NCBI RefSeq assembly: GCF_004010195.1
Contig: NC_057740.1
Location: 20,108,405-20,172,404 of the forward strand
Length of the DNA: 64,000 nucleotides
Source: Chiloscyllium plagiosum
Taxonomy: Eukaryota
Reading direction: 5' to 3'
Shown: one piece after another, positions 1-64,000 of the stretch
Numbering within the stretch: the stretch's first letter is position 1
Layout of the letters: each line of letters starts with the position of its first letter
Position numbers and translations under genes: made by a program
The notes under the pieces: generated by a model
What the model was told of the DNA's origin: nothing
The model's database searches: none
Seen by the model: only the letters and a program-made list of their open reading frames with translations

Positions 1-549
1 TATTCAAATCCAAATCAAACCACAAACTAAAGGTAAATAACAATAACAAACTCAAAACTCAATAGGGCAACTAAAGTCAAAGATTAGGAATGAAGGCAAT
101 GTTGGGATGGAACAGTACAAAATGCTGCTGAATATTGCCATGTTATTATGCTGTTTTAGTTAGTTCCCCAGATATATTGGATGATGCCTGCATCTCCAAC
201 CGAGAAAATTGTATAGAGTGTCTGGGTGTGAGGGGTATTGGGTGCATATATGCTATTTCCTGGTACCTTCAGATTTCTGGCTGCAGGAAGCGCTGGATGC
301 AGTCTCGCTCTAACCTGCAGATTAATTAGGCCAGATAGACCAAAGTCAGAAATTACAACTGCACTATAACAAGAAAAATAATCAAATAAAATCTTCAGCT
401 CAAAATATTACATCAAATGGCCTTTCACAGACTGCTTTTTCAATTTGTTTAATTAATTTGTTTGAATGTGGCATGTGTCTCTTGTACTCACAATACTGAC
501 AAATTGTAATATTTCACATATTACAGCTTCACAAATAAACATTGTGGAG

Positions 550-1200
550 CACAGAAACTAGGGGCAGGAGTTGTCCATTTAATCCTTTCAGCCTGCTCTG
601 CCATTCAATATGATTATGGCTGATCCTCCATTTTAATGCCGTTTTCCACTTTCTCCCCATGTTCTTTGATGCCTTTAAAATCTAACATTCATCTGTCTCT
701 TTCTTGAATATATTCATAAATTTAGCCTCCACAGTCTTTATGGGGAAAAGAATTCTGCAGTTCATAACCCTTTGAGTGAAGAATTCTTTTCTGATCTCAG
801 TCCAAAATGGTCTACCTGAGACTGTATCCCTGCTTCTAGACCAGGAAAAACACCCTTCTTCCATCTACCCTTTCCAGCTCTGTTAGAATTTTGTATGTTT
901 CAATCAGATCCTCTTTCATTCTCTTAAACTCTAATGAATATAAGCTCAGTTGAACCAATCTCTCCTCATAGGACAAGCCTGCCATTCTAGAGATTAGCCG
1001 AGCAAACTTCTGCAGTACTCCTCTACAGCATCTTATACTCTCTTTGAGAAGGAGACTAAAGCAATACCCAGTATTCCAAGACTGGTCTCACCAATGCCCC
1101 GTATAATTGCAGTAAACATCCATACTTCCGAACTCAAATCCTCTTGCAATGTTAGCCACCATACCATTTGCCTTCCTAATTGCTTGCTGTTTCTGTTTAC
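550..1200 (-). mobile_element. CR1-type LINE, decayed 3' fragment
   Basis: Minus-strand ORF 682-864 (SRDTVSGRPFWTEIRKEFFTQRVMNC) matches the CR1 ORF2 C-terminus (SRTRGH...RRNFFTQRVVxxWN); CR1-like 3' UTR lies at the left end. Confidence 0.8.
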
Positions 1201-3589
1201 TTCTAGATTGCCTTATGTGTAAGGAACAGATTTACTGGTTTCTACAACATGTTACAAGATCCTTTTGGAATATACTATACACATCTGGAAGGAAAATAGT
1301 AGTTCTGCAGCAATTCAACATTACAATGATGACTAACAAGAAATGAATGGAATAATCTTTGTGGCTTACAGAGAAAAAAAAATGAATGTACTGCCAACCC
1401 ATCATCTTGACTTTTGAGGACTGCTCACCATTTCCTCAAAGATTTTTATTATTCCTTGATTGTATTCTTGGTAATCTATCTGCTTGGTTTACTTGGATAT
1501 GCATGCAATTTTTCTGTGAAGAGTATTTCAGAAACAGACCTTAAAAATCAGACATTTCTCAGAGCAAAACATAACTTTCAATCTGTCTCCAAAGTTTCAA
1601 ACATAAATGATATACCACTACATCCTGAAAATTAGCTTAGGAATTCCAGTATCTTCAGGCTTTGAATTTACTCCGATATATATGGGACAAATATTAGCTA
1701 CACAAGGAACAATTATACTTGGAAAACTATTTAAAATTAGCTTTAAATTTCCACTTCAGTGGCTTCATAGATGTACTAAGAGCCACTACCCATCCAAAAG
1801 TTATCTTCTCCATTTTTATTTCTATCCATCACACAATTCTTTTTTCTTTCAAAATATATTTTATACATAAACAATGTCTAAATAGAAACAGATATATAGT
1901 CAAAAATACAGTTCAGTACTGTATAGTGGCATATCAAAGAAAAGAACAAACATGGGAGTTTGGCTCCATCCAAACAAACTACAGCCATCTCTTACTTGAA
2001 CCTGACTATGTTTACATGCATTTGAGGCACCAGGAGGGTCCAGTAACTGAATAAACCCCTATCTAACTTCAGCAAAACCTATGACACAATTCTCTCCAGC
2101 TTCTGACAACCTGCTTGTGAGCTGCCTCAAGTTTAGAGACAAAGGAATCATTATACCTCACCTGGATAACTTCCCATTTTGGACATGCTAGCTTTCTTTG
2201 CTAATACTAAGGAGATAGAGAGAGAGAGAGAGTGGGAGAGAGAAAGATCAAAGAATGCAAATATATTAAGCTCTTTGAACATTAGCTATGAACACTGAAT
2301 GTCATTAACACTTATTGTACTTCTTAAAATCTGTCCAGGCATTTTCTTCTTACAAATCATTACTCTGTACTTTAACATTGAAAACTGTTTGTGATTTTGC
2401 TGTTATCTATTTATATGCAATTATCAGGGTGGTTATTCATACTGTCACTGCCAATGACAGAATTCAAAAGAAATGTACCTCGGGAAACTGTGAGCACAAA
2501 GACCACACTGGCAGTGATAGATTATGGCATTAACTATTATAGATGTAAATTAAATATAATAAGTTTTGATAGTCTAGGAATAAAAAGTAAATTTTACATA
2601 ACTACTATATATTTACATAAACATTATTTTTATAACAATTAACTTAAGATTCTGCCATTAATCATTGTGAATTAACTGACACTCAATAAATATACTCAAT
2701 AAATGTCATCTTTTTTTCATATTTCGGTAAATTACAGTACGTTATAAGCTTACATACAAATATTTTCACAATGTTATTCAGTGTCAAATTCATAGATAAT
2801 GAAAGTTATTGGAGGTAGTATTCACCTATAACCTAAATAAAATCTTAGTTTGAGTGCTATGTGCCTGTAGATCATAGGAAGGAGTTTAATGACATACAAA
2901 GACGATCTAGCAGATTCACTTGGTTGGTATCAGTTTGAGCAAAAATAAAAAAAAATTCAATAGCCTGTAAATGATTATTGGGTTATGGGACAAAAGTGGG
3001 ACAGGGTTTGTAGAATTCAGAGGTCATGGAATTGATCTCCAGAGTTAGTAACTGGGGCAGGAATTATCTGAACATACAAGATTCTAGTTTAAACTGATCA
3101 AGAAAAGCAGTTGAAAGGATGAGATTCTATCAGAAATATTTACCCACTGGATAAATGCAAACCAGAGCTGGTTGAATGAACAGGTATGTTCCACTGTGGA
3201 TGGAAGTGCTGACTTTCACCAGTAGAAACTGCAAATGACCTTGCAGGTTGATTCTGAAAGCTCTTGATGGAGAAAGTCTTCCTCATTAGACACTTAGAGT
3301 GGGTCCTGTCTTTCATAATGCAGCTGAACTGGTAAACCAGGTGACGAATGTCAAGTGAATGATGATTTTAGCCACCTCCTGCAATCCACACCATATCAGT
3401 TTTCAGCTGATTAGATTTACTGCAAGTGATAATCATGATAAAAAAATGTATTCTGGAACAATGCTCCTTTTCAGGTACAGCTCTGAGGCTCCATGCACAG
3501 AGCTCAGCGAACACAAATTGTTCACAGTACTGACTTTCAGTTCCATAAATCACTGCCATTCACAGACCCTGGAGGTCTCCGTAGAAGAA

Positions 3590-3740
3590 AATATATTAGC
3601 GGACCCGATGCTCTGGACACAGCAAAAGTTGCAGATTCCAACCAAATTCCAACTGTGCTACAGAAGACTATTGCTCCAATACTAACCCATGCTCCAGACA
3701 AGTTGTTCCTACACAGCTACAACACTGCCACCTCTAAATA
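3590..3740 (+). mobile_element. old LINE reverse-transcriptase fragment
   Basis: Translation LDTAKVADSNQIPTVLQKTIAPILTHAPDKLFLHSYNT resembles the LINE RT-proximal motif KAxGPDxIPxxVLKxCAxELxxPLxxLFxxS. Confidence 0.5.
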
Positions 3741-3857
3741 TCCTCTATAAACTATCAATGAAACTGTGAACTCAGGACTCCTGCTGAGAGAAGTGAAATT
3801 TCGAAACTCAAGCAAGCAGTAAAAATCACAAAATAATAGCCCTTGCTGAATCATTCA

Positions 3858-4198
3858 GGGCAGCATGGTGGCTCAGTGGTTAGCACTGCAGTCTCACAGG
3901 ACCAGGGACCTGGGTTTGATTCCAGCCTCAGGCAACTGACTGTGTGGAGTTTGTACATTCTCCCCGTGTCTGCGTGGGTTTCCTCCGGGTGCTCGGGTTT
4001 TCTCTCACAGTCCTAAGATATGCAGGTCAGGTGAATTGGTCATGCTAAATTGCCCATAGCATTCAGGGTTTGTAGGTTAGGTGCATTAGTCAGGGGTAAA
4101 TGTGGGGGAATGGTTCTGGGTGGGTTACTCTTCAGAGAGTTGGTGTGGACTTGTTGGGCCGAATGGTCTGTTTCCACACTGTAGGGATTCTATGATCT
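3858..4198 (+). mobile_element. HE1-type tRNA-derived SINE
   Basis: A box TGGCTCAGTGG, B box GGTTTGATTCC, V-SINE core tgtgtggagtttg...gggtttcctccgggtgctc, and CR1-derived tail gggccgaatggtctgtttccacactgtag. Confidence 0.9.
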
Positions 4199-5329
4199 AA
4201 AGACTCTTTGGAAACTGTGAACAAAAGCTACTTTTTTCAAACTTGCAGCAGATGACCTGGCAGTCAAAGTATTTTAACATCAGTTTTACTAATTCTGAAT
4301 GATAACTGAAGACTTGTATGTTAAGTTTAAAGAGCATGGAATTTTAAAAAATGTGTAAATGTATCAATTATACAGATGATATTTGTTCATCATGCAGTTT
4401 TACATCTATTCTTTCTCATTCAGGAACAATTCCATAATCAATTTTAATGGACCTCTGACATGATCACAAAACAATTCAAATGGCATAATGCTTTCATTTT
4501 CAGTAATAATCTTTCACAATCCACTAACACTTGGCTGAAAACTGGTATGGCTAACAAAAGTGCTCATCTGATTACATGCTGGGTTTTCCTAGTGGCATGT
4601 GTGTGCCATGTTGTGCAGAACTGCGCTGCCCATTTATGAAGTATAGGCCTATTAATTGATGCCTGCATTTTCCAGATTCCTCTATTTCCTGTCATAGGTA
4701 TTTCATGTGTTACTGGCAATATCTCCGAATGACATCTGGGTAGCATCATTACTTAACAAATATCTATCTACTCTTCATTCATAGGTCTGTCGGAATGTCT
4801 CCACTTCCTCATCAGAACTGTTTCTAATATAATAACAATCTGGAACTCTTTCAGCCTTAGCTTTAGTGTAAACTATCTGTGTTAACTTACTGGAGGTTGA
4901 TGCTGCTTCTGGGATTGTACATGCATGTGTTCCTCATTCACAACATCCTCGGTGCAACAGACACAGGGATGGCCCTAGTTTCTGTTCCTTGTGATGGTTC
5001 TAACGAACCTAATGAGGCACTATTAGAAGGAAGGCAATCCTTCAGTCATGTAATCATTCAACACACACGTAACATTTGAACAGCATTGTCCAAACACTGG
5101 GACATGGCAGCCCCCAACAATGTTTCGATATGGATGTTGCATATCATTGTCCTGATTCAGACATCTGTTACTTTTAGGTGTACTTACAGTAGGAAGGTTC
5201 CAACAATAATGAGAACCTCTCCCAATCTATACAGTAACCAAACCATACATACATGTAGGATAACAGTATAAACATTTATGATCCAAAATGTGAAGGGAGC
5301 AGCTCTTGCACCATGTGAGGGCCATGGGC

Positions 5330-5900
5330 TCGTGGAAGGTGATTGCTGCTTTGCTAATAAAGGTGAATCTTTCCAGGCAGCAAAACATTGCTTAAGCCTC
5401 ACAGTCATTGGAACAATTGATTCATAATGTTGCTTGACGTAGACAAGAGTGCTTAAGGTCAGGAATTTTAATCAATACCGTCGGTTAATGTGCAAGATTT
5501 TATGATTACTAATCCCTCCAACAAAGCCAGGTGGTGCTGCCTGTTAATGACCACCACCCCCACTACGCAGAACCTCTTTTGCTCCCATGCTGTATCTTCC
5601 CACCTCCCCATATATGTTGAGGTACCCCTTTCTTAATTACTATCCCTTCTGCATCGCAGCACGCTGTCTCCAATTTCCACAATTGAGTCTCCCAGCTATC
5701 CTGCCACACAGAGGTCTGTGAGAACTCTCCTGGATTATCAGTGGATACATCACCAGATCCAACCATGGTGCAATGCCTGACTAATTTTGAGAGACAGCAA
5801 CGACTGGTAAATGAACAGACCCCTGACTAATTGCTGTGCAAATCTCCAGCTGACTTGTGATTCCCCAGACTGATTACACTGGACCTACAGGGCTGAGCAT
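5330..5900 (-). mobile_element. possible PIF/Harbinger transposase remnant
   Basis: Minus-strand frameshifted peptides AGDL..ISQGSVH (~5800-5860) and IKKGVP resemble HARBI1-family motifs GDLCGISQxxVH and GDKGYP; heavily decayed. Confidence 0.3.
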
Positions 5901-7620
5901 GGCCCATACTCTAGGATGGGAGAGGTATAAGACCCCTGATTGCCCCAAATAGCCAAGTGATCATGTCCAAACTCCTGGACTGTTATCTGATGACATCCTT
6001 GATTAACAGTATCAGCCTGTCAACAGCAATCCCCTCCCCCTCACCCACCCCCATCCCCAACTATCACTGAGGACTACCCCCTTTGGCTTTGAGACATGAC
6101 TGTTTGGTTAAGTATGTGCAGTGGAATTGTCATGCTCATTAATGTCGTGTTGTGCAACAGATTCACCCCTATGACTGATCACTGCAGAAAGCCATGACAA
6201 GCTGCTGACTTTGTGTCCATGCTCAGACAAGGCAAGACAAAAGTACTGCAATCCTTTAAGGTCAGGCTGAGGGGTCAAAGTGAAAAATGTCAATGTCACA
6301 CAAGAATGTGGTAAGCATCAAAGTAGATGGAAAATGATTGAGTGTTAGATAACCTTGAGGCCCAGTCCATAACTTGAGTGACCTGGCAGCAGCATTACTC
6401 TGAAATGTGATGGTGTGCTCCAAAATGAAAGGTTGAAGTTGAAAACTGTATAATAAATGGGTCAGAGATGTTCCACAATGATACAGTGAGGCCAGTACTT
6501 GCCCAATGCTAACCTCCATGGATGGGGATTGCAGGTAGTTACTGCCCATGGCTTGTGCCCTGAGATATTGGTGACTGTTGTCCAAGATACAGCCCCAGAG
6601 GAGCAGGCAGAAAGCTGGAGATGTCAAATACCAATTTTTACCTTCATGTCAGGATTGTCGTCGTCCAGTTTCTCTCTAGATTGTGGGAGAATCTAAAAAT
6701 GTGTATCAATAAGATGAGATTAGGTTAAATATCAATTGAATGTTTTTGCTGCAAATATGACTCTTGCGGCTTAACATATTTTCACAACTGTCTTACCATT
6801 GCCCAACGTCATTAAGAGACAATTCCATCCATTTGTGAAGTAATTATTTTTGCTAACAACCGCAAGTTGGAATTTCTTTTTAAAGTTAGTGGTCTCTCTT
6901 AAGACTACAACAAATTAATGTTTTTCAAGCACTGTTTGATGCTACTAACCCATTGTCGCTGATTGCTTATAAAAATTGACAATTAGAAAGAGCTCATGCC
7001 TATTTCTACAGTAAACAAGAACACAGCACGTTTGTAAGCCAAATAGCTAGTTGACTGCAGTCTAACAGGTTTTATGAATTGTTTTGGCTGTTGCAATAAC
7101 ATGCGTGCACAGCGGCATTCAACGCTGTCAGGAAAGTGGCATAAACAAAGCTGCAAAATCAGAACAAATCACAACAGTTTTGAACAAGACCAAGCATGTT
7201 GCTCTTCTGTCACAAGGTGTGGACTTCTCATAATACTGACATTGACTGTAATATTTGCTGCATGAAATCTCTGAATACTATTGATTCTCCTAATGCTACA
7301 AAAAAGCTTGTTAGACCCAATCAGGACTGCCAAACCAGAATATTGATCGGGTACCTTGGTACTGAGTTCCACTAATGTGAAATATTTAACATTCATCAAA
7401 CACATGTTCTTCACCTACCTTTAATTGCTTTCTATACCTGCACTAATAAATAAATACTGCTCCCATTTGGACATTATCATGTCCAATTACATTCACTGTG
7501 AGAATATGAAAACCTTCAAGCTACTCACTATCCTTCAAGCTACAGTATATATTTAAATATTCTTTTTTGACATCTCCTATTCATACATCTGACACCACTA
7601 CCCACTCTTCTGCCTATCAT

Positions 7621-7925
7621 TGGCACAGTGGTTAGCACTGCTGCCTCACAGCGCCAGAGACCCGGGTTCAATTCCCGTCTCAGGTGACTGACTGTGTGGA
7701 GTTTGCACATTTTGTCCGTGTCTGCATGGGTTTCCTCCGGGTGCTCCGGTTTCCTCCCACAGTCCAAATATGTGCAAGTTAGGTGAATTGGCCATGCTAA
7801 ATTGCCCGTAGTGTTAGGGGTAAATGTAGGGAAATGGGTCTGGGTGGGTTGCGCTTCAGCAGGTCAGTGTGGATTTATTGGGCCAAAGGGCCTGTTTCCA
7901 CACTGTAGGTAATCTAATCTAATCA
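7621..7925 (+). mobile_element. HE1-type SINE
   Basis: tggcacagtggttagcactgctgcctcacagcgccagagacccgggttcaattccc... ending in a (taatc)n tail. Confidence 0.92.
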
Positions 7926-7987
7926 TTACCATTTGTCATGCCTCGACAGCCAGGCAGCTCCTAAATACCCCTGAGGCTCCCAGCTTC

Positions 7988-8075
7988 AGCCCTGATGAAG
8001 GGCTTTTGCCTGAAATGTTGATTTTCCTGCTCCTTGGATGCTGCCTGACCTGTTGTGCTTTTCCACACCACACTA
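7988..8075 (+). mobile_element. Penelope-like pLTR fragment with hammerhead-like core
   Basis: CTGATGA-AGGGC-TTTT-GCCT-GAAA followed by ggatgctgcctgacctgttgtgcttttcca, the same short repeat family seen at 41.9, 52.4, 53.5, 55.4, 56.0 and 59.9 kb. Confidence 0.65.
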
Positions 8076-8508
8076 TCAATCTCATGTTTAAGTCCACCTC
8101 TTATTTTTGTCCAAAAATTCTGGTATTTTTCATATACCTCATGTGTAGGTTGACCCTAGTTTTTCGGGGATCTCTTCCTGACCATATATGCAGCCTTAAA
8201 GGGCATGATTTGCATATTTTTGTTTCAAATGAAATAACTGCATCATCACATGATAAGCGCACCGGTATATATTTGCACAATGCGATTTTCAAATGGTTAA
8301 ATTGAATATTGATAACTATATATGCTGTATATATTTATTTATGTAATATTTACATATGTATATTTGACCTGTGAATGCAAATAACTGCGACACCCTATGG
8401 CAGCCCTCGGCCTTGTCTTCCCGCTGTTGCCTCAGTTTCTTAGAAGTAGGTGTTGTGTACAGTTGTGCTTGAACTTATTGTAAAACTCCCTCAAACTTTT
8501 CTGACAAA

Positions 8509-9760
8509 ATGGCATCACAAAGAAACAAGTATACAGCATGGTTTAAACTAAAATTTATTGAAGATGCAGAGAAGACCAACAATAGCATAGCAGCAAGAGA
8601 GTTCTGTTTCTGAAAAACTTGTTTGAGATTGGAGGAAAAAAGCCACACAGTTAAAAGCTCTGCCAAACCAGCACTACGCAAACTGAGGAAAGCTGAACAA
8701 GTGACCACAACTAGAAGAAAAGATTGCTGACTGGGTAATTCAGTGTCATCAGAACGGAAACATAATGACTCAACAACATATAAGAATATGTGCTAAAAAC
8801 AAAGCAAAAAAAGATGGATTCAGTAACTTCAAAGCCAGTGCCGGATGGGGCTTTATGAAATGGTATGATTTAGTGCTTAGACAGAAAACCAAGATTGCCC
8901 AACGTCTACCAGCGGAACTTAATGACAAGTTAATTGGGTTCCATCGCTTTGTAATCAGAAATTGGAAGAAAAATGAATACAGGCTCTCATACAATGGTAA
9001 TATGGGTGAAGCTCCAATGAAGTTTGATATGCCAAAAACAATTTTGGTTAAGACTACTGGCCATGAAAGAAGCCGATTCACTTTGGTACTTGGTTGTATG
9101 GCAGATGGAACAAAGTTAAAGCCTATGGTGATTTTTAAACAGAAACTCTGCCCAAACAGCAAATTCTGAAAGGCATTGCTGTCCTCCTCCATGAAAAAGG
9201 GTGGATGGATGAAGGTGGCTGCAAGATTTGGATAAGGGAGGTCTGAAATATGCGACCAGGTGGACTTAGAAAGGAAAAAAGCTTACTGGTATGGGATATG
9301 TTCTGATCAGACAGAGTGAAGTGTTATCAGTGAACTTCGAGCTAACAATACTGACATTGCATTGACTCCTGGAGGCCTTACGAACATGGTGCAGCCACTG
9401 GATGTTAGCAACAATAAACTTTTTAAGGACTTAGTATGGAAGAAATGGGACACTTGGATGCAAGAAGGGGAAAAATCTTCACAAAGAGTGGCAACATGCA
9501 TGTGAGTGGATTGTTGAGTCCTGGAAGGAGGTGAGAACTGAAATTATTGTGAAAGCCTTTAAAAAATCTGGAATTTCTAATGCTTTAGATGGTACTGAGG
9601 ATGTCTGTTTATGGTCAGATTGAAGTGATGACAAATCAATTGATGATTCTCTTGAGAATGCAGATGAAGATGATCCATACAATGATATGCTTGACCCAGG
9701 CGACTGGAATGAATTATTCAGTGGTGCAACTGATGAGGACAGTGAATTTGAAGGATTTTA
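8509..9760 (+). pseudogene. pogo-family (POGK-like) transposase, multiple stops/frameshifts
   Basis: ORF 8765-9169 plus adjacent frameshifted segments. Confidence 0.8.
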
Positions 9761-10138
9761 ATGGACTTTTGCATGTACTGGTAACTTTTGTTTTAAACAG
9801 TCATCCCATAATATTTGTGATATACTGTGAGAAGAGGTTTTTGCTGTGAATATAAGTTTTTTGATGTGGTGTGTTTATCATACATTATAAATAGTTTCAT
9901 GCAGTCTTTTCAAATAAAATAATATCAAACTTTTTTCTTGTTTTTACTGCTCCTCTGTTTTTATTTCATGAATTGTGTGTTATACAAATACCCCCGGTAG
10001 ATGGCCTGACCACCTGCTGGTATGCCTATTACCTTTTGTACATATGTGTAAACCTACATGCACTTTAAAGTACTGTTAACTGGAATACTTTATGACGTTA
10101 CCATTCTACCATAGTAGGCAGAATGGAGACAGTTATTT

Positions 10139-12800
10139 TAGAACATAGAACATAGAACATTAAGCGCAATACAGGCCCTTCGGCCCTCAATGTTGCACCA
10201 CTCTGTCATACTAATCTGAAGCTCATCCCACCTACACTATTCCATGTATGTCCATATGCCTGTCCAATGACGACTTAAATGCACTTAAACTTGGCGAATC
10301 TACTACCGATGCAGGCAAAGCATTCCATACCCTTACTATTCTCTGAGTAAAGAAACCACCTCTGACATCTGTCTTATACCTATCTCCCCTCACTTTAAGG
10401 TTTGCCGTCCCCATACTTGGAAAAAGGCTCTCCCTGTCCACCCTATCTAACCCTCTGATTATCTTGTATGTCTCTATTAAGTCACCTCTCAACCTTTAAC
10501 GAGAACAGCCTCAAGGCCCTCAGCCTTTCCTCGTAAGACATTCCTTCCATACCAGGCAACATCCTAGTAAATCTCTTCTGCACCCTTTCCAAAGCTTCCA
10601 CATCCTTCTTATAATGCGGTGACCAGAACTGTACACAAAACTCCAAGTGTGGCCTTACCAGAGCTTTTTACAGCTACAGCATAACCTCCTGGTTCCAGAA
10701 CTCAATCCCTCTATTAATAAAGGCCAAAACACTGTATGCCTTCTTAACAACCCTTTCAATTTGGGTGGCAACTTTCACGGATCTGTGTACATGGACACTG
10801 AGATCTCTCTGCTCATCTGCACTCCCAAGAATCCTACCATTAGCCCAGTACTTTGTATTCTGATTACTCACCTCACACTTGCCCACATTAAACTCCATTT
10901 GCCACCTCTCAGCCCAGCTCTGCATCTTATCTATGTCTTTCTGCAGCCTACTACATCCTTCGTCACTATCCACAACTCCACCGACCTTAGTGTCGTCTGC
11001 AAATTTACTAACCCACCCTTCTAAGCCCTCATCCAGATCATTTATAAAAATGACAAACAGCAGTGGACCCAACACCGACCCTTGCGGTACACCGCTAGTA
11101 ACTGGACACCAAGATGAACATGTTCCATCAACTACAGCCCTCTGTTTTCGTTCAGCAAGCCAATTACTGATCCAAACTGCTATGTCTCCCACAATCCCAT
11201 TCCTCCGCAGTTTGTATAATAACCTACTGTGGGGAACCTTATCGAACGCCTTGCTGAAATCCATATACACCACATCAACTGGTTTACTCTCATCTACCTG
11301 TTTGGTCACTTTGTCAAAAAGGTCAATAAGATTCGTTAGGCATGACCTACCCTTCACAAAACTGTGCTGACTGTCCCTGATCAGATTATTCTTTTCTAGA
11401 TGGTTATAAACCCTATCTCTTATAACCTTTTCCAACACTTTACCAACAACTGAAGTGAGACTCACTGGTCTGTGATTATCAGGGTTGTCTCTACTACCCT
11501 TTTTGAACAAGGGAACCACATTTGCTATCCCCCAGTCCTCAGGTACTATTCCTGTAGACAATGACGATTTGAAGGTCAATGCCAAAGGCTTGGCAATCTC
11601 TTCCCTTGCTTCCCAGAGGATCCTAAGATAGATCCCATCCGGCCCAGGGGACTTGTCTATTTTCACACTCTGCAGTATTTCTAATACCTCTTCCTTGTGA
11701 ACCTCAAAGCTTCTAGTTTAGATGCAAGAATCTTTGTATCTTCCTCGCCAACATTTTCATTTTCTATAGTGAACACTGTCGAAAAATATTTATTTAGTGC
11801 TTCCCCTATCTCCTCTGACTCCACACACAACTTCCCACTATTATCCTTGATTGGCCCTAATTTAACTCTCATCATTCTTTTATTCTTGACATACCTATGG
11901 AAAGCCTTAGGGTTAACCCTGATCCTATCCACCAACAACTTCTCATGTCTCCTCCTGGCTCTTCTGAGCTCTCTCTTTAGGTTGTTCCTGACTTCCTTGT
12001 AACCCTCAAGCACCCTAACTGAGTTTTCATATTTTGTCCTAACATAAGCCTTCTTCTTCTTCTTGATCAGGGATTCCACTTCCTTAGTAAACCATGGCTC
12101 ACGCGTTCTCTATCTTCCTCCCTGCCTGACAGGTACATACTTATCTAGGACACACCAGAGCTTTTCCTTGAATAAGCTCCACATTTTTAATATGCTCATC
12201 CCCTGCAGTTTCCTTCCCTATTCTACGCTTCCTAAATCTTTCCTAATTGCATCGTAATTTCCCTTCCCCCAGCTGTAACTCTTGCTCGGTGGAGTACACC
12301 TATCCCTTTCCATCACTAAAGTAAACCTGACAGAATTGTGTCTCCAAAGTGCTCACCTACTTCCAAATCTAACACCTGGCCAGGCTTGTTACCCACTACT
12401 AAATCTAAAGTGGCTTCGCCCCTTGTAGGCCTGTCTACATACTGTGTCAGGAAGCCCTCCTGCACACATTGGACAAAAACTGATCCACCTATAGTACTCG
12501 TACTGTAGTGATCCCAGTCAATATTTGGATAGTTGAAGACCCCCATGACAACTACCCTGCCTCTCTCACTCCGATCGAGAATCATCTTTGCTATCCTTTC
12601 ATCTACATCTCTGGGACTATTTGGAGGCCTATAGAAAACTCCCAGCATGGTGACATCTCCTTTCCTGTTTCTAACCTCAGCCCATACTACCTCAGTTAAC
12701 GAGTCCCCAAACATCCTTTCTACAACTGTAATATAGTCCCTGATCAACAATGCCACACCTCCCCCTCTTTAACCATCTTCTCTGTTCTTACTGAAACATC
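10139..12800 (-). mobile_element. CR1 LINE, 5'-truncated, ~2.7 kb, relatively young
   Basis: ORFs 12316-12756 (APE endonuclease, GVFYRPPNS), 11681-12079, 10674-11666 (RT: KSPGPDGI, YMDFSKAFDKVPH, GVPQGSVLGP, SKFADDTK) and 10232-10492; (ATGTTCT)n tail at 10139-10160. Confidence 0.95.
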
Positions 12801-13329
12801 TGGTAAATATTCAAAATTGGCCATAATACTGTTCCCTTTTGTTGTTTATTATTTTATATAGACATCTGGCTCTTTGTCCATTTTTTGACTCATGCCAAGC
12901 ATACATTTCATTCCTTTGAAAGCAATAACTCGTATATAAGCTGACCCCCTAATTTCAGCTTTAAAAATGGTCTTCAAAACTTGACCAATACACAAGTAAA
13001 TATGGTACATTTATTTTAAACTTGTATCGGTTTTTTTTTAAAATCTTTCAATAACTAGTCCTCCCATCACCTGCTGCCGACAACCGAAATTTATATTGTG
13101 TTTTAAATATGCAAGATGAAAGTGCTAAATGCACTTTGCAGGGATCAGAATGTCAAACAAGTGAAAATAGTTTAGGAGGATTTGATTCAATTATTTCATG
13201 GGTTTTATTGGCAATGCCAACATTGATTACCCACCTAACTAAGTCAGATAACTGGGACAGTAGAGAAGAATTTAAACTAAATAATGGAAGGGAGGGATTA
13301 AGTTTGGGAAGGTTCACTGGATGAGGAAG

Positions 13330-13925
13330 CTCCAAAAACCCCATCAGGTCTTTTTTTGTGACTCAGACTTGCTTCAGTAACACATCGCCCTGTTCCCTGG
13401 CCAACATCTTTGTCTCAGGCTTCCTGCAATGCTCCAGCAAAGCTCACCACAAGCTGAAACAACAGCACATCATTTTCCACTTGGAGACTGTCCCTCCCTC
13501 CTCAATATCGAGCTCAATGATTTTAGATCCTGATCTCTCCCATGCCCGAGCCCCCTACCCTACACTTGAGACTTTGTTGCCACATGGGCTGCCATTACAC
13601 ATTATCTACTGTTCGTCGCTAACAGGCCCCATTAACAACTATTCACCCTCCAAGCCAGATTGTCATCCATTTCTTTGTCTTTCTAACTGTTCTTCTCTCT
13701 CTTTGAGCTCTATCCCCACCTATCATTTACTCCTTACCCCTCCCTCCACCCTATCTTCTGCATATGAATGGATATTTTCCTTGCTACCATCAGCTCTGAG
13801 GAAGGGTCACCAGACCTGAAATGTTAACTCTAATTTCCCTTCACAGATGCTGCTAGACCTGCTAAGCCTTCCCAGCAACTTCTGTTTTTGTTTGTGATTT
13901 AGAGCATCCACATTTCTTTCAGTTA
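13330..13925 (+). mobile_element. Penelope-like element 3' fragment with pLTR
   Basis: GFLQCSSKAHHKLKQQHIIFHLET resembles the PLE GIY-YIG C-terminus (RKLEEQHLIFRLG); pLTR with CTGAGGA-AGGGTC-ACCA-GACCT-GAAA at ~13796-13821. Confidence 0.7.
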
Positions 13926-14224
13926 TAACTTTGTCTCGTTGTTTAGACCTCTTAGCTAGGTATTATTTTGGCTTCCCCTCTTCTCTATTGTCACTAAATA
14001 GTGGGCATCCTTAGTATAGCACATCATCCAGAGTTCCACAGCAATTCCATAATGGCCATTACAATATCTTGTATAGATTCCTTCATACCTTCTGTTAGGA
14101 TATCTCCTGTTTCTCTAGTTATAGATTTCAAGATCCGTATAGCTTTTCTGATAGTGCAGACACACATTGTTTTTTCATTCAAACCTCTTTCTATGTCTCA
14201 GACAATTGCTCCAGATTGAAGATA

Positions 14225-14550
14225 ACTAGCTTCCATTCCAGGTCAATAGGTTTTGAGATGGCCAGTAAATCCAAAGCATAATCTACAGACTCTATCATAT
14301 GTGGGATATCTGCAAATTGAAGAGTCAGATACACGAATTGTTGGGAGGTTTGTGTGCTCTCTCTGCTTTTTCAGCACTGCCTTTGGATGTTCTTGAGAAG
14401 TACTTTGATGTACCTTCCTGAATAAATCCTCTCTGTTTGGCTCGGTCACATGCGAGGGGCCCCGAAGACTTTTGACCTCTTCATGGATATCCCTAAAGCT
14501 TTTCTGTCATCGTCTGGGGAGTTTCCAGTCAGGAACAAGTTCTGAGTAAA
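14225..14550 (-). mobile_element. RTE-type LINE 3' fragment
   Basis: ORF 14243-14449 ends in YPTYDRVCRLCFGFTGHLKTY, like the RTE C-terminal CPxCxRxCxSRIGLxSHLRTH motif. Confidence 0.65.
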
Positions 14551-14555
14551 TTTCT

Positions 14556-14890
14556 TCATAGAATTCCTACAGTGAAGAAAGAAGCCAATCAGGTGATTCA
14601 GTCTGTACCGACAATTTGAAGAGCATCACACCCCTTACTTGTGACCTCACATTGGGTTTTTAACCATGACTATCCCACTTGACCTGCATATCCCTGAAGA
14701 TCACAGGGCAACATTTACCATAGCCAATCTACCGAACCTGCAAATCCTTGGACAATGGGAAGAAACTGGAGCATTCGGTGGAAATCCATACAGACACAGG
14801 GAGAATGTGCAAAGTCCACACAGACAGTTACCCAAGTCTTGAATCAAACCTGTGTCCCTGGTACTACAAGGCAGCAGTGATAAGCACGTT
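14556..14890 (-). mobile_element. HE1-related SINE (diverged)
   Basis: Reverse complement of the V-SINE core (gagaatgtgcaaagtccacacagacag) and tRNA-like head. Confidence 0.8.
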
Positions 14891-16617
14891 CCTTGCAAAA
14901 TTAGGGTCAGACATGCAAACAACGTAACTTACTCTGTGGAACTGGCTCTACATACTTAAAGGTTTCAATAGGCTATTTGCCAGCACCCAAAATGATCTCC
15001 TGCTAATATTGAAATGAACATGTTCAGAGATGTTGTTACACATCTCTGGAATACTGAGGCTAAAACACTGGCCTCCTGGCTCAGAGATATGGACACTAAC
15101 ACAGGGCCATGAGATCTCCAAAGTTCTCTTCTGTTCTCTGTTCTTTAAACCAGAGGCAATTTTCCCTTTTTTTTGTTTGTGTGGGGCAGGCATGTTATCT
15201 TGTGAGTATCTTGCTGTCCTCACTGGAAAGACATCAAACTATATCGCCTGTCAATCAGATCATGAATCGCTGAGCTGAGTATGTCTCCATCAGAGCCCTC
15301 AATATTGTCAATTCTGGGTCCTAATGCCCACTGCTCATTCCCACCACACTCCCTGAGAGATACAGCAGCAAGAAGAAACCTTTTCTTTCTTCTCTTAGGG
15401 TGTGTGTCCCTGGGGAGGAGGGTCAAAGAGTTAGAGTCGGAGACAGAGAGTTGGCATTCAGAGGCTGCACCCTTTTCCACCATCGATACCTTCGATTGTC
15501 CCCAGAAAGGGAACGTGGTGAGTTAAGACTCTTAAATGACCATCAATTGAACCTTAGGTGCTGCTGAGTCCAGAAAGCCGACCACAGCCCTTCTCAAACA
15601 GAATTAATTGCAGAGGTAACAAGAAGATAGTGAGTTTCTCTCCAGGGCAAAGTCACTCAATTATTTCCCCTTCTTGCCACCTCTTTTGCTATCTTCAGAG
15701 GAAGGTAAATTCCATTCAAGTTCTTCAGACTGCAATCACTACCATTGTTTTAGTTTGACGTGGATAGGCATAATAGCTTATACATGTGGTAAGCCCATGT
15801 ACAGAAAGTTCAAGATGTGAAGAATGACTCAAATTTTTTCAGCATTAACATTTAGGAAAGGAAAACAATGGCCTTCAGCTTGATTTAGGGTGGAGCCAAA
15901 TCTCCACACCTTTTATTTATGTCTGTAGCTATGGACTACTGAAGATATTCAGCACAACATCCAGTTGTTTCAGTGTGCAAAATAAGGTGTAGCTATTTGA
16001 AAATATCATACATATTTTCTATTGATCTTTACAGAATGTTTGTTCCGACTGAATGGATGAGTAGAAAAGAGCTTGGTAGCATCACAGGTAAGAGGTTATG
16101 ACAAGTGTCAGGTCTTGTCTTGAATATTCTCTCATGCATTGAAGCAGTAAACACTTATAAGTGTCAAATGTCGGGGTTTTGAGGGCATTTAGTATACATT
16201 TACTATTTTGCACTATTTTGCATTATAGCATTTGGGGTTTTTTACACTGCTCAATATCTAACCATATGATGGCATAAAACAAAAACGTAACAATCAAACT
16301 CTCACGATATAAATTGAATATTCATGTCTTCTACAAAATGCTCCTCAATATGCATCTTCAAATTTTTAAGAGCTAAGAAAATGTTTTCTCAGAACAAGAT
16401 GACATACATTTGTTATTGCTCTAAGAAGCCAACATTTAATGGCAACTCTGCCATTAGATAGCACCAGTGAAGAGCTGACACTTATCAGTTGCTCAGCAGC
16501 ATCAGAGCACATCTTTGAGCCACTTATGACTTTTGCATAGCTGCTTTCTCAGGGCTGCTTGCTTATATCTAACAACAACTCCCAGATTTCCACAAATCCA
16601 GAGTTTCTGTTCATTTT

Positions 16618-16868
16618 AGAATCATAGAATCCCTACAATATGGAAAGAGGTCTACCCTGCCTCCAAAATTACAATGGCTAATCCATCCAGCTGGAATATT
16701 CCTGGACACTTTAGCATGGCCATTCCTGCACATCTTTGAACTATGGGAGGAAACCAGAGGAAACCAACTGTCTGTGTGGAGTTTGTCCACACAGACAGTC
16801 ACCTGAGTCTGGAATCAAACATGGGACCCTGGCACAGTGAGGCAGCAACCGTGCCACTGTCTTACCCA
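16618..16868 (-). mobile_element. HE1-related SINE, rearranged/deleted
   Basis: tagaatcatagaatccctacaatatggaaa tail and cacctgagtctggaatcaaac...ggcagcaaccgtgcc head. Confidence 0.7.
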
Positions 16869-19129
16869 TTTGCCTTGCAATGATTCACATGTAATGACAA
16901 AATCTAACACAGCAGCTGAGAAAGTCCATGGCTGGAATAATCAACAACATTCTTAAAAAAAGTTCATTCATCCTATCTGCATGTATTAATGGATCCTTTA
17001 AAACATTCCAGCTTTTGTTAAAAACTAACCTGTTCTTCATTGGTCTATACCCTGTGTGTGTACCATGTTTGGTTGAAATTGTCTATTAGTTTTTTGTTTA
17101 CATTGCTTCTGAATAAACTGAATCAAAAAATACCTTCTTCCACCTTCGATAGTAAAAGTAAAGACTTTGAAATATGCCATAGCAAGATAATAGAAAAGTC
17201 TCAATGGTCTGTAAAGAGCCCAAGTGTCAGCTAAAAAAAATCTCCATAATGGTTAAACCTAGTTATCTCAAAACTGTGCAAAGAGGAGAATGAACTGAAG
17301 AGGGAGGAGGAAAGGACAGGCATTAAAGAGCAGCTAAAAGGGGCTTTCTCCAAATTGGGGAATTATATGAAGGAAGTATTTGACTTTGGAAACTCATGGC
17401 GCTGAAGAGAATTTCTACAATTTTCATTCATGGAAATGTTTTGAAATTTGTTATCAGAATCCAAAACATTTAGACATTCTGCTCATTCTCCACCCAGAGA
17501 TGATTAATCAAGGAGATATTAGGGAGGAGTGCTACAAATTCCTAAGAAGTTTGGAAATGTTGTTCCCTTCTTTGCAATCTCCAGAAACAGAAATACTATT
17601 TTTTGCTTAATCAGGTCAGAAATAAGGGGTTTCCTTTCTTATAAATACACTTAAAACTGACAGCAGTGAAAAAAGAACTTCTTGAATTAGAATCATACAG
17701 AACAGGAAAAAAAAATCATTCCATTTAGCTCTGTGAAGGAGTTTTCACTTAGTCCTACCTCTAGCTCTTTCCCTGAGCGACAGAAATTAACACACTTCAA
17801 GGGGAGGCGGGGAATGTGTGGGGAGGGTTGATGGGTTGTATTCCCGGAAAGGAAGTTAGCTTGAAGCTGCTTTTATATTGGAAACCTGCTGCCATGGGAA
17901 TATATGGCCACTGGTCTAAATGGACGAACTGTGAGACTTCTGCTTCAGAGAGCTCTCACCCTTGGGAGCTGTTGGTCAATCTCATTGTCAACACCAGCAA
18001 GTGTGTGCAGCCATTACAGCTCTCAGGCTGCTTAGAACTTGGCCTAAAGTACTTCCAAGTATTGGGCATATTTTGGTGTGGGCAACATACTTATTTATTA
18101 TTGATTTGCTTTTGCTTTCTCTGCGTTGTAAGCTGTATCCTCAAAACCTTCAGTTATTCATGCACTGGGACACTCAGATCTCTCCCGATCTTAGGCCTCT
18201 GAAACCTCTCACCATTTGGATAATTTATCTGATGTCATCACCCTTTCAAGCAGTTCATTTCAGACCATAACTTCATATCTCAATAAAATTATCCAACATT
18301 CCTCACTGATTCATTTCGCAGCTGTATAAAATCCATGTCCACCAGACACTGATTTTGTCCTCAGCAGAAGCATTCCTCCCCTTTCTTTGCTATCAAAATG
18401 TTTCATACCTTTATTAAATTGCCTCGAGATCTTTAATGCACCTGGGAAAACAATCTCCCTGCTCTCAAAATCTGATTTTCATTCCAGTAAATCTCTTCCC
18501 CACTGCCTTCAAAGCCTTAAAATCTTTCAGAGTGCTCCACCCATGTTAGATCACAATTTCCCAGCTCAGGCCTACAACCAGAAGATTGTAATATTTCACA
18601 TAATGTAATTGGTTTTGCACTCTATGTCTTTATTCATAAAGCCGATGATCCCATATAGTTCAGTAGCATATTTATTCATCACGTTCAATGTAATTGTGCA
18701 TTCCAAAGCATTTAATGCACATGAACATTATGAAAGAAAGTATGATGGAGAGCTACATAAGGTGTTGTTATGTCAGTTAATCAAGAGGTTGATTAAAGAG
18801 GTAGATTTTAAACAGGGCTTTAAAGCAAGGGAGTGAAATAGAGGTGCATAGAGTTGTAGAGAGGTTAAGGGACGAGTAAAATGCTGGCAGAGTTGGCAGG
18901 GTAGTCAGCATTCTGGCTCCTGAGCCTGTCTGTTCCCCAGCACCAGGCCACCACAGCCTTCTTCCTCCCTTTCTACTTTTGTCTTTCATCTTCATAGTTT
19001 TCTTCTTTTTGGCAGCGATGGCAAAAGAAGGCGGCATCAAGAGTGGAAGCATGCAGCGCAGGATGGTGAGAACAACAGCAGGCAGCAAGGGACAGCAAGG
19101 GAGAGACCAGGCAGGAAGGGACGATGAGG

Positions 19130-21090
19130 GAGGGAATAGGCAGCACAGGATGGTGAGGGAGAGGGAAGGCAGAAATGGACAGAGAGAGAGAGAGAGTAAG
19201 CAGCACGGGACGGTGAGGGAGGGAGTAGGCAGCATGGGACGGTGAGTGGGGGAGTAGGTAGCATGGGACGGTGAGTGGGGGAGTAGGCTGCACGGGACAG
19301 TGAGGGAGGGAGTAGGCAGCACGGGACGGTGAGTGAGGGAGTAGGCAGCACGGGACGGTGAGTGAGGGAGTAGGCAGCACGGGACGGTGAGTGAGGGAGT
19401 AGGCATCACGGGACAGTGAGTGAGGGAGTAGGCATCACGGGACGGTGAGGGAGAGAGTAGGCAGCATGGGACGGTGAGGGAGGGAGTTGACTGCACGGGA
19501 CGGTGAGTGAGGGAGTAGGCATCACGGGACAGTGAGTGAGGGAGTAGGCATCACGGGACGGTGAGGGAGGGAATAGGCAGCACGGAACGGCCAAGGAAAG
19601 AGAGCAGGCAGCATGGGACGGCGAGAGAGAGGTTAGGCAGCAGGGAACGGTGAGAGAGAGAGTAAACAGCACGGGACAGTGAGTGAGGAAGTAAATAGCA
19701 TGGGATGGTTACAGAGGGAGTTGGCAGTACGGGATGGTGAGAGAGGGAGTAGGCAGCACAGGAGAGTGAGAGAGGGAGTAGGCAGCACAGGACAGTGAGA
19801 GAGTGAGTAGGCAGCACAGGACAGTGAGGGAGGGTGTAGGCACCACGGGACGATGAGGGAGAGAGTAGGCAGCATGGGACAGTGAGTGAGGGAGTAGGCA
19901 GCACGGGACGATGAGGGAGAGAGTAGGCAGCATTGGACAGTCAGTGAGGGAGTCGGCAGCATGGGACAGTGAGAGAGGGAGTAGGCAGCATTTTTTTTAG
20001 ATTAGATTACTTACAGTGTGGAAACAGGCCCTTCGGCCCAACAAGCCCACACCGACCCGCCAAAGCACAACCCACCCAGACCCATTCCCCTACATTTATC
20101 CCTTCACCTAACACTACGGGCAATTTAGCATGGCCAATTCACCTAACCTGCACATTTTTGGTCTGTGGGAGGAAACCGGAGCACCCGAAGGAAACCCACG
20201 CAGACACGGGGAGAACGTGCAAACTCCACACAGTCAGTCGCCTGAGGCGGGAATTGAACCCAGGTCTCTGGTGCTGTGAGGCAACAGTGCTAACCACTGT
20301 GCCACCGTGCCGCCCAGCATGGGACGGTGTGGGAGGGAGTAGGCAGCATGGGACGGTGAGTGAGGGAGTAGGCAGCATGGGACGGTGAGTGAGGGAGTAG
20401 ACAGCATGGGACGGTGAGTGAGGGAGTAGGCAGCACGGGACGGTGAGTGAGGGTGTAGGCAGTATGGGACGGTGAGGGAGAGAGCAGGCCGCACGAGACG
20501 GTGAGTGAGGGAGTAGGCAGCANNNNNNNNNNNNNNNNNNNNNNNNNNNNNNNNNNNNNNNNNNNNNNNNNNNNNNNNNNNNNNNNNNNNNNNNNNNNNN
20601 NNNNNNNNNNNNNNNNNNNNNNNNNNNNNNNNNNNNNNNNNNNNNNNNNNNNNNNNNNNNNNNNNNNNNNNNNNNNNNNNNNNNNNNNNNNNNNNNNNNN
20701 NNNNNNNNNNNNNNNNNNNNNNNNNNNNNNNNNNNNNNNNNNNNNNNNNNNNNNNNNNNNNNNNNNNNNNNNNNNNNNNNNNNNNNNNNNNNNNNNNNNN
20801 NNNNNNNNNNNNNNNNNNNNNNNNNNNNNNNNNNNNNNNNNNNNNTGAGGGAGAGAGTAGGCAGCACAGGACGGTGAGAGAGAGTAGGCAGCACGGGACA
20901 GTGAGTGAGGGAGTAGGCAGCACGGGACGGTGAGTGAGGGAGTAGGCAGTATGGGACGGTGAGATAGGGAGTAGGCAGCACGGGACGGTGAGGGAGAGAG
21001 TAGGCAGCATGGGACGGTGAGGGAGGGAGTAGGCAGCACAGGACGATGAGGGACGGAGTAGGCAGCACAGGACGATGAGGAACAGAGTAG
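19130..21090. repeat. 29-bp G-rich minisatellite, consensus GGGAGTAGGCAGCACGGGACGGTGAGTGA, >=45 copies, contains a gap and a SINE
   Basis: acgggac recurs at 19321, 19350 and 19379 (period 29). The repeat explains the many periodic ORFs on the minus strand. Confidence 0.95.
19991..20315 (-). mobile_element. young full-length HE1-type SINE inserted in the minisatellite
   Basis: Near-consensus sequence from ttagattagattacttacagtgtggaaac to gccaccgtgccgccc; short cagcat-like target duplication. Confidence 0.93.
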
Positions 21091-21639
21091 GTAGTCTGGG
21101 GTGGCATCTGTGAGAGCAGGAATGGACAGCCCAAGGCAGTGTGTGTGTAAGGTCAAACCTGAAGTGGGAGAGATCCAACCCCTGTGAGGAGTACAAATTC
21201 AGCATGACCAGGCTTTTATGGACTTCGGTGTTGATCTGTTAACGATGTTTCCCAATGTTTAACATGAAGGATGTAATGTTTAACTTTTTAACTTTGTTTT
21301 TTGTATTTTTTTACTTTGTAGCTAAGATTCTGAACCTTAGGTACATTTATATCAAAGATGGCGCCATCACTGACAATGTGTAAACTCTCCACATGCACTG
21401 AGTCCATGTGACAATAAACCTAATTCAGTTCAAATTCCAGCATTCAGAAATTACATGCAGAAGAGACCAGGTTACAGGAGCACAAACATCTCTTGAGTGT
21501 TGTGCGCCTGGAAGACATAGGATGTGGTGAGGCCATGAAAGGATTTCACAACACGAGTGAGAATTATAACAATAATCACAGGGTAAGAATTTCAAAATCA
21601 AGATGCTGCTTCACTGGGAGCCAATTTTGACCCAGTTAG

Positions 21640-21768
21640 AGACAAAAAAGTCTACAGATGCTGGAATCCAAAGTAGGCTGGCAGAAGGCTGGAAGAACAC
21701 AACAAGCCCGGCAGCATGAGGAGGTTGAGATATCAACGTTTCGGGTGTAACTCTTTTTCAGGACTGAC
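21640..21768 (-). mobile_element. Penelope-like pLTR fragment
   Basis: cagatgctggaatc...ggcagcat...caacgtttcgggtgtaactctttttcagga; the reverse complement has a degenerate CTGAnnA..GAAAC core. Confidence 0.55.
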
Positions 21769-22097
21769 CCAGTGACAGCAAAAAACGATGATATATTTCC
21801 AAGTCAAGGTGGTGAGTGGCTTGGAGGGGAACTTGCAGGGGGTGGTGTTCCCATGTATCCGCTGCCATTGTCCTTTTCGATGGAAGTGGGCATGGGTTTG
21901 GAAGGGGCTGTCTATTGATTAGGGAAGAGTTGTTGTGAATTAAAGCATGGACATAGAGTGTTAGATGACATCAGGTTTACAAAGAATAGAATGTGTGAGA
22001 GTAATTAGGAGTGTATTGGAACACATAAATCTTGAGGTCATGAAATACTAATAAGGGTTTCAGCAGCAATGAGTTCAGGCAGGTGTGAAGCTGGGTA

Positions 22098-22335
22098 ACA
22101 TAGAAACAGAAAGAATTGGAGCAGAGTAGGGAATACGGCCCTTTGAGCCTGCTCCACCTTTCAATATGATCATGGCTGATCATCTAACTCAGTATCCTAT
22201 TCCTGCTTTCTCCCCACATCCTTTGATCCCTTTAGCCCTAAGAACTGTATTGAAAGTCTTCAATATTTTGCCTCCTCAGTTTGCAGTGGCAGAGAATTCC
22301 ACAGACTCACTACGTTTTGGGTAAAGAGATTTCTC
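22098..22335 (-). mobile_element. CR1 3' end fragment
   Basis: acatagaaacagaaagaattggagcagag...agagaattccacagactcactac, typical CR1 3' UTR. Confidence 0.75.
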
Positions 22336-23169
22336 CTGATCTCCCTGAGTTATGTTATATGAAACCCCTTTTACAGGAAATTGAATTGAGGGGGGGATTT
22401 GATTAAGGTTTACATGATTATGACTGGTTTGGATAAGGTGGATAAAGAAAAACTGTTCCCATTACAGAAGTAGAAATAACCAGTCTTTTTGATGACACCA
22501 TTACGAGGTCAGATGCTCACCTTTAATCAGATGTGACAACCAGTTTGCAACAGATCGGCTTAATCTCAGGTTGTTGTCAGGGAGAGTGGAATCCGTTGTT
22601 ATGAGCTGGGGAATGGAGATTGGAAACAGTGCCTTCAATCTTCATAATATTTAATTAGTGGCAATTTCTGTTCTACCAGTGCTGCATGTCAGATCAGCAG
22701 TTAAGCAATTGTGACGATGATTATTTATAATATATGATAATAACTGGGTAATCTGGTTTTATGTGTTGATTGAAGGAGAAATAATAGTGAACTCCCCAAC
22801 TCCACTTTAAAATAATGCATGGCTTTTATTTAACATTTCATCCAAAGGAAATACTGAAACAGAGGCATCCCTCAATACCCCACTGCAGTTCAATATATGC
22901 TCACCTCTTCAGCGATTTAGCCTTTCAAGTCAAACAGCATTACTCACTGATCTAAGTGTTGCAAGGTTTTGTCAAGAGCCTGGATGTCCACTCCGCATCA
23001 GTCAACATTTGCACAAAGGCTCTGGTCATTATTCATATGGAATGTTATTATGTTATTTTTTTCCCCCCAGCTCTTGAATATGCAATTAATAACATATAAC
23101 ATGAACAAAGAACAAGATAGGCCATTCAGCCTTTCTGTTCAAATTATCTGCCATGTCTTTATCCTCCAT

Positions 23170-24090
23170 TAGCATCTCTTCCACTTCCCATACCTCTGCC
23201 TTTGAACTTCACCCCTCCAACCACAAAGAATAGAACCCCTGATCCTCACTTTCCACCCCACCAATCTTTGGATACAGCGCCTTATCCTCCACCATTTCTG
23301 CCACCTACAATCAGACTCCCCCCACCAAAGATATATTTCCCTCCCAATCCCTACCTGCATTCTGCAGAGACCATTCCCTCTGCAACTCCCTCATTAGGTC
23401 CATGACCCTCACCAACCATCGTCCACTCCCAGCACCTTCCCCTGCTGCCACAAGAGGTGTAAAACCTGCGCCCACATCTCCCCTCACCTCCATCCAAGGC
23501 CCCAAGGAATCCTTCCACATCCAGCAGAGATTTCAGACTCCCCCCACCAAAGATATATTTCCCTCCCAATCCCTACCTGCATTCTGCAGAGACCATTCCC
23601 TCTGCAACTCCCTCATTATGTCCATGACCCCCACCAACCATCGTCCACTCCCAGCACCTTCCCCTGGTGTAAAACCTGCGCCCACATCTCCCCTCACCTC
23701 CATCCAAGGCCCCAAGGAATCCATCCACATCCAGCAGAGATTTTCCTGCACTTCCACACACGTCATCTACTGTGTCTGTTGCTCTCGATGAGGTCACCTC
23801 TACATTGTGGAAACAGGACGCCAACTAGTGGATCGTTTCAGGGAACATATCTGGGATACGTGCACCAAACAACTCCACCGTCCTGTGGCTGACCACTTCA
23901 ACTCCCCCTCCTACTCTCCCAAGGGCATGCATCAACATCGATTTCACAAGTTTCCTTCCCTCTACCCACCTCATCCCAGATCCAACCCTAAAACTCGGCA
24001 CCGACCTCTTGAACTGTCCTACCTGTACATCTTCCTTCCCACTTATCCCACCCCTCCGACCTATCACCATCACCCTCCACCAATTCATTA
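23170..24090 (+). mobile_element. Penelope-like element, GIY-YIG endonuclease region, with internal ~222-bp tandem duplication
   Basis: IQGPKESIHIQQRFSCTSTHVIYCVCCSR*GHLYIVETGRQLVDRFREH (VIY...YIG-type motif); 23311-23532 is repeated at 23533-23742. Confidence 0.85.
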
Positions 24091-24139
24091 GCTCTGTTTT
24101 CATGTCCTCATAATTGTCCTTGTTTAAATTCAAAACAGT

Positions 24140-24520
24140 AGTCATAGAGTCATAGAGTCCTACAGCACAGAGACATGCCCTTCAGCTCAAACTGGTCAAT
24201 GCCGATCAAAATGTCCATCAACATTAACCCATTTCCCTGCACTTGGCCCATATCCTTCTAAATCTTGCCAATCCATGTATTTGTCCAAATGCCTTTTAAA
24301 TATTGTTAATGTACGCACCTCAACCACTTCTGCTGGCAGCTCATTCCATACACATACTACCCTCTGTGTATAAAAAGTTGCCCCTCAGGTTCCTTTTTAT
24401 TCTTTCCCTCTAATTTTAAACTGATGCCATCTCGTCCTCGATTCCTCAACCCTGGGAAAAAAGTCTGAGTGTATTCACCCTATCCATGCCTCTCATGATT
24501 TTTTGCACTTTTATAAGATA
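24140..24520 (-). mobile_element. CR1 3' fragment
   Basis: (gtcataga)n tail and ORF2 C-terminal sequence. Confidence 0.8.
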
Positions 24521-24699
24521 GCGTCAAACTCAAAGAAAACTCAGACAATTGTGTAAAGTAAGTGGTAGATCAGAAGACAGTACATAATATAAAATGCAAA
24601 GAATTACGAAAAGACTAATGAGGGAACAGTTAGAATCCAAGAGAAAGTTCGTGTAGTGAGTGGAACGAGATTGGCCAGGTGGATCTCATTGAGTATGAT

Positions 24700-27410
24700 C
24701 TCGGACCCACACTTAAACTGGATGTAAAAATCAATCACATTATCCAAGGTATGCTTTCACTAAGAGGTCAGTAATTAATCCTATCTTATTGATCAATACC
24801 AGGTCTCGTATAGCCTGCTCTCTGGCTGATACCATAATGTGCCTGTCTAAGCAACTGATCCAAAACCATGCAACAATTTCGTTGAACAGTCTATATTTTT
24901 TCCCATCTGATTTTTCTGGGTCTGCGTGTAGGTTAAAATTCCCCCTGGTAATTGCTGTATTCTTTTGTCAAGTTCCCATTACTTCTTCCTTGATGCCCTC
25001 TTCTACCACAGCTGATAGGGGGCCTGTACACAATTCCCACAAGGGACTCTTACCTTTATCATTTCTCATTTTGACTAAAACTGCTTCTAAAACCTGACTT
25101 GCTGAATTTAAGTCATCTCTCTCCACTGTGCTGGTATGACCTTTATTTAACAGTGCCACTCCTTCACTTTTGCCTAGCTCCCTGTCTTTCCTAAATGTCA
25201 CAAGCCTTTCAGTTTTCAGTTCCCAAACTAGGTCACCCTGCAGCCACATTTCAGATGGCCATTAGATTGTAACTATTCATCTCAATTTATACTATTCATT
25301 CACCCCCTCATAAAAAATGCTACATGCACTCAAATGTGATGCCTTAAGTTTTGTCCTTTAATCAGTTTTGAAAGCTCTAGTTCTATCGGCTGATGTGGTC
25401 TTAGATCTGAATTCTCTGCCTCTTCCTGTTTATCATTTCCCACATTAATTCCTTCTTCTGTTGCAGTTTCCATAACATCCCAAATTTGGACTCTAAAGTC
25501 TGTTCCATAGTTTAGTACCGAGCTCCTCATACTGGCTATGCAGAATCCACTTCGAACTATGTCACTGGTGCTGGTATGAAACACGCCAATTGGATCCTCC
25601 CCTTCCCACTGCCATGGCTCAATACACGCTCAATGACTTGGCTTACACAGCCCTCTGCCACTATGCATTCCACAGAGTCACCACCCTCTGGCTGATGAAA
25701 GTCCTCCTTATCTTAGTTCTAAAGAGTTGACCCTTTGCTCTGAGGCTATGTTCTTGGTTTCTAGTCTCTCTTACTAGTGGAAACATCTTCTCCACACATC
25801 CACTCAAACCAAGTCTCTCAGTATTCTGTAAGTTTCAATGAGATCCCCTTCATCCTTCTAAACCCCATCAAATACAGACTCCTCAAATGACAAGCTTTTC
25901 ATTCTTTAGATCATTCTTGTACACCTCATCTGGACCCCCTCCAACATCACTACATCCTTTCTTGGATATGGGGCCAAATATGCAGCTTATAATATTCCAA
26001 ATATGGTCTGGCCAGAGCCTTATAGAACCTCAGCAGTACATCTTTGCTCCAGTATTTTATCCCTCTTGAAATGAATGCTAACATTCCATTTGCCATCCTT
26101 ACTGTCAATTGAGCCTGCCAATTAACATTAAGAGAATCCTGCTCTAGGACTCTCAAGTCTCTTTGTGCTTCAGATATCTGAAGCTTTTCCCCATTTAGAT
26201 AATAGTCCATTCCTCAATTCTTCCCACCAAAGTGCATAACTTTGCATTTTCACCCATTGTATTCCATCTGCATCTTTTTTGCCCAGTTTGCTAACTTATC
26301 CAAGTCCTTCTGTAGCCTCCCACCTGCTCAGCACTACCTGTCCTGCCACTTGTCTTTGTGTCATCTGCAAACTTAGCAACAATGTCCTCAGTTCCTCTGT
26401 CCGGATTGTTAATGTATAACGTATAATCTACAGTTGTGGTCCAAACACTGACCCCTGTGGAACTCCACTAGTCACTGGCTGCCATCCTGAAAAAGAACCT
26501 GTTATCCCTGCTCTCTGCCTTCTGCCAGTCAGCCAATCCTCTATCCATATCAGTACTTTGCCCCTAACACCATGGTCTTATCTTCTTTCACAGTCTCCTG
26601 TGTGGCATTTTGTCAATGGCCTTCTGGAAATCCAAATAGATCATGTCCACTGGATCTCCTTTGACTAATTTGTTCAGTACTTCCTGAAAGAATTCTGACA
26701 CATTTGCCAGGCATCACCTCCTTTCATGAAGCAGTGTTGACTCTGCCCTATTTTACCATGCACTCCTAAGTACTCCTCTTAATAATGGACTCTAAAATCT
26801 TATCAACAACTCAGGTCAGGCTAACCAGCGTATCATCTCCTAACTTCTGCCTCCCTCCCTTTTTAAATAGGGGTGTTATATCAGCAACTTTCCAGTCCTC
26901 TGTATGCTTCCTGACTCCAGTGATTCCTAAAAGCTCATTATCAATGCTTCTACAATCTCCTCAGCTATCTCCTTCAGAATTCTGGAGTGTAGTCCATCTG
27001 GTTCAGCTTATTTATCTACCTTCAGACTTTTCAGTTTCCCCAGAAACTTCTCCTTAGTGATGGTCACGACACTTACCTCTGCCCCCTGACTTTCTTGAAG
27101 TTCTAGTATGCTACTGGTGTCTTCCATCATGAAGACTAATACAAAGTACCTGTTCGGTTCATCCACTATTTATTTGCTCTCCATTACCAGTTCTCTAGCC
27201 TCATTTTCCTGTGGACCAATGTCCAATTTTGCCTCTCTCTTGCCTTTCATATATCTAAAAAATCTCTTTTTATCTTCCTTTATATTACTAACTAACATAC
27301 CCTCATATTTCAGCTTCTCCTGCCTTATTGCTTTTTTAGTTGTCCTCAGCTGGTTTTTAAAGGCTTCGAAATCCTCTGGTTTACCACTATCGTCACCACA
27401 TCTTCTGTAA
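24700..27410 (-). mobile_element. decayed CR1 segments (endonuclease ~24700-25330; RT ~25650-27410)
   Basis: FRKDRELGKSEGVALL, YYLNGEKLQISEAQRDL, ANGMLAFISRGIKY, SNIKEDKKRFFRYMKGKR are CR1 ORF2 motifs. Confidence 0.85.
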
Positions 27411-27489
27411 ATATTCACTTATTTTGCCCGACAGGTCACACAAAATAAATTGTTGATCCTTTTGCCTATCTGATGTTTAGATTCTGAAT

Positions 27490-27584
27490 TGGACTTTCCC
27501 TTTAAGGCCTGCACCCTCGTATAAACTGGTGTAACCGGTCCTTGGAGTGATTTAAAATTGATTGTTTTTCTTTCACAGGTAAGT
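27490..27584 (+). promoter_or_regulatory. candidate promoter plus short non-coding first exon, or a recursive splice site
   Basis: GGACTTTCCC (NF-kB-like) at 27491, TATAAA at 27520, and ttgtttttctttcacAG|GTAAGT at 27562-27584 in a short non-repetitive island. Confidence 0.25.
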
Positions 27585-28037
27585 AGCTGCCTGCTTCTTT
27601 TTATACCAATAAATTCAGATTAACTCGGGAAACAACAGTGACAAAACTGATATGTTGTTTGTACAGTTTGTAACGCTTAACTTTGATCCATTTTTCACTT
27701 TGTTGATGTTTAAGTGTGTTATCCGAACTCTGACATTATATGACTGACATGCTCAAAGAAGATATAAATAGCTAATCTCAATCAGAAAAATGCTGAAAAT
27801 ACTCAGCGGACTTGGCATATCTGTCAAAGAGAAAGAGAAGTAAGGGTTGCAGATCTGTGACTTTTCATCAGAACTGGGAAAGAAACATATTTTGAGGAAA
27901 TGAATGGATGAGGGTGCAAAGAAGAATGAAAGGTCTATGGCTGGGTGGAGTGCAGGAGAAATTGAAACACAAAAGGTCTCAGAGTGCAATAGGTCAAAGG
28001 ATTCAATAACAGAAAATACGTGTAGTGGAAGTTTCAA

Positions 28038-28720
28038 TGAACATAAAAATAAAAAATAGGTGCAGAAGTATATCCTACTGCCCCTGAGATCTGCCCTTCC
28101 ATTCATTTGGTCATGGCTAAAGGGTTTCAACTCCACCTTCCTGCACGCTGATCGCTATCTTTTGGGTTCTATGGGACACAAAATAATCTGTCTATTCCAG
28201 CCATTGATATTTTCAACAACAGAACATCTACAATATTAAGGAAATGAATTTGAATGATTTCCAACCTGTTAAGTGAAGAGATTTCTCCTTGTCTCAGCCC
28301 AAAACAACTGACCACTCCCCCTGAGACTGTGAAACTATAATAAATCATAAGATATAGGAGCACAATTTGGTCATTCGGCCAATAGCTTCTTCTTTGCCAT
28401 TCAATGATTTCATGGCTGTTTTGATTATCTTTAACTCCACTTTCTAGCCTTATCCTCAGAATTCTGGATTTCTTTCATGATTAAATATCTGTCTATCTCA
28501 GCCTTGACTAAACTCAACAACCTAGCCTCAACAGCCCTCTGCAGTAAAGAATTCCACAAATTCACTATCCTCTGAGAGAGAAAATGGGCAACAGCTTACT
28601 CTGAGATTGTGCTGAGATTACTCTGAGATATCAGACTCTTCTATAAAGGAAAACAATTTGTCTGCATCTACCCTTTCCAACTACCTGGAAATCTTTTATA
28701 TTTGAATAAGGTCACTTTCT
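28038..28720 (-). mobile_element. two adjacent CR1 3' end fragments
   Basis: gaacataaaaataaaaaatagg... and cataagatataggagc... 3' UTR starts, each followed by ORF2-end sequence. Confidence 0.7.
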
Positions 28721-29544
28721 ATATTTTTGACTCAGAAGTGTACAGGCTCAAACAAATGGATGTGGCTAAGGAAAGGTAAACTGTGTGCCTGGTGTTTAAA
28801 CTGCAACTGGTGTAGAAATATGCAGTTGCAGGTGGAAGAAAGTGTGAGGCATGCCAATGTACCACAGGAGGTTTTGGTTTGTGGCTGATGTTCTACTATG
28901 TTGATGGTGAAAGGCAGTTCCGACTGCCAATGCTTGTCTGGGAGCACGGCTGAAAGTCAAGCATGGTGCCGGCATCATACCTCCAAGGATTCCTGGCTGT
29001 GGTGAGTACTTCCACCCACAGTGACTGGGAGAATCCAGGTTAGAGAAAAGAAGCATCATAGAGTCCTGGGACATGGCATATGAGATTGGAATGATCACAT
29101 CAGAAAACTCAAGTGCCTGCAGAGAGAAACCCTGCCTGAAATTTGACAAAACTGACACTTAACCAAATTTTAATAAGATTCAATCCAAACAGACCATGTT
29201 AGCTCTCTTGATTGGTAACTTGTTAATTTTAACCTGCACTTATTCTGACACTTGTACTTAAATAATATCAGGAACCAAGCTCCAAAGCACTGACTTCTAG
29301 CTTTAAATTGAAACAAATTAGCTTGTTCATACACACCCTCCTCAGGAAATGTGGGTTGCCTATTAACATGTCCTAATTTCTCACTCAGAGTAAAACTTCA
29401 ACATACTTTTCATAACAGATTGTGTTTTTCAGCAACTGAAAGAACTAATTAAGTATTGCAGTAGATAGTTGCACAGCTGTTTTCATACTGATAAACGGGA
29501 CAGCACTTTCGTTGCAATTATACTTTCTACACTTTGCAGGGACG

Positions 29545-29746
29545 TCATTTTCCTCTCACAATCCAGAGACGTGCAGGTTAGGGTGAATTGGCCATGCGAA
29601 ATTGTCCTGTAGTGTTCAGGGATGTGTAGGTTAGGTACATTAATCAGGGGTAAATGTAAGGGAATAAGTCTGGGTGGGTTACTCTTCGGAGCGTCGGTTT
29701 GGACTTGTTGGGCCGAAGGGCCTGTTTCCACACTGTAGGGATTCTG
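29545..29746 (+). mobile_element. HE1-type SINE, 5'-truncated
   Basis: gtgcaggttagggtgaattggccatg...gggccgaagggcctgtttccacactgtagggattct. Confidence 0.85.
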
Positions 29747-29929
29747 TTAGCTGATTTTTATCAGAAGGGTGCGTGCTGTATTGATTGCCTTAGGTTGGAC
29801 ATTAAGGGAGGAGTGGTATGAGCAAAAAACTGGTCATACTGTTGGGAGAATTACAGGTTAATGGTAGAGAGCAGCTCAGCCGTAACAGTGTGAAGCCTTC
29901 AGGAGGTGCTTCAGTGTGTACACAGGCTG

Positions 29930-30500
29930 AATTTCCTTGACATATCAGAAAGCCAGGAGGCTTTCAGGAGGCACAGGGTGTGACGTCAGGTGGTGGCAGA
30001 CACCTGTAGCCTCTGGGAAAGAGATAGACTGTTTGCTGGACCTGGTGATTGCATGTTGCCAGTGGCTGTCAAAATCACCAGTCCTCTCCACTGTTTTTCT
30101 TCCTACTTTTCCTATGGCTCTGCTGGAGACATATCCTCAATTTCCCAGGTGTCAGTCCACAAATGCATGTGACTGTTATCTGATGGGTTACTTGCCAGGC
30201 CAGCAACTATGTGAAATTTGTCTGCAGCAATGCCTGTCAAACTGAGCAGGTGCTCAAACTTGCAAGTGTGCCATTTCTCCACAGATGCATGGAATCTACG
30301 ACTGTATATCCATGACATGCCTGACATCCTCTGATCACTCAGTTATATTCATGAGTCCCCAGGAATGTATCAATGTACAAGTGCTGTGCAACCATAAGAA
30401 GATATGTTTGCGTATACGCTAGTCCCTCAGAACAGAATGATGCTGGACTCATTGCAAACACCTGCATGCAGAGGCTTTTAATGTGGGAAGGTTTTTGCAC
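29930..30500 (+). mobile_element. PIF/Harbinger (HARBI1-like) transposase remnant
   Basis: ORF 29990-30172 LPVAVKITSPLHCFSSYFSYGSAGDISSISQVSVHKC resembles LPVAVKVTxALNFFAxGSFQxxxGDLCGISQxxVHRC; downstream PQMHGIYDC resembles PxVQGAIDC. Confidence 0.6.
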
Positions 30501-30634
30501 TGACATTACTGCACTGTTATAGTTAAACAGATAACTTTTCTGCCCTTACTGTCTGCCACAGGGGTTTTGGAAGGATTTCCAGGTTCCAGACAATCAACCT
30601 GTCTGATATACCTGCCACCGCCTGAAATAGAAAT

Positions 30635-31150
30635 TAGTCATAAAAATATACAGCACGGAAACAGACCCTTCAGTCCAACACACACCGATCAGATATCCTA
30701 AATAAATCTAGTCCCATATGCCAGCATTTGGCCCATATCCCTCTAAATCCTTCCTAACCATATGCCCATCCAGATGCATTTTAAATGCTGTAATTGTACC
30801 AGTCTCCATCACTTTCTCTGGCAGTTCATTCCATACACACACTACCCTCTGCTTGAAAAAGTTGCCCCTTAGCTTTCTTTTAAATCTTGCCCCTCTCACC
30901 TTAAACCTATGCCCTCTAGTTTTGGACTCCCCCACCCCAGGAAAAAGACTTATCTTAGTCATGCCCCTCATGACTTTATAAACCTCCTTAAGGTCACCCC
31001 TCAGCTTCCGACACTCCAGGGAAAACAGCCTCAGCCAATTCAGCCTCTCCCTGTAGCTCAAGCCCTCCAACCCTGGCAACATCCTTGCAAATCCTTTTTT
31101 GAACCCTCCCAAATTTCACAACATCCTTCCTATAACAGGGAGACTAGAAT
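30635..31150 (-). mobile_element. CR1 3' fragment
   Basis: ORF 30708-31112 RMLPGLEGLSYRERL...LRGDLKEVYK...TRGHRFKV...RGNFFKQRVVCVWNELP. Confidence 0.9.
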
Positions 31151-31427
31151 TGAATCTGTAGATTCCAGCCCAGACAAAGGGACACTACTGTGAACTCCTG
31201 TTCATAAGACGATTTTTATTGTAGATTTATGTAGGATTCTCAGTGAGATTTATCATCTTCCTTTTCTCATTAGATACTTTGCCCTTTTTAAAACTCAACA
31301 CCTGTACATTGAGCATGTATTCGATGTTATGTTTTAGTGTTTTCCTTGAGATTTGTAAGCAATAAAACTCTTGATTTTGCTCTAGAAAACCTTGCAGTTG
31401 ACTTCTTCAATTTTGAGTTCATAAGAG

Positions 31428-31736
31428 GTGGGTGGTGGCTCAGTATGACTACCTCACAGTGTTAGGGATCTGGTTTCAATTCCAACCTGGAACAACTGTC
31501 TGTGTGGAGTTTGCACATTCTCCCCATGTCTGCGTGGGTTTCCTCCGGGTACTCCGGTTTCCTCCCACAGTCCAAAAATGTGCAGTTTAGGTGAATTGGC
31601 CATGCTAAATTGCACGTAGTGTTAGGTGAAGAGGTAAATGTTGCGGAATGGGTCTGGGTGGGTTGCGCTTCGGCGGGTCGGTGTGGACCTGTTGGGCCGA
31701 AGGGCATGTTTCCACACTGTAAGTAATCCAATCTAA
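31428..31736 (+). mobile_element. HE1-type SINE
   Basis: V-SINE core and tail ccacactgtaagtaatccaatctaa. Confidence 0.9.
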
Positions 31737-33530
31737 ACTGTTTGTAGTGCCTAGGCAGTGCAGGCGAAGTAGATTAGCCAATGGAAATGTGGGGGTATGG
31801 GAATAAGGTACAGGACTAGATCTGGATGGGATCCTATTCAGCGAGTTGATGCAGAACTTGATGTGCCAAATGATCTCTTACCATGTTGTAGGGTTTCTAT
31901 GTAACTGCATTGTATTTGAAGTGTGATTAAAGAATTAAACTTTTTTGTTGTGGGTCTTCAAATAAGAGTGCAGCTGGCTCACCTTTCCTCAGCTGGTCAT
32001 AACATGTTGGCATCCTTGAGAAATCAAAATCCAACGCCATTACAATTAATGCCTCCAGATATGTAATAGAAGATGACACCAGAGGGCTGAAGATACATCT
32101 TAAGTGCCACAGAGGATCTGGTGGTGGCATCTCATAGTCCACCCCAGTCAGAACAGCTGTAACATGCTGTCCAATACTGCTCAGCAATGAGCTTTGAACA
32201 TGTAGGAGCAAGGAGGGGCAAAATACAGATCTTCTGAAGTCAACTTTAAGAAGTAGGAATGTAGGAAAGGTAATGGAATGAAGGAAACTGCACCACTGAG
32301 TGCTCATATTGCCATCTGAGGCATTTTTATTCATGTGGGAATCACCTAGTTTTCAGAAGTGGACCAATGTGAGCACCATTTGCAATAGCCACATGTTAAT
32401 CGGGTTGTTAGCAATTAATAATTCCCCCCTTGTGGGCAACCCCTGCTCCCTAACAAGAATCTTGCCTCAATGCCTGGAACTTTTGATAAAAGATAGTGAG
32501 CTGCTTCCAACATTGAGATAGTCCTCACTGGATTTCTCAAGTAATTCTGCCATGTTTCTCACCATAGCCCACATTGTCCAGACCCCTACAAGATTCAACC
32601 CTTTCTTTCTGTTCTCCAATTCCACCTTTGGATTGGCCTTTCAAATTCTAGCCATATTGAGATCATGCCATATTGGTCCTTATATCTCAACCAATGCCAT
32701 GCAATCCACTGCCAAAAGCAAACATGTAAACCCGCTCATTCTAGATGTTTTTAGGAAAACCACTGAAGCCATCAAAACAGGATGCTCTAAGAAAAGAATC
32801 TTTACTTTCTCTTGAACAAGAAACCGGTCTTGAGTTATAATCATTAAAACAGAAAAGATTGCATAAAATATCTGCTTCAAATGGTTCCATTTTATGAGAA
32901 ATGATAAATTCTAATTAATTAGAAAATAACTACAGTATAGTGCCTCACTTAATTTCTTAACCTCGTGTATTCTGAACTAAAGAAAAATACTAATGCCAGT
33001 TAAAATGGAAATGAACGTCTACATTAGAACACACCCATAAGTACATTATTGCTGAGACTAGGATACAAAGTCTTCTGTCCATTCTGTTTCACTTGAATTA
33101 TATAAAGTATTGCACAGTTTCAGTGGTAACAGGAAACATTATTTTATGCTTTTCACTTGTCTGACGACTGTTATATTTATAAATAGTCCATGTCTACGTC
33201 TAAAAGTTCCTTCATAACTAGAGAGACTGATTAGTCAGCTCATGGATATTACGGAACAGACAATATCAGACTGAAGAACTTTTGGGTGGGGAAGCTCTTT
33301 CTGTGGTCACTACAAAGGTTACACCTTTTACTACGTATTAAACCTATCTTTCTGTCAGTGAACAAAATAAGGTGTGGTTTTATTTGAGACGTCAGGCATA
33401 CCAAAACACTTCATAATTTGAAGATGTGATATATTTGATTTTAGCAAGGCTTCAATCACTACTGAACTGCTTTCTGTGAGAGAGGACATACTTGATTTCC
33501 TGCAATTAGCAAATTTCAACTTCTGGAAAA

Positions 33531-33600
33531 ATGAATTGTAAAAAGTTTAAATCAATCATGTTATTTTGGCATGTGATTGTGAGTAGCCTCTGTCTTTCAG
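33531..33600 (+). CDS. candidate first coding exon (signal peptide) of the mucin gene
   Basis: aaaATG..., 70 nt = MNCKKFKSIMLFWHVIVSSLCLS+G, then donor CAG|GTAAGA. Basic n-region plus hydrophobic h-region; ends in phase 1, matching all downstream PTS exons. Confidence 0.55.
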
Positions 33601-34039
33601 GTAAGAGTTCAAAGTGGCAATACATTAGTTAATTATGACAACATGTAGAGTGATTATTCTATTTTTCAGAAGTATTATGGTAATCTTTGCTAGCAAGAGA
33701 GGAAAAATCGTGGTTTGAATAGTCAGGTTAATTTAGTATTTTTCATTGCAATAATGTTTCATCTTCTTGGATTTAGTTTCTCATTGTTCCTAGGTTACAG
33801 AAATGAAGGAAACCTTTACAATGAGATAGTCAAAAATATATTCATAATGAGAAATGTGGTAAAATCTGATTTGTTTGTGTTAGATATAAGACTAGTTTAA
33901 GACAAGACTGTTTCATGAGGTGAAGTGCAGGTCTGTGAAGAAATGTGCACATGGTAAACGTTGATTGCAAAACACTTTGCAAGTTCAGCTATATTGACAG
34001 TTTAGTGCACTTTACATATTTATGAGACAAATCTTTGTC

Positions 34040-34225
34040 ACAAAACGCGCTGCCTGGAAGTATGGTGGAGGCATGTTCAGTTGATATATTCAAAAAGACA
34101 TTGAATAATTATTTAAATAGAAACAAGGGAAAAGGCAGAGGACCAGCACTTAATCATGATGTTCATTTGGTGATCTGGTACAGAGCAATGGGCTGAATGG
34201 CTCCTCTTCTGTAACACTTCTGTGA
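34040..34225 (+). mobile_element. CR1 3' end fragment
   Basis: ctgcctggaagtatggtggaggc...atgggctgaatggctcctcttctgt. Confidence 0.65.
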
Positions 34226-34424
34226 TTATGATTTTTGCAAAACATTGCCACGACACATCAAATCTGACAAAACAAATGAGAGCTGCTGGAATACTCCTGA
34301 ATCCAATGTTTCAACATGAATCCTTTTCTGTTTCAGATCCTTAAGTGTAGTGATGTTGTGTCTAATTAGAAAATAGCAAACATCAATGAGATAAGTTTGG
34401 GGCTGGTTTAAATTATGTTTCACT

Positions 34425-35955
34425 GTGGAGAATTACTAACATCACTGGAATAATAATCCAGAACCCAAGTCTAATGTTCTGGTGACATGGGTTTGAATCC
34501 CAACATGACAAATGGTTAATTTTGTAATCCATGAAAAGAAACTAGAATAAGAGGAAGTGTATAAAAACCCACCTGTCTCACTAATGTACTTGAAGGAAGG
34601 AATTCTGCCATTCTTACCAGACCTGACCTACATGTGACACCAGATGTAAAATAATCTGTTGGAATTCTATGAAGATGTAACTAGTAGAGTTGACAAGGTG
34701 GAGGCAGTCGATGTGGTGTATTTGGACTTTCAGAAAGTGTTTGACAAAGTCCCACATCAAAGATAATTGTGCAGTATTAAAGCACATGGGATTGGAGGAA
34801 GTGTATTGAGATGGATACAAAACTGGTTAGCAGAGAGGAAACAAAAAGTAGGAATTAATTGATCCTTGTCAAATTGGCAGGCAGTAACTAGTGGGGGTGC
34901 CACAGGGATTGGTGCTAGATCCCCAACTATTCACTATATATATATATATATATATATTAATGATTTGATGTGGGAACAAAATGTATCATCTCAATGTTTG
35001 CAAATGATACCAAGTTGGGTGGGAGGATGAACTGTGATGAGGATGCAGAGATCCTTCAGCATGATCTGGACAGATTGGGTGAGTGGGCAAATTAATGGCA
35101 GGTGCAGTATAATTTGGATAAATGTGACGTTATTCACTTTGGAAGCAAAAACAAGAAGGCAGATTAAGACCGGAATGGGTGTAAACTGGGAGATGGGAGT
35201 GTGCAGCAGGACCTGGGTGTCCTTGTGCAGCAATTGCTTAAGGTCATCATTCAGGTGTAGCAGGCAGTAAAGAAGATAAATGGTATGTTGGCCTTCATTG
35301 CGAGAATTTTTGAGTAAAGGAACGGGGATATGTTGTTGCAGTTACACAGGGCACTGGTGAGGCTTGGTCTCCTTTTTTGAGGAAAGATGCTCTTGTGCTT
35401 GAGGGAGCAGTTTACCAGATTGATTCCAGTCAGTGGGACTGACATATGAAGTGAGATTGACTAGATTAGGATAAAATTTGCTGGTTTTCAGATGAGTGAG
35501 GGGGGAATCTCATAGGGACTTATAAAATTCTAACAAGACAGGGTAAATGCAGGGAAGATGTTCCCAATGGTGCGTGTATCCAGAAATGGGATCACAGTCT
35601 GACAATTTGAAGTGGACCATTTAGGAGGGAGATGAGGAAACATTTCTTCACCCAAAGAGTGGTATGCCTGTGCAATTCATTACCACAGGAAGTAGTTGAT
35701 GCCAGAACATTGAATATATTCAAGAGGTGGCTAGATATAGCACTTGGGGCGAATGGGATCAAAGGTTATTGGGAGAAAGCAGGATTGGGTTATTGAGTTG
35801 AATGATTGGCCACGAACATGATGAATGGCAGAGTAGATTTGAAGGGCCAAATGGCCTCCTCCTGCTCCTATCTTCTATATTACATTGACTTTTAACTGCC
35901 CTCTGGACAACTAGGGATAACCAGTGATAATAAATTCCATGAATGAATTAAAAAC
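34425..35955 (+). mobile_element. SINE-like repeat (34425-34645, resumes ~35885-35955) interrupted by a CR1
   Basis: tRNA-like gggtttgaatccc head and cacctgtctcactaatg...catgtgacaccaga body; continues after the CR1 as ttgacttttaactgccctctg...atgaatgaattaaaaa. Confidence 0.55.
34650..35880 (+). mobile_element. CR1 LINE RT-3' fragment, decayed
   Basis: VDVVYLDFQKVFDKVPH, GVPQG, FANDTKLGG, RKHFFTQRVV motifs and CR1 3' UTR; internal (TA)n expansion at ~34935. Confidence 0.9.
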
Positions 35956-37809
35956 AAAACTTCAGGAACAGAAAGAGATAACAAATTAAGTTATGAAAAC
36001 GTGACAGGAATACGAGTTCCAGAAGACGAAGCTTGAATTTCTTTCAATCTATTTTAATCAGTTTGTGTTTAGCTATTCAGACAATATGTTTAAATCTAAA
36101 AGACCTAAAGCATATAATTTGCCTCAATATATTTTGAATTAGAAAACTTCTGAAGTGAAATTATGCGACTGCTTAATAAATAAAATATTCCATAATAAGG
36201 TGGAGGATTTGGTCATCTGCATATAGAAGAGCATAAAAATATCCAATATTATTTGAATATCCAATAAAATTGATGCAAACAGTTCACCCATCACAACATG
36301 CTGGGAAAAGATTGAAATTGATCATCAACAATCATCATATGCTTTTTACAAACAATTTTGGCTCTTTAAAGTTGACTATGTTGCAAGTTTATAATAATCT
36401 TTAGTGAACATCATTTCAATATGGCTAAAGAAAAAATAAGGCCATGCTGATACCGAATTTGCTGCAATGCTTATCAAAATCTGTCAGTGATCGTTAGGTG
36501 TTCTGGCTCAGTAGCAGACAATTACTACAAAAAAATTAATTAACTTATGTGATTAAATTTTAAATTAACTTGCAGTTATGTTGTAGTTTTAGTTATGCAA
36601 AACATATTGCAATACATGCTACTATAAGCATGTTGTAAATTCAAATTCTGAGAAGATTCACTTGCATCGAAACAATTTGTAAAACATCTTGGTTCTATGC
36701 CTACGATGCAATGCAGAAATAAAAACTGGAGGATTGTTTTCTAATATTTTAACTGGACATATGTAATACAAAGAGATCAGAACAACATTCGGTGCCAACA
36801 TGTGCTGTCTCAGCATTGTTCCTTTGATGTTTTGACTAATTTAGATGAGAAACCATTGCCTTTACAGAATGGCTCAGTACCAAAATGTTGCTGCAATCAG
36901 ACTGGTTTCACAATTTTTAACATATATTAATTTCTATTTCTGTGACCTTTTGCTATTGTCTTCATACATTTGAGGTCATGTTGCTTTTGGGCGGAGTCCA
37001 TTGATTCATTGGGAACAAGATTTTGCAAGACTATAATGCTGACACAGTACTGCTGACTACAAACTGCAAATTGAGATGTGCAGCATCACATATGTGATTG
37101 CCCACATCATAAATTTTGCAGCAACGAAAATTAGGGAGCAAGAATAGACTGACCTAAGACCCAACCTGAGCTGCATTTCAGATTTGTACACTAATTACAG
37201 TCTTGTTTCACAGCAGATTTTATTTTTCTCTCATTTATTCTACCTTTGCTTAAATAGCACCTATGCAAATATGGATGTAACTATTTGACTGGCCTGCCTT
37301 GCAGATAAAACTAGCTTGCAATTCTGTTGTGCTTTTTAAACTATTACATATGTTTGATTTTCTTGCTTCTTCTTTCTATCTTTACTCATGCATGTTTTCA
37401 TTCTAACATTGTTTTAATTGCAAGACAGATATCAATAGTTTTACTGGAGCTTTTAGGTATTTCTATCATTTTGAGTCAGATTGACCCATTGGTAGCAACA
37501 TTGTTAGCTATTCTTTTTTCAGGTCTGCTATTTATCCCTTGTGGTAGACTGGTCCACTCGGGATATCAATGACTCAATATACCACAAATACCCTCTTAAG
37601 CTCCTTTTACATGGTTGTTAGGTGCTTGGGTAATGGGGTGGTTTGAGATCAAACAATTTAACATATTGTATAAGTTGATCTTTACACCCTCTTCCACCTG
37701 TATAGAAGCTTTATCGACCTTGTGCATATCTACTCATTCCCAATTTGGGCTGGGATCTATGGGTAAGAGTACACATAGTGATCAATCAGTGGACCTATAC
37801 AGCTGTTTT

Positions 37810-38600
37810 ACTGAAATCCAGTTGTATTGAACTTGGCTGCAGGGATTGTAATGGAGCTGCTTGTAGTTGTTGATTCTGTTGTACAGGTGGATGCAACAGT
37901 TAATGTTGAACTCAATACTCCAGTAGTGGCCACTGTACTTGCATTTGATGTTTCTGCTGTTGCAGAGTTGATGCACAGTTGTTGCATAGTTAATGGCATA
38001 ATTGAAACTTAAGGTCAATTCATATTAAGGTACACAAGTACATATTAGTTTACACAATGCATTTATGTACGGTCTGTCCTTGCTATTTTGTGGTTTTTGT
38101 TGAGCAGTGGAATAGTTAATGGTATATTTGAGACTCACATCAAATGTAATCAGATGGATGCAATTATGCATATTTTAGAAAGTGTACTTACCTGCCAGCT
38201 GTCCAAACTATTTTAAATTGCCCAGAATTTGATGTGTTATGTTAAAACTGAAGCAGAAAGGAGTTTGACATTTATGCTTCTCTCCTACATCACCACAGTC
38301 ATTAACATGAAAGTGGTAATGTTCTGAGTTTATCGTCTGGCAGTCACACTACTCGTTCTAGTGAATACATAACAGATAGAATGAACAGATAGAATTTTTC
38401 ACAGATAGTGACCAGTTGAAGTAGTGCCCTGTGTTGTTGAAACTGTGAATGATTCCACTGCTGATGTTGAGGGGGAGCTGCTTGCAGTTGTTTGTGCTGT
38501 TGAACCTGTTGCTCCTGGGAGTCGTTGCTGTAGTCACTGTCTCAGTTGTTGTCTGCTCTGGTAGTTGAGCTCAGTGACGTGACTGTGAAAGTGATTAATG
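37810..38600 (-). pseudogene. inverted, decayed copy of mucin PTS exons C (38582-38413) and A (37956-~37810)
   Basis: Reverse complement matches the array exons (ttcacag|TCACG...CTACTTCAACTG|gtca; ETSNASTVATTGVLSST). The exon C copy has a 2-nt deletion (in-frame TGA) and a 1-nt insertion; the exon A copy lacks its donor. Confidence 0.8.
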
Positions 38601-39049
38601 ACAGTTTTCAGACTACCCGGTGACTTGGAGGCAAATATTACAATTGTTCACCATTACGAATTGCTAAATTCTCTTTGTGCCAATGTACTAGAAAATTTGC
38701 AAGAACATAAATGTGTTAAAAACTGAAACAGGCCAAATGCATAATGAGCCACAAGCTTCAGCGCTCTGTCAGAATGGGTTAACAAAAATGCACCTGAAAT
38801 GTTTTCATAAATTTCTGACCTCACTCAGAATGGCTACAATGCACTGAAATCAAGGAAATGCTGAAGGTCCAGGGCAGACAGTTCCACACAAACCAAGATC
38901 TCATCACACAAAAGTTACTAATAAATAAAGTAATAAAGGATATACTGCTTTGAACCAACACTATCAAAAAAATCTGTAGCACCTAAGGAGATGTAGGTGG
39001 AAATGTTACCAATGAATGATTGACTAATTTGTCCAGGAAATCAGGTTAA

Positions 39050-39335
39050 GGGCAACACAGTGGCTCAGTGGTGAGAACGGCTGCTTCAGAGCAACAGGGG
39101 CCAGGATTTGATTCCACCTTTGGGCGACTGTGTGGAGTTTGCACATTCTCCTCGTGTCTGTGAGGGTTTCTGCTGGGTGGTTCAGCTTCCACCCACAGTC
39201 AAAATGTGCACATTAGGTGGATTAGCTGTGCTACATTGTCCATAGTGTTCAGGGACAATGAGGTTACATGCATTAGCCATGGGTAACACATTGAGAGGGT
39301 AAGAGGATAGGTATGGGTGGGTTGCACTTTGGAGG
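39050..39335 (+). mobile_element. HE1-related SINE
   Basis: gggcaacacagtggctcagtgg...tgtggagtttgcacattctc...gggtgggttgcactttggag. Confidence 0.85.
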
Positions 39336-39403
39336 AAATAAAAATGCAGTTTGCAGATTCTTGTACGTTTCAATTCTGGCATTAATTATATTCACTGAAA
39401 CAG

Positions 39404-42400
39404 CAGAAATATCAACAGCAAGTACTGAGACCACCACTGAAGTACCGAGTCCTACGTCAACAGCTGAATTAACAACTACAAGCAGCTCCACTACAACACC
39501 TGCAGCTGAATCCATGACAACCGAAACAACACAAGAACCTACAACAACTGGTGAGAATCCTAGTCCCATTGGCTGTAATGTATTGATTTCTAATGTTGAG
39601 AAATACATGTACAACAAACTCAATGAAGAAACAATAAATGATGTTCCCAGATTGTGGTAAATTTACAGAGATGTTAGTTGATTTACCATCTTCACATTCT
39701 CATTTTGATCTTTCCCGATGAAGTTTGGAAAGCAGCTTTACATCTCATTGTGAATAAATCAATGCAGTTTGAATATTGAAACACATTTCTGTGTATGGTT
39801 TTCCTTGTACACCTATCTGAATAGCATGCCCCACTTTCACTGCACCAACAGAAATATCAGCTGCAAGTACAGAGACAACCACTGCACTGGCAACCTCTTC
39901 AGCAACTTTTGCATCAACTACCACACCTGGTGCAACAAGCACCGTGACTTCCACTCCAGCATCGACCAGCATCTCAACATCACCGCTCACAACAAGTGGT
40001 GAGTTTGCAAAAAACAATTATCGCCAGTTCCACCTGATTGATTGCAATCCAGTGTAGCATCTGAAGGAATTCAGGAAGTTTTGAAAACATTTCTTACGCA
40101 TGTAATTTTAGATCTATGTCACTGCAGGTCTCAAGGGTACAGGTTGTTGCTCGTATATTTCACAAGATTCAATTTTTATATGTTTATCGTCCTGCCAAAT
40201 TTCACAAACCATGATACTAAAATAATACACCATATTATCAGATGGGTGAACATTTGCACCATTCGATTCCAAGTGGCCTGATAGCCTGACCAAACCTATT
40301 ACTTACTTTTCACAGTCACTCCAGAAACCTCAACCACCAGTGCAGAGACCACGACTGAGACAGTGACTACAACATCAACTCCAGCACCAACAAGTTCAAC
40401 AGCACAAACAACTGTGAGCAGCTCTGCTTCAACATCAGCAGTGGAATCGACAACAGCTTCAACAACACAGGGCTCTACTTCAACTGGTCAGTGGAAATAA
40501 AAAAATCCATATGTACATTAAATTTGGTTGCATTTAATACAAAACTGCATAAAGAGAAGGTGCTGGATTAAGTCAAAATATTACTGCATTTTTGTTCATA
40601 ATTATGAGAACGAAAGTGAGTTACATAAATTTTCTTCCAACATCCGTTTCAATGGAACATCATCCCACCATTAGATACCGGATCAATTAAAATAGCAAGG
40701 ACTACTCCAACCCCTGCAGCTGAATCCACGACAACCGAAACCACACAAGGACCTACAACTACTGGTGAGAATCCTTTTACCTTTGTGTTGTAATTTATTA
40801 ATATCTCAATTTGAGCAGTACTTGGTCAAAAACTCAATGAAGAAACAATTAATGTTGTTCCTTGATTTTAATAACTTTACCGGGACGCTTGTTGATTTGC
40901 CTGGTACCCATTCACATTTTAATCATTCCTGATGAAGTTTGGAAAGCAGCTCTACATCTCATTGTGAATAAATCATTGCAGTTTGTCAACCAAAACACAT
41001 TTCTGTGTATGGTTTCCCTTGTGCACCTATCTGAACCGCGTGTCTTACTTTTACTGCACCAACAGAAATATCAACTGCAAGTACAGAGACAACCACTGCA
41101 CTGGCAACATCTTCAGCAACTCTTGCATCAACTACCACACCTGGTGCAACAAGCACCGTGACTTCCACTCCAGCATCGACAAGCATCTCAACATCACCGC
41201 TCACGACCAGTGGTGAGTTTGCCATAAACATTATCGCCAGTTATACCTGATTGATAGATATCCAGTGTAGTAGCTGATGCAATTCAGAAAGTTTCGCAAA
41301 CATTTCTTCCGCTTCTACTTTTAGGTCTATGACCCTGCAGGTCTCAAGAGTACGGGTTGTTGCTGGTGCATCTCACAAGCTTCAATTTTTATATGTTTAT
41401 TGTCCTGCCAAATTTCACAAACTGTGGTAGTAAAAGAATATAGCACACTGTACAATGGGTGAACATTTGCACCATTCGATTCCAAGTGGCCTGATAGCCT
41501 GACTAAACCTATTACTTACTTTTCACAGTCACTCTCGAAACCTCAACCACCAGTGCAGAGACCACGACTGAGACAGTGACTACAACATCAACTCCAGAAC
41601 CAACAAGTTCAACAGCACAAACAACTGCAAGCAGCTCCGCTTCAACATCAGCAGTGGAATCGACAACAGCTTCAAACACACAGGACACGACTTCAACTGG
41701 TCAGTGAAAATAAAAAATTCCATATGTACATTAAATTTGATTGCATTCAATACAAAACTGCATAAAGAGAAGGTGGTGGATTAAGTCAAAATACCACTGC
41801 ATTTTTGTTCATAATTACGAGAACGAAAGTGAGTTAAATAAATTTTCTTTGAAACTTTATTGCTGGAACAGCACAGCAGGTCAGGCAGCATCCAGGGAAC
41901 AGGAGATTNNNNNNNNNNNNNNNNNNNNNNNNNNNNNNNNNNNNNNNNNNNNNNNNNNNNNNNNNNNNNNNNNNNNNNNNNNNNNNNNNNNNNNNNNNNN
42001 NNCCTGACCTGCTGTGCTGTTCCAGCAATAAAGTTTCAACTTTGATCTCCAGCATCTGCAGACCTCACTTTCTCCACATAAATTTTCTTCCCACTTCTGT
42101 TTCAATGGGACATCATTCCACCATTAGATACCGGATCAATTAGAATAGTGAGGACTTATTGCAGATAAAGGCAACGTGTAAATTAACACATATTTCAATA
42201 TATTAAGACAATGTGAATATAAGTTTCAATGATGCCATTAATTCCATTCACTGCAACTGCAGAAACATCAACTGCAAGTACAGTGACCACTACTGGAGTC
42301 CCAAGTTCTACGTCAATTGCTGCATCCACCAGTACAGCTGAATCAACAACGACAAGCAGTCCCACTACAACCCCTGCAGCTGAATCCACGACAATCGAAA

Positions 42401-45400
42401 CAACACAAGCGGCTCCAACAAGTGGTGAGAATCCTATTACTGTTGTGTTGTAATATATTCAGACCTCAATTTGAGCAGTAGTTGGTCAAAAACTCAATGA
42501 AAAAACAATTAATGTTGTTCCCTGATTTTAATAAATTTACCGGGACGCTAGTTGATTTGCCTGGTACACATTTTCATTTTGATCTTTCCTGACGAAGTTT
42601 GGAAAGCAGCTCTACATCTCATTGTGAATAAATCAATGTAGTTTGTACATCGAAACACATTTCTGTGTATGGTTTTCCTTGTGCACCTATCTGAATCGCA
42701 TGTCTTACTTTTACTGCACCAACAGAAACATCAACTGCAAGTACAGAGACAACCTCTCGAAACCTCAACCACCAGTGCAGAGACCACGACTGAGACAGTG
42801 ACTACAACATCAACTCCAGAACCAACAAGTTCAACAGCACAAACAACTGCAAGCAGCTCCGCTTCAATATCAGCAGTGGAATCGACAACAGCTTCAACAA
42901 CACAGGGCACTACTTCAACTGGTCAGTGGAAATAAAAATTCCATATGTACATTAAATTTGATTGCATTCAATACAAAACTGCATAAAGAGAAGGTGGTGG
43001 ATTAAGTCAAAATACCACTGCATTTTTGTTCATAATTACGAGAACGAAAGTGAGTTACATAAATTTTCTTCCCACTTCTGTTTCAATGGGACATCATCCC
43101 ACCATTAGATACCGGATCAATTAGAATAGTGAGGACATATTGCAGATAAAGGCAACGTGTAAATTAACACATATTTCAATATATTAAGACAATGTGAATG
43201 TAAGTTTCAATGATGCCATTAATTCCATTCACTGCAACTGCAGAAACATCAACTGCAAGGACAGTGACCACTACTGGAGTCCCAAGTTCTACGTCAATTG
43301 CTGCATCCACCAGTACAGCTGAATCAACAACTACAAGCAGTTCCACGACAACCCCTGCAGCTGAATCCACGACAATCGAAACAACACAAGCGGCTCCAAC
43401 AAGTGGTGAGAATCCTATTACTGTTGTGTTGTAATATATTCAGACCTCAATTTGAGCAGTAGTTGGTCAAAAACTCAATGAAAAAACAATTAATGTTGTT
43501 CCCTGATTTTAATAATTTTACCGGGACGCTAGTTGATTTGCCTGGTACACATTCTCATTTTGATCTTTCCTGATGAATTTTGGAAAGCAGCTCTACATCT
43601 CATTGTGAATAAATCAATGTAGTTTGTACATCGAAACACATTTCTGTGTATGGTTTTCCTTGTGCACCTCTCTGAATCGCATGTCTTACTTTTACTGCAC
43701 CAACAGAAACATCAACTGCAAGTACAGAGACAACCACTGCACTGGCAACCTCTTCATCAATTCTTGCATCAACTACCACATCTGGTGCAACAAGCACCGT
43801 GACTTCCACGACAGCATCGACAAGCATCTCAACATCACCGCTCACTACCAGTGGTGAGTTTGCAATATACAATTATCGACAGTAGCACCTGATTGATTCC
43901 AATCCAGTGTAGCATCTGAAGGTATTCAGAAAGTTTTGAAATCATTTCTTAAGCTTCTACTTTTAGATCTATGAAACTGCAGGGCTCAAGAGTACAGGTT
44001 GTTCCTGGTGCATTTCACAAGCTTCAATTTTTATACATTTATCGTCCTGCAAAATTTCACAAACCGTGGTACTGAAACAATATATCAAATTATAAGATGG
44101 GTGAACATTTGCACCATTCGATTTCGAGTGGCCTGATTGCCTGACATAACATACTACTTACTTTTCACAGTGACTCCAGAAACCTCAGCTACCAGTGCAG
44201 AGACCACGACTCAGACAGTGACGACAACATCAACTCCAGCACCAACAAGTTCAACAGCACAAACAACTGCGAGCAGCTCCCCTTCAACATCAGCAGTGGA
44301 ATCGACAACAGCTTCAACAACACAGGGCTCTACTTCAACTGGTCAGTGGGAATAAAAAATTCCATATGTACATTAAATTTGGTTGCATTTAATACAAAAC
44401 TGCATAAAGAGAAGGTGCTGGATTAAGTCAAAATATTACTGCATTTTTGTTCATAATTATGAGAACGAAAGTGAGTTACATAAATTTTCTTCCAACTTCC
44501 GTTTCAATGGGACATCATCCCACCATTAGATACCGGATCAATTAAAATAGCAAGGACTTATTGCAGATAAAGGCAATGTGTAAATTAACATATCTTTAAA
44601 TATATTAAGACAATTTGAATGTAAGTTTCAATGATGCCATTAATTCCATTCACTGCAACAGCTGAAACATCAACTGCAAGTACAGTGACCACTACTGGAG
44701 TACCGAGTTCTACGTCAACTGCTGCATCCACCAGTACAGCTGAATCAACAACTACAAGCAGCTCCACTCCAACCCCTGCAGCTGAATCCACGACAACCGA
44801 AACCACACAAGGACCTACAACTACTGGTGAGAATCCTTTTACCTTTGTGTTGTAATTTATTAATATCTCAATTTGAGCAGTACTTGGTCAACTCTTGCAT
44901 CAACTACCACATCTGGTGCAACAAGGAACAGGAGAATCGACGTTTCGGGCATAAGCCCTTCATAAGCCCTTATTAATTTATTAATATCTCAATTTGAGCA
45001 GTACTTGGTCAAAAACTCAATGAAGAAACAATAAATGTTGTTCCCAGACTCTAGTAATTTTACTCAGACGTTAATTGATTTGCCAGCTTCACATTCACAG
45101 ATTGATCTTTCCCGATGAAGTTTGGAAAGCAGCTTTACATCTCATTGTGAATAAATCAATGCATTTTGCAAATCAAAACAAATTTCTACGTATGGTTTTC
45201 CTTGTACACCTATCTGAATCGCATGTCTTACTTTCACTACACCAACAGAAACATCAACTGCAAGTACAGAGACAACCACTGCACTGGCAACCTCTTCATC
45301 AACTCTTGCATCAACTACCACACCTGGTGCAACAAGCACCGTGACTTCCACTCCAGCATCGACAAGCATCTCAACATCACCGCTCACGACCAGTGGTGAG

Positions 45401-48400
45401 TTTGCCATAAACATTATCGCCAGTTATACCTGATTGATAGAAATCCAGAGTAGTAGCTGATGCTATTCAGAAAGTTTAGCAAACATTTCTTCCGCTTCTA
45501 CTTTTATGTCTATGACCCTGCAGGTCTCAAGAGTACGGGTAGTTGCTGGTGCATTTCACAAGCTTCAACTTTTATATGTTTATTGTCCTGCACAATTTCA
45601 CAAACTGTGGTAATAAAAGAATATAGCACACTGTATAATGGGTGAACATTTGCACCATTTGATTCCGAGTGGCCTGATTGCCTGACTAAACCTATTTCTT
45701 ACTTTTCACAGTCACTCTCGAAACCTCAACCACCAGTGCAGAGACCACGACTGAGACAGTGACTACAACATCAACTCCAGAACCAACAAGTTCAACAGCA
45801 CAAACAACTGCAAGCAGATTGACTTCAACATCAGCAGTGGAATCGACAACAGCTCCACCAACACAGGGCACTACTTCAACTGGTCAGTGGAAATAAAAAA
45901 TTCCATATGTTCATTAAATTTGGTTACATTCAATAGAAAACTGCATAATGAGAAGTTACTGGATTAAGTCAAAATATTACTGCATATTTGTTCATAATTA
46001 TGAGAACGAAATTGAGTTACATAAATTTTCTTCCCACTTCTGTTTCAATGAGACATCACCCCACCATTATATATTGAATCAATTAGAATAGCGAGGACTT
46101 ATCGCATATAAAGGCAATGTGTAAATTAATACATAACTAAAAATATTAATATAAATTGAATGTAAGTTTCAATGATGCCATTAATTCCATTCACTGCAAC
46201 TGCAGAAACATCAACAGCAAGTACAGTGACCACTACTGGAGTACCGAGTTCTACGACAACTGCTGCATCCACCAGTACAGCTGAATCAACAACTACAAGC
46301 AGCTCCACTACAAGCCCTGCAGCTGAATCCAAGACAACCGAAAGCACACAAGGATTGACAACTACTGGTGAGAATCCTTTTACCTTTGTGTTGTAATTTA
46401 TTAGTATCTCAATTTGAGCAGTACTTGGTCAAAAACTCAATGAAGAAATAAAAAATGTTGTTCCCAGACTCTAGTAATTTTACTCAGACGTTAATTGATT
46501 TGCCAGCTTCACATTCTCATTTGGATCTTTCCTGATGAAGTTTGGAAAGCAGCTTTACATGTCATTTTCAATAGATCAATGCAGTTTGTACATCGAAACA
46601 CATTTCTATGTATGGTTTTCCTTGTACACCAATCTGAATCACATGTCTTACTTTCACTGCACCAACAGAAACATCAACTGCAAGTACAGAGACAACCACT
46701 GTACTGGCAACATCTTCACCAACTCTTGCATCAACTACCACATCTGGTGCAACAAGCACCGTGACTTCCACTCCAGCATCGACAAGCATCTCAACATCAC
46801 CGCTCACGACCAGTGGTGAGTTTGCAATAATCATTATCGCCTGTTCCACCTGTTTGATGGAAATCCAGTGTAGAAGCTGATGGAATTCAGAAAGTTTATT
46901 AAACATTTCTTCCGCTTCTACTTTTAGGTCTGGGACCCTGCAGGTCTCAAGAGTATGGGTAGTTGCTGGTGCATTTCACAAGCTTCAATTTTTATATGTT
47001 TATTGTACTGCACAATTTCACAAACTGTGGTAGCAAAAGAATATAGCACACTGTACAATGGGTGAATATTTGCACTATTCGATTCCAAGTGGCCTGATAG
47101 CCTGACTAAACCTATTACTTACTTTTCACAGTCACTCTCGAAACCTCAACCACCAGTGCAGAGACCACGACTGAAACAGTAACTACAACATCAACTCCAG
47201 AACCAACAAGTTCAACAGCACAAACAACTGCAAGCAGCTCCGCTTCAACATCAGCAGTGGAATCGACAACAGCTTCAACAACACAGAGCTCTACTTCAAC
47301 TGGTCAGTGGAAATAAAAAATTCCATATGTACATTAAATTTGATTGCATTCAATACAAAACTGCCTAAAGAGGAGGTGGTGGATTCAGTCAAAATATTAC
47401 TACATTTTTGTTCATAATTATGAGAACGAAAGTGAGTTACATAAATTTTCTTCCCCCATCTGTTTCAGTGGGACATCATTCCACCATTAGATACCAGATC
47501 AATTAGAATAGCGAGGACTCATTGCAGATAAAGGCAATGTGTAAATTAACACATCTTTAAATATATTAAGACAATGTGAATGTAAGTTTCAATGATGCCA
47601 TTAATTCCATTCACTGCAACAGCTGAAACATCAACTGCAAGTACAGTGACCACCACTGGAGTACCGAGTTCTACGTCAACTGCTGCGTCCACCAGTACAG
47701 CTGAATCAACAACTATAAGCAGTTCCACTACAACCCCTACAGCTGAATCCACGACAACCGAAACAACACAAGGACCGACAACAACTGGTGAGAATCTTAT
47801 TACCTTTGTGTTGTAATATATTAAGACTTCAATTTGAGCAGTACTTGGTCAAAAACTCAATGAAGAAACAATTAATGTTGTTCCTTGATTTTAATAACTT
47901 TGCCGGGACGCTTGTTGATTTGCCTGGTACATATTCTCATTTTAATCATTCCTGATGAAGTTTGGAAAGCAGCTCTACATCTCATTGTGAATAAATCATT
48001 GTAGTTTGTCAACCAAAACACATTTCTGTGTGTGGTTTCCCTTGTGCACCTATCTGAATCGCGTGTCTTACTTTTACTGCACCAACAGAAACATCAACTG
48101 CAAGTACAGAGACAACCACTGCACTGGCAATCTCTTCAGCAACTCTTGCATCAACTACCACACCTGGTGCAACAAGCACCGTGACTTCCACTCCAGCATC
48201 GACAAGCATCTCAACATCACCGCTCACGACCTGATTGATAGAAATCCAGTGTAGTAGCTGATGCAATTCAGAAAGTTTAGCAAACATTTCTTCCGCTTCT
48301 ACTTTTAGGTCTATGACCCTGCAGGTCTCAAGACTACGGGGAGTTGCTGGTGCATTTCAGAAGCTTCAATTTTTATATGTTTATTGTCCTGCCAAATTTC

Positions 48401-51400
48401 ACAAACTGTGGTAATAAAAGAATATAGCACACTATACAATGGGTGAACATTTGCACCATTTGATTCCGAGTGGCCTGATTGCCTGACTAAACCTATTTCT
48501 TACTTTTCACAGTCACTCTCGAAACCTCAACCACCAGTGCAGAGACCACGACTGAGACAGTGACTACAACATCAACTCCAGAACCAACAAGTTCAGCAGC
48601 ACAAACAACTGCAAGCAGCTCGGCTTCAACATCAGCAGTGGAATCGACAACAGCTNNNNNNNNNNNNNNNNNNNNNNNNNNNNNNNNNNNNNNNNNNNNN
48701 NNNNNNNNNNNNNNNNNNNNNNNNNNNNNNNNNNNNNNNNNNNNNNNNNNNNNNNNNNNNNNNNNNNNNNNNNNNNNNNNNNNNNNNNNNNNNNNNNNNN
48801 NNNNNNNNNNNNNNNNNNNNNNNNNNNNNNNNNNNNNNNNNNNNNNNNNNNNNNNNNNNNNNNNNNNNNNNNNNNNNNNNNNNNNNNNNNNNNNNNNNNN
48901 NNNNNNNNNNNNNNNNNNNNNNNNNNNNNNNNNNNNNNNNNNNNNNNNNNNNNNNNNNNNNNNNNNNNNNNNNNNNNNNNNNNNNNNNNNNNNNNNNNNN
49001 NNNNNNNNNNNNNNNNNNNNNNNNNNNNNNNNNNNNNNNNNNNNNNNNNNNNNNNNNNNNNNNNNNNNNNNNNNNNNNNNNNNNNNNNNNNNNNNNNNNN
49101 NNNNNNNNNNNNNNNNNNNNNNNNNNNNNNNNNNNNNNNNNNNNNNNNNNNNNNNNNNNNNNNNNNNNNNNNNNNNNNNNNNNNNNNNNNNNNNNNNNNN
49201 NNNNNNNNNNNNNNNNNNNNNNNNNNNNNNNNNNNNNNNNNNNNNNNNNNNNNNNNNNNNNNNNNNNNNNNNNNNNNNNNNNNNNNNNNNNNNNNNNNNN
49301 NNNNNNNNNNNNNNNNNNNNNNNNNNNNNNNNNNNNNNNNNNNNNNNNNNNNNNNNNNNNNNNNNNNNNNNNNNNNNNNNNNNNNNNNNNNNNNNNNNNN
49401 NNNNNNNNNNNNNNNNNNNNNNNNNNNNNNNNNNNNNNNNNNNNNNNNNNNNNNNNNNNNNNNNNNNNNNNNNNNNNNNNNNNNNNNNNNNNNNNNNNNN
49501 NNNNNNNNNNNNNNNNNNNNNNNNNNNNNNNNNNNNNNNNNNNNNNNNNNNNNNNNNNNNNNNNNNNNNNNNNNNNNNNNNNNNNNNNNNNNNNNNNTGT
49601 TGTTCCCAGACTCTAGTAATTTTACTCAGACGTTAATTGATTTGCCAGCTTCACATTCACAGATTGATCTTTCCCGATGAAGTTTGGAAAGCAGCTTTAC
49701 ATCTCATTGTGAATAAATCAATGCAGTTTGTAAATCAAAACACATTTCTGTGTAAGGTTTTCCTTGTACACCTATCTGAATCTCATGTCCCACTTTCACT
49801 ACACCAACAGAAACATCAGCTGCAAGTACAGAGACAACCATTGCACTGGCAACCTCTTCATCAACTCTTGCATCAACTCCCACACCTGGTCCAACAAGCA
49901 CTGTGACTTCCACTCCAGCATCGACAAGCATCTCAACATCACCGCTCACTACCAGTGGTGAGTTTGCCATCAACATTATCGCCAGTACCCCCTGATCGAT
50001 GGAAATCCAGTGTAGTTGCTGATGGAATTCAGAAAGCTTAGCATATATTTCTTCCGCTTCTACTTTTAGGTCTATGACCCTGCAGGTCTCAAGAGTATGG
50101 GTAGTTGCTGGTGATTTCACAAGCTTCAATTTTTATATGTTTATTGTCCTGCACAATTTCACAAACTGTGGTAATAAAAGAATATAGCACACTGTATAAT
50201 GGGTGAACATTTGCATCATTCGATTCCAAGTGGCCTGATAGTCTGACAAAACCTATTTCTTACTTTTCACAGTCACTCTCGAAACCTCAACCACCAGTGC
50301 AGAGACCACGACTGAGACAGTGACTACAACATCAACTCCAGAACCAACAAGTTCAACAGCACAAACAACTGCAAGCAGCTCCGCTTCAACATCAGCAGTG
50401 GAATCGACAACAGCTTCAACAACACAGGGCTCTACTATAACTGGTCAGTGGAAATAAAAAAATCCATATGTACATTAAATTTGATTGCATTCAATACAAA
50501 ACTGCATAAAGAGAAGGTGGTGGATTAAGTCAAAATACTACAGCATTTTTGTTCATAATTATGAGAACGAAAGTGAGTTACATAAATTTTCTTCCCACTT
50601 CTTTTTCAATGGGACATCATCCCACCATTAGATCAATTAGATTAGCGAGGACTTATTGCAGATAAAGGCAATGTATAAATTAACACATATTTAAATATAT
50701 TAAGACAATTTGAATGTAAGTTTCAATGATGCCATTAATTCCATTCACTGCAACAGCAGAAACATCAACAGCAAGTACAGTGACCACTACTGGAGTACCG
50801 AGTTCTACGTCAACTGCTGCGGCCACCAGTACAGCTGAATCAACAACTACAAGCAGCTCCACTACAACCCCTGCAGCTGAATCCACGACAACTGAAACAA
50901 CACAAGGAGCGACAACAAGTGGTGAGAATCCTATTACCTTTGTGTTGTAATACATTAAGACCTCAATTTGAGCAGTACTTGATCAATGAAGAAACAATAA
51001 ATGCTGTTCTCTGATCTTAGTCATTTTACTGAGATGTTAGTTGATTTGCCAGGTTCACATTCTCAATTTGATCTTTCCCGATGAAGTTTGGAAAGCAGCT
51101 CTACATCTCATTGTGAATAAATCAATGTAGTTTGTAAATCAAAACACATTTCTGTGTATGGTTTTCCTTGTGCACCTATCTGAATCGTATGTCTTACTTT
51201 CACTGCACCAACAGAAATATCAACTGCAAGTACAGAGACAACCACTGCACTGGCAACCTCTTCATCAACTCTTGCATCAACTACCACACCTGATACAACA
51301 AGCACCGTGACTTCCACTCCAGCATCGACCATCATCTCAACATCACCGCTCACTACAAGTGGTGAGTTTGCAATAATCAATTATCGCCAGTTCCACCTGA

Positions 51401-52333
51401 TTAATTCCAATCCAGTGTAGCATCTGAAGGTATTCAGAAAGTTTTAAAACATTTCTTAAGCTTCTACTTTTAGGTCTATGAAACTGCAGGTCTCAAGCGT
51501 TCAGGTTGTTGCTGGTGCATTTCACAAGCTTCAATTTTTATACATTTATCGTCCTGCAAAATTTCACAAACCGTGGTACTGAAAGGATATATCAAATTAT
51601 AAGATGGGTGAACATTTACACCATTCGATTCCGAGTGGCCTGATTGCCTGACATAACGTATTACTTACTTTTCACAGTGACTCCAGAAATCTCAACCACC
51701 AGTGCAGAGACAACAACTGAGACAGTGACGACAACATCAACTCCAGCACCAACAAGTTCAACAGCACAAACAACTGCAAGCAGCTCGGCTTCAACATCAG
51801 CAGTGGAATCGACAACAGCTTCAACCACACAGGGCACTACTTCAACTGGTCAGTGGAAATAAAAAATTCCATATGTTCATTAAATTTGGTTACATTCAAT
51901 AGAAACCTGCATAATGAGAAGTTGCTGGATTAAGTCAAAATATTACTGCACTTTTGTTCATAATTATGAGAACGAAAGTGAGTTACATAAATTTTCTTCC
52001 CACTTCTGTTACAATGAGATATCATCCCACCATTATATACCAGATAAATTAGAATAGCGAGGACTTATCGCATATAAAGGCAATGTGTAAACTCATACAT
52101 TACTAAAAATATTAATACAAATCGAATGTAAGTTCCAATTATGCCATTAATTACATTCACTGCTACAGCAGAAACATCAACAGCAAGTACAGTGACCACT
52201 ATTGGAGTACCGAGTTCTACGTCAACTGCTGCATCCACCAGTACAGCTGAATCAACAACTACAAGCAGCTCCACTACAACCCCTGCAGCTGAATCCACGA
52301 CAACCGAAACAACACAAGGACCTACAACAACTG
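39404..52333 (+). CDS. mucin Ser/Thr-rich (PTS) domain encoded by ~25 small phase-1/phase-1 exons
   Basis: Exon A (ETSTASTVTTTGVPSST...TTQGPTTT; AG..G|gtgaga): 39404/7-39550, 42263-42424, 43244-43405, 44662-44826, 46206-46367, 47623-47787, 50757/60-50921, 52169/72-52333. Exon B (147 nt; ETSTASTETTTALATSSSTLAS...SPLTTS; G|gtgagt): 39852-39998, 41066-41212, 43707-43853, 45249-45395, 46669-46815, 49811-49957, 51215-51361. Exon C (171 nt; VTPETSTTSAETTTETV...QGSTST; G|gtcagt): 40316-40486, 41529-41699, 44171-44341, 45712-45882, 47132-47302, 48513-gap, 50273-50443, 51678-51848. All intact copies are multiples of 3 and stop-free. Confidence 0.88.
41850..42075. mobile_element. palindromic Penelope pLTR insertion in mucin intron
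   Basis: ttattgctggaacagcacagcaggtcagg and its inverted copy cctgacctgctgtgctgttccagcaataa flank a gap; target duplication ataaattttctt on both sides. Confidence 0.75.
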
Positions 52334-52373
52334 GTGAGAATCCTTTTACCTTTGTGTTGTAATTTATTAATAT

Positions 52374-52468
52374 GCTGAAAATGTGTTGCAGGAAAAGCGC
52401 AGCAGGTCAGGCAGCATCCAAGGAACAGGAGAATCGACGTTTCGGGCATAAGCCCTTCATACGCCCTT
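52374..52468 (-). mobile_element. Penelope pLTR fragment in mucin intron
   Basis: ggaaaagcgcagcaggtcaggcagcatccaaggaacaggagaatcgacgtttcgggcataagcccttca flanked by duplicated taatttattaatat. Confidence 0.75.
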
Positions 52469-52736
52469 ATTAATTTATTAATATCTCAATTTGAGCAGTA
52501 CTTGGTCAAAACCTCAATGAAGAAACAATCACTGTTTTACCCAGACTCTAGTAATTTTACTCAGACGTTAATTGATTTGCCAGCTTCACATTCACAGATT
52601 GATCTTTCCCGATGAAGTTTGGAAAGCAGCTTTACATCTCATTGTGAATAACTCAATGCAGGTTGTAAATCAAAACACATTTCTGTGTATGGTTTTCCTT
52701 GTTCACCTATCTGAATCGTATGTCCCACTTTCACTG

Positions 52737-53236
52737 NNNNNNNNNNNNNNNNNNNNNNNNNNNNNNNNNNNNNNNNNNNNNNNNNNNNNNNNNNNNNNNN
52801 NNNNNNNNNNNNNNNNNNNNNNNNNNNNNNNNNNNNNNNNNNNNNNNNNNNNNNNNNNNNNNNNNNNNNNNNNNNNNNNNNNNNNNNNNNNNNNNNNNNN
52901 NNNNNNNNNNNNNNNNNNNNNNNNNNNNNNNNNNNNNNNNNNNNNNNNNNNNNNNNNNNNNNNNNNNNNNNNNNNNNNNNNNNNNNNNNNNNNNNNNNNN
53001 NNNNNNNNNNNNNNNNNNNNNNNNNNNNNNNNNNNNNNNNNNNNNNNNNNNNNNNNNNNNNNNNNNNNNNNNNNNNNNNNNNNNNNNNNNNNNNNNNNNN
53101 NNNNNNNNNNNNNNNNNNNNNNNNNNNNNNNNNNNNNNNNNNNNNNNNNNNNNNNNNNNNNNNNNNNNNNNNNNNNNNNNNNNNNNNNNNNNNNNNNNNN
53201 NNNNNNNNNNNNNNNNNNNNNNNNNNNNNNNNNNNN
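52737..53236. other. assembly gap of exactly 500 N (probable unknown-size scaffold join)
   Basis: Round size; the other gaps are 323, 94 and 942 N. Confidence 0.8.
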
Positions 53237-53483
53237 TTATGGTGCTGACATACTATCTGATTGTTAACAAAATACAGAGAATCTAGGCTTAATTCCACAA
53301 CCTTCACAAATGCAATTTTGAGCTCTGAGAGGTGCTGCATAAATTATATTCATTGTCAGCAAATAAATTGCATGGTCCAACATGGACCCTGTTCTTCTGA
53401 CCAACTAATGTTAGGGAACTTAAATTGTGACTTTGCACATATTCCCTTTCATTACAAGTGGTGCTTGGTATAATGCATTAGAA

Positions 53484-53648
53484 CTGAAAATGTGTTGCTG
53501 AAAAAGTGCAGCAGGTCAGGCAGCATCCAAGGAGCAGGAGAATCGACATTTCGGGCATGAGCTCTTCTTCCTGACGGGCTGTGCTTTTCCAGTAACACGA
53601 TTTTGGCTCTGATCTCCAGCATCTGCAGTCCTCACTTTCTACTCGAAG
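53484..53648. mobile_element. head-to-head Penelope pLTR insertion, same site as 55986-56150
   Basis: Inverted halves gctgaaaaagtgcagc.../gctgtgcttttccag; flanked by taatgcatt(a/t)gaac duplication; absent from units 3-5. Confidence 0.75.
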
Positions 53649-53737
53649 ATAATGCATTTGAACACTGACTACCCATTCATCAATATATAGCATGTGAGAC
53701 AAACAAAGAGTAGGCCGAATATTGACTGGATACCTAC

Positions 53738-54932
53738 CATTTACATGCAGGCTGTCTTTGTCTAATGTGTATGGCCCCAACATCGAAAAATTGTCGGTCT
53801 TATTTTCAACCACATGATACACAAGCACTCTATTGATGTCCTGAATGGTGGAATCATTTTTGAAGGAACACATTGCCGTCACTGTGCTTCTGTCACCATC
53901 GACCATGCTGCAAAATATTGAAAGAAGATTAGCATCAAAGGGAGGAACTTTGAGCCAAAGTAGTCACCATATCACCAATGGAGGGCAATGTTTAGAGGCA
54001 AATCATTTGTCAGCAAAAGAAAACTCTATGCAAGCAACATTTCATTACACATCCATTCACTGTAATAACAACAACTTTTTCCTTCTAGATAACAGTTAAT
54101 TTCTCATTCACTGTAATCTTCAAGATTCAAGTGCAAGATCAGTGTCAATATTACATATAAATTATCATATTTCTTACCTGAGTGATTGAAATCTGCAACT
54201 GGAGAACGTAGCATTTATGCTGCTGTTTTTGAACAGGTCATTGAGCTACAGGGAATAAAATCAAACATAATTACATTACAAAAAAGTAATGTGCAACTAA
54301 AATTTCTCTTTCAAAAAGATTTGTTGAATTATCTCACCTTGTTTGCAATCATGCCTGTCTGATTGGAAGAGTTTGATTCAATGTCTTGGAATGATGGACG
54401 ACTTATAATAAATGTCAGATTATAGTCAGTAAGTATGAGTTCCTCTGTTGGAGTTACAAGTGGAACAACAGCTGTGGAAAAAGAGGAAAACAGTTTATCT
54501 CACACACACAAATACACTGAGGATGCATTGGAAGAACAAGAGCCTATTGCTGAAATAGTGACCAGATTTACGAGGAACAATGGGAGATCCCATGAAAATT
54601 GGTTTAGAGAGTTAATTATGATTCAATCTAGGCCTGCTGTATTGATGACAAGAAAGATGTCAAGTATTAGCCCTGAACTTGTGCAAGCTTACCAGCTTCT
54701 GCATAAGTGCTGACAATTGCAACACACTAACTTTAAACAATACTCATTTACCGAATCAACTATAATATAAACAAGGCAAATTCAAAATAATAAGGTTACT
54801 CTGACTGAATCATCCATTAAATCACAACGTGATCTTGGCAGAATTGAAATAAATGCGGACGGGTAAAAATATTCCAAAAAATAAAGAAAACGAGTTTCCA
54901 CTCACTGGTTACAAGAAGTGCCTCATGGTAAT
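53738..54932 (-). CDS. MUC16: MUC16/CA125-like SEA repeat, unit 1
   Basis: Exons 54932-54906 (27 nt, DYHEALLVT), 54471-54338 (134 nt, TVVPLVTPTEELILTDYNLTFIISRPSFQDIESNSSNQTGMIANK), 54245-54178 (68 nt, LNDLFKNSSINATFSSCRFQSLS), 53907-53738 (170 nt, MVDGDRSTVTAMCSF...LGPYTLDKDSLHVN). All GT-AG, phases 1-1-0-2-1. The symbol means MUC16-like; orthology is unproven. Confidence 0.85.
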
Positions 54933-55395
54933 CTGGAACAAAAAGAGCATCGTGTTGTCAGACAAGTCTATCACAATGTGTCTCATTAAATAAATGTGAA
55001 TGAAATGATGTAATACGATAAAGTAGCCAATCCGATCAATGCCCAGTCTCTGAGAAGACATTTCAGATGAATGTGAGAACGGTCAATGTAAATAACATCA
55101 AGTGAGGAATTTACAGATATTATCATAAATCTGTTATTTTGGGGACACAATTATTTTGAAGTACCACATTATGTTGCCAAATTTCAAATGAGCCAAACTT
55201 TAATTGGCATGTTGTTGAAATGTAATTCTTCATCTGTAATGTTTCTTGCGACCTCCTGTGTGATGTGCAATACGTCATATCATGGTTGTTGGCAGATATT
55301 GCTCTAAATATTACAGCAAATTCCAAACAAATTGAGGACTGAGTTTAACATGTAAATAGCTTCATGTATTTTGAGTGTGCAGGTGTCAAACGATA

Positions 55396-55553
55396 GTAGG
55401 AGAAAGTGAGGACTGCAGATGCTGGAGATCAGAGTTGAAAATGTATTGCTGGAAAAGCGCAGCAGGTCAGGCAGCATCCAAGGAGCAGGAGAATCGACTT
55501 TTCGGACTTTAGCCCGATTCCTGCTGCGCTTTTACAGCAACACATTTTCAGCT
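55396..55553. mobile_element. head-to-head Penelope pLTR insertion
   Basis: ggagaaagtgaggactgcagatgctggag...gctggaaaagcgcagcagg and inverted cctgctgcgcttttacagcaacacattttcagct. Confidence 0.75.
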
Positions 55554-55985
55554 GTTAAAAATAGTGCCAAACTCAAAGAGGAAATGACTGAGAATTTAAT
55601 ACATTTTTCACAATAGTCCCTTTTGCCTTCTTTCTTTCAAGAGGGAAAAGAAATGGAATAAGTTTGAGAGAGATCCAACAATTTCTAAACTCAATTCCAG
55701 AATTATGATTCGGTTTGGGATGCAATACATGGTACACTCCAGTGTAAAAGGAATTTATGGTGCTGACATACTATCTGATTGTTAACAGAATACAGAGAAT
55801 CTCGGCTTAATTCCACAACCTTCACAAATGCAATTTTGAGCTCCAAGAGCTGCTGCATAAATTATATTCATTGTCAGCAAATAAATTGCATGGTCCAACA
55901 TGGATCCTGTTCTTAGGGAACTTAAATTGTGACTTTGCGCATATTCCCTTTCATTACAAGTGGTGCTTGGTATAATGCATTAGAA

Positions 55986-56150
55986 CTGAAAATGTGTTGC
56001 TGGAAAAGTGCAGCAGGTCAGGCAGCATCCAAGGAGCAGGAGAATCGATGTTTCGGGCATGAGCCCTTTTTCCTGACCGGCTGTGCTTTTCCAGCACACA
56101 TTTTCAGCTCTGATCTCCAGCATCTGCAGTCCTCACTTTCTCCTAGAATA
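55986..56150. mobile_element. head-to-head Penelope pLTR insertion (paralog of 53484-53648)
   Basis: Same structure and same target duplication as in unit 1. Confidence 0.75.
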
Positions 56151-56238
56151 TAATGCATTTGAACACTGACTAACCATTCGTCAATATATAGCATGTGAGA
56201 CAAACAAAGAGTAGGCCGAATATTGACTGGATACCTAC

Positions 56239-57425
56239 CATTTACATGCAGGCTGTCTATGTCCAATGTGTATGGCCCCAACATCGAAAAATTGTCGGTC
56301 TTGTTTTCAAACACATGATACACAAGCACTCTATCGATGTCCTGAATGGTGGAATCATTTTTGAAGGAACACATTGCCGTCACTGTGCTTCTGTCACCAT
56401 CGACCATGCTGCAAAATATTGAAAGAAGATTAGCATCAAAGGGAGGAACTTTGATCCAAAGTAGTCACCATATCATCAATGGAGGGCAATGTTTAGAGGC
56501 ATGTCATTTGTCAGCAAAGGAAAACTCTGTGCAAGCAACATTTCATTACACATCCATTCACTGTAATAACAACAACTTCTTCCTTCTAGATAACAGTTAA
56601 TTTCTCATTCACTGTAATCTTCAAGATTCAAGTGCAAGATCAGTGTCAATATTACGTATAAATTATAATATTTCTTACCTGAGTGATTGAAATCTGCAAC
56701 TGGAGAATGTTGCATTTATGCTGCTGTTTTTGAACAGGTCATTGAGCTACAGGGAATAAAATCAAACATATTTAATAAAAGAAAATAGAAACGTGGAACA
56801 AAAATTAGTCCTTCAAAAAGATTTGTTGAATTATCTCACCTTGTTTGCAATCATGCCTGTCTGATTGGAAGAGTTTGATTCAATGTCTTGAAATGATGGA
56901 CGACTTATAATAAATGTCAGATTGTAATCAATAAGTATGAGTTCCTCTGTTGGAGTTACAAGTGGAACAACAGCTGTGGAAAAAGAGGAAAACAGTTTAT
57001 CTCATACACAGAAATACACTGAGAATGTATTGGAAGAAGAAGAGCCTATTGCTGAAATAGTGGCCAGATTTACCAGGAACAACGGGAGAGCCCATGAAAT
57101 TTGATTTCAAGAGTTGATTATTATTCAATCTAAATCTGCTCTATTGATGACAAGAATGGTGTCAAGCTTTCAGCCTGAATTTGTGCAATCTTACCATCTA
57201 TCGCGTAAGTGCTAACAATTGCAAATCGCTAACTTTAAACAATATTCATGTATCTATTCACGAATTAGTCAATCAGTATCAAGCCCAAGATAATCTGGAT
57301 ACTCTGACTGAATCATTCATTAAGTCGCAACATAACATTGGCAGAATTGAGATAAATGTGGACAAGCAGACAATATTCCCAAAAACAATTCTACTCACTG
57401 GTTACTAGACGTGCCTCATGGTAAT
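56239..57425 (-). CDS. MUC16: MUC16-like SEA repeat, unit 2
   Basis: Exons 57425-57399, 56973-56840, 56746-56679, 56408-56239; ends LGPYTLDIDSLHVN. Confidence 0.85.
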
Positions 57426-58405
57426 CTAGAACAAAAAGAACACTGTGGTGTCAAGCAAGGCTATCACAATGTGTCTCACTAAATAAATGTGCAAGAAATT
57501 ATGTAAGACGTAAATAAATGTCAGATTCTGATCAATGCCCAGACTCCGTGATGAATGTCAGAACAGACAATGTAAATAACATCCAGTGAAGAATTTTCAG
57601 AAATTTTTGTGAAAACTGGGTCTTGTGCAATGTTGGGACCACATTTAATTTCAAGAACTATATCACATTTATAAATGTCAAATGAGCCTAAGATTTAATT
57701 GGTATGTTGTAGATGTGTAATTATTAGTCATTAACGTTTACTGCTGTCTCCTGTCAGAAATGTGCAATGTATGATAGCTTTGACAAGAGATTGCTGTAAC
57801 TATGACAGCAAAGTCCCAACAAATTGTGGACTGAGTGTAACATGTAAATACCTTCATGTATCCTGTGTGTGCAGATGTTAAAAATAATGCCAAACTCAAA
57901 GATGAATTGATTCAGAATCTCATCCATTTTATACATTAGTGTCTTTTTTATTTCAAGGGGCCAAAGAAATGGAGTGAGTTGTCTGAGCCACTTTTGAAAG
58001 ACATCAACAAATCTCTAAATTCAATTCCAGAATTATGATTCATTCTTGGATGCGATAGATGGTAGAATCCAACGTAAAAAGATTTTATGCTGCTCAAATA
58101 TTGTCACTTTATTAACACAATACAGATATTCTTAGCATAATCCCACAATCTGCATGAATGGAATTTTTAACTCAGAGACATATTGCATAAATAAAATGCT
58201 TTGTCAGCCAACAAATTCCATGGTCACCATAGACTCTGTCCTTTTGACCAAAATATGTTGGAGAATTTGAATTGTGAATTTTCACATGCTCCCTTAATTT
58301 GCAAGTAGCTCATTGGATAATGTATTAGAACACTGTCTACCTATTCCTCAATACATAGCATGTGAGATAAACAAAGAGTAGGCCAAATATTGACTGGATA
58401 CCTAC

Positions 58406-59620
58406 TATTTACATAGAGGCTGTTTTTGTCCAATGTGTATGGCCCCAATATCGAAGCATCTTTCGTCTTATTTTCAAACACATGATACACAAGCACTCTA
58501 TCGATGTCCTGAATGGTGGAATCATTTTTGAAGGAACACATTGCCATCACTGTGCTTCTGTCACCATCGACCATGCTGCAAAACATGGAAAGAAGATTAG
58601 CATCAAAGGCAGGAACTGTGATCCGATGTAGTCACCATGTCACCACGATAAACATGATGACTTCAATGGAGGACAATTTTTAGAGGGGTATCATTTTTCA
58701 GTAAAGCAAACCTCTTTGCAATCAATATTTCATTCCACATCCATTCTGTGTAATAACAATGACTTCTTCCTTTTGGATAACTGTTAATTTATCATTCACT
58801 GTAAGTTTATGAGAGCAAGACTCAAGTGCAGATCATTGTAAATATTATGTGTAAATTGCAAGATTTCTTACCTGAATGACTGTAATCTGCAGCTGGCAAA
58901 TGTAGCATTTATGCTGCTGTTTTTGAACAGGTCATTGAGCTTCAGAGGAAAAAAAACATTCTCCAGGTTAGGAAACTAAAGAAGTGTGGAATGAAATTTC
59001 CCCTTCAAATAGATGTTATAAAGTTTCTCACCTCGTTTGCAATCATGCCTGTCTGATTGGAAGAGTTTGATTCAATGTCTTGGAATGATGGACGACTTAT
59101 AATAAATGTCAGATTATAGTCAGTAAGTATGAGTTCCCCTGTTGGAGTTACAAGTGGAACTACAGCTGTGGAAAAAGAGGAAAACAGTTTATCTCACACA
59201 CAGAAATACACTGAGGATGCATTGGAAGTACAAGAGCCTATTACTGAAATAGTGGCCAGATTTCAATACGAAATCCCATGAAATTTGATTTCAAGAGTTG
59301 ATTATTATTCAATCTAAATCTGTTGTATTGATGACAAGAAAGGTGTCAAGCTTGTAGCCTGAATTTGTGCAAACTTACCATCTATCGCAGAAGTGCTGAC
59401 AACTGCAAATCGCTAACTTCAAATAATATTCATTTAAGTATTCAAGAATAAATTAATCAGTATAAAGTCCAAGATAATCTGGATACTCTGACTGAATCAT
59501 ACACTAAATCAAAATATAATCTTGGCAGAATTGAGATGAATGTGGACAAGCAGACAATATTCCCAAAGAAAATGAAAGATAGTTTCTACTCACTGGTAGC
59601 AAGACGTGCCTCATGGTAAT
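58406..59620 (-). CDS. MUC16: MUC16-like SEA repeat, unit 3
   Basis: Exons 59620-59594, 59165-59032, 58939-58872 (AAG acceptor), 58575-58406; ends LGPYTLDKNSLYVN (human MUC16: LGPYTLDRNSLYVNG). Confidence 0.85.
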
Positions 59621-59889
59621 CTGGAACAAAAATAACATCATGTTGTCAAACAAGGCTATCACAGTGTGTCTTACTAAATGTGCAAGAAATGAGGTAAGAC
59701 GTTAATGGCAGTAAATCTGACTCCGAGAAGGCCTTTCAGATGAATGAGAGAACAGACAATGTAAATAACATCAAGTGAGGAATTTTCAGACATTTTTGTG
59801 AAAGCTGTTCTTTGTGCAACGTTGGGACCACATTTAATTTCAAGAACATATCACATTGACAAATGTCAAATGAGTCAAACAGTTAACTA

Positions 59890-60415
59890 GGCAAAAGTGG
59901 GTACTGCAGATGTTGGAGATTAGAGTGGTGCTGGAAAAGCACAGCAGGTCAGGCAGTATCTGAGGAGCAGGAAAATCAACGTTTTGGGCAAAATCCCTTC
60001 ATCAGGAATGAATCCTGATGCTGCCTGACCTACTGTGCTTTTCCATCATCACTCTAATTAGATTAGATTTTAGATTAGATTAGATTATTTACAGTGTGGA
60101 AACAGGCCCTTCGGCCCAACAAGTCCACACCGACCCGCCGAAGCGTAACCCACCCAGACCCATTCTCCTACATTTACCCCTTCACCTAACACTACGGGCA
60201 ATTTAGCATGGCCAATTTGCCTAACCTGCACAGTTTTTGTGTTTGTGGGAGGAAACCGGAGCACCCGGAGGAAACCCACGCAGACACAGGGAGAACGTGC
60301 TAACTCCACACAGTCAGTCGCCTGAGGCGGGAATTGAACCCGGGTCTCTGGCGCTGTGAGGCAACAGTGCTAACCACTGTGCCACCGTGCCGCCCACTAA
60401 TCTTGACTCCAGACA
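59890..60415. mobile_element. palindromic Penelope pLTR insertion carrying a nested HE1 SINE
   Basis: gcaaaagtgggtactgcagatg...gctggaaaagcacagcaggtcaggcag...cccttcatcagg and inverted gatgctgcctgacctactgtgcttttcca; resumes after the SINE as taatcttgactccag. Confidence 0.7.
60058..60395 (-). mobile_element. young full-length HE1-type SINE
   Basis: (ttaga)n tail through gccaccgtgccgccc; near-identical to the copy at 19991-20315. Confidence 0.93.
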
Positions 60416-61106
60416 TTTAACTGTTGTAGATGTGTAATTATTAATCTGTAATGTATCCTGCTATGTCCTGTCTGAAATATGATACCATGGTTTTGAGAAG
60501 AGATTGCTGTAACTATGACAGCAAAGTCCCTAAAAATTGTGGACTGAGTGAAACATGTAAATACCTTCTTTATTCAAGTGTGCAGACATTAAAAGATAGT
60601 GCTAAACTCAAAGACAAACTGAATCAGCATTTAACACATTTTACATAATAGTGTCTTTTGTTTTCTTTGTTTCAAGGGGCCAAAGAAATGGAATGAGTTG
60701 TCTGAGCCTCTTCTGACAGAGTTCACAGAATTTCTAAATTCAATTCCAGAATTACGATTCATACTGGGAATCAATAGATGGGAATCCAACGTAATAAACT
60801 TTTATGCTTCTCATGTATTGTTGCTTTATTAACACAATACAGACATTCTTGGCTTAATCCTACAATTTGCATGAATGCAATTTTTGTGTAGATAATATTC
60901 TTTGTCAGCAAAAACATTCCATGGTCACCATAGACTCTGTCGATCTGGCCAAAATATGTTGGATGATTTGAATTGTGACTTTTCCCATGTTCCCTTCCAT
61001 TGCAAGTATTTCATCAGATAATGCATTAGAACACTGTCTACTTATTCCTCAATATATAGCATGTGAGATAAACAAAGAGTAGGCCAAATATTGACTGGTT
61101 AACTAC

Positions 61107-62305
61107 CATTTACATAGAGGCTGTCTTTATCCAATATGTATAGCCCCAATGTCGAAGCTTCTTTTGACTTATTTTCAAACACATGATACACATGCACTCT
61201 ATCGATGTCCTGAATGGTAGAATCGTTTTTGAAGGAACACATTGCCGTCACTGTGCTTCTGTCACCATCGACCATGCTGCAAAACATGGAAAGCAGATTA
61301 GAATCAAAGTTAGGAACTTTGATCCGAGGTAGTCACCGCGTCACCAAGATAAACATGATGACTTCAATGGAGGACACTTTTTACAGGCAAATCATTTGTC
61401 AGCAAAGCAAACCTCTTTGCAATGAACATTTCATTACACATCTATTCCATGTAATTACAGTGACCTCTTCCCGCTGGATAACTGTTAATTTATCATTCAC
61501 TGTAATTTTCTGAGAGCAAGACTCAAGTGCAAGATCATTGTAAATATTATGTATAAATTGAAATATTTTATACCTGAATGACTGTAATCTGCAGCTGGCA
61601 AATGTCGCATTTATGCTGCTGTGTTTGAACAGGTCATTGAGCTACAGAGAAAAAAAAACAAGCATTCTTTAGGTAAAGAAACTAAAGAAATGTGGAATGA
61701 AAATTTTCCTTTCAAATAGATGTTACAAAGTGTCTCACCTCAATTGCAATCATGCTTGTCTGATTGGAAGAGTTTGATTCAATGTCTTGGAATGATGGAC
61801 TACTTATAATAAATGTCAGATTGTAGTCAATACTACTTACTTCCTCTGTTGTTGTTACAAGTGGAGTTGCAGCTGTGGAAACGGAGGCAACAGTTTATTT
61901 CATACAAAGAAATAAGCTGAGAATGTATTGAAAGATTTACCCAGAGCAACGGGAGATCCCATGGAAATTGATTTCAAGAGTTAATTATGATTCAGTCTAA
62001 ATCTGCTGCATTAATGGCTGGAAGGCTGTCAAGCATTCACCCTTAATTTGTGTAAGCTTACCAGCTACCTCATCAGTGCTGACAATTACAGCACGCTAAG
62101 CTCAACCAATCATAGTTTACCTATTCATCTAAACAGTAATCAGTATTAAACTCAAGATAATCTGATGATAGTCTTGATGAATCATTCATTAAATGAGAGC
62201 ATATACTTCACCAGAAAACCTAAAAATATGCACAAGCTGAAAATATTTTAGAAAAAGATGAAATGTGTGCCTACTCACTGGTTATAAGACGCACCTCATG
62301 GTAAT
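61107..62305 (-). CDS. MUC16: MUC16-like SEA repeat, unit 4
   Basis: Exons 62305-62279, 61872-61739, 61641-61574, 61276-61107; ends LGLYILDKDSLYVN. Confidence 0.83.
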
Positions 62306-63263
62306 CTAGATACAAAAGAGGATTGAGTGGTCACACAAAGTTATGACAATGTGTCTCACTAATTAAACATACAATAATTAAACTATCACAATAATCGTAA
62401 CTAATCTAATCAATGTCAACAATTCTAAGAATAGCTTCAAGATGAATGTAAGAACTGACAGATGTAAATTTCATCCAGTGAGGAATGTTTAGGCATTGTT
62501 ATGCAGACTTTTATTTGAGCAGTGTTAGGAGCACTTTGGCAATTTTGCCATCACTTTCATAGCAGTCAAAAAAGCTGGCTTGTTGTTGATGTGTAATTAA
62601 TGATCTGTAATAGTTCCTATTTCCTGTCTGTAATGTGCAACAAACCATATCATGGCTTTAGGAACATATCACTGCAAATATTATAGCAAATTTAACAATA
62701 TGTTATTGGTCTGTGTCTATTATGCAAAAAAAAATCTTCATTTATTCTGCATGTGTAGCCAGCTTCAAACTGAATGAGAAGTTAATATATTTTTGGTAAT
62801 GGTCTCTTTTGGCTTCTTTCTTTCAAAGGTATGAGAAATGGAATAAGTTACCTGAGCCTCTTTTGAAAGAGTTCAAAAAGTTCCCATCTCAGTTACAGAG
62901 TAATGATTCCTTCTGGCATGCAACAGATGGTAATAAGAATTTATGTTTCTGTCATATTGTCATATTATTAACACAGTACAGAGGCTTGTATGACGAATAT
63001 ACAATCTCCATGAATGCAATTTCAGGCTTAGGTAGGTATTGGGTAAATGATATTTTGTGACAACAAAAAAAATTGAACTGTCTACCACAGAATTTGTCCT
63101 TCCAATCAACAAATGGTGGAGCATTTGAATTTGACTTTGTACATGTTCCCTGCCATTGCAAGTGGTGCTTGGTATCATGCATTAGAATACTGCCCAGCTA
63201 TTCATGAAAACCTATTGTGTGTGACAAACAAATAATTAAGCTGAATATTGACTGGATAACTAC

Positions 63264-64000
63264 CATTTACAAAGAGGCTGTCATTGTCCAATGTGTATGG
63301 CCCGAACTTCGAAACATCTTTGGTCTTATTTTCAAACACATGATACACAAGCTCTCTGTCAACGTTCTGAACAGTAGAATCATTTTTGAAGGAACATATT
63401 GCTGTCACTGTGCTGCTGTCACCATTGATTATGCTGCAACAAAATCAAAAGATTAACTTGAAAGGCAGGTACTTTGATCTGTTGTAGTCACCACATCACC
63501 AATAAAGGCATGATAACTTCAGTTGTGAATACTTTTAAAAGAAGACTTATTTGTCCACAAAGCAGAGCTCTGTGTGATGTGTATTTCTCTGCCCATCCAT
63601 TTTTTGTAATAACAATGGCCTTTACCTTCAGGGTATCTGTTAATTTTGCATTAAGTGCAATGCTCTGTGAGCAAGACTCAACTTCAAGATCATTGTAAAT
63701 ATTACACGTAAATGACAATATTTTTTACCTGAATGACTGAAATCTGCAGCTGGCGAATGTAGGATTTATGGTGCTGTTTTTGAACAGATCATTGAGCTAC
63801 AGGGAAAGAAAATAAAACATACTTTTGATTGAGAAACAAAAGAAATTTGGAATGAAAATTTCCCCTTCAAATCAATTTGTCAAATTATCTCACCTCATTT
63901 GCAATCATACTTGTCTGATTGGAAGAGTTTGATTCAATATCTTGGAATGATGGGTCACGTATAATAAAAGTTATGTTATAGTCAATAAGATTTGATTCCT
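63264..64000 (-). CDS. MUC16: MUC16-like SEA repeat, unit 5 (partial, runs off window)
   Basis: Exons >64000-63894, 63796-63729, 63433-63264 (SIINGDSSTVTAICSFKNDSTVQNVDRELVYHVFENKTKDVSKFGPYTLDNDSLFVN). Confidence 0.83.

Follow-up and report, generated by a model that had tools for sequence, protein, structure and literature searches.

The window (64,000 nucleotides of Chiloscyllium plagiosum, RefSeq assembly GCF_004010195.1, contig NC_057740.1, positions 20,108,405 to 20,172,404 of the forward strand) contains MUC16-like exons on both strands. As the original prediction had it, and as can be seen directly in the sequence, a signal-peptide exon and an array of PTS exons on the + strand face a block of SEA cassettes on the - strand across a gap of undetermined bases. 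We read the order of the window with good confidence as the tail of one gene (gene 1, paralogue 1; + strand), 32 kb, the signal peptide and PTS exons of another (gene 2, paralogue 2; + strand), the gap, and early SEA units of gene 1 (- strand). The features are as follows, with their evidence.

1207..1299, + strand: terminal coding exon of paralogue 1 (last part of the membrane span, cytoplasmic tail and stop codon); tblastn, translation
33531..33600, + strand: signal-peptide exon, putative first coding exon of paralogue 2; sequence and hydropathy, assignment by position
37819..38741, - strand: degenerate inverted copy of part of a PTS unit, inside intron 1; self-BLAST, translation
39404..52333, + strand: PTS exon array, probable N-terminal mucin domain of paralogue 2; translation, A-to-B spliced contig in run X20, matches to Mustelus and Scyliorhinus N-termini
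40704..40764, + strand: broken A exon, 5'-truncated; self-BLAST, translation
42726-42921, + strand: broken B/C fusion exon, out of frame
48089, + strand: broken B exon without donor
48513, + strand: broken C exon, interrupted by the 942-N gap
52737..53236, no strand: 500-N gap, probable Hi-C scaffolding join with wrong orientation; N count, 500-N tool default, no bridging contig among those listed
53738..54932, - strand: SEA cassette 1, last before the gap (54932-54906, 54471-54338, 54245-54178, 53907-53738); last exon matches the start of P0002 at 55/56
56239..57425, - strand: SEA cassette 2 (57425-57399, 56973-56840, 56746-56679, 56408-56239); translation, PDB matches
58406..59620, - strand: SEA cassette 3 (59620-59594, 59165-59032, 58939-58872, 58575-58406); translation, spliced contig of this type in run X20
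61107..62305, - strand: SEA cassette 4 (62305-62279, 61872-61739, 61641-61574, 61276-61107); matches third SEA unit of P0001
63264..64000, - strand: SEA cassette 5, truncated at the end of the window (incomplete exon to 63894, 63796-63729, 63433-63264); 55/56 to second unit of P0001

Anatomy of the exon blocks

The signal exon starts with an ATG at 33531 and holds 70 coding nucleotides (23 codons plus one nucleotide) with a hydrophobic core, followed by a GT donor at 33601 in phase 1. Each PTS unit of about 1.4 kb is made of three exon types, A (144-165 nt), B (147 nt) and C (171 nt), all of phase 1-1, and encodes about 161 amino acids; the array has 22 intact exons (8 A, 7 B and 7 C) as well as the four broken ones, which probably reflect local misassembly of the repeat. 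The inverted copy within intron 1 matches array units of the opposite strand at 72-82% in self-BLAST; its C-like exon is frameshifted and its A-like exon lacks the donor found in the array.

The SEA block consists of four full cassettes of 399 nt, all open, and a fifth that is cut at the window end and represents about the third SEA unit of its gene. Each full cassette has four exons of 27, 134, 68 and 170 nt with phases 1-1, 1-0, 0-2 and 2-1, so the earlier claim that all junctions are phase-1 compatible holds for cassette ends and PTS exons, but not for the inner SEA junctions (phases 0 and 2) or the four broken PTS exons. In MUC16, SEA repeats have two cysteines enclosing a loop and lack the MUC1-type GSVV cleavage motif; likewise, all four full units in the window have two cysteines, 18 residues apart, and no GS[VI][VI], with 6-8 N-glycosylation sequons per unit. 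The last exon of cassette 2 matches solved MUC16 SEA chains (8vm1, 8gkl and 7sa9; E 1e-6 to 4e-5), although a Pfam SEA search with single window exons gave a weak match for only one of five, in cassette 5 (E 0.0022, under the curated cut-off). According to the account in PMC1552070, no human mucin other than MUC16 is known to contain multiple tandem SEA domains; the SEA block has such domains and is MUC16-like, in line with the original prediction.

Four runs of N interrupt the window: 20523-20845 (323), 41909-42002 (94), 48656-49597 (942) and 52737-53236, the sequence from 20846 to 41908 being N-free. The gap at the strand switch is exactly 500 N and unlike the other three, and both blocks do break off mid-intron there, as had been noted: its left edge is 9 nt short of a B-exon acceptor and on its right the sequence resumes 501 nt inside an intron whose equivalent in other SEA units measures 959-1487 nt. 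Both edges fall within tandem repeats.

It had also been stated that no terminal exon is present. This is true of 33.5-64 kb, but a tblastn search of 25 relatives against positions 1-39300 revealed one at 1207-1299, with a phase-0 AG acceptor and a TAG stop, identical at 29/30 residues to the C. punctatum paralogue 1 protein P0003 (GCC37309.1) versus 14/26 to the paralogue 2 protein P0022.

Two MUC16-like paralogues and their share of the window

A tree of the C-terminal 260 amino acids divides into two clades (supports 98/98 and 99/99), both including sharks as well as batoids, which shows two predicted MUC16-like paralogues in sharks and rays. All five SEA half-domains of the window fall in a 32-row group containing paralogue 1 rows only (SH-aLRT 98), with 51-55 of 56 residues identical to paralogue 1 and 26-30 of 56 to paralogue 2. 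The SEA and tail sequences of the window group with P0003 and with Pristis and Hemitrygon proteins, and the SEA units follow the same order as those in the N-terminal part of the paralogue 1 array of C. punctatum. In P0003, which has nine Pfam SEA stretches (290 bits), these SEA units and this tail occur together in one chain. Judged by similarity, then, SEA block and tail exon are both shown to be paralogue 1 and to belong to the same predicted gene, though they lie on opposite strands.

The PTS array, in contrast, resembles paralogue 2 at the sequence level. When 62 PTS-bearing proteins were scored with the ABC repeat, the four best were all shark paralogue 2 proteins, with forward minus reversed scores of +120, +86, +55 and +45; the fifth reached +24, and the 56 proteins below the top six averaged -0.2 (sd 11). 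Exons A, B and C match Mustelus P0032 at 34/54, 28/48 and 28/56 positions (maxima in 60 shuffles: 26, 25 and 27), in matches that recur in A-B-C order, and the N-terminus of Scyliorhinus P0079 also matches better than shuffled and reversed controls do. No clear ABC signal came from a further four paralogue 2 models (P0019, P0021, P0027 and P0118). The retrieved C. punctatum paralogue 2 model P0022 matches the repeat at only about 50%, compared with 91-98% for SEA exons of this congener, and the C. punctatum ABC array must lie upstream of that model. A 12-exon alignment query found no Chiloscyllium protein with an ABC array among 7,998 scored candidates of 99-2000 amino acids, which is weak evidence in such low-complexity sequence.

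On the paralogue 1 side, the ABC array is absent from two signal-bearing models, Hemitrygon P0023 and Leucoraja P0115. Fifteen proteins that belong or probably belong to paralogue 1 were scored, and none reaches 0.40 S+T in 150 amino acids or a forward-over-reversed score above +11, although 13 are isoforms or bring no new N-terminus and just two are informative. Compared with either paralogue or with lungfish, the signal peptide scores 26-39, and its similarity does not separate the two paralogues. We infer that signal exon and PTS array belong to gene 2. The Mustelus, Scyliorhinus torazame and C. punctatum models of paralogue 2 have no signal peptide, so the window provides a candidate for the first exon of this paralogue.

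Accession numbers are expected to follow chromosomal position, and in two relatives the paralogues have consecutive accessions on one chromosome: XP_072449713 (5' piece of paralogue 1), 712 (its 3' piece) and 711 (paralogue 2) in C. punctatum, and XP_055514215 and 216 in Leucoraja. This order fits a location of paralogue 2 beside the 3' end of paralogue 1, without giving the strand of paralogue 2.

Orientation at the 500-N gap

The arrangement is most likely an assembly artefact over a real tandem pair of MUC16-like genes, in which the left scaffold was flipped at a join of fixed length. The locus would consist of two transmembrane mucin genes on the same strand, gene 1 followed by gene 2. Gene 1 would encode about 20 SEA domains followed by a membrane span and a tail, behind an N-terminus that in relatives is short and non-repetitive, while gene 2 would begin with a signal peptide and a long PTS array of many exons and continue with SEA repeats, membrane span and tail. 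With one assembly break within the SEA array of gene 1 and another within the PTS array of gene 2, the piece between them (window 1-52736 and leftward) would have been set back to front against its neighbour at the 500-N join, so that the PTS array of gene 2 now borders on early SEA units of gene 1 that run the opposite way; the main membrane-span exon of gene 1 would then sit left of the window. Flipping the left scaffold would restore a head-to-tail pair, which fits the accession order in C. punctatum and Leucoraja. The PTS region of gene 2 would carry O-glycans and the SEA stack of gene 1 mainly N-glycans, and by analogy with MUC16 both genes may encode barrier proteins of the apical glycocalyx.

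A misoriented Hi-C-type join, as the original prediction suggested, is thus the best reading of the 500-N gap, but since no spanning read was seen the orientation is something that we infer, and a single in-place flip of the left scaffold is a probable rather than an established repair. We compared four sequencing runs (short contigs and 150-nt reads) with 49598-64000, obtaining tables dominated by SINE matches. Among the pieces listed no contig bridges the gap or either true junction, and among the joints listed there is no PTS-to-SEA spliced joint. Summed DNA depth, which is not a copy number, is 72-261 in PTS bins and 70-77 over cassette 1, versus 5-8 in unique SEA contigs, and suggests collapsed copies. 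In the single-cell run X21, of which about 2 in 100 was read, exon depth is next to nil. A match of about 85 bp between 52375-52458 and 53484, 55436 and 55986 was rejected as a PTS-SEA link because it behaves as a dispersed repeat, also matching 7994-8078 at very high depth.

One could keep the two genes and the artefact but suppose that the SEA scaffold was moved from upstream and inverted, or is a redundant haplotype copy of early SEA units. This agrees with all paralogue assignments and with the 500-N join, yet it needs two errors or a duplicate where a single flip is enough, and we consider it improbable; over 57.3-64 kb, DNA contigs from run X1 (0-4 differences, depth 5-8) neither demand nor rule out a duplicate. 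The original prediction favoured one MUC16-like gene running from signal through PTS to SEA blocks, with the SEA contig inverted. Domain order and the phase-1 ends of the cassettes agree with this, spliced PTS and SEA contigs both occur in run X20, the signal peptide is not diagnostic and no Chiloscyllium model with an ABC array was retrieved. However, the ABC repeat matches paralogue 2 proteins, while the SEA block and tail are paralogue 1; the paralogue 1 proteins scored, two of them informative, have no such PTS signal, and the retrieved C. punctatum paralogue 1 pieces already form one continuous array. A single gene is therefore very unlikely; it would also require that paralogue 1 carry an ABC array and that a second copy of it own the tail exon at 1.2 kb.

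The blocks do come from different paralogues, and accession order by itself permits a convergent pair, so the other proposal, of two convergent genes, which would each lack their 3' half at the gap, had the right number of genes. Its geometry fails because the last exon of gene 1 is on the + strand, at 1.2 kb and upstream of the signal exon rather than inside the gap; a third gene would be required, making convergence highly unlikely. A real inversion in the lineage or individual, with breakpoints in the SEA array of gene 1 and the PTS array of gene 2, has a precedent in the older, genuine PTS inversion at 37.8-38.7 kb in gap-free sequence, but the strand switch coincides with a filler gap of fixed length. 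Such an event would also break both genes, yet all four full SEA cassettes and 22 of the PTS exons keep an open frame and their splice sites; we hold it to be extremely unlikely. Under the preferred reading, a scaffold flip over a tandem pair, SEA and PTS blocks come from different paralogues and correct orientation would therefore separate them, not join them; attaching a flipped SEA block to the PTS block would produce a chimeric gene from two paralogues.

Significance and comparison with known systems

The facing blocks are thus most likely an ordinary assembly error and not new biology, and the geometry matters mainly as a correction. A by-product of modest use is a conserved tandem MUC16 pair with fragmentary public gene models, together with a first-exon candidate for paralogue 2, of interest to specialists in mucins and shark genomes. 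In the titles and abstract openings searched, which cover few subscription papers, we found no published description of shark MUC16 duplicates. It is rather likely that sharks and rays hold an old, undescribed head-to-tail pair that divides the MUC16 design, paralogue 2 having a long, exon-modular, O-glycosylated PTS region and paralogue 1 almost no PTS and about 20-28 N-glycosylated SEA domains. If so, the pair would be a natural test of SEA stacks without a mucin domain.

Human MUC16 has five exons per SEA unit and its PTS region lies in few giant exons, whereas the window has four exons per unit and many small PTS exons; mammalian MUC16 is single copy, compared with two paralogues in sharks and rays. 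Misorientation is known from Hi-C scaffolding tools, at 4.3% of contigs in one benchmark, and is described as disturbing gene prediction (PMC7672694); 500 N is given as the default filler of 3d-dna and SALSA2 (PMC9292758). The uniform 500-N filler is the same here, but the piece is at least 52.7 kb with sized gaps of its own rather than a very short contig. The closest system is C. punctatum paralogue 1 (XP_072449713.1, XP_072449712.1 and GCC37309.1), with SEA exons at 51-55/56, collinear, and the tail at 29/30; the window has fewer near-identical middle units than P0001, and it places on different strands the SEA units and the tail that share one chain in GCC37309.1. Shark paralogue 2 (Mustelus XP_078054850.1, Scyliorhinus torazame GCB59870.1 and C. 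punctatum XP_072449711.1) shares the three-part A-B-C PTS repeat of about 160 amino acids in the same order, but at only 50-63% identity, and the window holds no paralogue 2 SEA, membrane or tail exon. To mammalian MUC16 (CA125) the likeness lies in multiple tandem SEA domains with two cysteines per repeat, a last SEA exon that matches solved chains, and a similar tail with a tyrosine pair and HL[DE], while the cysteine loop has 18 residues in the window units versus 19 in Pongo, Equus and emu, as in most amniote proteins.

Exon blocks facing each other across a gap

The mucin exons, repeats and mobile elements of the window are listed here.

Features of the window (position; strand; description)
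1207-1299; +; phase-0 terminal exon with AG acceptor and stop at 1297-1299
8705-9169; +; Pogo/Tigger-type DNA transposase fragment (Pfam HTH_Tnp_Tc5 above cut-off, DDE_1 start below cut-off)
10232-12768; -; broken LINE copy (RVT_1, E 7e-34, plus endonuclease domains)
19080-21091; 29-bp G-rich minisatellite, ~31, 7 and 9 copies, split by a SINE-like element and a 323-N gap
23311-23743; head-to-tail duplicate of ~220 bp, 93% identity
33531 (ATG); signal exon, 70 coding nt to a phase-1 donor, 23-residue signal-like peptide
39.4-52.3 kb; +; PTS tandem array, unit ~1.4 kb, copies mostly 81-98% identical
Right of the 500-N gap; -; four complete, open SEA cassettes of 399 nt (exons of 27+134+68+170 nt)
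Window end; -; fifth SEA cassette, interrupted by the window end

LINE-like fragments near 30.7 and 34.7-35.9 kb had no Pfam match. The original prediction described forward-strand PTS exons and reverse-strand SEA exons facing each other at a 500-N gap unlike the other gaps, and exon anatomy and gap count bear this out, only one of the four N runs (52737-53236) having the round length of 500. Its left edge lies 9 nt short of a B acceptor and its right edge 501 nt inside an intron. The three PTS exon types, A, B and C, are all phase 1-1; 22 exons are intact and four broken (a 5'-truncated A, an out-of-frame B/C fusion, a B without donor and a C cut by a 942-N gap). In the putative RNA run X20 one contig has an A exon spliced onto B, and in a second contig SEA exons are connected via a 68-nt middle piece, so that splicing in a relative follows the prediction for both exon sets.

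Several local irregularities were observed in and near the array. In gap-free sequence of the first intron, degenerate inverted C-like and A-like exons (37819-38741, -), 72-82% identical to array units, reflect an older local event, a real inversion or duplication. Abrupt junctions at 40690-40704, 42754, 44891-44974, about 48231 and 52371-52471 (intron to mid-exon, B-to-C fusion, lost donor, inserted repeat fragments) are probably local misassemblies of a collapsed repeat, the alternative being real deletions. The first C exon contains an internal GTGAG at 40414, a possible out-of-phase cryptic donor, its in-phase donor being at 40487. At 41850-42075 a short dispersed repeat has its inverted halves on either side of a 94-N gap, as if a hairpin-forming element had inserted into a PTS intron.

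Assignment of the blocks to two paralogues

With a single SEA exon as query, six of 11 candidates were retrieved, all from Chiloscyllium or Rhincodon (75-96% identity), so that by protein identity the window derives from a shark near Chiloscyllium. With Chiloscyllium punctatum GCC37309.1 (P0003) as query, 62 longer proteins came out of 5,434 candidates; scanning cluster representatives yielded 162 matches, 150 of them listed. Fifteen selected proteins were compared in a tree of their last 260 residues, in which the elasmobranch sequences form two supported groups that both contain sharks and batoids: paralogue 1 (P0003, Pristis, Hemitrygon; support 98/98) and paralogue 2 (C. punctatum P0022/P0029, Mustelus, Scyliorhinus, two skates; 99/99). 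The lungfish row has a long branch and an unsure placement. Mustelus also has a short second paralogue 2-like SEA-PTS-SEA model (P0171, XP_078054852.1), near-consecutive to P0032 (XP_078054850.1) on the same contig, and some sharks may have further copies or fragments.

Judged by sequence, the SEA block is of paralogue 1. In a quick half-domain tree (78 rows, only 56 columns, near-duplicates within a protein dropped) all five window half-domains fall inside a 32-row group consisting of paralogue 1 rows only (SH-aLRT 98). Their best identity is 51-55/56 to paralogue 1 versus 26-30/56 to paralogue 2, a fair comparison since both sets include C. punctatum. In their order the window units are collinear with the N-terminal portion of this species' array: cassette 5, nearest the window end, corresponds to unit 2 of P0001, cassette 4 to unit 3, and cassettes 1-2, nearest the gap, to the unit split between P0001 and P0002 (both pieces of paralogue 1). 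Some two further SEA units are expected beyond 64000, and about ten past cassette 1, together with the membrane span and tail.

When 25 relatives were compared by tblastn with positions 1-39300, one locus was found (1207-1296, +), besides one chance-level match (E 0.48). The exon there is 29/30 identical to the paralogue 1 tail versus 14/26 for paralogue 2, which places the last exon of gene 1, the paralogue 1 gene, on the forward strand at 1.2 kb, whereas the early SEA units of that gene are on the reverse strand at 53-64 kb. They point toward each other with another gene's 5' end in between, and in C. punctatum GCC37309.1 matching SEA units and a matching tail occur within one chain.

The PTS block is similar to paralogue 2. 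In comparison with Mustelus P0032, exons A, B and C agree at 34/54, 28/48 and 28/56 positions (maxima of 60 shuffles 26, 25 and 27, so that the C match is marginal), and these matches repeat in A-B-C order with a period of ~160 aa. Of about 209 proteins, 62 counted as PTS-bearing (at least 200 aa and 0.40 S+T in some 150-aa stretch). Among these, four shark paralogue 2 proteins gave the ABC unit its highest forward-minus-reversed scores (+120, +86, +55 and +45); +24 came next, and the 56 outside the top six averaged -0.2 (sd 11). No ABC signal was found in the signal-bearing paralogue 1 models, where 178 (Hemitrygon) and 457 (Leucoraja) residues separate signal and SEA. Four observations count against this assignment: a clear ABC signal was not found in four other paralogue 2 models, C. 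punctatum P0022 matches only ~50%, a direct protein search for the ABC array found none, and the signal peptide comparison is not diagnostic between paralogues.

A probable flipped piece in a tandem gene pair

We consider it likely that the window holds parts of two tandem genes and that its left piece was flipped in assembly. Piece Y, on the right, would carry the start and early SEA units of gene 1; piece X, on the left, its late SEA units and tail, a 32 kb repeat-rich spacer, and the signal and PTS array of gene 2 (paralogue 2); and piece Z the remainder of gene 2. The true order Y-X-Z would be a head-to-tail pair, the window being X followed by reversed Y, equivalent to a single in-place flip of X. 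On both sides X would end within tandem repeats, a kind of sequence in which assemblies break. Accession numbers, which we take to follow chromosomal position, agree with a head-to-tail order of gene 1 then gene 2 in C. punctatum (XP_072449713, gene 1 5' piece; 712, 3' piece; 711, gene 2; one 90.19-Mb contig) and in Leucoraja (XP_055514215, gene 1 5', then 216, gene 2; 609-611 give the gene 1 direction).

The original prediction of a mis-oriented join hiding one mucin gene thus survives in part. Mis-orientation is favoured by the 500-N filler and by paralogue 1 exons on both strands; PMC9292758 gives 500 Ns as the default of 3d-dna and SALSA2, and PMC7672694 reports a benchmark with 4.3% orientation errors for 3D-DNA. 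The single gene is quite improbable, as SEA and tail belong to paralogue 1 whereas the PTS array matches paralogue 2. Most likely the blocks do not really face each other; a convergent gene pair is very improbable and a real inversion the least probable reading of all. A more complex misplacement, or a duplicate, is quite improbable too. Among the pieces and joints listed in a read mapping, none crossed the 500-N gap or joined PTS to SEA; the mapping is neutral on orientation because it is dominated by SINE matches and 2,600 more joints lie outside the listing. The exons are real and come from two ordinary members of a known family, and we hold the exact repair less firmly than either the two-gene assignment or the artefactual orientation.

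Comparison with known mucins

No paper on a shark MUC16 pair appeared in literature listings that include few subscription papers, and gene-family tables of shark genome papers could mention it. An old elasmobranch duplication, with one paralogue being a PTS-poor SEA stack, is somewhat more likely than not. By architecture both genes would be MUC16-like in working, multiple SEA domains being the mark used for MUC16 in PMC1552070; the proteins of relatives are already annotated mucin-16-like, and the final exon of cassette 2 shows a match to solved MUC16 SEA chains. The full window SEA units have no GSVV-type motif and six to eight N-glycosylation sequons each, and in each of them 18 residues separate two Cys, whereas the amniote proteins checked have 19.

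Follow-up and report, generated by a model that had tools for sequence, protein, structure and literature searches.

In the 64,000-nt window analysed here, the whole stretch taken from Chiloscyllium plagiosum contig NC_057740.1, positions 39404 to 52333 carry a plus-strand array of serine- and threonine-rich cassette exons that most likely belongs to the second gene of a tandem MUC16-like pair in this shark and encodes its N-terminal PTS stalk. This assignment is made because a candidate signal exon lies upstream of the array, related repeats precede the SEA domains and membrane anchor of the shark model P0031, and a first MUC16-like gene ends at position 1299. Taken as a whole, the interpretation of a MUC16-like transmembrane-mucin stalk, belonging to the second plus-strand gene of a tandem pair and set in length mainly by genomic copy number, is regarded as probable. 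The array would be the probable missing N-terminus of a shark MUC16-like gene, at a locus that presents two such genes in tandem and a likely scaffolding error.

Organization of the cassette array

Three exon types, A, B and C, recur in that order with introns of about 300 nt between cassettes, as an earlier sequence-only reading of this DNA had described, and the lengths it gave hold for B (147 nt), C (171 nt) and the later A exons (162 or 165 nt) but not for the first A. Twenty-two of the 26 exon-derived segments are intact (8 A, 7 B and 7 C), each flanked by AG and GT, phase 1-1 and without stops; of the remaining four, three are damaged and a gap interrupts the other, so that the description of all of them as phase 1-1 and stop-free applies to the 22. 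In the phase-1 frame every intact copy has a length divisible by three, AG/GT ends and no stop, whereas frame offset 0 meets stops in 22/22 and offset 1 in 15/22. Together the intact cassettes sum to 1,173 codons (about 1,170 aa). One A-B-C unit comprises 480-483 nt of coding sequence, or 160-161 aa, and intact exons are 58-69% serine and threonine, in agreement with the T/S-rich unit of about 160 aa first proposed; proline is low, at 2-10%. About nine units are visible rather than the ten or so originally counted, and the N gaps at 41909-42002, 48656-49597 and 52737-53236 possibly hide further ones.

The first A exon (39404-39550) is 147 nt long, or 144 nt if a second AG three bases on is used. 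The other intact A exons measure 162 nt (42263-42424, 43244-43405 and 46206-46367) or 165 nt (44662-44826 and 47623-47787, together with 50757-50921 and 52169-52333, each of which becomes 162 nt via a second AG). Intact B exons are found at 39852-39998, 41066-41212, 43707-43853, 45249-45395, 46669-46815, 49811-49957 and 51215-51361, and intact C exons at 40316-40486, 41529-41699, 44171-44341, 45712-45882, 47132-47302, 50273-50443 and 51678-51848. The intron that follows the last A exon reaches a B-type acceptor region at the gap. A chimeric insert is present near 44890-44970.

Among the damaged plus-strand copies, a truncated A (40696-40764) lost its acceptor and 5' part to a deletion of about 200 nt, leaving a weak in-frame AG. 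Use of the B acceptor in a 196-nt B/C fusion exon (42726-42921) would cause a frameshift and a stop; in-frame AGs lie further in, giving exon starts at 42742, 42781 and 42799. A B exon at 48089-48230 lacks a donor, about 41 nt having been deleted between a pair of ACC triplets, and read-through meets an immediate stop. The C exon at 48513-48655 is open to the edge of the 942-N gap that cuts it. On the minus strand lie degenerate inverted copies of A (37821-37965, 82-86% identical to A exons, with a diverged donor end) and of C (38413-38582, 170 nt, frameshifted).

The array escaped Tandem Repeats Finder, which is limited to periods of up to 500. Pfam gave no match for the three exon peptides, and a protein search with one C exon returned no significant hit among 538 candidates, a weak result given the low complexity of the query.

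Coding constraint and divergence among copies

The cassette exons, whose status as exons is read from their sequence, are under coding constraint. Against rates derived from the introns, with two introns that carry large inserts left out, the exons hold 52 replacement variants where 109.8 are expected, 32 silent variants where 43.8 are expected and no stop variants where 5.0 are expected, counted as distinct alleles per column among related copies, so that the events are not independent. Pairwise dN/dS is 0.47 for A, 0.81 for B and 0.59 for C; both this measure and the variant counts exclude the first A exon, which differs in length, and the damaged exons. A comparison of indels in exons and introns, which the sequence-only reading had suggested, yields seven small frame-breaking indels in the intron alignments and none among the equal-length intact exons, gaps at alignment ends being excluded. 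Two possible counter-signs are the three damaged cassettes in nine units, which could mean decay, and the B dN/dS near 0.8.

Copies differ from one another by 2-9% in exons and 5-19% in introns, and intron distances pair non-adjacent units, the pattern expected for block duplication. The three types can be aligned with each other, splice sites included, and are similar in composition. A single ancestral phase 1-1 exon of about 165 nt may have been triplicated to give A, B and C, and the resulting 1.4-kb trimer, introns included, would then have grown by unequal crossing-over.

Homologues and gene identity

The Mustelus asterias mucin-16-like protein P0031 contains about 1,150 aa of repeats related to the cassettes, with ungapped identities of 34/54, 28/48 and 30/56, each reached by 0/500 shuffles, and a repeat period of 158-162 aa. 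SEA units come after these repeats, and then a membrane segment and a tail; Pfam lists SEA for this protein along with two further accessions. P0103 is built alike (repeats, SEA, membrane), and its start matches a read-through of the window's first acceptor at 12/20 residues. Chiloscyllium punctatum P0022, with periods of 54 and 163 aa, is weakly similar (0, 3 and 6 of 500 shuffles as good); like P0031 and P0103, it is a predicted model compared as a protein only. The T/S-rich region of P0028 is marginal (16-56 of 500 shuffles as good), and P0020, P0021, P0025 and P0027, which make up four of the seven T/S-rich MUC16-like regions compared, show no likeness above shuffles. In the Mustelus repeats, A and C types are inseparable by identity, and copies at the C position score higher with A. 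The relationship to the N-terminus of P0031 agrees with the mucin PTS-type domain first recognised from serine and threonine content; the homologue is a MUC16-like transmembrane mucin and not of the gel-forming frog type.

The only identified neighbour of the array gene within the window is another MUC16-like gene, paralog 1. Its last coding exon (1207-1299, plus strand), comprising the cytoplasmic tail and stop, is identical at 29/30 aa to the C-terminus of C. punctatum GCC37309.1 (P0003) but at only 14/30 to P0022 and 13/30 to P0031. In a tree of 16 of the 223 proteins, chosen for their full C-termini, elasmobranch models form at least two MUC16-like clades, two of which apparently stand in tandem in the window, and A-B-C-like repeats occur in models of the clade other than paralog 1.

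A putative first coding exon for the array gene, with a 23-codon signal peptide, a phase-1 end and a GTAAGA donor, lies at 33531-33600 on the plus strand. Its peptide has a basic start and a hydrophobic core, and it is the sole hydrophobic one of four ATG-to-phase-1-donor candidates in 1300-39350, with a 9-residue hydropathy of 2.4 compared to at most 0.8 for the other three. It resembles the start of the SEA protein P0138 (second-best score of 223 proteins), and its likeness to P0023, a ray model, falls short of significance, since 9% of shuffles are equally good. We infer that this exon splices to the first A exon and then through the cassettes, which would yield an S/T-rich chain of at least 1,170 aa. 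Once O-glycosylated, such a chain could stand as an extended stalk over tandem SEA domains and a membrane anchor whose exons would lie past the assembly gap.

Copy number, splicing and stalk length

Under the proposed mechanism, genomic copy number would be the main determinant of stalk length, and exon symmetry would allow the gene to tolerate the gain, loss or damage of a cassette. Because symmetry would let the gene survive such damage, damaged copies would have to be left out of the transcript or spliced at cryptic sites; a certain amount of leaky skipping is likely, and a regulated combinatorial code would not be required.

The sequence-only reading had gone further, proposing that any exon can be skipped in frame and that stalk length could be tuned combinatorially by splicing. 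The first proposal applies to the 22 intact exons and not to the damaged copies, while the second is unsupported as stated. Symmetric phase is needed for any in-frame tandem exon duplication, and the symmetry is therefore no evidence of regulated splicing. Splice sites are near-identical among copies of one type, so splicing could hardly address single copies. Since the three types share an origin and a similar composition, their combinations would alter length, not chemistry.

Regulated or extensive alternative splicing that sets stalk length per tissue or cell, by analogy with CD45 or frog FIM-C.1, may be considered a tentative possibility. Each of the 22 intact exons could be left out without a shift of frame, the acceptors of A and B show purine-interrupted pyrimidine tracts, three A copies carry tandem AG acceptors, and, provided that this allele is functional, its damaged cassettes point to a degree of skipping; however, duplication alone forces the symmetry, the nearly uniform splice sites include canonical donors, and the introns are short. 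Precedents appear in excerpts on CD45 (PMC6170634), FIM-C.1 (PMC7177656) and one in-frame PTS deletion in chicken MUC2 (PMC3549977), but a broad search in chicken MUC2 yielded that one characterised event. Sawfish paralog-1 models have lengths of 3440, 3567, 3694 and 3821, in steps of one 127-aa SEA unit, yet these isoforms are of another paralog and vary in another region, and they could reflect mis-mapped reads in near-identical repeats.

A broader reading, which seems rather unlikely, is that the MUC16 of sharks has retained a fully modular ancestral design, every stalk cassette and SEA unit being phase 1-1, with stalk height varied by splicing. If this were true, the A-B-C trimer would be common to at least two shark orders, one allele would produce stalks of several heights about 55 residues apart, with damaged cassettes buffered, and the giant unskippable PTS exon of mammals would be a derived state. 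Long reads can name each exon because the copies differ by 2-9%, unlike those of most arrays, and this makes splicing-controlled mucin length, an old idea, directly testable.

The assembly gap and alternative gene assignments

Round gaps of 500 Ns are marks of scaffolding joins, and the gap of exactly that size at 52737-53236 is probably such a join, cutting off the gene to which the array belongs. Beyond it, the minus strand of 53738-64000 encodes five tandem MUC16-type SEA units, the first cut by the window end, with exons of 27, 134, 68 and 170 nt and each unit phase 1-1. A PDB search with neighbouring SEA exons gave MUC16 entries alone at E < 1e-4, among the three of four matches listed; Pfam returned only sub-threshold SEA matches for one SEA exon. 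This block runs opposite to both flanking genes, and its exons are identical to paralog-1 models at 46-55 of 56 residues, compared to 24-31 of 56 for paralog-2 models. The last unit corresponds to residues 1-56 of XP_072449712.1 (55/56), a protein that goes on with more SEA units, none of which were found in the window below 53706. The block is probably a misplaced, inverted contig belonging to paralog 1, as these matches suggest. Nothing in the window matches the C-terminus of paralog 2 in its own right, and the window contains no SEA or membrane exons of the array gene itself.

An improbable alternative is that the array encodes a mucin of its own that lacks SEA domains and is either secreted or a short membrane protein, or that the arrangement across the gap is real, reflecting convergent genes or a true inversion. 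The 3' end of the gene is not visible in the window, and past inversions at the locus are shown by the degenerate minus-strand cassettes of 37821-38582, which gap-free sequence connects to the array. Nevertheless, the nearest relatives of the repeats have SEA and membrane domains, and the SEA block breaks off after residues 1-56 of XP_072449712.1, none of that protein's further units being found below 53706.

It is more doubtful still that the array belongs to paralog 1 and splices to the adjoining minus-strand SEA units, with only that contig flipped. Phase 1-compatible SEA units do lie just beyond the gap, and Chiloscyllium paralog-1 models begin without a signal peptide; but the final exon of paralog 1 lies upstream, A-B-C-like repeats are found in the models of the other clade, and the paralog-1 models P0023 (ray) and P0133 each possess a signal peptide already and lack repeats of this kind. 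Splicing of the array to SEA units across the gap had been a candidate and was dropped on the position of the last paralog-1 exon and the match of the repeats to the other clade.

Least probable is a pseudogene segment in decay, or an array that is largely an assembly artefact from a collapsed repeat, to which the three damaged cassettes, three gaps, chimeric insert and inverted dead copies would lend themselves, but the copies are not collapsed duplicates because of their 2-9% exon and 5-19% intron differences, replacement changes and stops are depleted, and the repeat period is common to another shark order.

Comparison with known mucins and stalks

The plan proposed for the array gene is that of the MUC16/CA125 family (mouse and chicken Muc16, shark models), consisting of a signal peptide, N-terminal PTS, tandem SEA domains, membrane segment and short tail; the SEA, membrane and tail parts of this likeness are features of the homologues P0031 and P0103, the array gene being cut at the gap. 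Multiple tandem SEA domains are named as distinctive of MUC16 (PMC1552070). Mouse Muc16 has a giant exon 3, the skipping of which would cause a frameshift according to a portion of PMC2650410, whereas the shark PTS is split up into over 22 symmetric exons, each about 160 nt long.

Cassette-built mucin stalks are already known from birds and frogs. In chicken Muc13, and in zebrafish, a multi-exon PTS consists of tandem exons with one repeat each, and Lang et al. (2006, PMC1552070) suggested that alternative splicing controls its length and that the design is ancestral among vertebrates, so that both the architecture and the splicing idea were previously in print. Chicken Muc13 resembles the shark array in being a SEA-type transmembrane mucin with repeats in separate tandem exons, but it belongs to a different mucin family and lineage and has a single 20-aa repeat type, whereas the shark has a higher-order trimer of three diverged 49-57-aa exons. 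The shark array agrees with the 2006 proposal of ancestral split PTS domains and adds the MUC16 lineage and cartilaginous fishes to the range of the multi-exon PTS design, which is otherwise known in Muc13, MUC2 and frog mucins. A literature search, mainly outside subscription journals, did not find a shark MUC16 gene structure among the matches listed; the available portions of PMC4948705 and PMC10707392 held nothing relevant, and searches on MUC19 exon structure and MUC16 long-read structure added nothing.

In chicken MUC2, the repeats extend over exons 32-44 and one in-frame 165-aa deletion arises by splicing (PMC3549977). Unlike the shark array, this mucin is gel-forming with CysD domains and 69-aa repeats, and its splice event uses internal sites. 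The integumentary mucins FIM-B.1 and FIM-C.1 have cassette-encoded repeats; as secreted gel-forming proteins with trefoil or other cysteine-rich modules, the Xenopus FIMs differ from the shark protein. An excerpt of PMC7177656, citing Hauser and Hoffmann (1992), describes Xenopus FIM-C.1 as highly polymorphic via alternative splicing. Splicing variation has been shown in FIM, whereas the shark array is known from sequence. CD45 (PTPRC) has three unique, regulated mucin-like exons and is a phosphatase, in contrast to the homogenised tandem array in shark. Alternative splicing shifts its O-glycosylated stalk from 41 to 202 residues, or from about 22 to 40 nm, as stated in part of PMC6170634.

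The exon array

A scan of the window for T/S-rich, phase-1 segments running from AG to GT found clusters at 39.3-52.4 kb on the plus strand and nowhere else. With exon boundaries set from conserved donors, this mucin array (39404-52333) comprises 22 intact exons of three types, A (eight copies of 147, 162 or 165 nt), B (seven of 147 nt) and C (seven of 171 nt), together amounting to 3,519 nt or 1,173 codons. Every one has a length that is a multiple of three and an open phase-1 frame, with S/T making up 58-69% of the residues and P 2-10%, and the A-B-C repeat unit encodes 160-161 aa. The cassette array outlined by the sequence-only reading is genuine. Its figure of about 25 stop-free, symmetric exons holds for these 22, and four further plus-strand segments are damaged or incomplete: an A copy lacking its 5' portion (ending at 40764), a 196-nt B/C fusion (42726-42921) that frameshifts if the B acceptor is used, a B copy without a donor (from 48089) and a C copy interrupted by a gap. 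About nine units are visible rather than some ten, and three gaps could conceal others.

Coding constraint

Substitution rates in 841 intron columns were applied to 471 exon columns to derive the expected exon variants, omitting the first A cassette (A0, 39404..39550), every damaged copy and the two introns that carry large inserts. Fewer variants were seen than expected in each class: 52 versus about 110 for replacements, 32 versus about 44 for silent changes and 0 versus about 5 for stops, all counted as distinct variants among related copies and not as independent events. Pairwise dN/dS is 0.47 for A, 0.81 for B and 0.59 for C. Small indels that are not multiples of three number seven in the intron alignments, alignment-end gaps omitted, against none in equal-length intact exons. 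Three larger deletions, on the other hand, fell in exons. Despite the non-independent counts the direction is clear, and the array exons are under coding constraint.

Gene identity and relatives

The array probably forms the N-terminal stalk region of a shark MUC16-like gene that has been duplicated. The tail of GCC37309.1, a predicted C. punctatum protein, matches 1207-1299 (+) at 29 of 30 residues, and therefore the upstream gene (paralog 1) ends at the window start. A putative signal-peptide exon at 33531-33600, the sole hydrophobic one among four such candidates in 38 kb, ends in phase 1. Together, the paralog 1 end at 1299 and this exon yield a two-gene layout in which the second gene (paralog 2) would start at 33531 and run through the array into a 500-N gap (52737-53236). 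A TATA-like motif, which may be a chance match, lies at 33099-33106, some 430 nt ahead of the candidate start codon.

A search for long relatives returned P0031, a Mustelus asterias mucin-16-like model. Over its first 1,150 residues, ungapped identity to A, B and C is 34/54, 28/48 and 30/56, values that none of 500 composition-preserving shuffles equalled, and its repeat period is 158-162 aa versus 160-161 aa in the array. Within the Mustelus repeats the B type is distinct, while A and C are inseparable by identity; SEA units, a membrane segment and a tail follow. P0103, a relative of the same design, begins with a stretch resembling read-through of the array's first acceptor (12/20 residues), an indirect hint that its repeats may likewise be separate exons. 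A higher-order exon trimer seems common to different shark orders.

A tree of 16 C-termini places P0031 with the C. punctatum model P0022 and separates both from GCC37309.1 and two ray models, with weak support for some branches within the P0031/P0022 group. P0022 has periods of 54 aa and 163 aa and resembles A, B and C just weakly; P0028 gave a marginal resemblance, and no resemblance was seen for another four T/S-rich MUC16-like regions compared with the three types. The window's gene may be either the P0022 orthologue or a sister gene. Elasmobranch MUC16-like models form two or more clades that differ in their tails (P0003, which is GCC37309.1, the sawfish isoform P0007, P0022, the ray paralog-1 model P0023 and P0031 among the proteins compared), and both clades are present in C. 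punctatum.

The minus-strand SEA block

The minus strand past the 500-N gap (53237-64000) carries five SEA units, each with exons of 27, 134, 68 and 170 nt, the 27-nt one being a phase 1-1 micro-exon. In the PDB they match MUC16 best, and among database proteins the top hits are Chiloscyllium mucin-16-like proteins. They were dropped as the array's own continuation: their gene, that of GCC37309.1, ends at 1207-1299, and the array repeats match P0031. Of 56 residues, the block shares 46-55 with paralog-1 models and 24-31 with paralog-2 models. Its last unit corresponds to the start of XP_072449712.1, of whose later SEA units none was found below 53706 in the window. Gaps of exactly 500 N typically mark scaffolding joins, and the block is most simply a misplaced, inverted contig at such a join. 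Database models carry the micro-exon in some SEA units and omit it in others, and at 58939-58945 (-) one SEA exon has the acceptor AAG where the other four copies have TAG.

Origin and history of the array

Types A, B and C can be aligned with one another through the acceptor region and donor, and therefore derive from a single ancestral exon. The B-C introns form two groups, about 5-9% apart within a group and 13-19% between groups, the first unit's intron lying about 13% from its own group; the closest pairs belong to non-neighbouring units. This pattern fits duplication of multi-unit blocks through unequal crossing-over.

Just upstream are decayed, inverted copies of A and C (37821-37965 and 38413-38582, minus strand). 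They belong to a partial unit at 37821-38741 (-), C then A with intron sequence, that is 74-86% identical, and no gap separates this unit from the array. In an intron insert at 44889-44973, 37 nt identical to a B-exon interior (46720-46756) are fused to a short interspersed element's tail, and duplicated intron sequence flanks the insert on both sides; it stems from either a template switch or chimeric assembly. At about 52370-52470 the element is present in fuller form together with a short target duplication. Elsewhere, a G-rich 29-nt minisatellite of more than 45 copies (19040-21094) is broken by a short element and a gap. Transposon-like fragments at 8700-9170 (+), 10235-12770 (-) and 34600-35870 (+) may represent DNA-transposon transposase and LINE endonuclease/reverse transcriptase.

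Stalk and splicing

By analogy with established mucins, the S/T-rich chain would carry GalNAc-type O-glycosylation and form an extended stalk above the SEA domains at the epithelial surface. In CD45, 161 extra residues add about 18 nm (PMC6170634). Scaled from that value, each cassette would contribute some 6 nm, and the visible array would reach 130 nm or more. Mucins denser than CD45 would have a longer stalk.

A multi-exon stalk and the splicing hypothesis are already known. Lang et al. 2006 (PMC1552070) describe one repeat per exon in the chicken Muc13 PTS domain, with zebrafish said to be alike, consider that multi-exon PTS domains may be ancestral, and suggest that splicing controls their length. 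Chicken MUC2 repeats extend across exons 32-44, with one in-frame splice variant (PMC3549977), and FIM-C.1 is termed highly polymorphic via splicing (PMC7177656). Exon 3 of mouse Muc16 is very large, and skipping it would cause a frameshift (PMC2650410). The matches listed for openly licensed papers and preprints included no account of how shark MUC16 genes are structured, and no description of such a design within the MUC16 lineage was found there.

Since in-frame tandem duplication needs a symmetric exon, the cassettes would be symmetric whether or not alternative splicing occurs. Splice sites are near letter-for-letter alike among copies of one type, a point against control of individual copies, and A, B and C are close in composition; a regulated splicing code for the cassettes is possible. 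Symmetry does confer tolerance: for the allele to work, the B/C fusion and the B copy lacking a donor must be skipped or rely on cryptic sites, and thus some cassette skipping is likely. Twelve sawfish mucin-16-like isoform models of paralog 1 (P0007-P0018) fall into four length classes spaced exactly 127 aa, or one SEA unit, apart, which hints at unit skipping within the family or may be an annotation artefact.

What the first reader, a model, noticed from the sequence alone, without database searches (positions are those of the whole stretch)
53237..64000. Shark-type MUC16/CA125-like tandem SEA array with a mammal-like exon plan
Seen in the sequence: five genomic repeats each splice through canonical GT-AG sites (27+134+68+170 nt; phases 1,1,0,2,1) into an open 133-aa unit. 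Each unit has a YNLTFII strand, LFKNSS, a two-cysteine loop (C-18aa-C) and an LGPYTLDxxSLyVN(G) end, plus many NxS/T sites. Established knowledge, as I recall it: human MUC16 repeats use a short linker exon, a 68-nt LFKNTS..C exon and a ~173-nt exon ending LGPYTLDRNSLYVNG, with a C-19aa-C loop. Inference: a MUC16-type SEA repeat with matching intron phases exists in a cartilaginous fish and was amplified independently here, since introns are still near-identical between units. That would push the CA125 repeat architecture back to the jawed-vertebrate ancestor.
Basis: partly seen in the sequence, partly recalled or inferred. Interest (0 to 1): 0.8.

Follow-up and report, generated by a model that had tools for sequence, protein, structure and literature searches.

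The report
Shark MUC16 mucin SEA repeat array
This stretch holds five spliced repeats of a shark cell-surface mucin from the same family as the human ovarian-cancer marker CA125/MUC16; databases already label such shark genes, but a mislabelled lamprey relative suggests the family likely dates back to the first vertebrates.

Summary
The finding is real and correctly identified. Five repeats on the minus strand splice (27+134+68+170 nt, phases 1,1,0,2,1) into open 133-aa SEA units. RNA-type contigs show all four junction types. The best structure matches are MUC16 only. The units belong to a complete MUC16-type gene: signal-peptide exon, 5,958-nt PTS exon, 22 repeat SEA, one anchor SEA, transmembrane exon and tail. 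A 103-kb scaffold block that is most likely flipped splits the gene; its tail exon sits at window 1207-1299 (+). Three such genes lie on this contig.
Corrections: introns are 65-97% alike, not near-identical throughout. Human repeats have five exons and 156 aa; the shark has four and 133. NCBI already names shark, ray, chimaera, bichir, sturgeon and lungfish proteins 'mucin-16-like'.
The family therefore likely predates jawed vertebrates, with repeats re-amplified in each lineage. Ten paper searches found no such account; the papers read go back only to the bird-mammal split. No earlier scan note covered this. Verdict: new member of a known kind, moderate interest.

The parts
63894..64000 (-). 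Unit 1 exon B (134 nt, runs on to 64027): linker plus first SEA strand and helix
63729..63796 (-). Unit 1 exon C (68 nt, phase 0-2), first cysteine
63264..63433 (-). Unit 1 exon D (170 nt, phase 2-1), second cysteine and GxYxL end
   Evidence: an RNA-type contig piece ends exactly at 63264 and 63433
62279..62305 (-). Unit 2 exon A (27-nt linker, phase 1-1)
61739..61872 (-). Unit 2 exon B (134 nt, phase 1-0)
61574..61641 (-). Unit 2 exon C (68 nt)
61107..61276 (-). Unit 2 exon D (170 nt)
59594..59620 (-). Unit 3 exon A (27 nt)
59032..59165 (-). Unit 3 exon B (134 nt)
   Evidence: joint 58939/59032
58872..58939 (-). Unit 3 exon C (68 nt; AAG acceptor)
58406..58575 (-). Unit 3 exon D (170 nt)
57399..57425 (-). 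Unit 4 exon A (27 nt)
   Evidence: joint 56973/57399 in X1 and X2
56840..56973 (-). Unit 4 exon B (134 nt)
56679..56746 (-). Unit 4 exon C (68 nt)
   Evidence: joint 56408/56679 in X1 and X2
56239..56408 (-). Unit 4 exon D (170 nt); alone it matches MUC16 structures
54906..54932 (-). Unit 5 exon A (27 nt)
54338..54471 (-). Unit 5 exon B (134 nt)
54178..54245 (-). Unit 5 exon C (68 nt)
   Evidence: joint 53907/54178 in X1
53738..53907 (-). Unit 5 exon D (170 nt), last exon before the gap
52737..53236 (.). 500-N scaffold gap; right end of a 103-kb block that is most likely inverted in the assembly
1207..1299 (+). Last coding exon (cytoplasmic tail and stop) of the same gene, inferred from the inversion
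   Evidence: P0004 residues 1336-1365 match at 96.7%; AG acceptor and stop
39362..52736 (+). Array of short PTS exons (about 1.4-kb period); likely belongs to the neighbouring MUC16-like paralog, not to this gene

Best explanation
The five repeats are spliced SEA-domain units from the middle of a bamboo-shark MUC16-family gene that likely encodes a very large membrane-anchored mucin, and the array likely grows and shrinks by unequal crossing-over of a frame-preserving four-exon cassette. Shown: the exon plan, the splicing, the MUC16-type SEA sequence and the presence of every other MUC16 part nearby. Inferred: the two halves are one gene split by a flipped scaffold block (about 90%). The predicted protein of about 5,000 aa has a signal peptide, about 2,000 aa of PTS for O-glycans, 22 or more disulfide-tied, N-glycosylated SEA repeats that would act as a spacer, one old anchor SEA, a transmembrane helix and a 30-aa tail. 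It would build an apical glycocalyx like human MUC16 and could be shed near the membrane; the anchor SEA carries a GS[IV] hairpin that may be an autocleavage site (about 50%). Each unit is 399 nt and begins and ends in phase 1, so gain or loss of whole units keeps the frame. The three shark genes are likely co-orthologs of the single mammalian MUC16.
For: Splicing: exact CT..AC (GT-AG) joints at 53907/54178 and 56408/56679, 56973/57399, 58939/59032; D-to-A junction seen as loose ends. Contigs of X1, X2, X9 cover exon bins only (13, 13, 4 of 30), while X3 covers 28 of 30 bins and shows none of these joints. Identity: exon D alone hits 3 MUC16 chains at E 1e-5 to 2e-4 and mouse 1IVZ; congener protein P0004 hits 4 MUC16 chains at 2e-13 to 3e-11 and the first other SEA at 4e-3; Pfam SEA in 5 of 5 full homologs; Foldseek ranks 1-5 are MUC16 (homolog P0006). 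One gene: P0004 runs from the minus-strand units into the plus-strand block, TM and tail; P0003 starts with a 98% match to unit 5 exon D and continues into the block; the block's edge begins in the same intron register. Signal exon and PTS exon. Orthology: the C-terminal tree of 42 proteins recovers mammals, turtles, frogs, basal ray-fins and chondrichthyans as starred groups. Amplification: window units group only with congener units; 79-97% to each other's best match, 54-59% to sawfish, 28-33% to mammals; the congener has four 99-100% identical units that this window lacks; pN/pS 0.090/0.191. Synteny: NDUFA7 and HnRNP_M family matches lie 2.5 and 3.8 Mb away on the same contig.
Against: No single read or contig spans the gap; the inversion is inferred from predicted proteins of relatives. 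The RNA label of X1, X2, X9 is a guess, tissue unknown, X1 and X2 are another organism and one study, and near-identical units make unit-level assignment unsure. Both trees lack non-MUC16 outgroups and are midpoint-rooted; lamprey has a long branch. Pfam SEA is not detected on single exons (0 of 2). Synteny is 2 of 4 markers (eIF3g on C8 and C27, Tim44 not found), human neighbours are recalled, and HnRNP_M could be the paralog MYEF2. The model is only medium quality (pLDDT 65) and its alignment included tetrapod homologs. Glycosylation, cleavage and localisation are untested.
Confidence: 0.88

Rival explanations
1. A separate multi-SEA mucin lineage (an old whole-genome-duplication paralog, or convergent) rather than a MUC16 ortholog.
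For: Only 28-33% identity to mammalian repeats; loop is 18 not 19 residues; four exons not five; three copies in shark; trees have no outgroup.
Against: TM plus tail align without difficulty across 19 named vertebrate proteins and the tree follows the species groups; the anchor SEA forms one cross-vertebrate group; two distal-19p13.2-type markers lie on the same contig.
Confidence: 0.07
2. The inversion is real DNA, so both genes are broken in this animal and the window's array encodes a truncated, secreted or dead product.
For: The assembly shows the halves 100 kb apart in opposite orientation; no read spans the gap here.
Against: Both breakpoints are 500-N gaps inside the most homogenised repeats; flipping the block repairs two genes at once and puts three paralogs head to tail; frames are intact and pN is under pS.
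Confidence: 0.04
3. The repeats are untranscribed genomic duplications and the spliced frame is a reader's construction.
For: One AAG acceptor; no reads from the single raw RNA run laid (X8, which the tool calls no test).
Against: Exact junctions in RNA-type contigs; the same 68-nt and about 170-nt exons in the other units tested (21 of 25 and 27 of 27).
Confidence: 0.01

Closest known systems
Human MUC16/CA125 (structures 7SA9, 8GKL, 8VM1; mouse 1IVZ)
   Same: Giant PTS exon, then tandem two-cysteine SEA repeats, a GS-hairpin anchor SEA, TM and short tail; similar repeat count (19 in human, PMC10829539; 22 or more here); inner intron positions likely shared.
   Different: Unit 133 aa in four exons against 156 aa in five (PMC3431878); loop C-18-C against C-19-C; 6-8 sequons per unit; the anchor SEA is last in shark but followed by one more SEA in the tetrapods sampled; three genes against one.
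NCBI 'mucin-16-like' models of Chiloscyllium and other chondrichthyans (P0002-P0005, P0008, P0028, P0029)
   Same: Same gene lineage; P0005 matches the plus-strand block exons at up to 100%; P0004, catshark, sawfish and skate form one starred clade.
   Different: Automated, fragmentary models; none of those retrieved has the full signal-PTS-SEA-TM plan of this gene, and each lineage amplified different units.
Lamprey P0086/P0127, named 'mucin-2-like' [Lethenteron reissneri]
   Same: PTS region, 14 Pfam SEA stretches, GS[I] anchor SEA, TM and tail; best structures are MUC16.
   Different: Loop mostly C-15-C; 26-28% identity to window units; no signal peptide in the model; exon plan not testable here.
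MUC1, TMPRSS, agrin SEA domains
   Same: Same fold; the anchor SEA has a GS[IV] hairpin resembling the GSVVV cleavage motif (PMC3431878).
   Different: Far weaker matches; single SEA domains (recalled; Lang 2006 calls MUC16 the only human mucin with multiple SEA).

Membership tests
MUC16 family (vertebrate orthogroup) | Many tandem SEA domains | tested here: met
   10 units on the window's arm, 12 repeat units plus anchor in the block; Pfam SEA in congener proteins
MUC16 family (vertebrate orthogroup) | SEA sequence and fold closest to MUC16, not to other SEA domains | tested here: met
   (shark-only queries); one search agrees but its profile included tetrapod homologs
MUC16 family (vertebrate orthogroup) | Conserved two-cysteine loop in each repeat | tested here: met
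   5 of 5 units, 18 residues between the cysteines; 18 also dominates in bichir and paddlefish, 19 in lungfish and tetrapods
MUC16 family (vertebrate orthogroup) | Signal peptide and large N-terminal PTS domain in a giant exon | tested here: met
   Exon at C31:20195269-20189312, 5,958 nt, 46% P+T+S, phase 1-1; upstream ATG exon matches the skate N-terminus at E 1.5e-4. Joining to the array is by frame and position, not by RNA
MUC16 family (vertebrate orthogroup) | MUC16-type TM and cytoplasmic tail | tested here: met
   tail score against mink 40, reached by 2 of 2000 shuffles. Depends on the inferred inversion
MUC16 family (vertebrate orthogroup) | Membrane-proximal SEA with GSVVV-like hairpin | tested here: met
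   strict pattern in 16 of 20 anchor domains and 0 of 275 others; GS present in all 19 anchors aligned
MUC16 family (vertebrate orthogroup) | Conserved synteny | tested here: inconclusive
   2 of 4 markers on C31 within 4 Mb; human neighbours recalled; immediate neighbours not identified
MUC16 family (vertebrate orthogroup) | Apical expression, O-glycosylation, ectodomain shedding | not testable with these tools
   only spliced contigs of unknown tissue
Human-type CA125 repeat | 156-aa unit encoded by five exons, C-19-C loop | tested here: not met
   133 aa, four exons, C-18-C against PMC3431878
Human-type CA125 repeat | Same intron positions inside the SEA domain | tested here: inconclusive
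   Indirect only: 20 of 22 truncated domains in C-19-type protein models end within a few columns of the two shark boundaries, p about 3e-14 under a uniform null with windows chosen after seeing the data; no tetrapod DNA was available
Human-type CA125 repeat | OC125/M11 epitope and mesothelin binding | not testable with these tools
   no assay; about 30% identity makes a shared epitope unlikely (inference)
MUC1/MUC3/12/13/17-type single-SEA mucins | One SEA domain, best similarity to MUC1-type SEA | tested here: not met
   23 SEA domains; no MUC1 hit at E up to 1 for P0004

The most novel reading that the evidence does not exclude
MUC16 is a gene of the last common ancestor of all vertebrates. 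An unchanging membrane-proximal core (C-15-C anchor SEA with a GS[IV] cleavage-type hairpin, TM, tyrosine/histidine tail) has been kept from lamprey to mammals, while the repeat SEA array is an accordion that each lineage rebuilt from a different unit through a phase-symmetric exon cassette. Sharks tripled the gene, lobe-finned fishes added one residue to the CA125 loop, and teleosts lost it. The ancestral function would then lie in the core and in barrier length, not in the CA125 epitope.
Probability: 0.72. Interest if true: 0.55.

Novelty: new member of a known kind. Interest (0 to 1): 0.45.

Why it matters
The papers read date MUC16 to before the bird-mammal split and list it as absent from teleosts (PMC3431866, PMC1552070, PMC11414713). 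A full MUC16 architecture in sharks and a likely one in lamprey would add some 200 million years (dates recalled) and turn the teleost absence into a loss. It also separates what is conserved (anchor SEA hairpin, TM, tail) from what turns over (repeats), which points to testable residues for the open questions of how MUC16 is cleaved and what its tail does. The gene name itself is not new, and the locus doubles as a clear case of a flipped scaffold block.

Tried and rejected
Pfam on single exons: 0 of 2 hit, too short. Raw RNA run X8: 0 reads laid, no test. The run search listed no holder on record as RNA. Tim44 marker not found; eIF3g on other contigs. The idea that the PTS array at 39362-52736 is this gene's N-terminus was dropped: the gene has its own PTS exon upstream, and homologs P0027 and P0014 run from such PTS exons into the neighbouring paralog's SEA units. 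P0017 was first taken for that neighbour's ortholog; its low identity and a third locus suggest a third paralog, not checked further. P0090 is a willow protein, a false hit. Signal exon of the neighbouring paralog not found. Papers not held: Duraisamy 2006, Lang 2007, Pei and Grishin 2017, White 2022. Searches returned nothing on shark or lamprey MUC16 by listing. Earlier scan notes: nothing near, nothing in relatives, one unrelated algal protein. No complex prediction was run.
Full report
Coordinates. Window position x is G000:C31 position 20108404+x. Positions under 1 or over 64000 below are extended window positions in the neighbouring stretches.

1. Observation. The gene lies on the minus strand. 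Four exon types recur: A 27 nt, B 134, C 68, D 170, with phases 1,1,0,2,1. Nineteen exons from 64027 to 53738 splice into 655 aa without a stop; all 18 introns are GT-AG, one with an AAG acceptor. Four units are whole in the window; the fifth is cut by the edge. Introns are 65-97% alike over 10 pairs and four segments, exons 84-97%; only units 4 and 5 approach identity. Summed pN is 0.090 against pS 0.191.

2. Splicing. No holder was on record as RNA, but three contig sets guessed to be RNA cover SINEs and exons and not introns. They give joints exactly at 53907/54178, 56408/56679, 56973/57399 and 58939/59032, all CT..AC on the plus strand, and loose ends that read from exon D into exon A. X3 covers 28 of 30 bins, introns included, and has none of these joints. 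X1 and X2 are one study of another organism; X9 is a second study and shows B, C and D in one contig. Tissue is unknown, and joints may come from sister units.

3. Identity. Exon D alone finds three MUC16 chains, mouse 1IVZ and one chance hit among 177,635 PDB sequences. Six near relatives were found; three carry the NCBI name mucin-16-like from Chiloscyllium species. Pfam SEA scores in 5 of 5 full proteins and 0 of 2 single exons. P0004 matches MUC16 structures at E 2e-13 to 3e-11 and the first other SEA at 4e-3. A model of homolog P0006 (pLDDT 65) has MUC16 at Foldseek ranks 1-5, rmsd 2.5-2.9 A to the human chains.

4. The whole gene. The array continues upstream to 79724, ten units on this arm. 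Next come a 5,958-nt exon (86865-80908, 46% P+T+S, phase 1-1) and an ATG exon near 92858 that matches a skate N-terminus. The array stops at the 500-N gap. Twelve more repeat units, an anchor SEA, a TM exon and a tail exon lie on the plus strand from -49254 to window 1299. That block (-50490 to 52736) is bounded by two 500-N gaps. Congener protein P0004 passes from the minus arm into the block and on to the tail; P0003 begins with unit 5 exon D at 98% and continues into the block. The block's first 88 bases match 53325-53237 at 90%, the same intron register in a sister copy. Flipping the block also joins the PTS exons at 39362-52736 to nine SEA domains, a TM and a tail at -50999 to -78365, the order seen in homolog P0027. 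A third paralog lies at C31:19.88 Mb. I infer an assembly inversion. Two unplaced contigs (L019, L020) each hold a D exon (L019 a whole unit) and may be missing units or haplotypes.

5. Relatives. The profile-free HMMER scan gave 120 proteins. I looked up 30 of them, chosen by hand: 21 are named mucin-16, mucin-16-like or MUC16, 7 have neutral names, 1 is a lamprey 'mucin-2-like' and 1 is a willow false hit. They span sharks, rays, chimaera, bichir, reedfish, sturgeon, coelacanth, lungfish, frogs, turtle, squamates and mammals; none of the 30 is a teleost, and 90 were not named. The 42 proteins with a complete tail give a tree whose starred groups are mammals, turtles, frogs, basal ray-fins and chondrichthyans; the last splits into the lineage of this gene (sharks and rays) and a second one that includes chimaera. 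The tree has no outgroup and lamprey is a long branch.

6. Amplification. From 24 proteins, 295 SEA domains were cut and 179 kept after removing near-copies (FastTree). One group of 20 anchor domains spans lamprey to mammals. Repeat domains mostly group by lineage: the window with its congener, sawfish, thorny skate, lamprey, lungfish, bichir, spadefoot, squamates, mammals. Support for deep joins is modest. Window units 1 and 2 have one-to-one partners in the congener (97%, 94%), while the congener has four 99-100% identical central units of its own. So the centre turns over and the ends are older. A 399-nt phase 1-1 cassette allows this without frameshift (inference). The loop is mostly 18 residues in chondrichthyans, bichir and paddlefish, 19 in lungfish and tetrapods, 15 in anchors and most lamprey repeats.

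7. Exon plan against mammals. Human repeats are 156 aa in five exons with cysteines at 59 and 79 (PMC3431878, passages), 19 repeats in the revised model (PMC10829539, passages). No tetrapod DNA could be read here. Indirectly, 20 of 22 truncated domains in C-19-type gene models end at the two shark boundaries (windows set after seeing the data). Linker lengths in those models peak at values 12 and 22 residues apart, which fits two linker exons of 36 and 66 nt that I recall for human. So the inner boundaries likely match and mammals have one more linker exon.

8. Lamprey. P0086/P0127 has a PTS N-terminus, 14 Pfam SEA stretches and no VWD hit at E 1e-5, best structure hits MUC16 (2e-5) against MUC1 (0.48), a GS[I] anchor, and a tail that shares PHLDLRK with mink and kangaroo rat; tail score 67 against mink, 0 of 2000 shuffles. 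This is a single species' automated model.

9. Mechanism. By architecture and established knowledge of membrane mucins, the product is likely a tall glycocalyx protein. The anchor SEA matches a strict GS[IV] pattern in 16 of 20 cases and 0 of 275 others; PMC3431878 reports that the second SEA from the membrane in human clusters with the GSVVV cleavage motif. Autocleavage in shark is a hypothesis.

10. Prior knowledge. PMC1552070 (passages): Muc16 in chicken, on chromosome 28, missing in Fugu. PMC3431866 (passages): MUC16 arose before birds and mammals split, citing Duraisamy 2006 (not seen). PMC11414713 (passages, section 14, one supplement row): one copy in human, mouse, chicken; none in turtle or six teleosts. 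PMC4948705 (passages): no mention of MUC16. PMC9578598 and PMC9178871 (passages): background only. Ten searches listed no paper on chondrichthyan or lamprey MUC16; subscription papers and four relevant ones were not held, so priority is open.

11. Verdict. Observation confirmed, interpretation supported with corrections. New member of a known kind, already named by pipelines; the deeper dating and the core-versus-accordion pattern are the added value. Interest 0.45.

Noticed in passing
window 39362-52736 (+): About ten 1.4-kb repeats, each with three short PTS exons: a mucin domain built from many small exons, likely the N-terminal part of a second MUC16-like gene, whereas the window's gene uses one giant exon.
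   Followed up: partly
G000:C31:20057914-20161140: 103-kb block between two 500-N gaps that appears inverted in the scaffold and splits two genes.
   Followed up: yes
G000:C31:19875783-19875944 (-): Anchor-SEA exon of a third MUC16-like paralog.
   Followed up: no
protein P0086/P0127: Lamprey protein named mucin-2-like that has MUC16 architecture and tail.
   Followed up: yes
proteins P0017, P0014: Some shark paralogs alternate SEA domains with PTS stretches, recalling the alternating SEA/PTS proteins reported for Xenopus (cited in PMC4948705).
   Followed up: no
window 37811-38569 (-): Inverted, decayed copy of two PTS exons and introns just before the PTS array.
   Followed up: no
window 19080-21091: 29-bp GC-rich satellite (about 47 copies in three blocks) interrupted by a SINE-like repeat and a gap.
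   Followed up: no
window 10677-12768 (-), 8705-9419 (+): Fragments that look like a LINE reverse transcriptase/endonuclease and a pogo-type transposase, by recalled resemblance.
   Followed up: no
L011 (extended 80908-86865, -): The giant PTS exon has a 39-nt basic period with 830-950-nt higher-order repeats, each closed by a lysine/arginine-rich stretch with one cysteine.
   Followed up: no
extended 75398-75502 (-): Stray, diverged partial copy of exon D inside an intron.
   Followed up: no
window 53500-53640, 55400-55550, 55980-56140, 59900-60400: SINE-like repeats in the D-A introns; the one after exon D is shared by units 4 and 5 only, marking their recent duplication.
   Followed up: no
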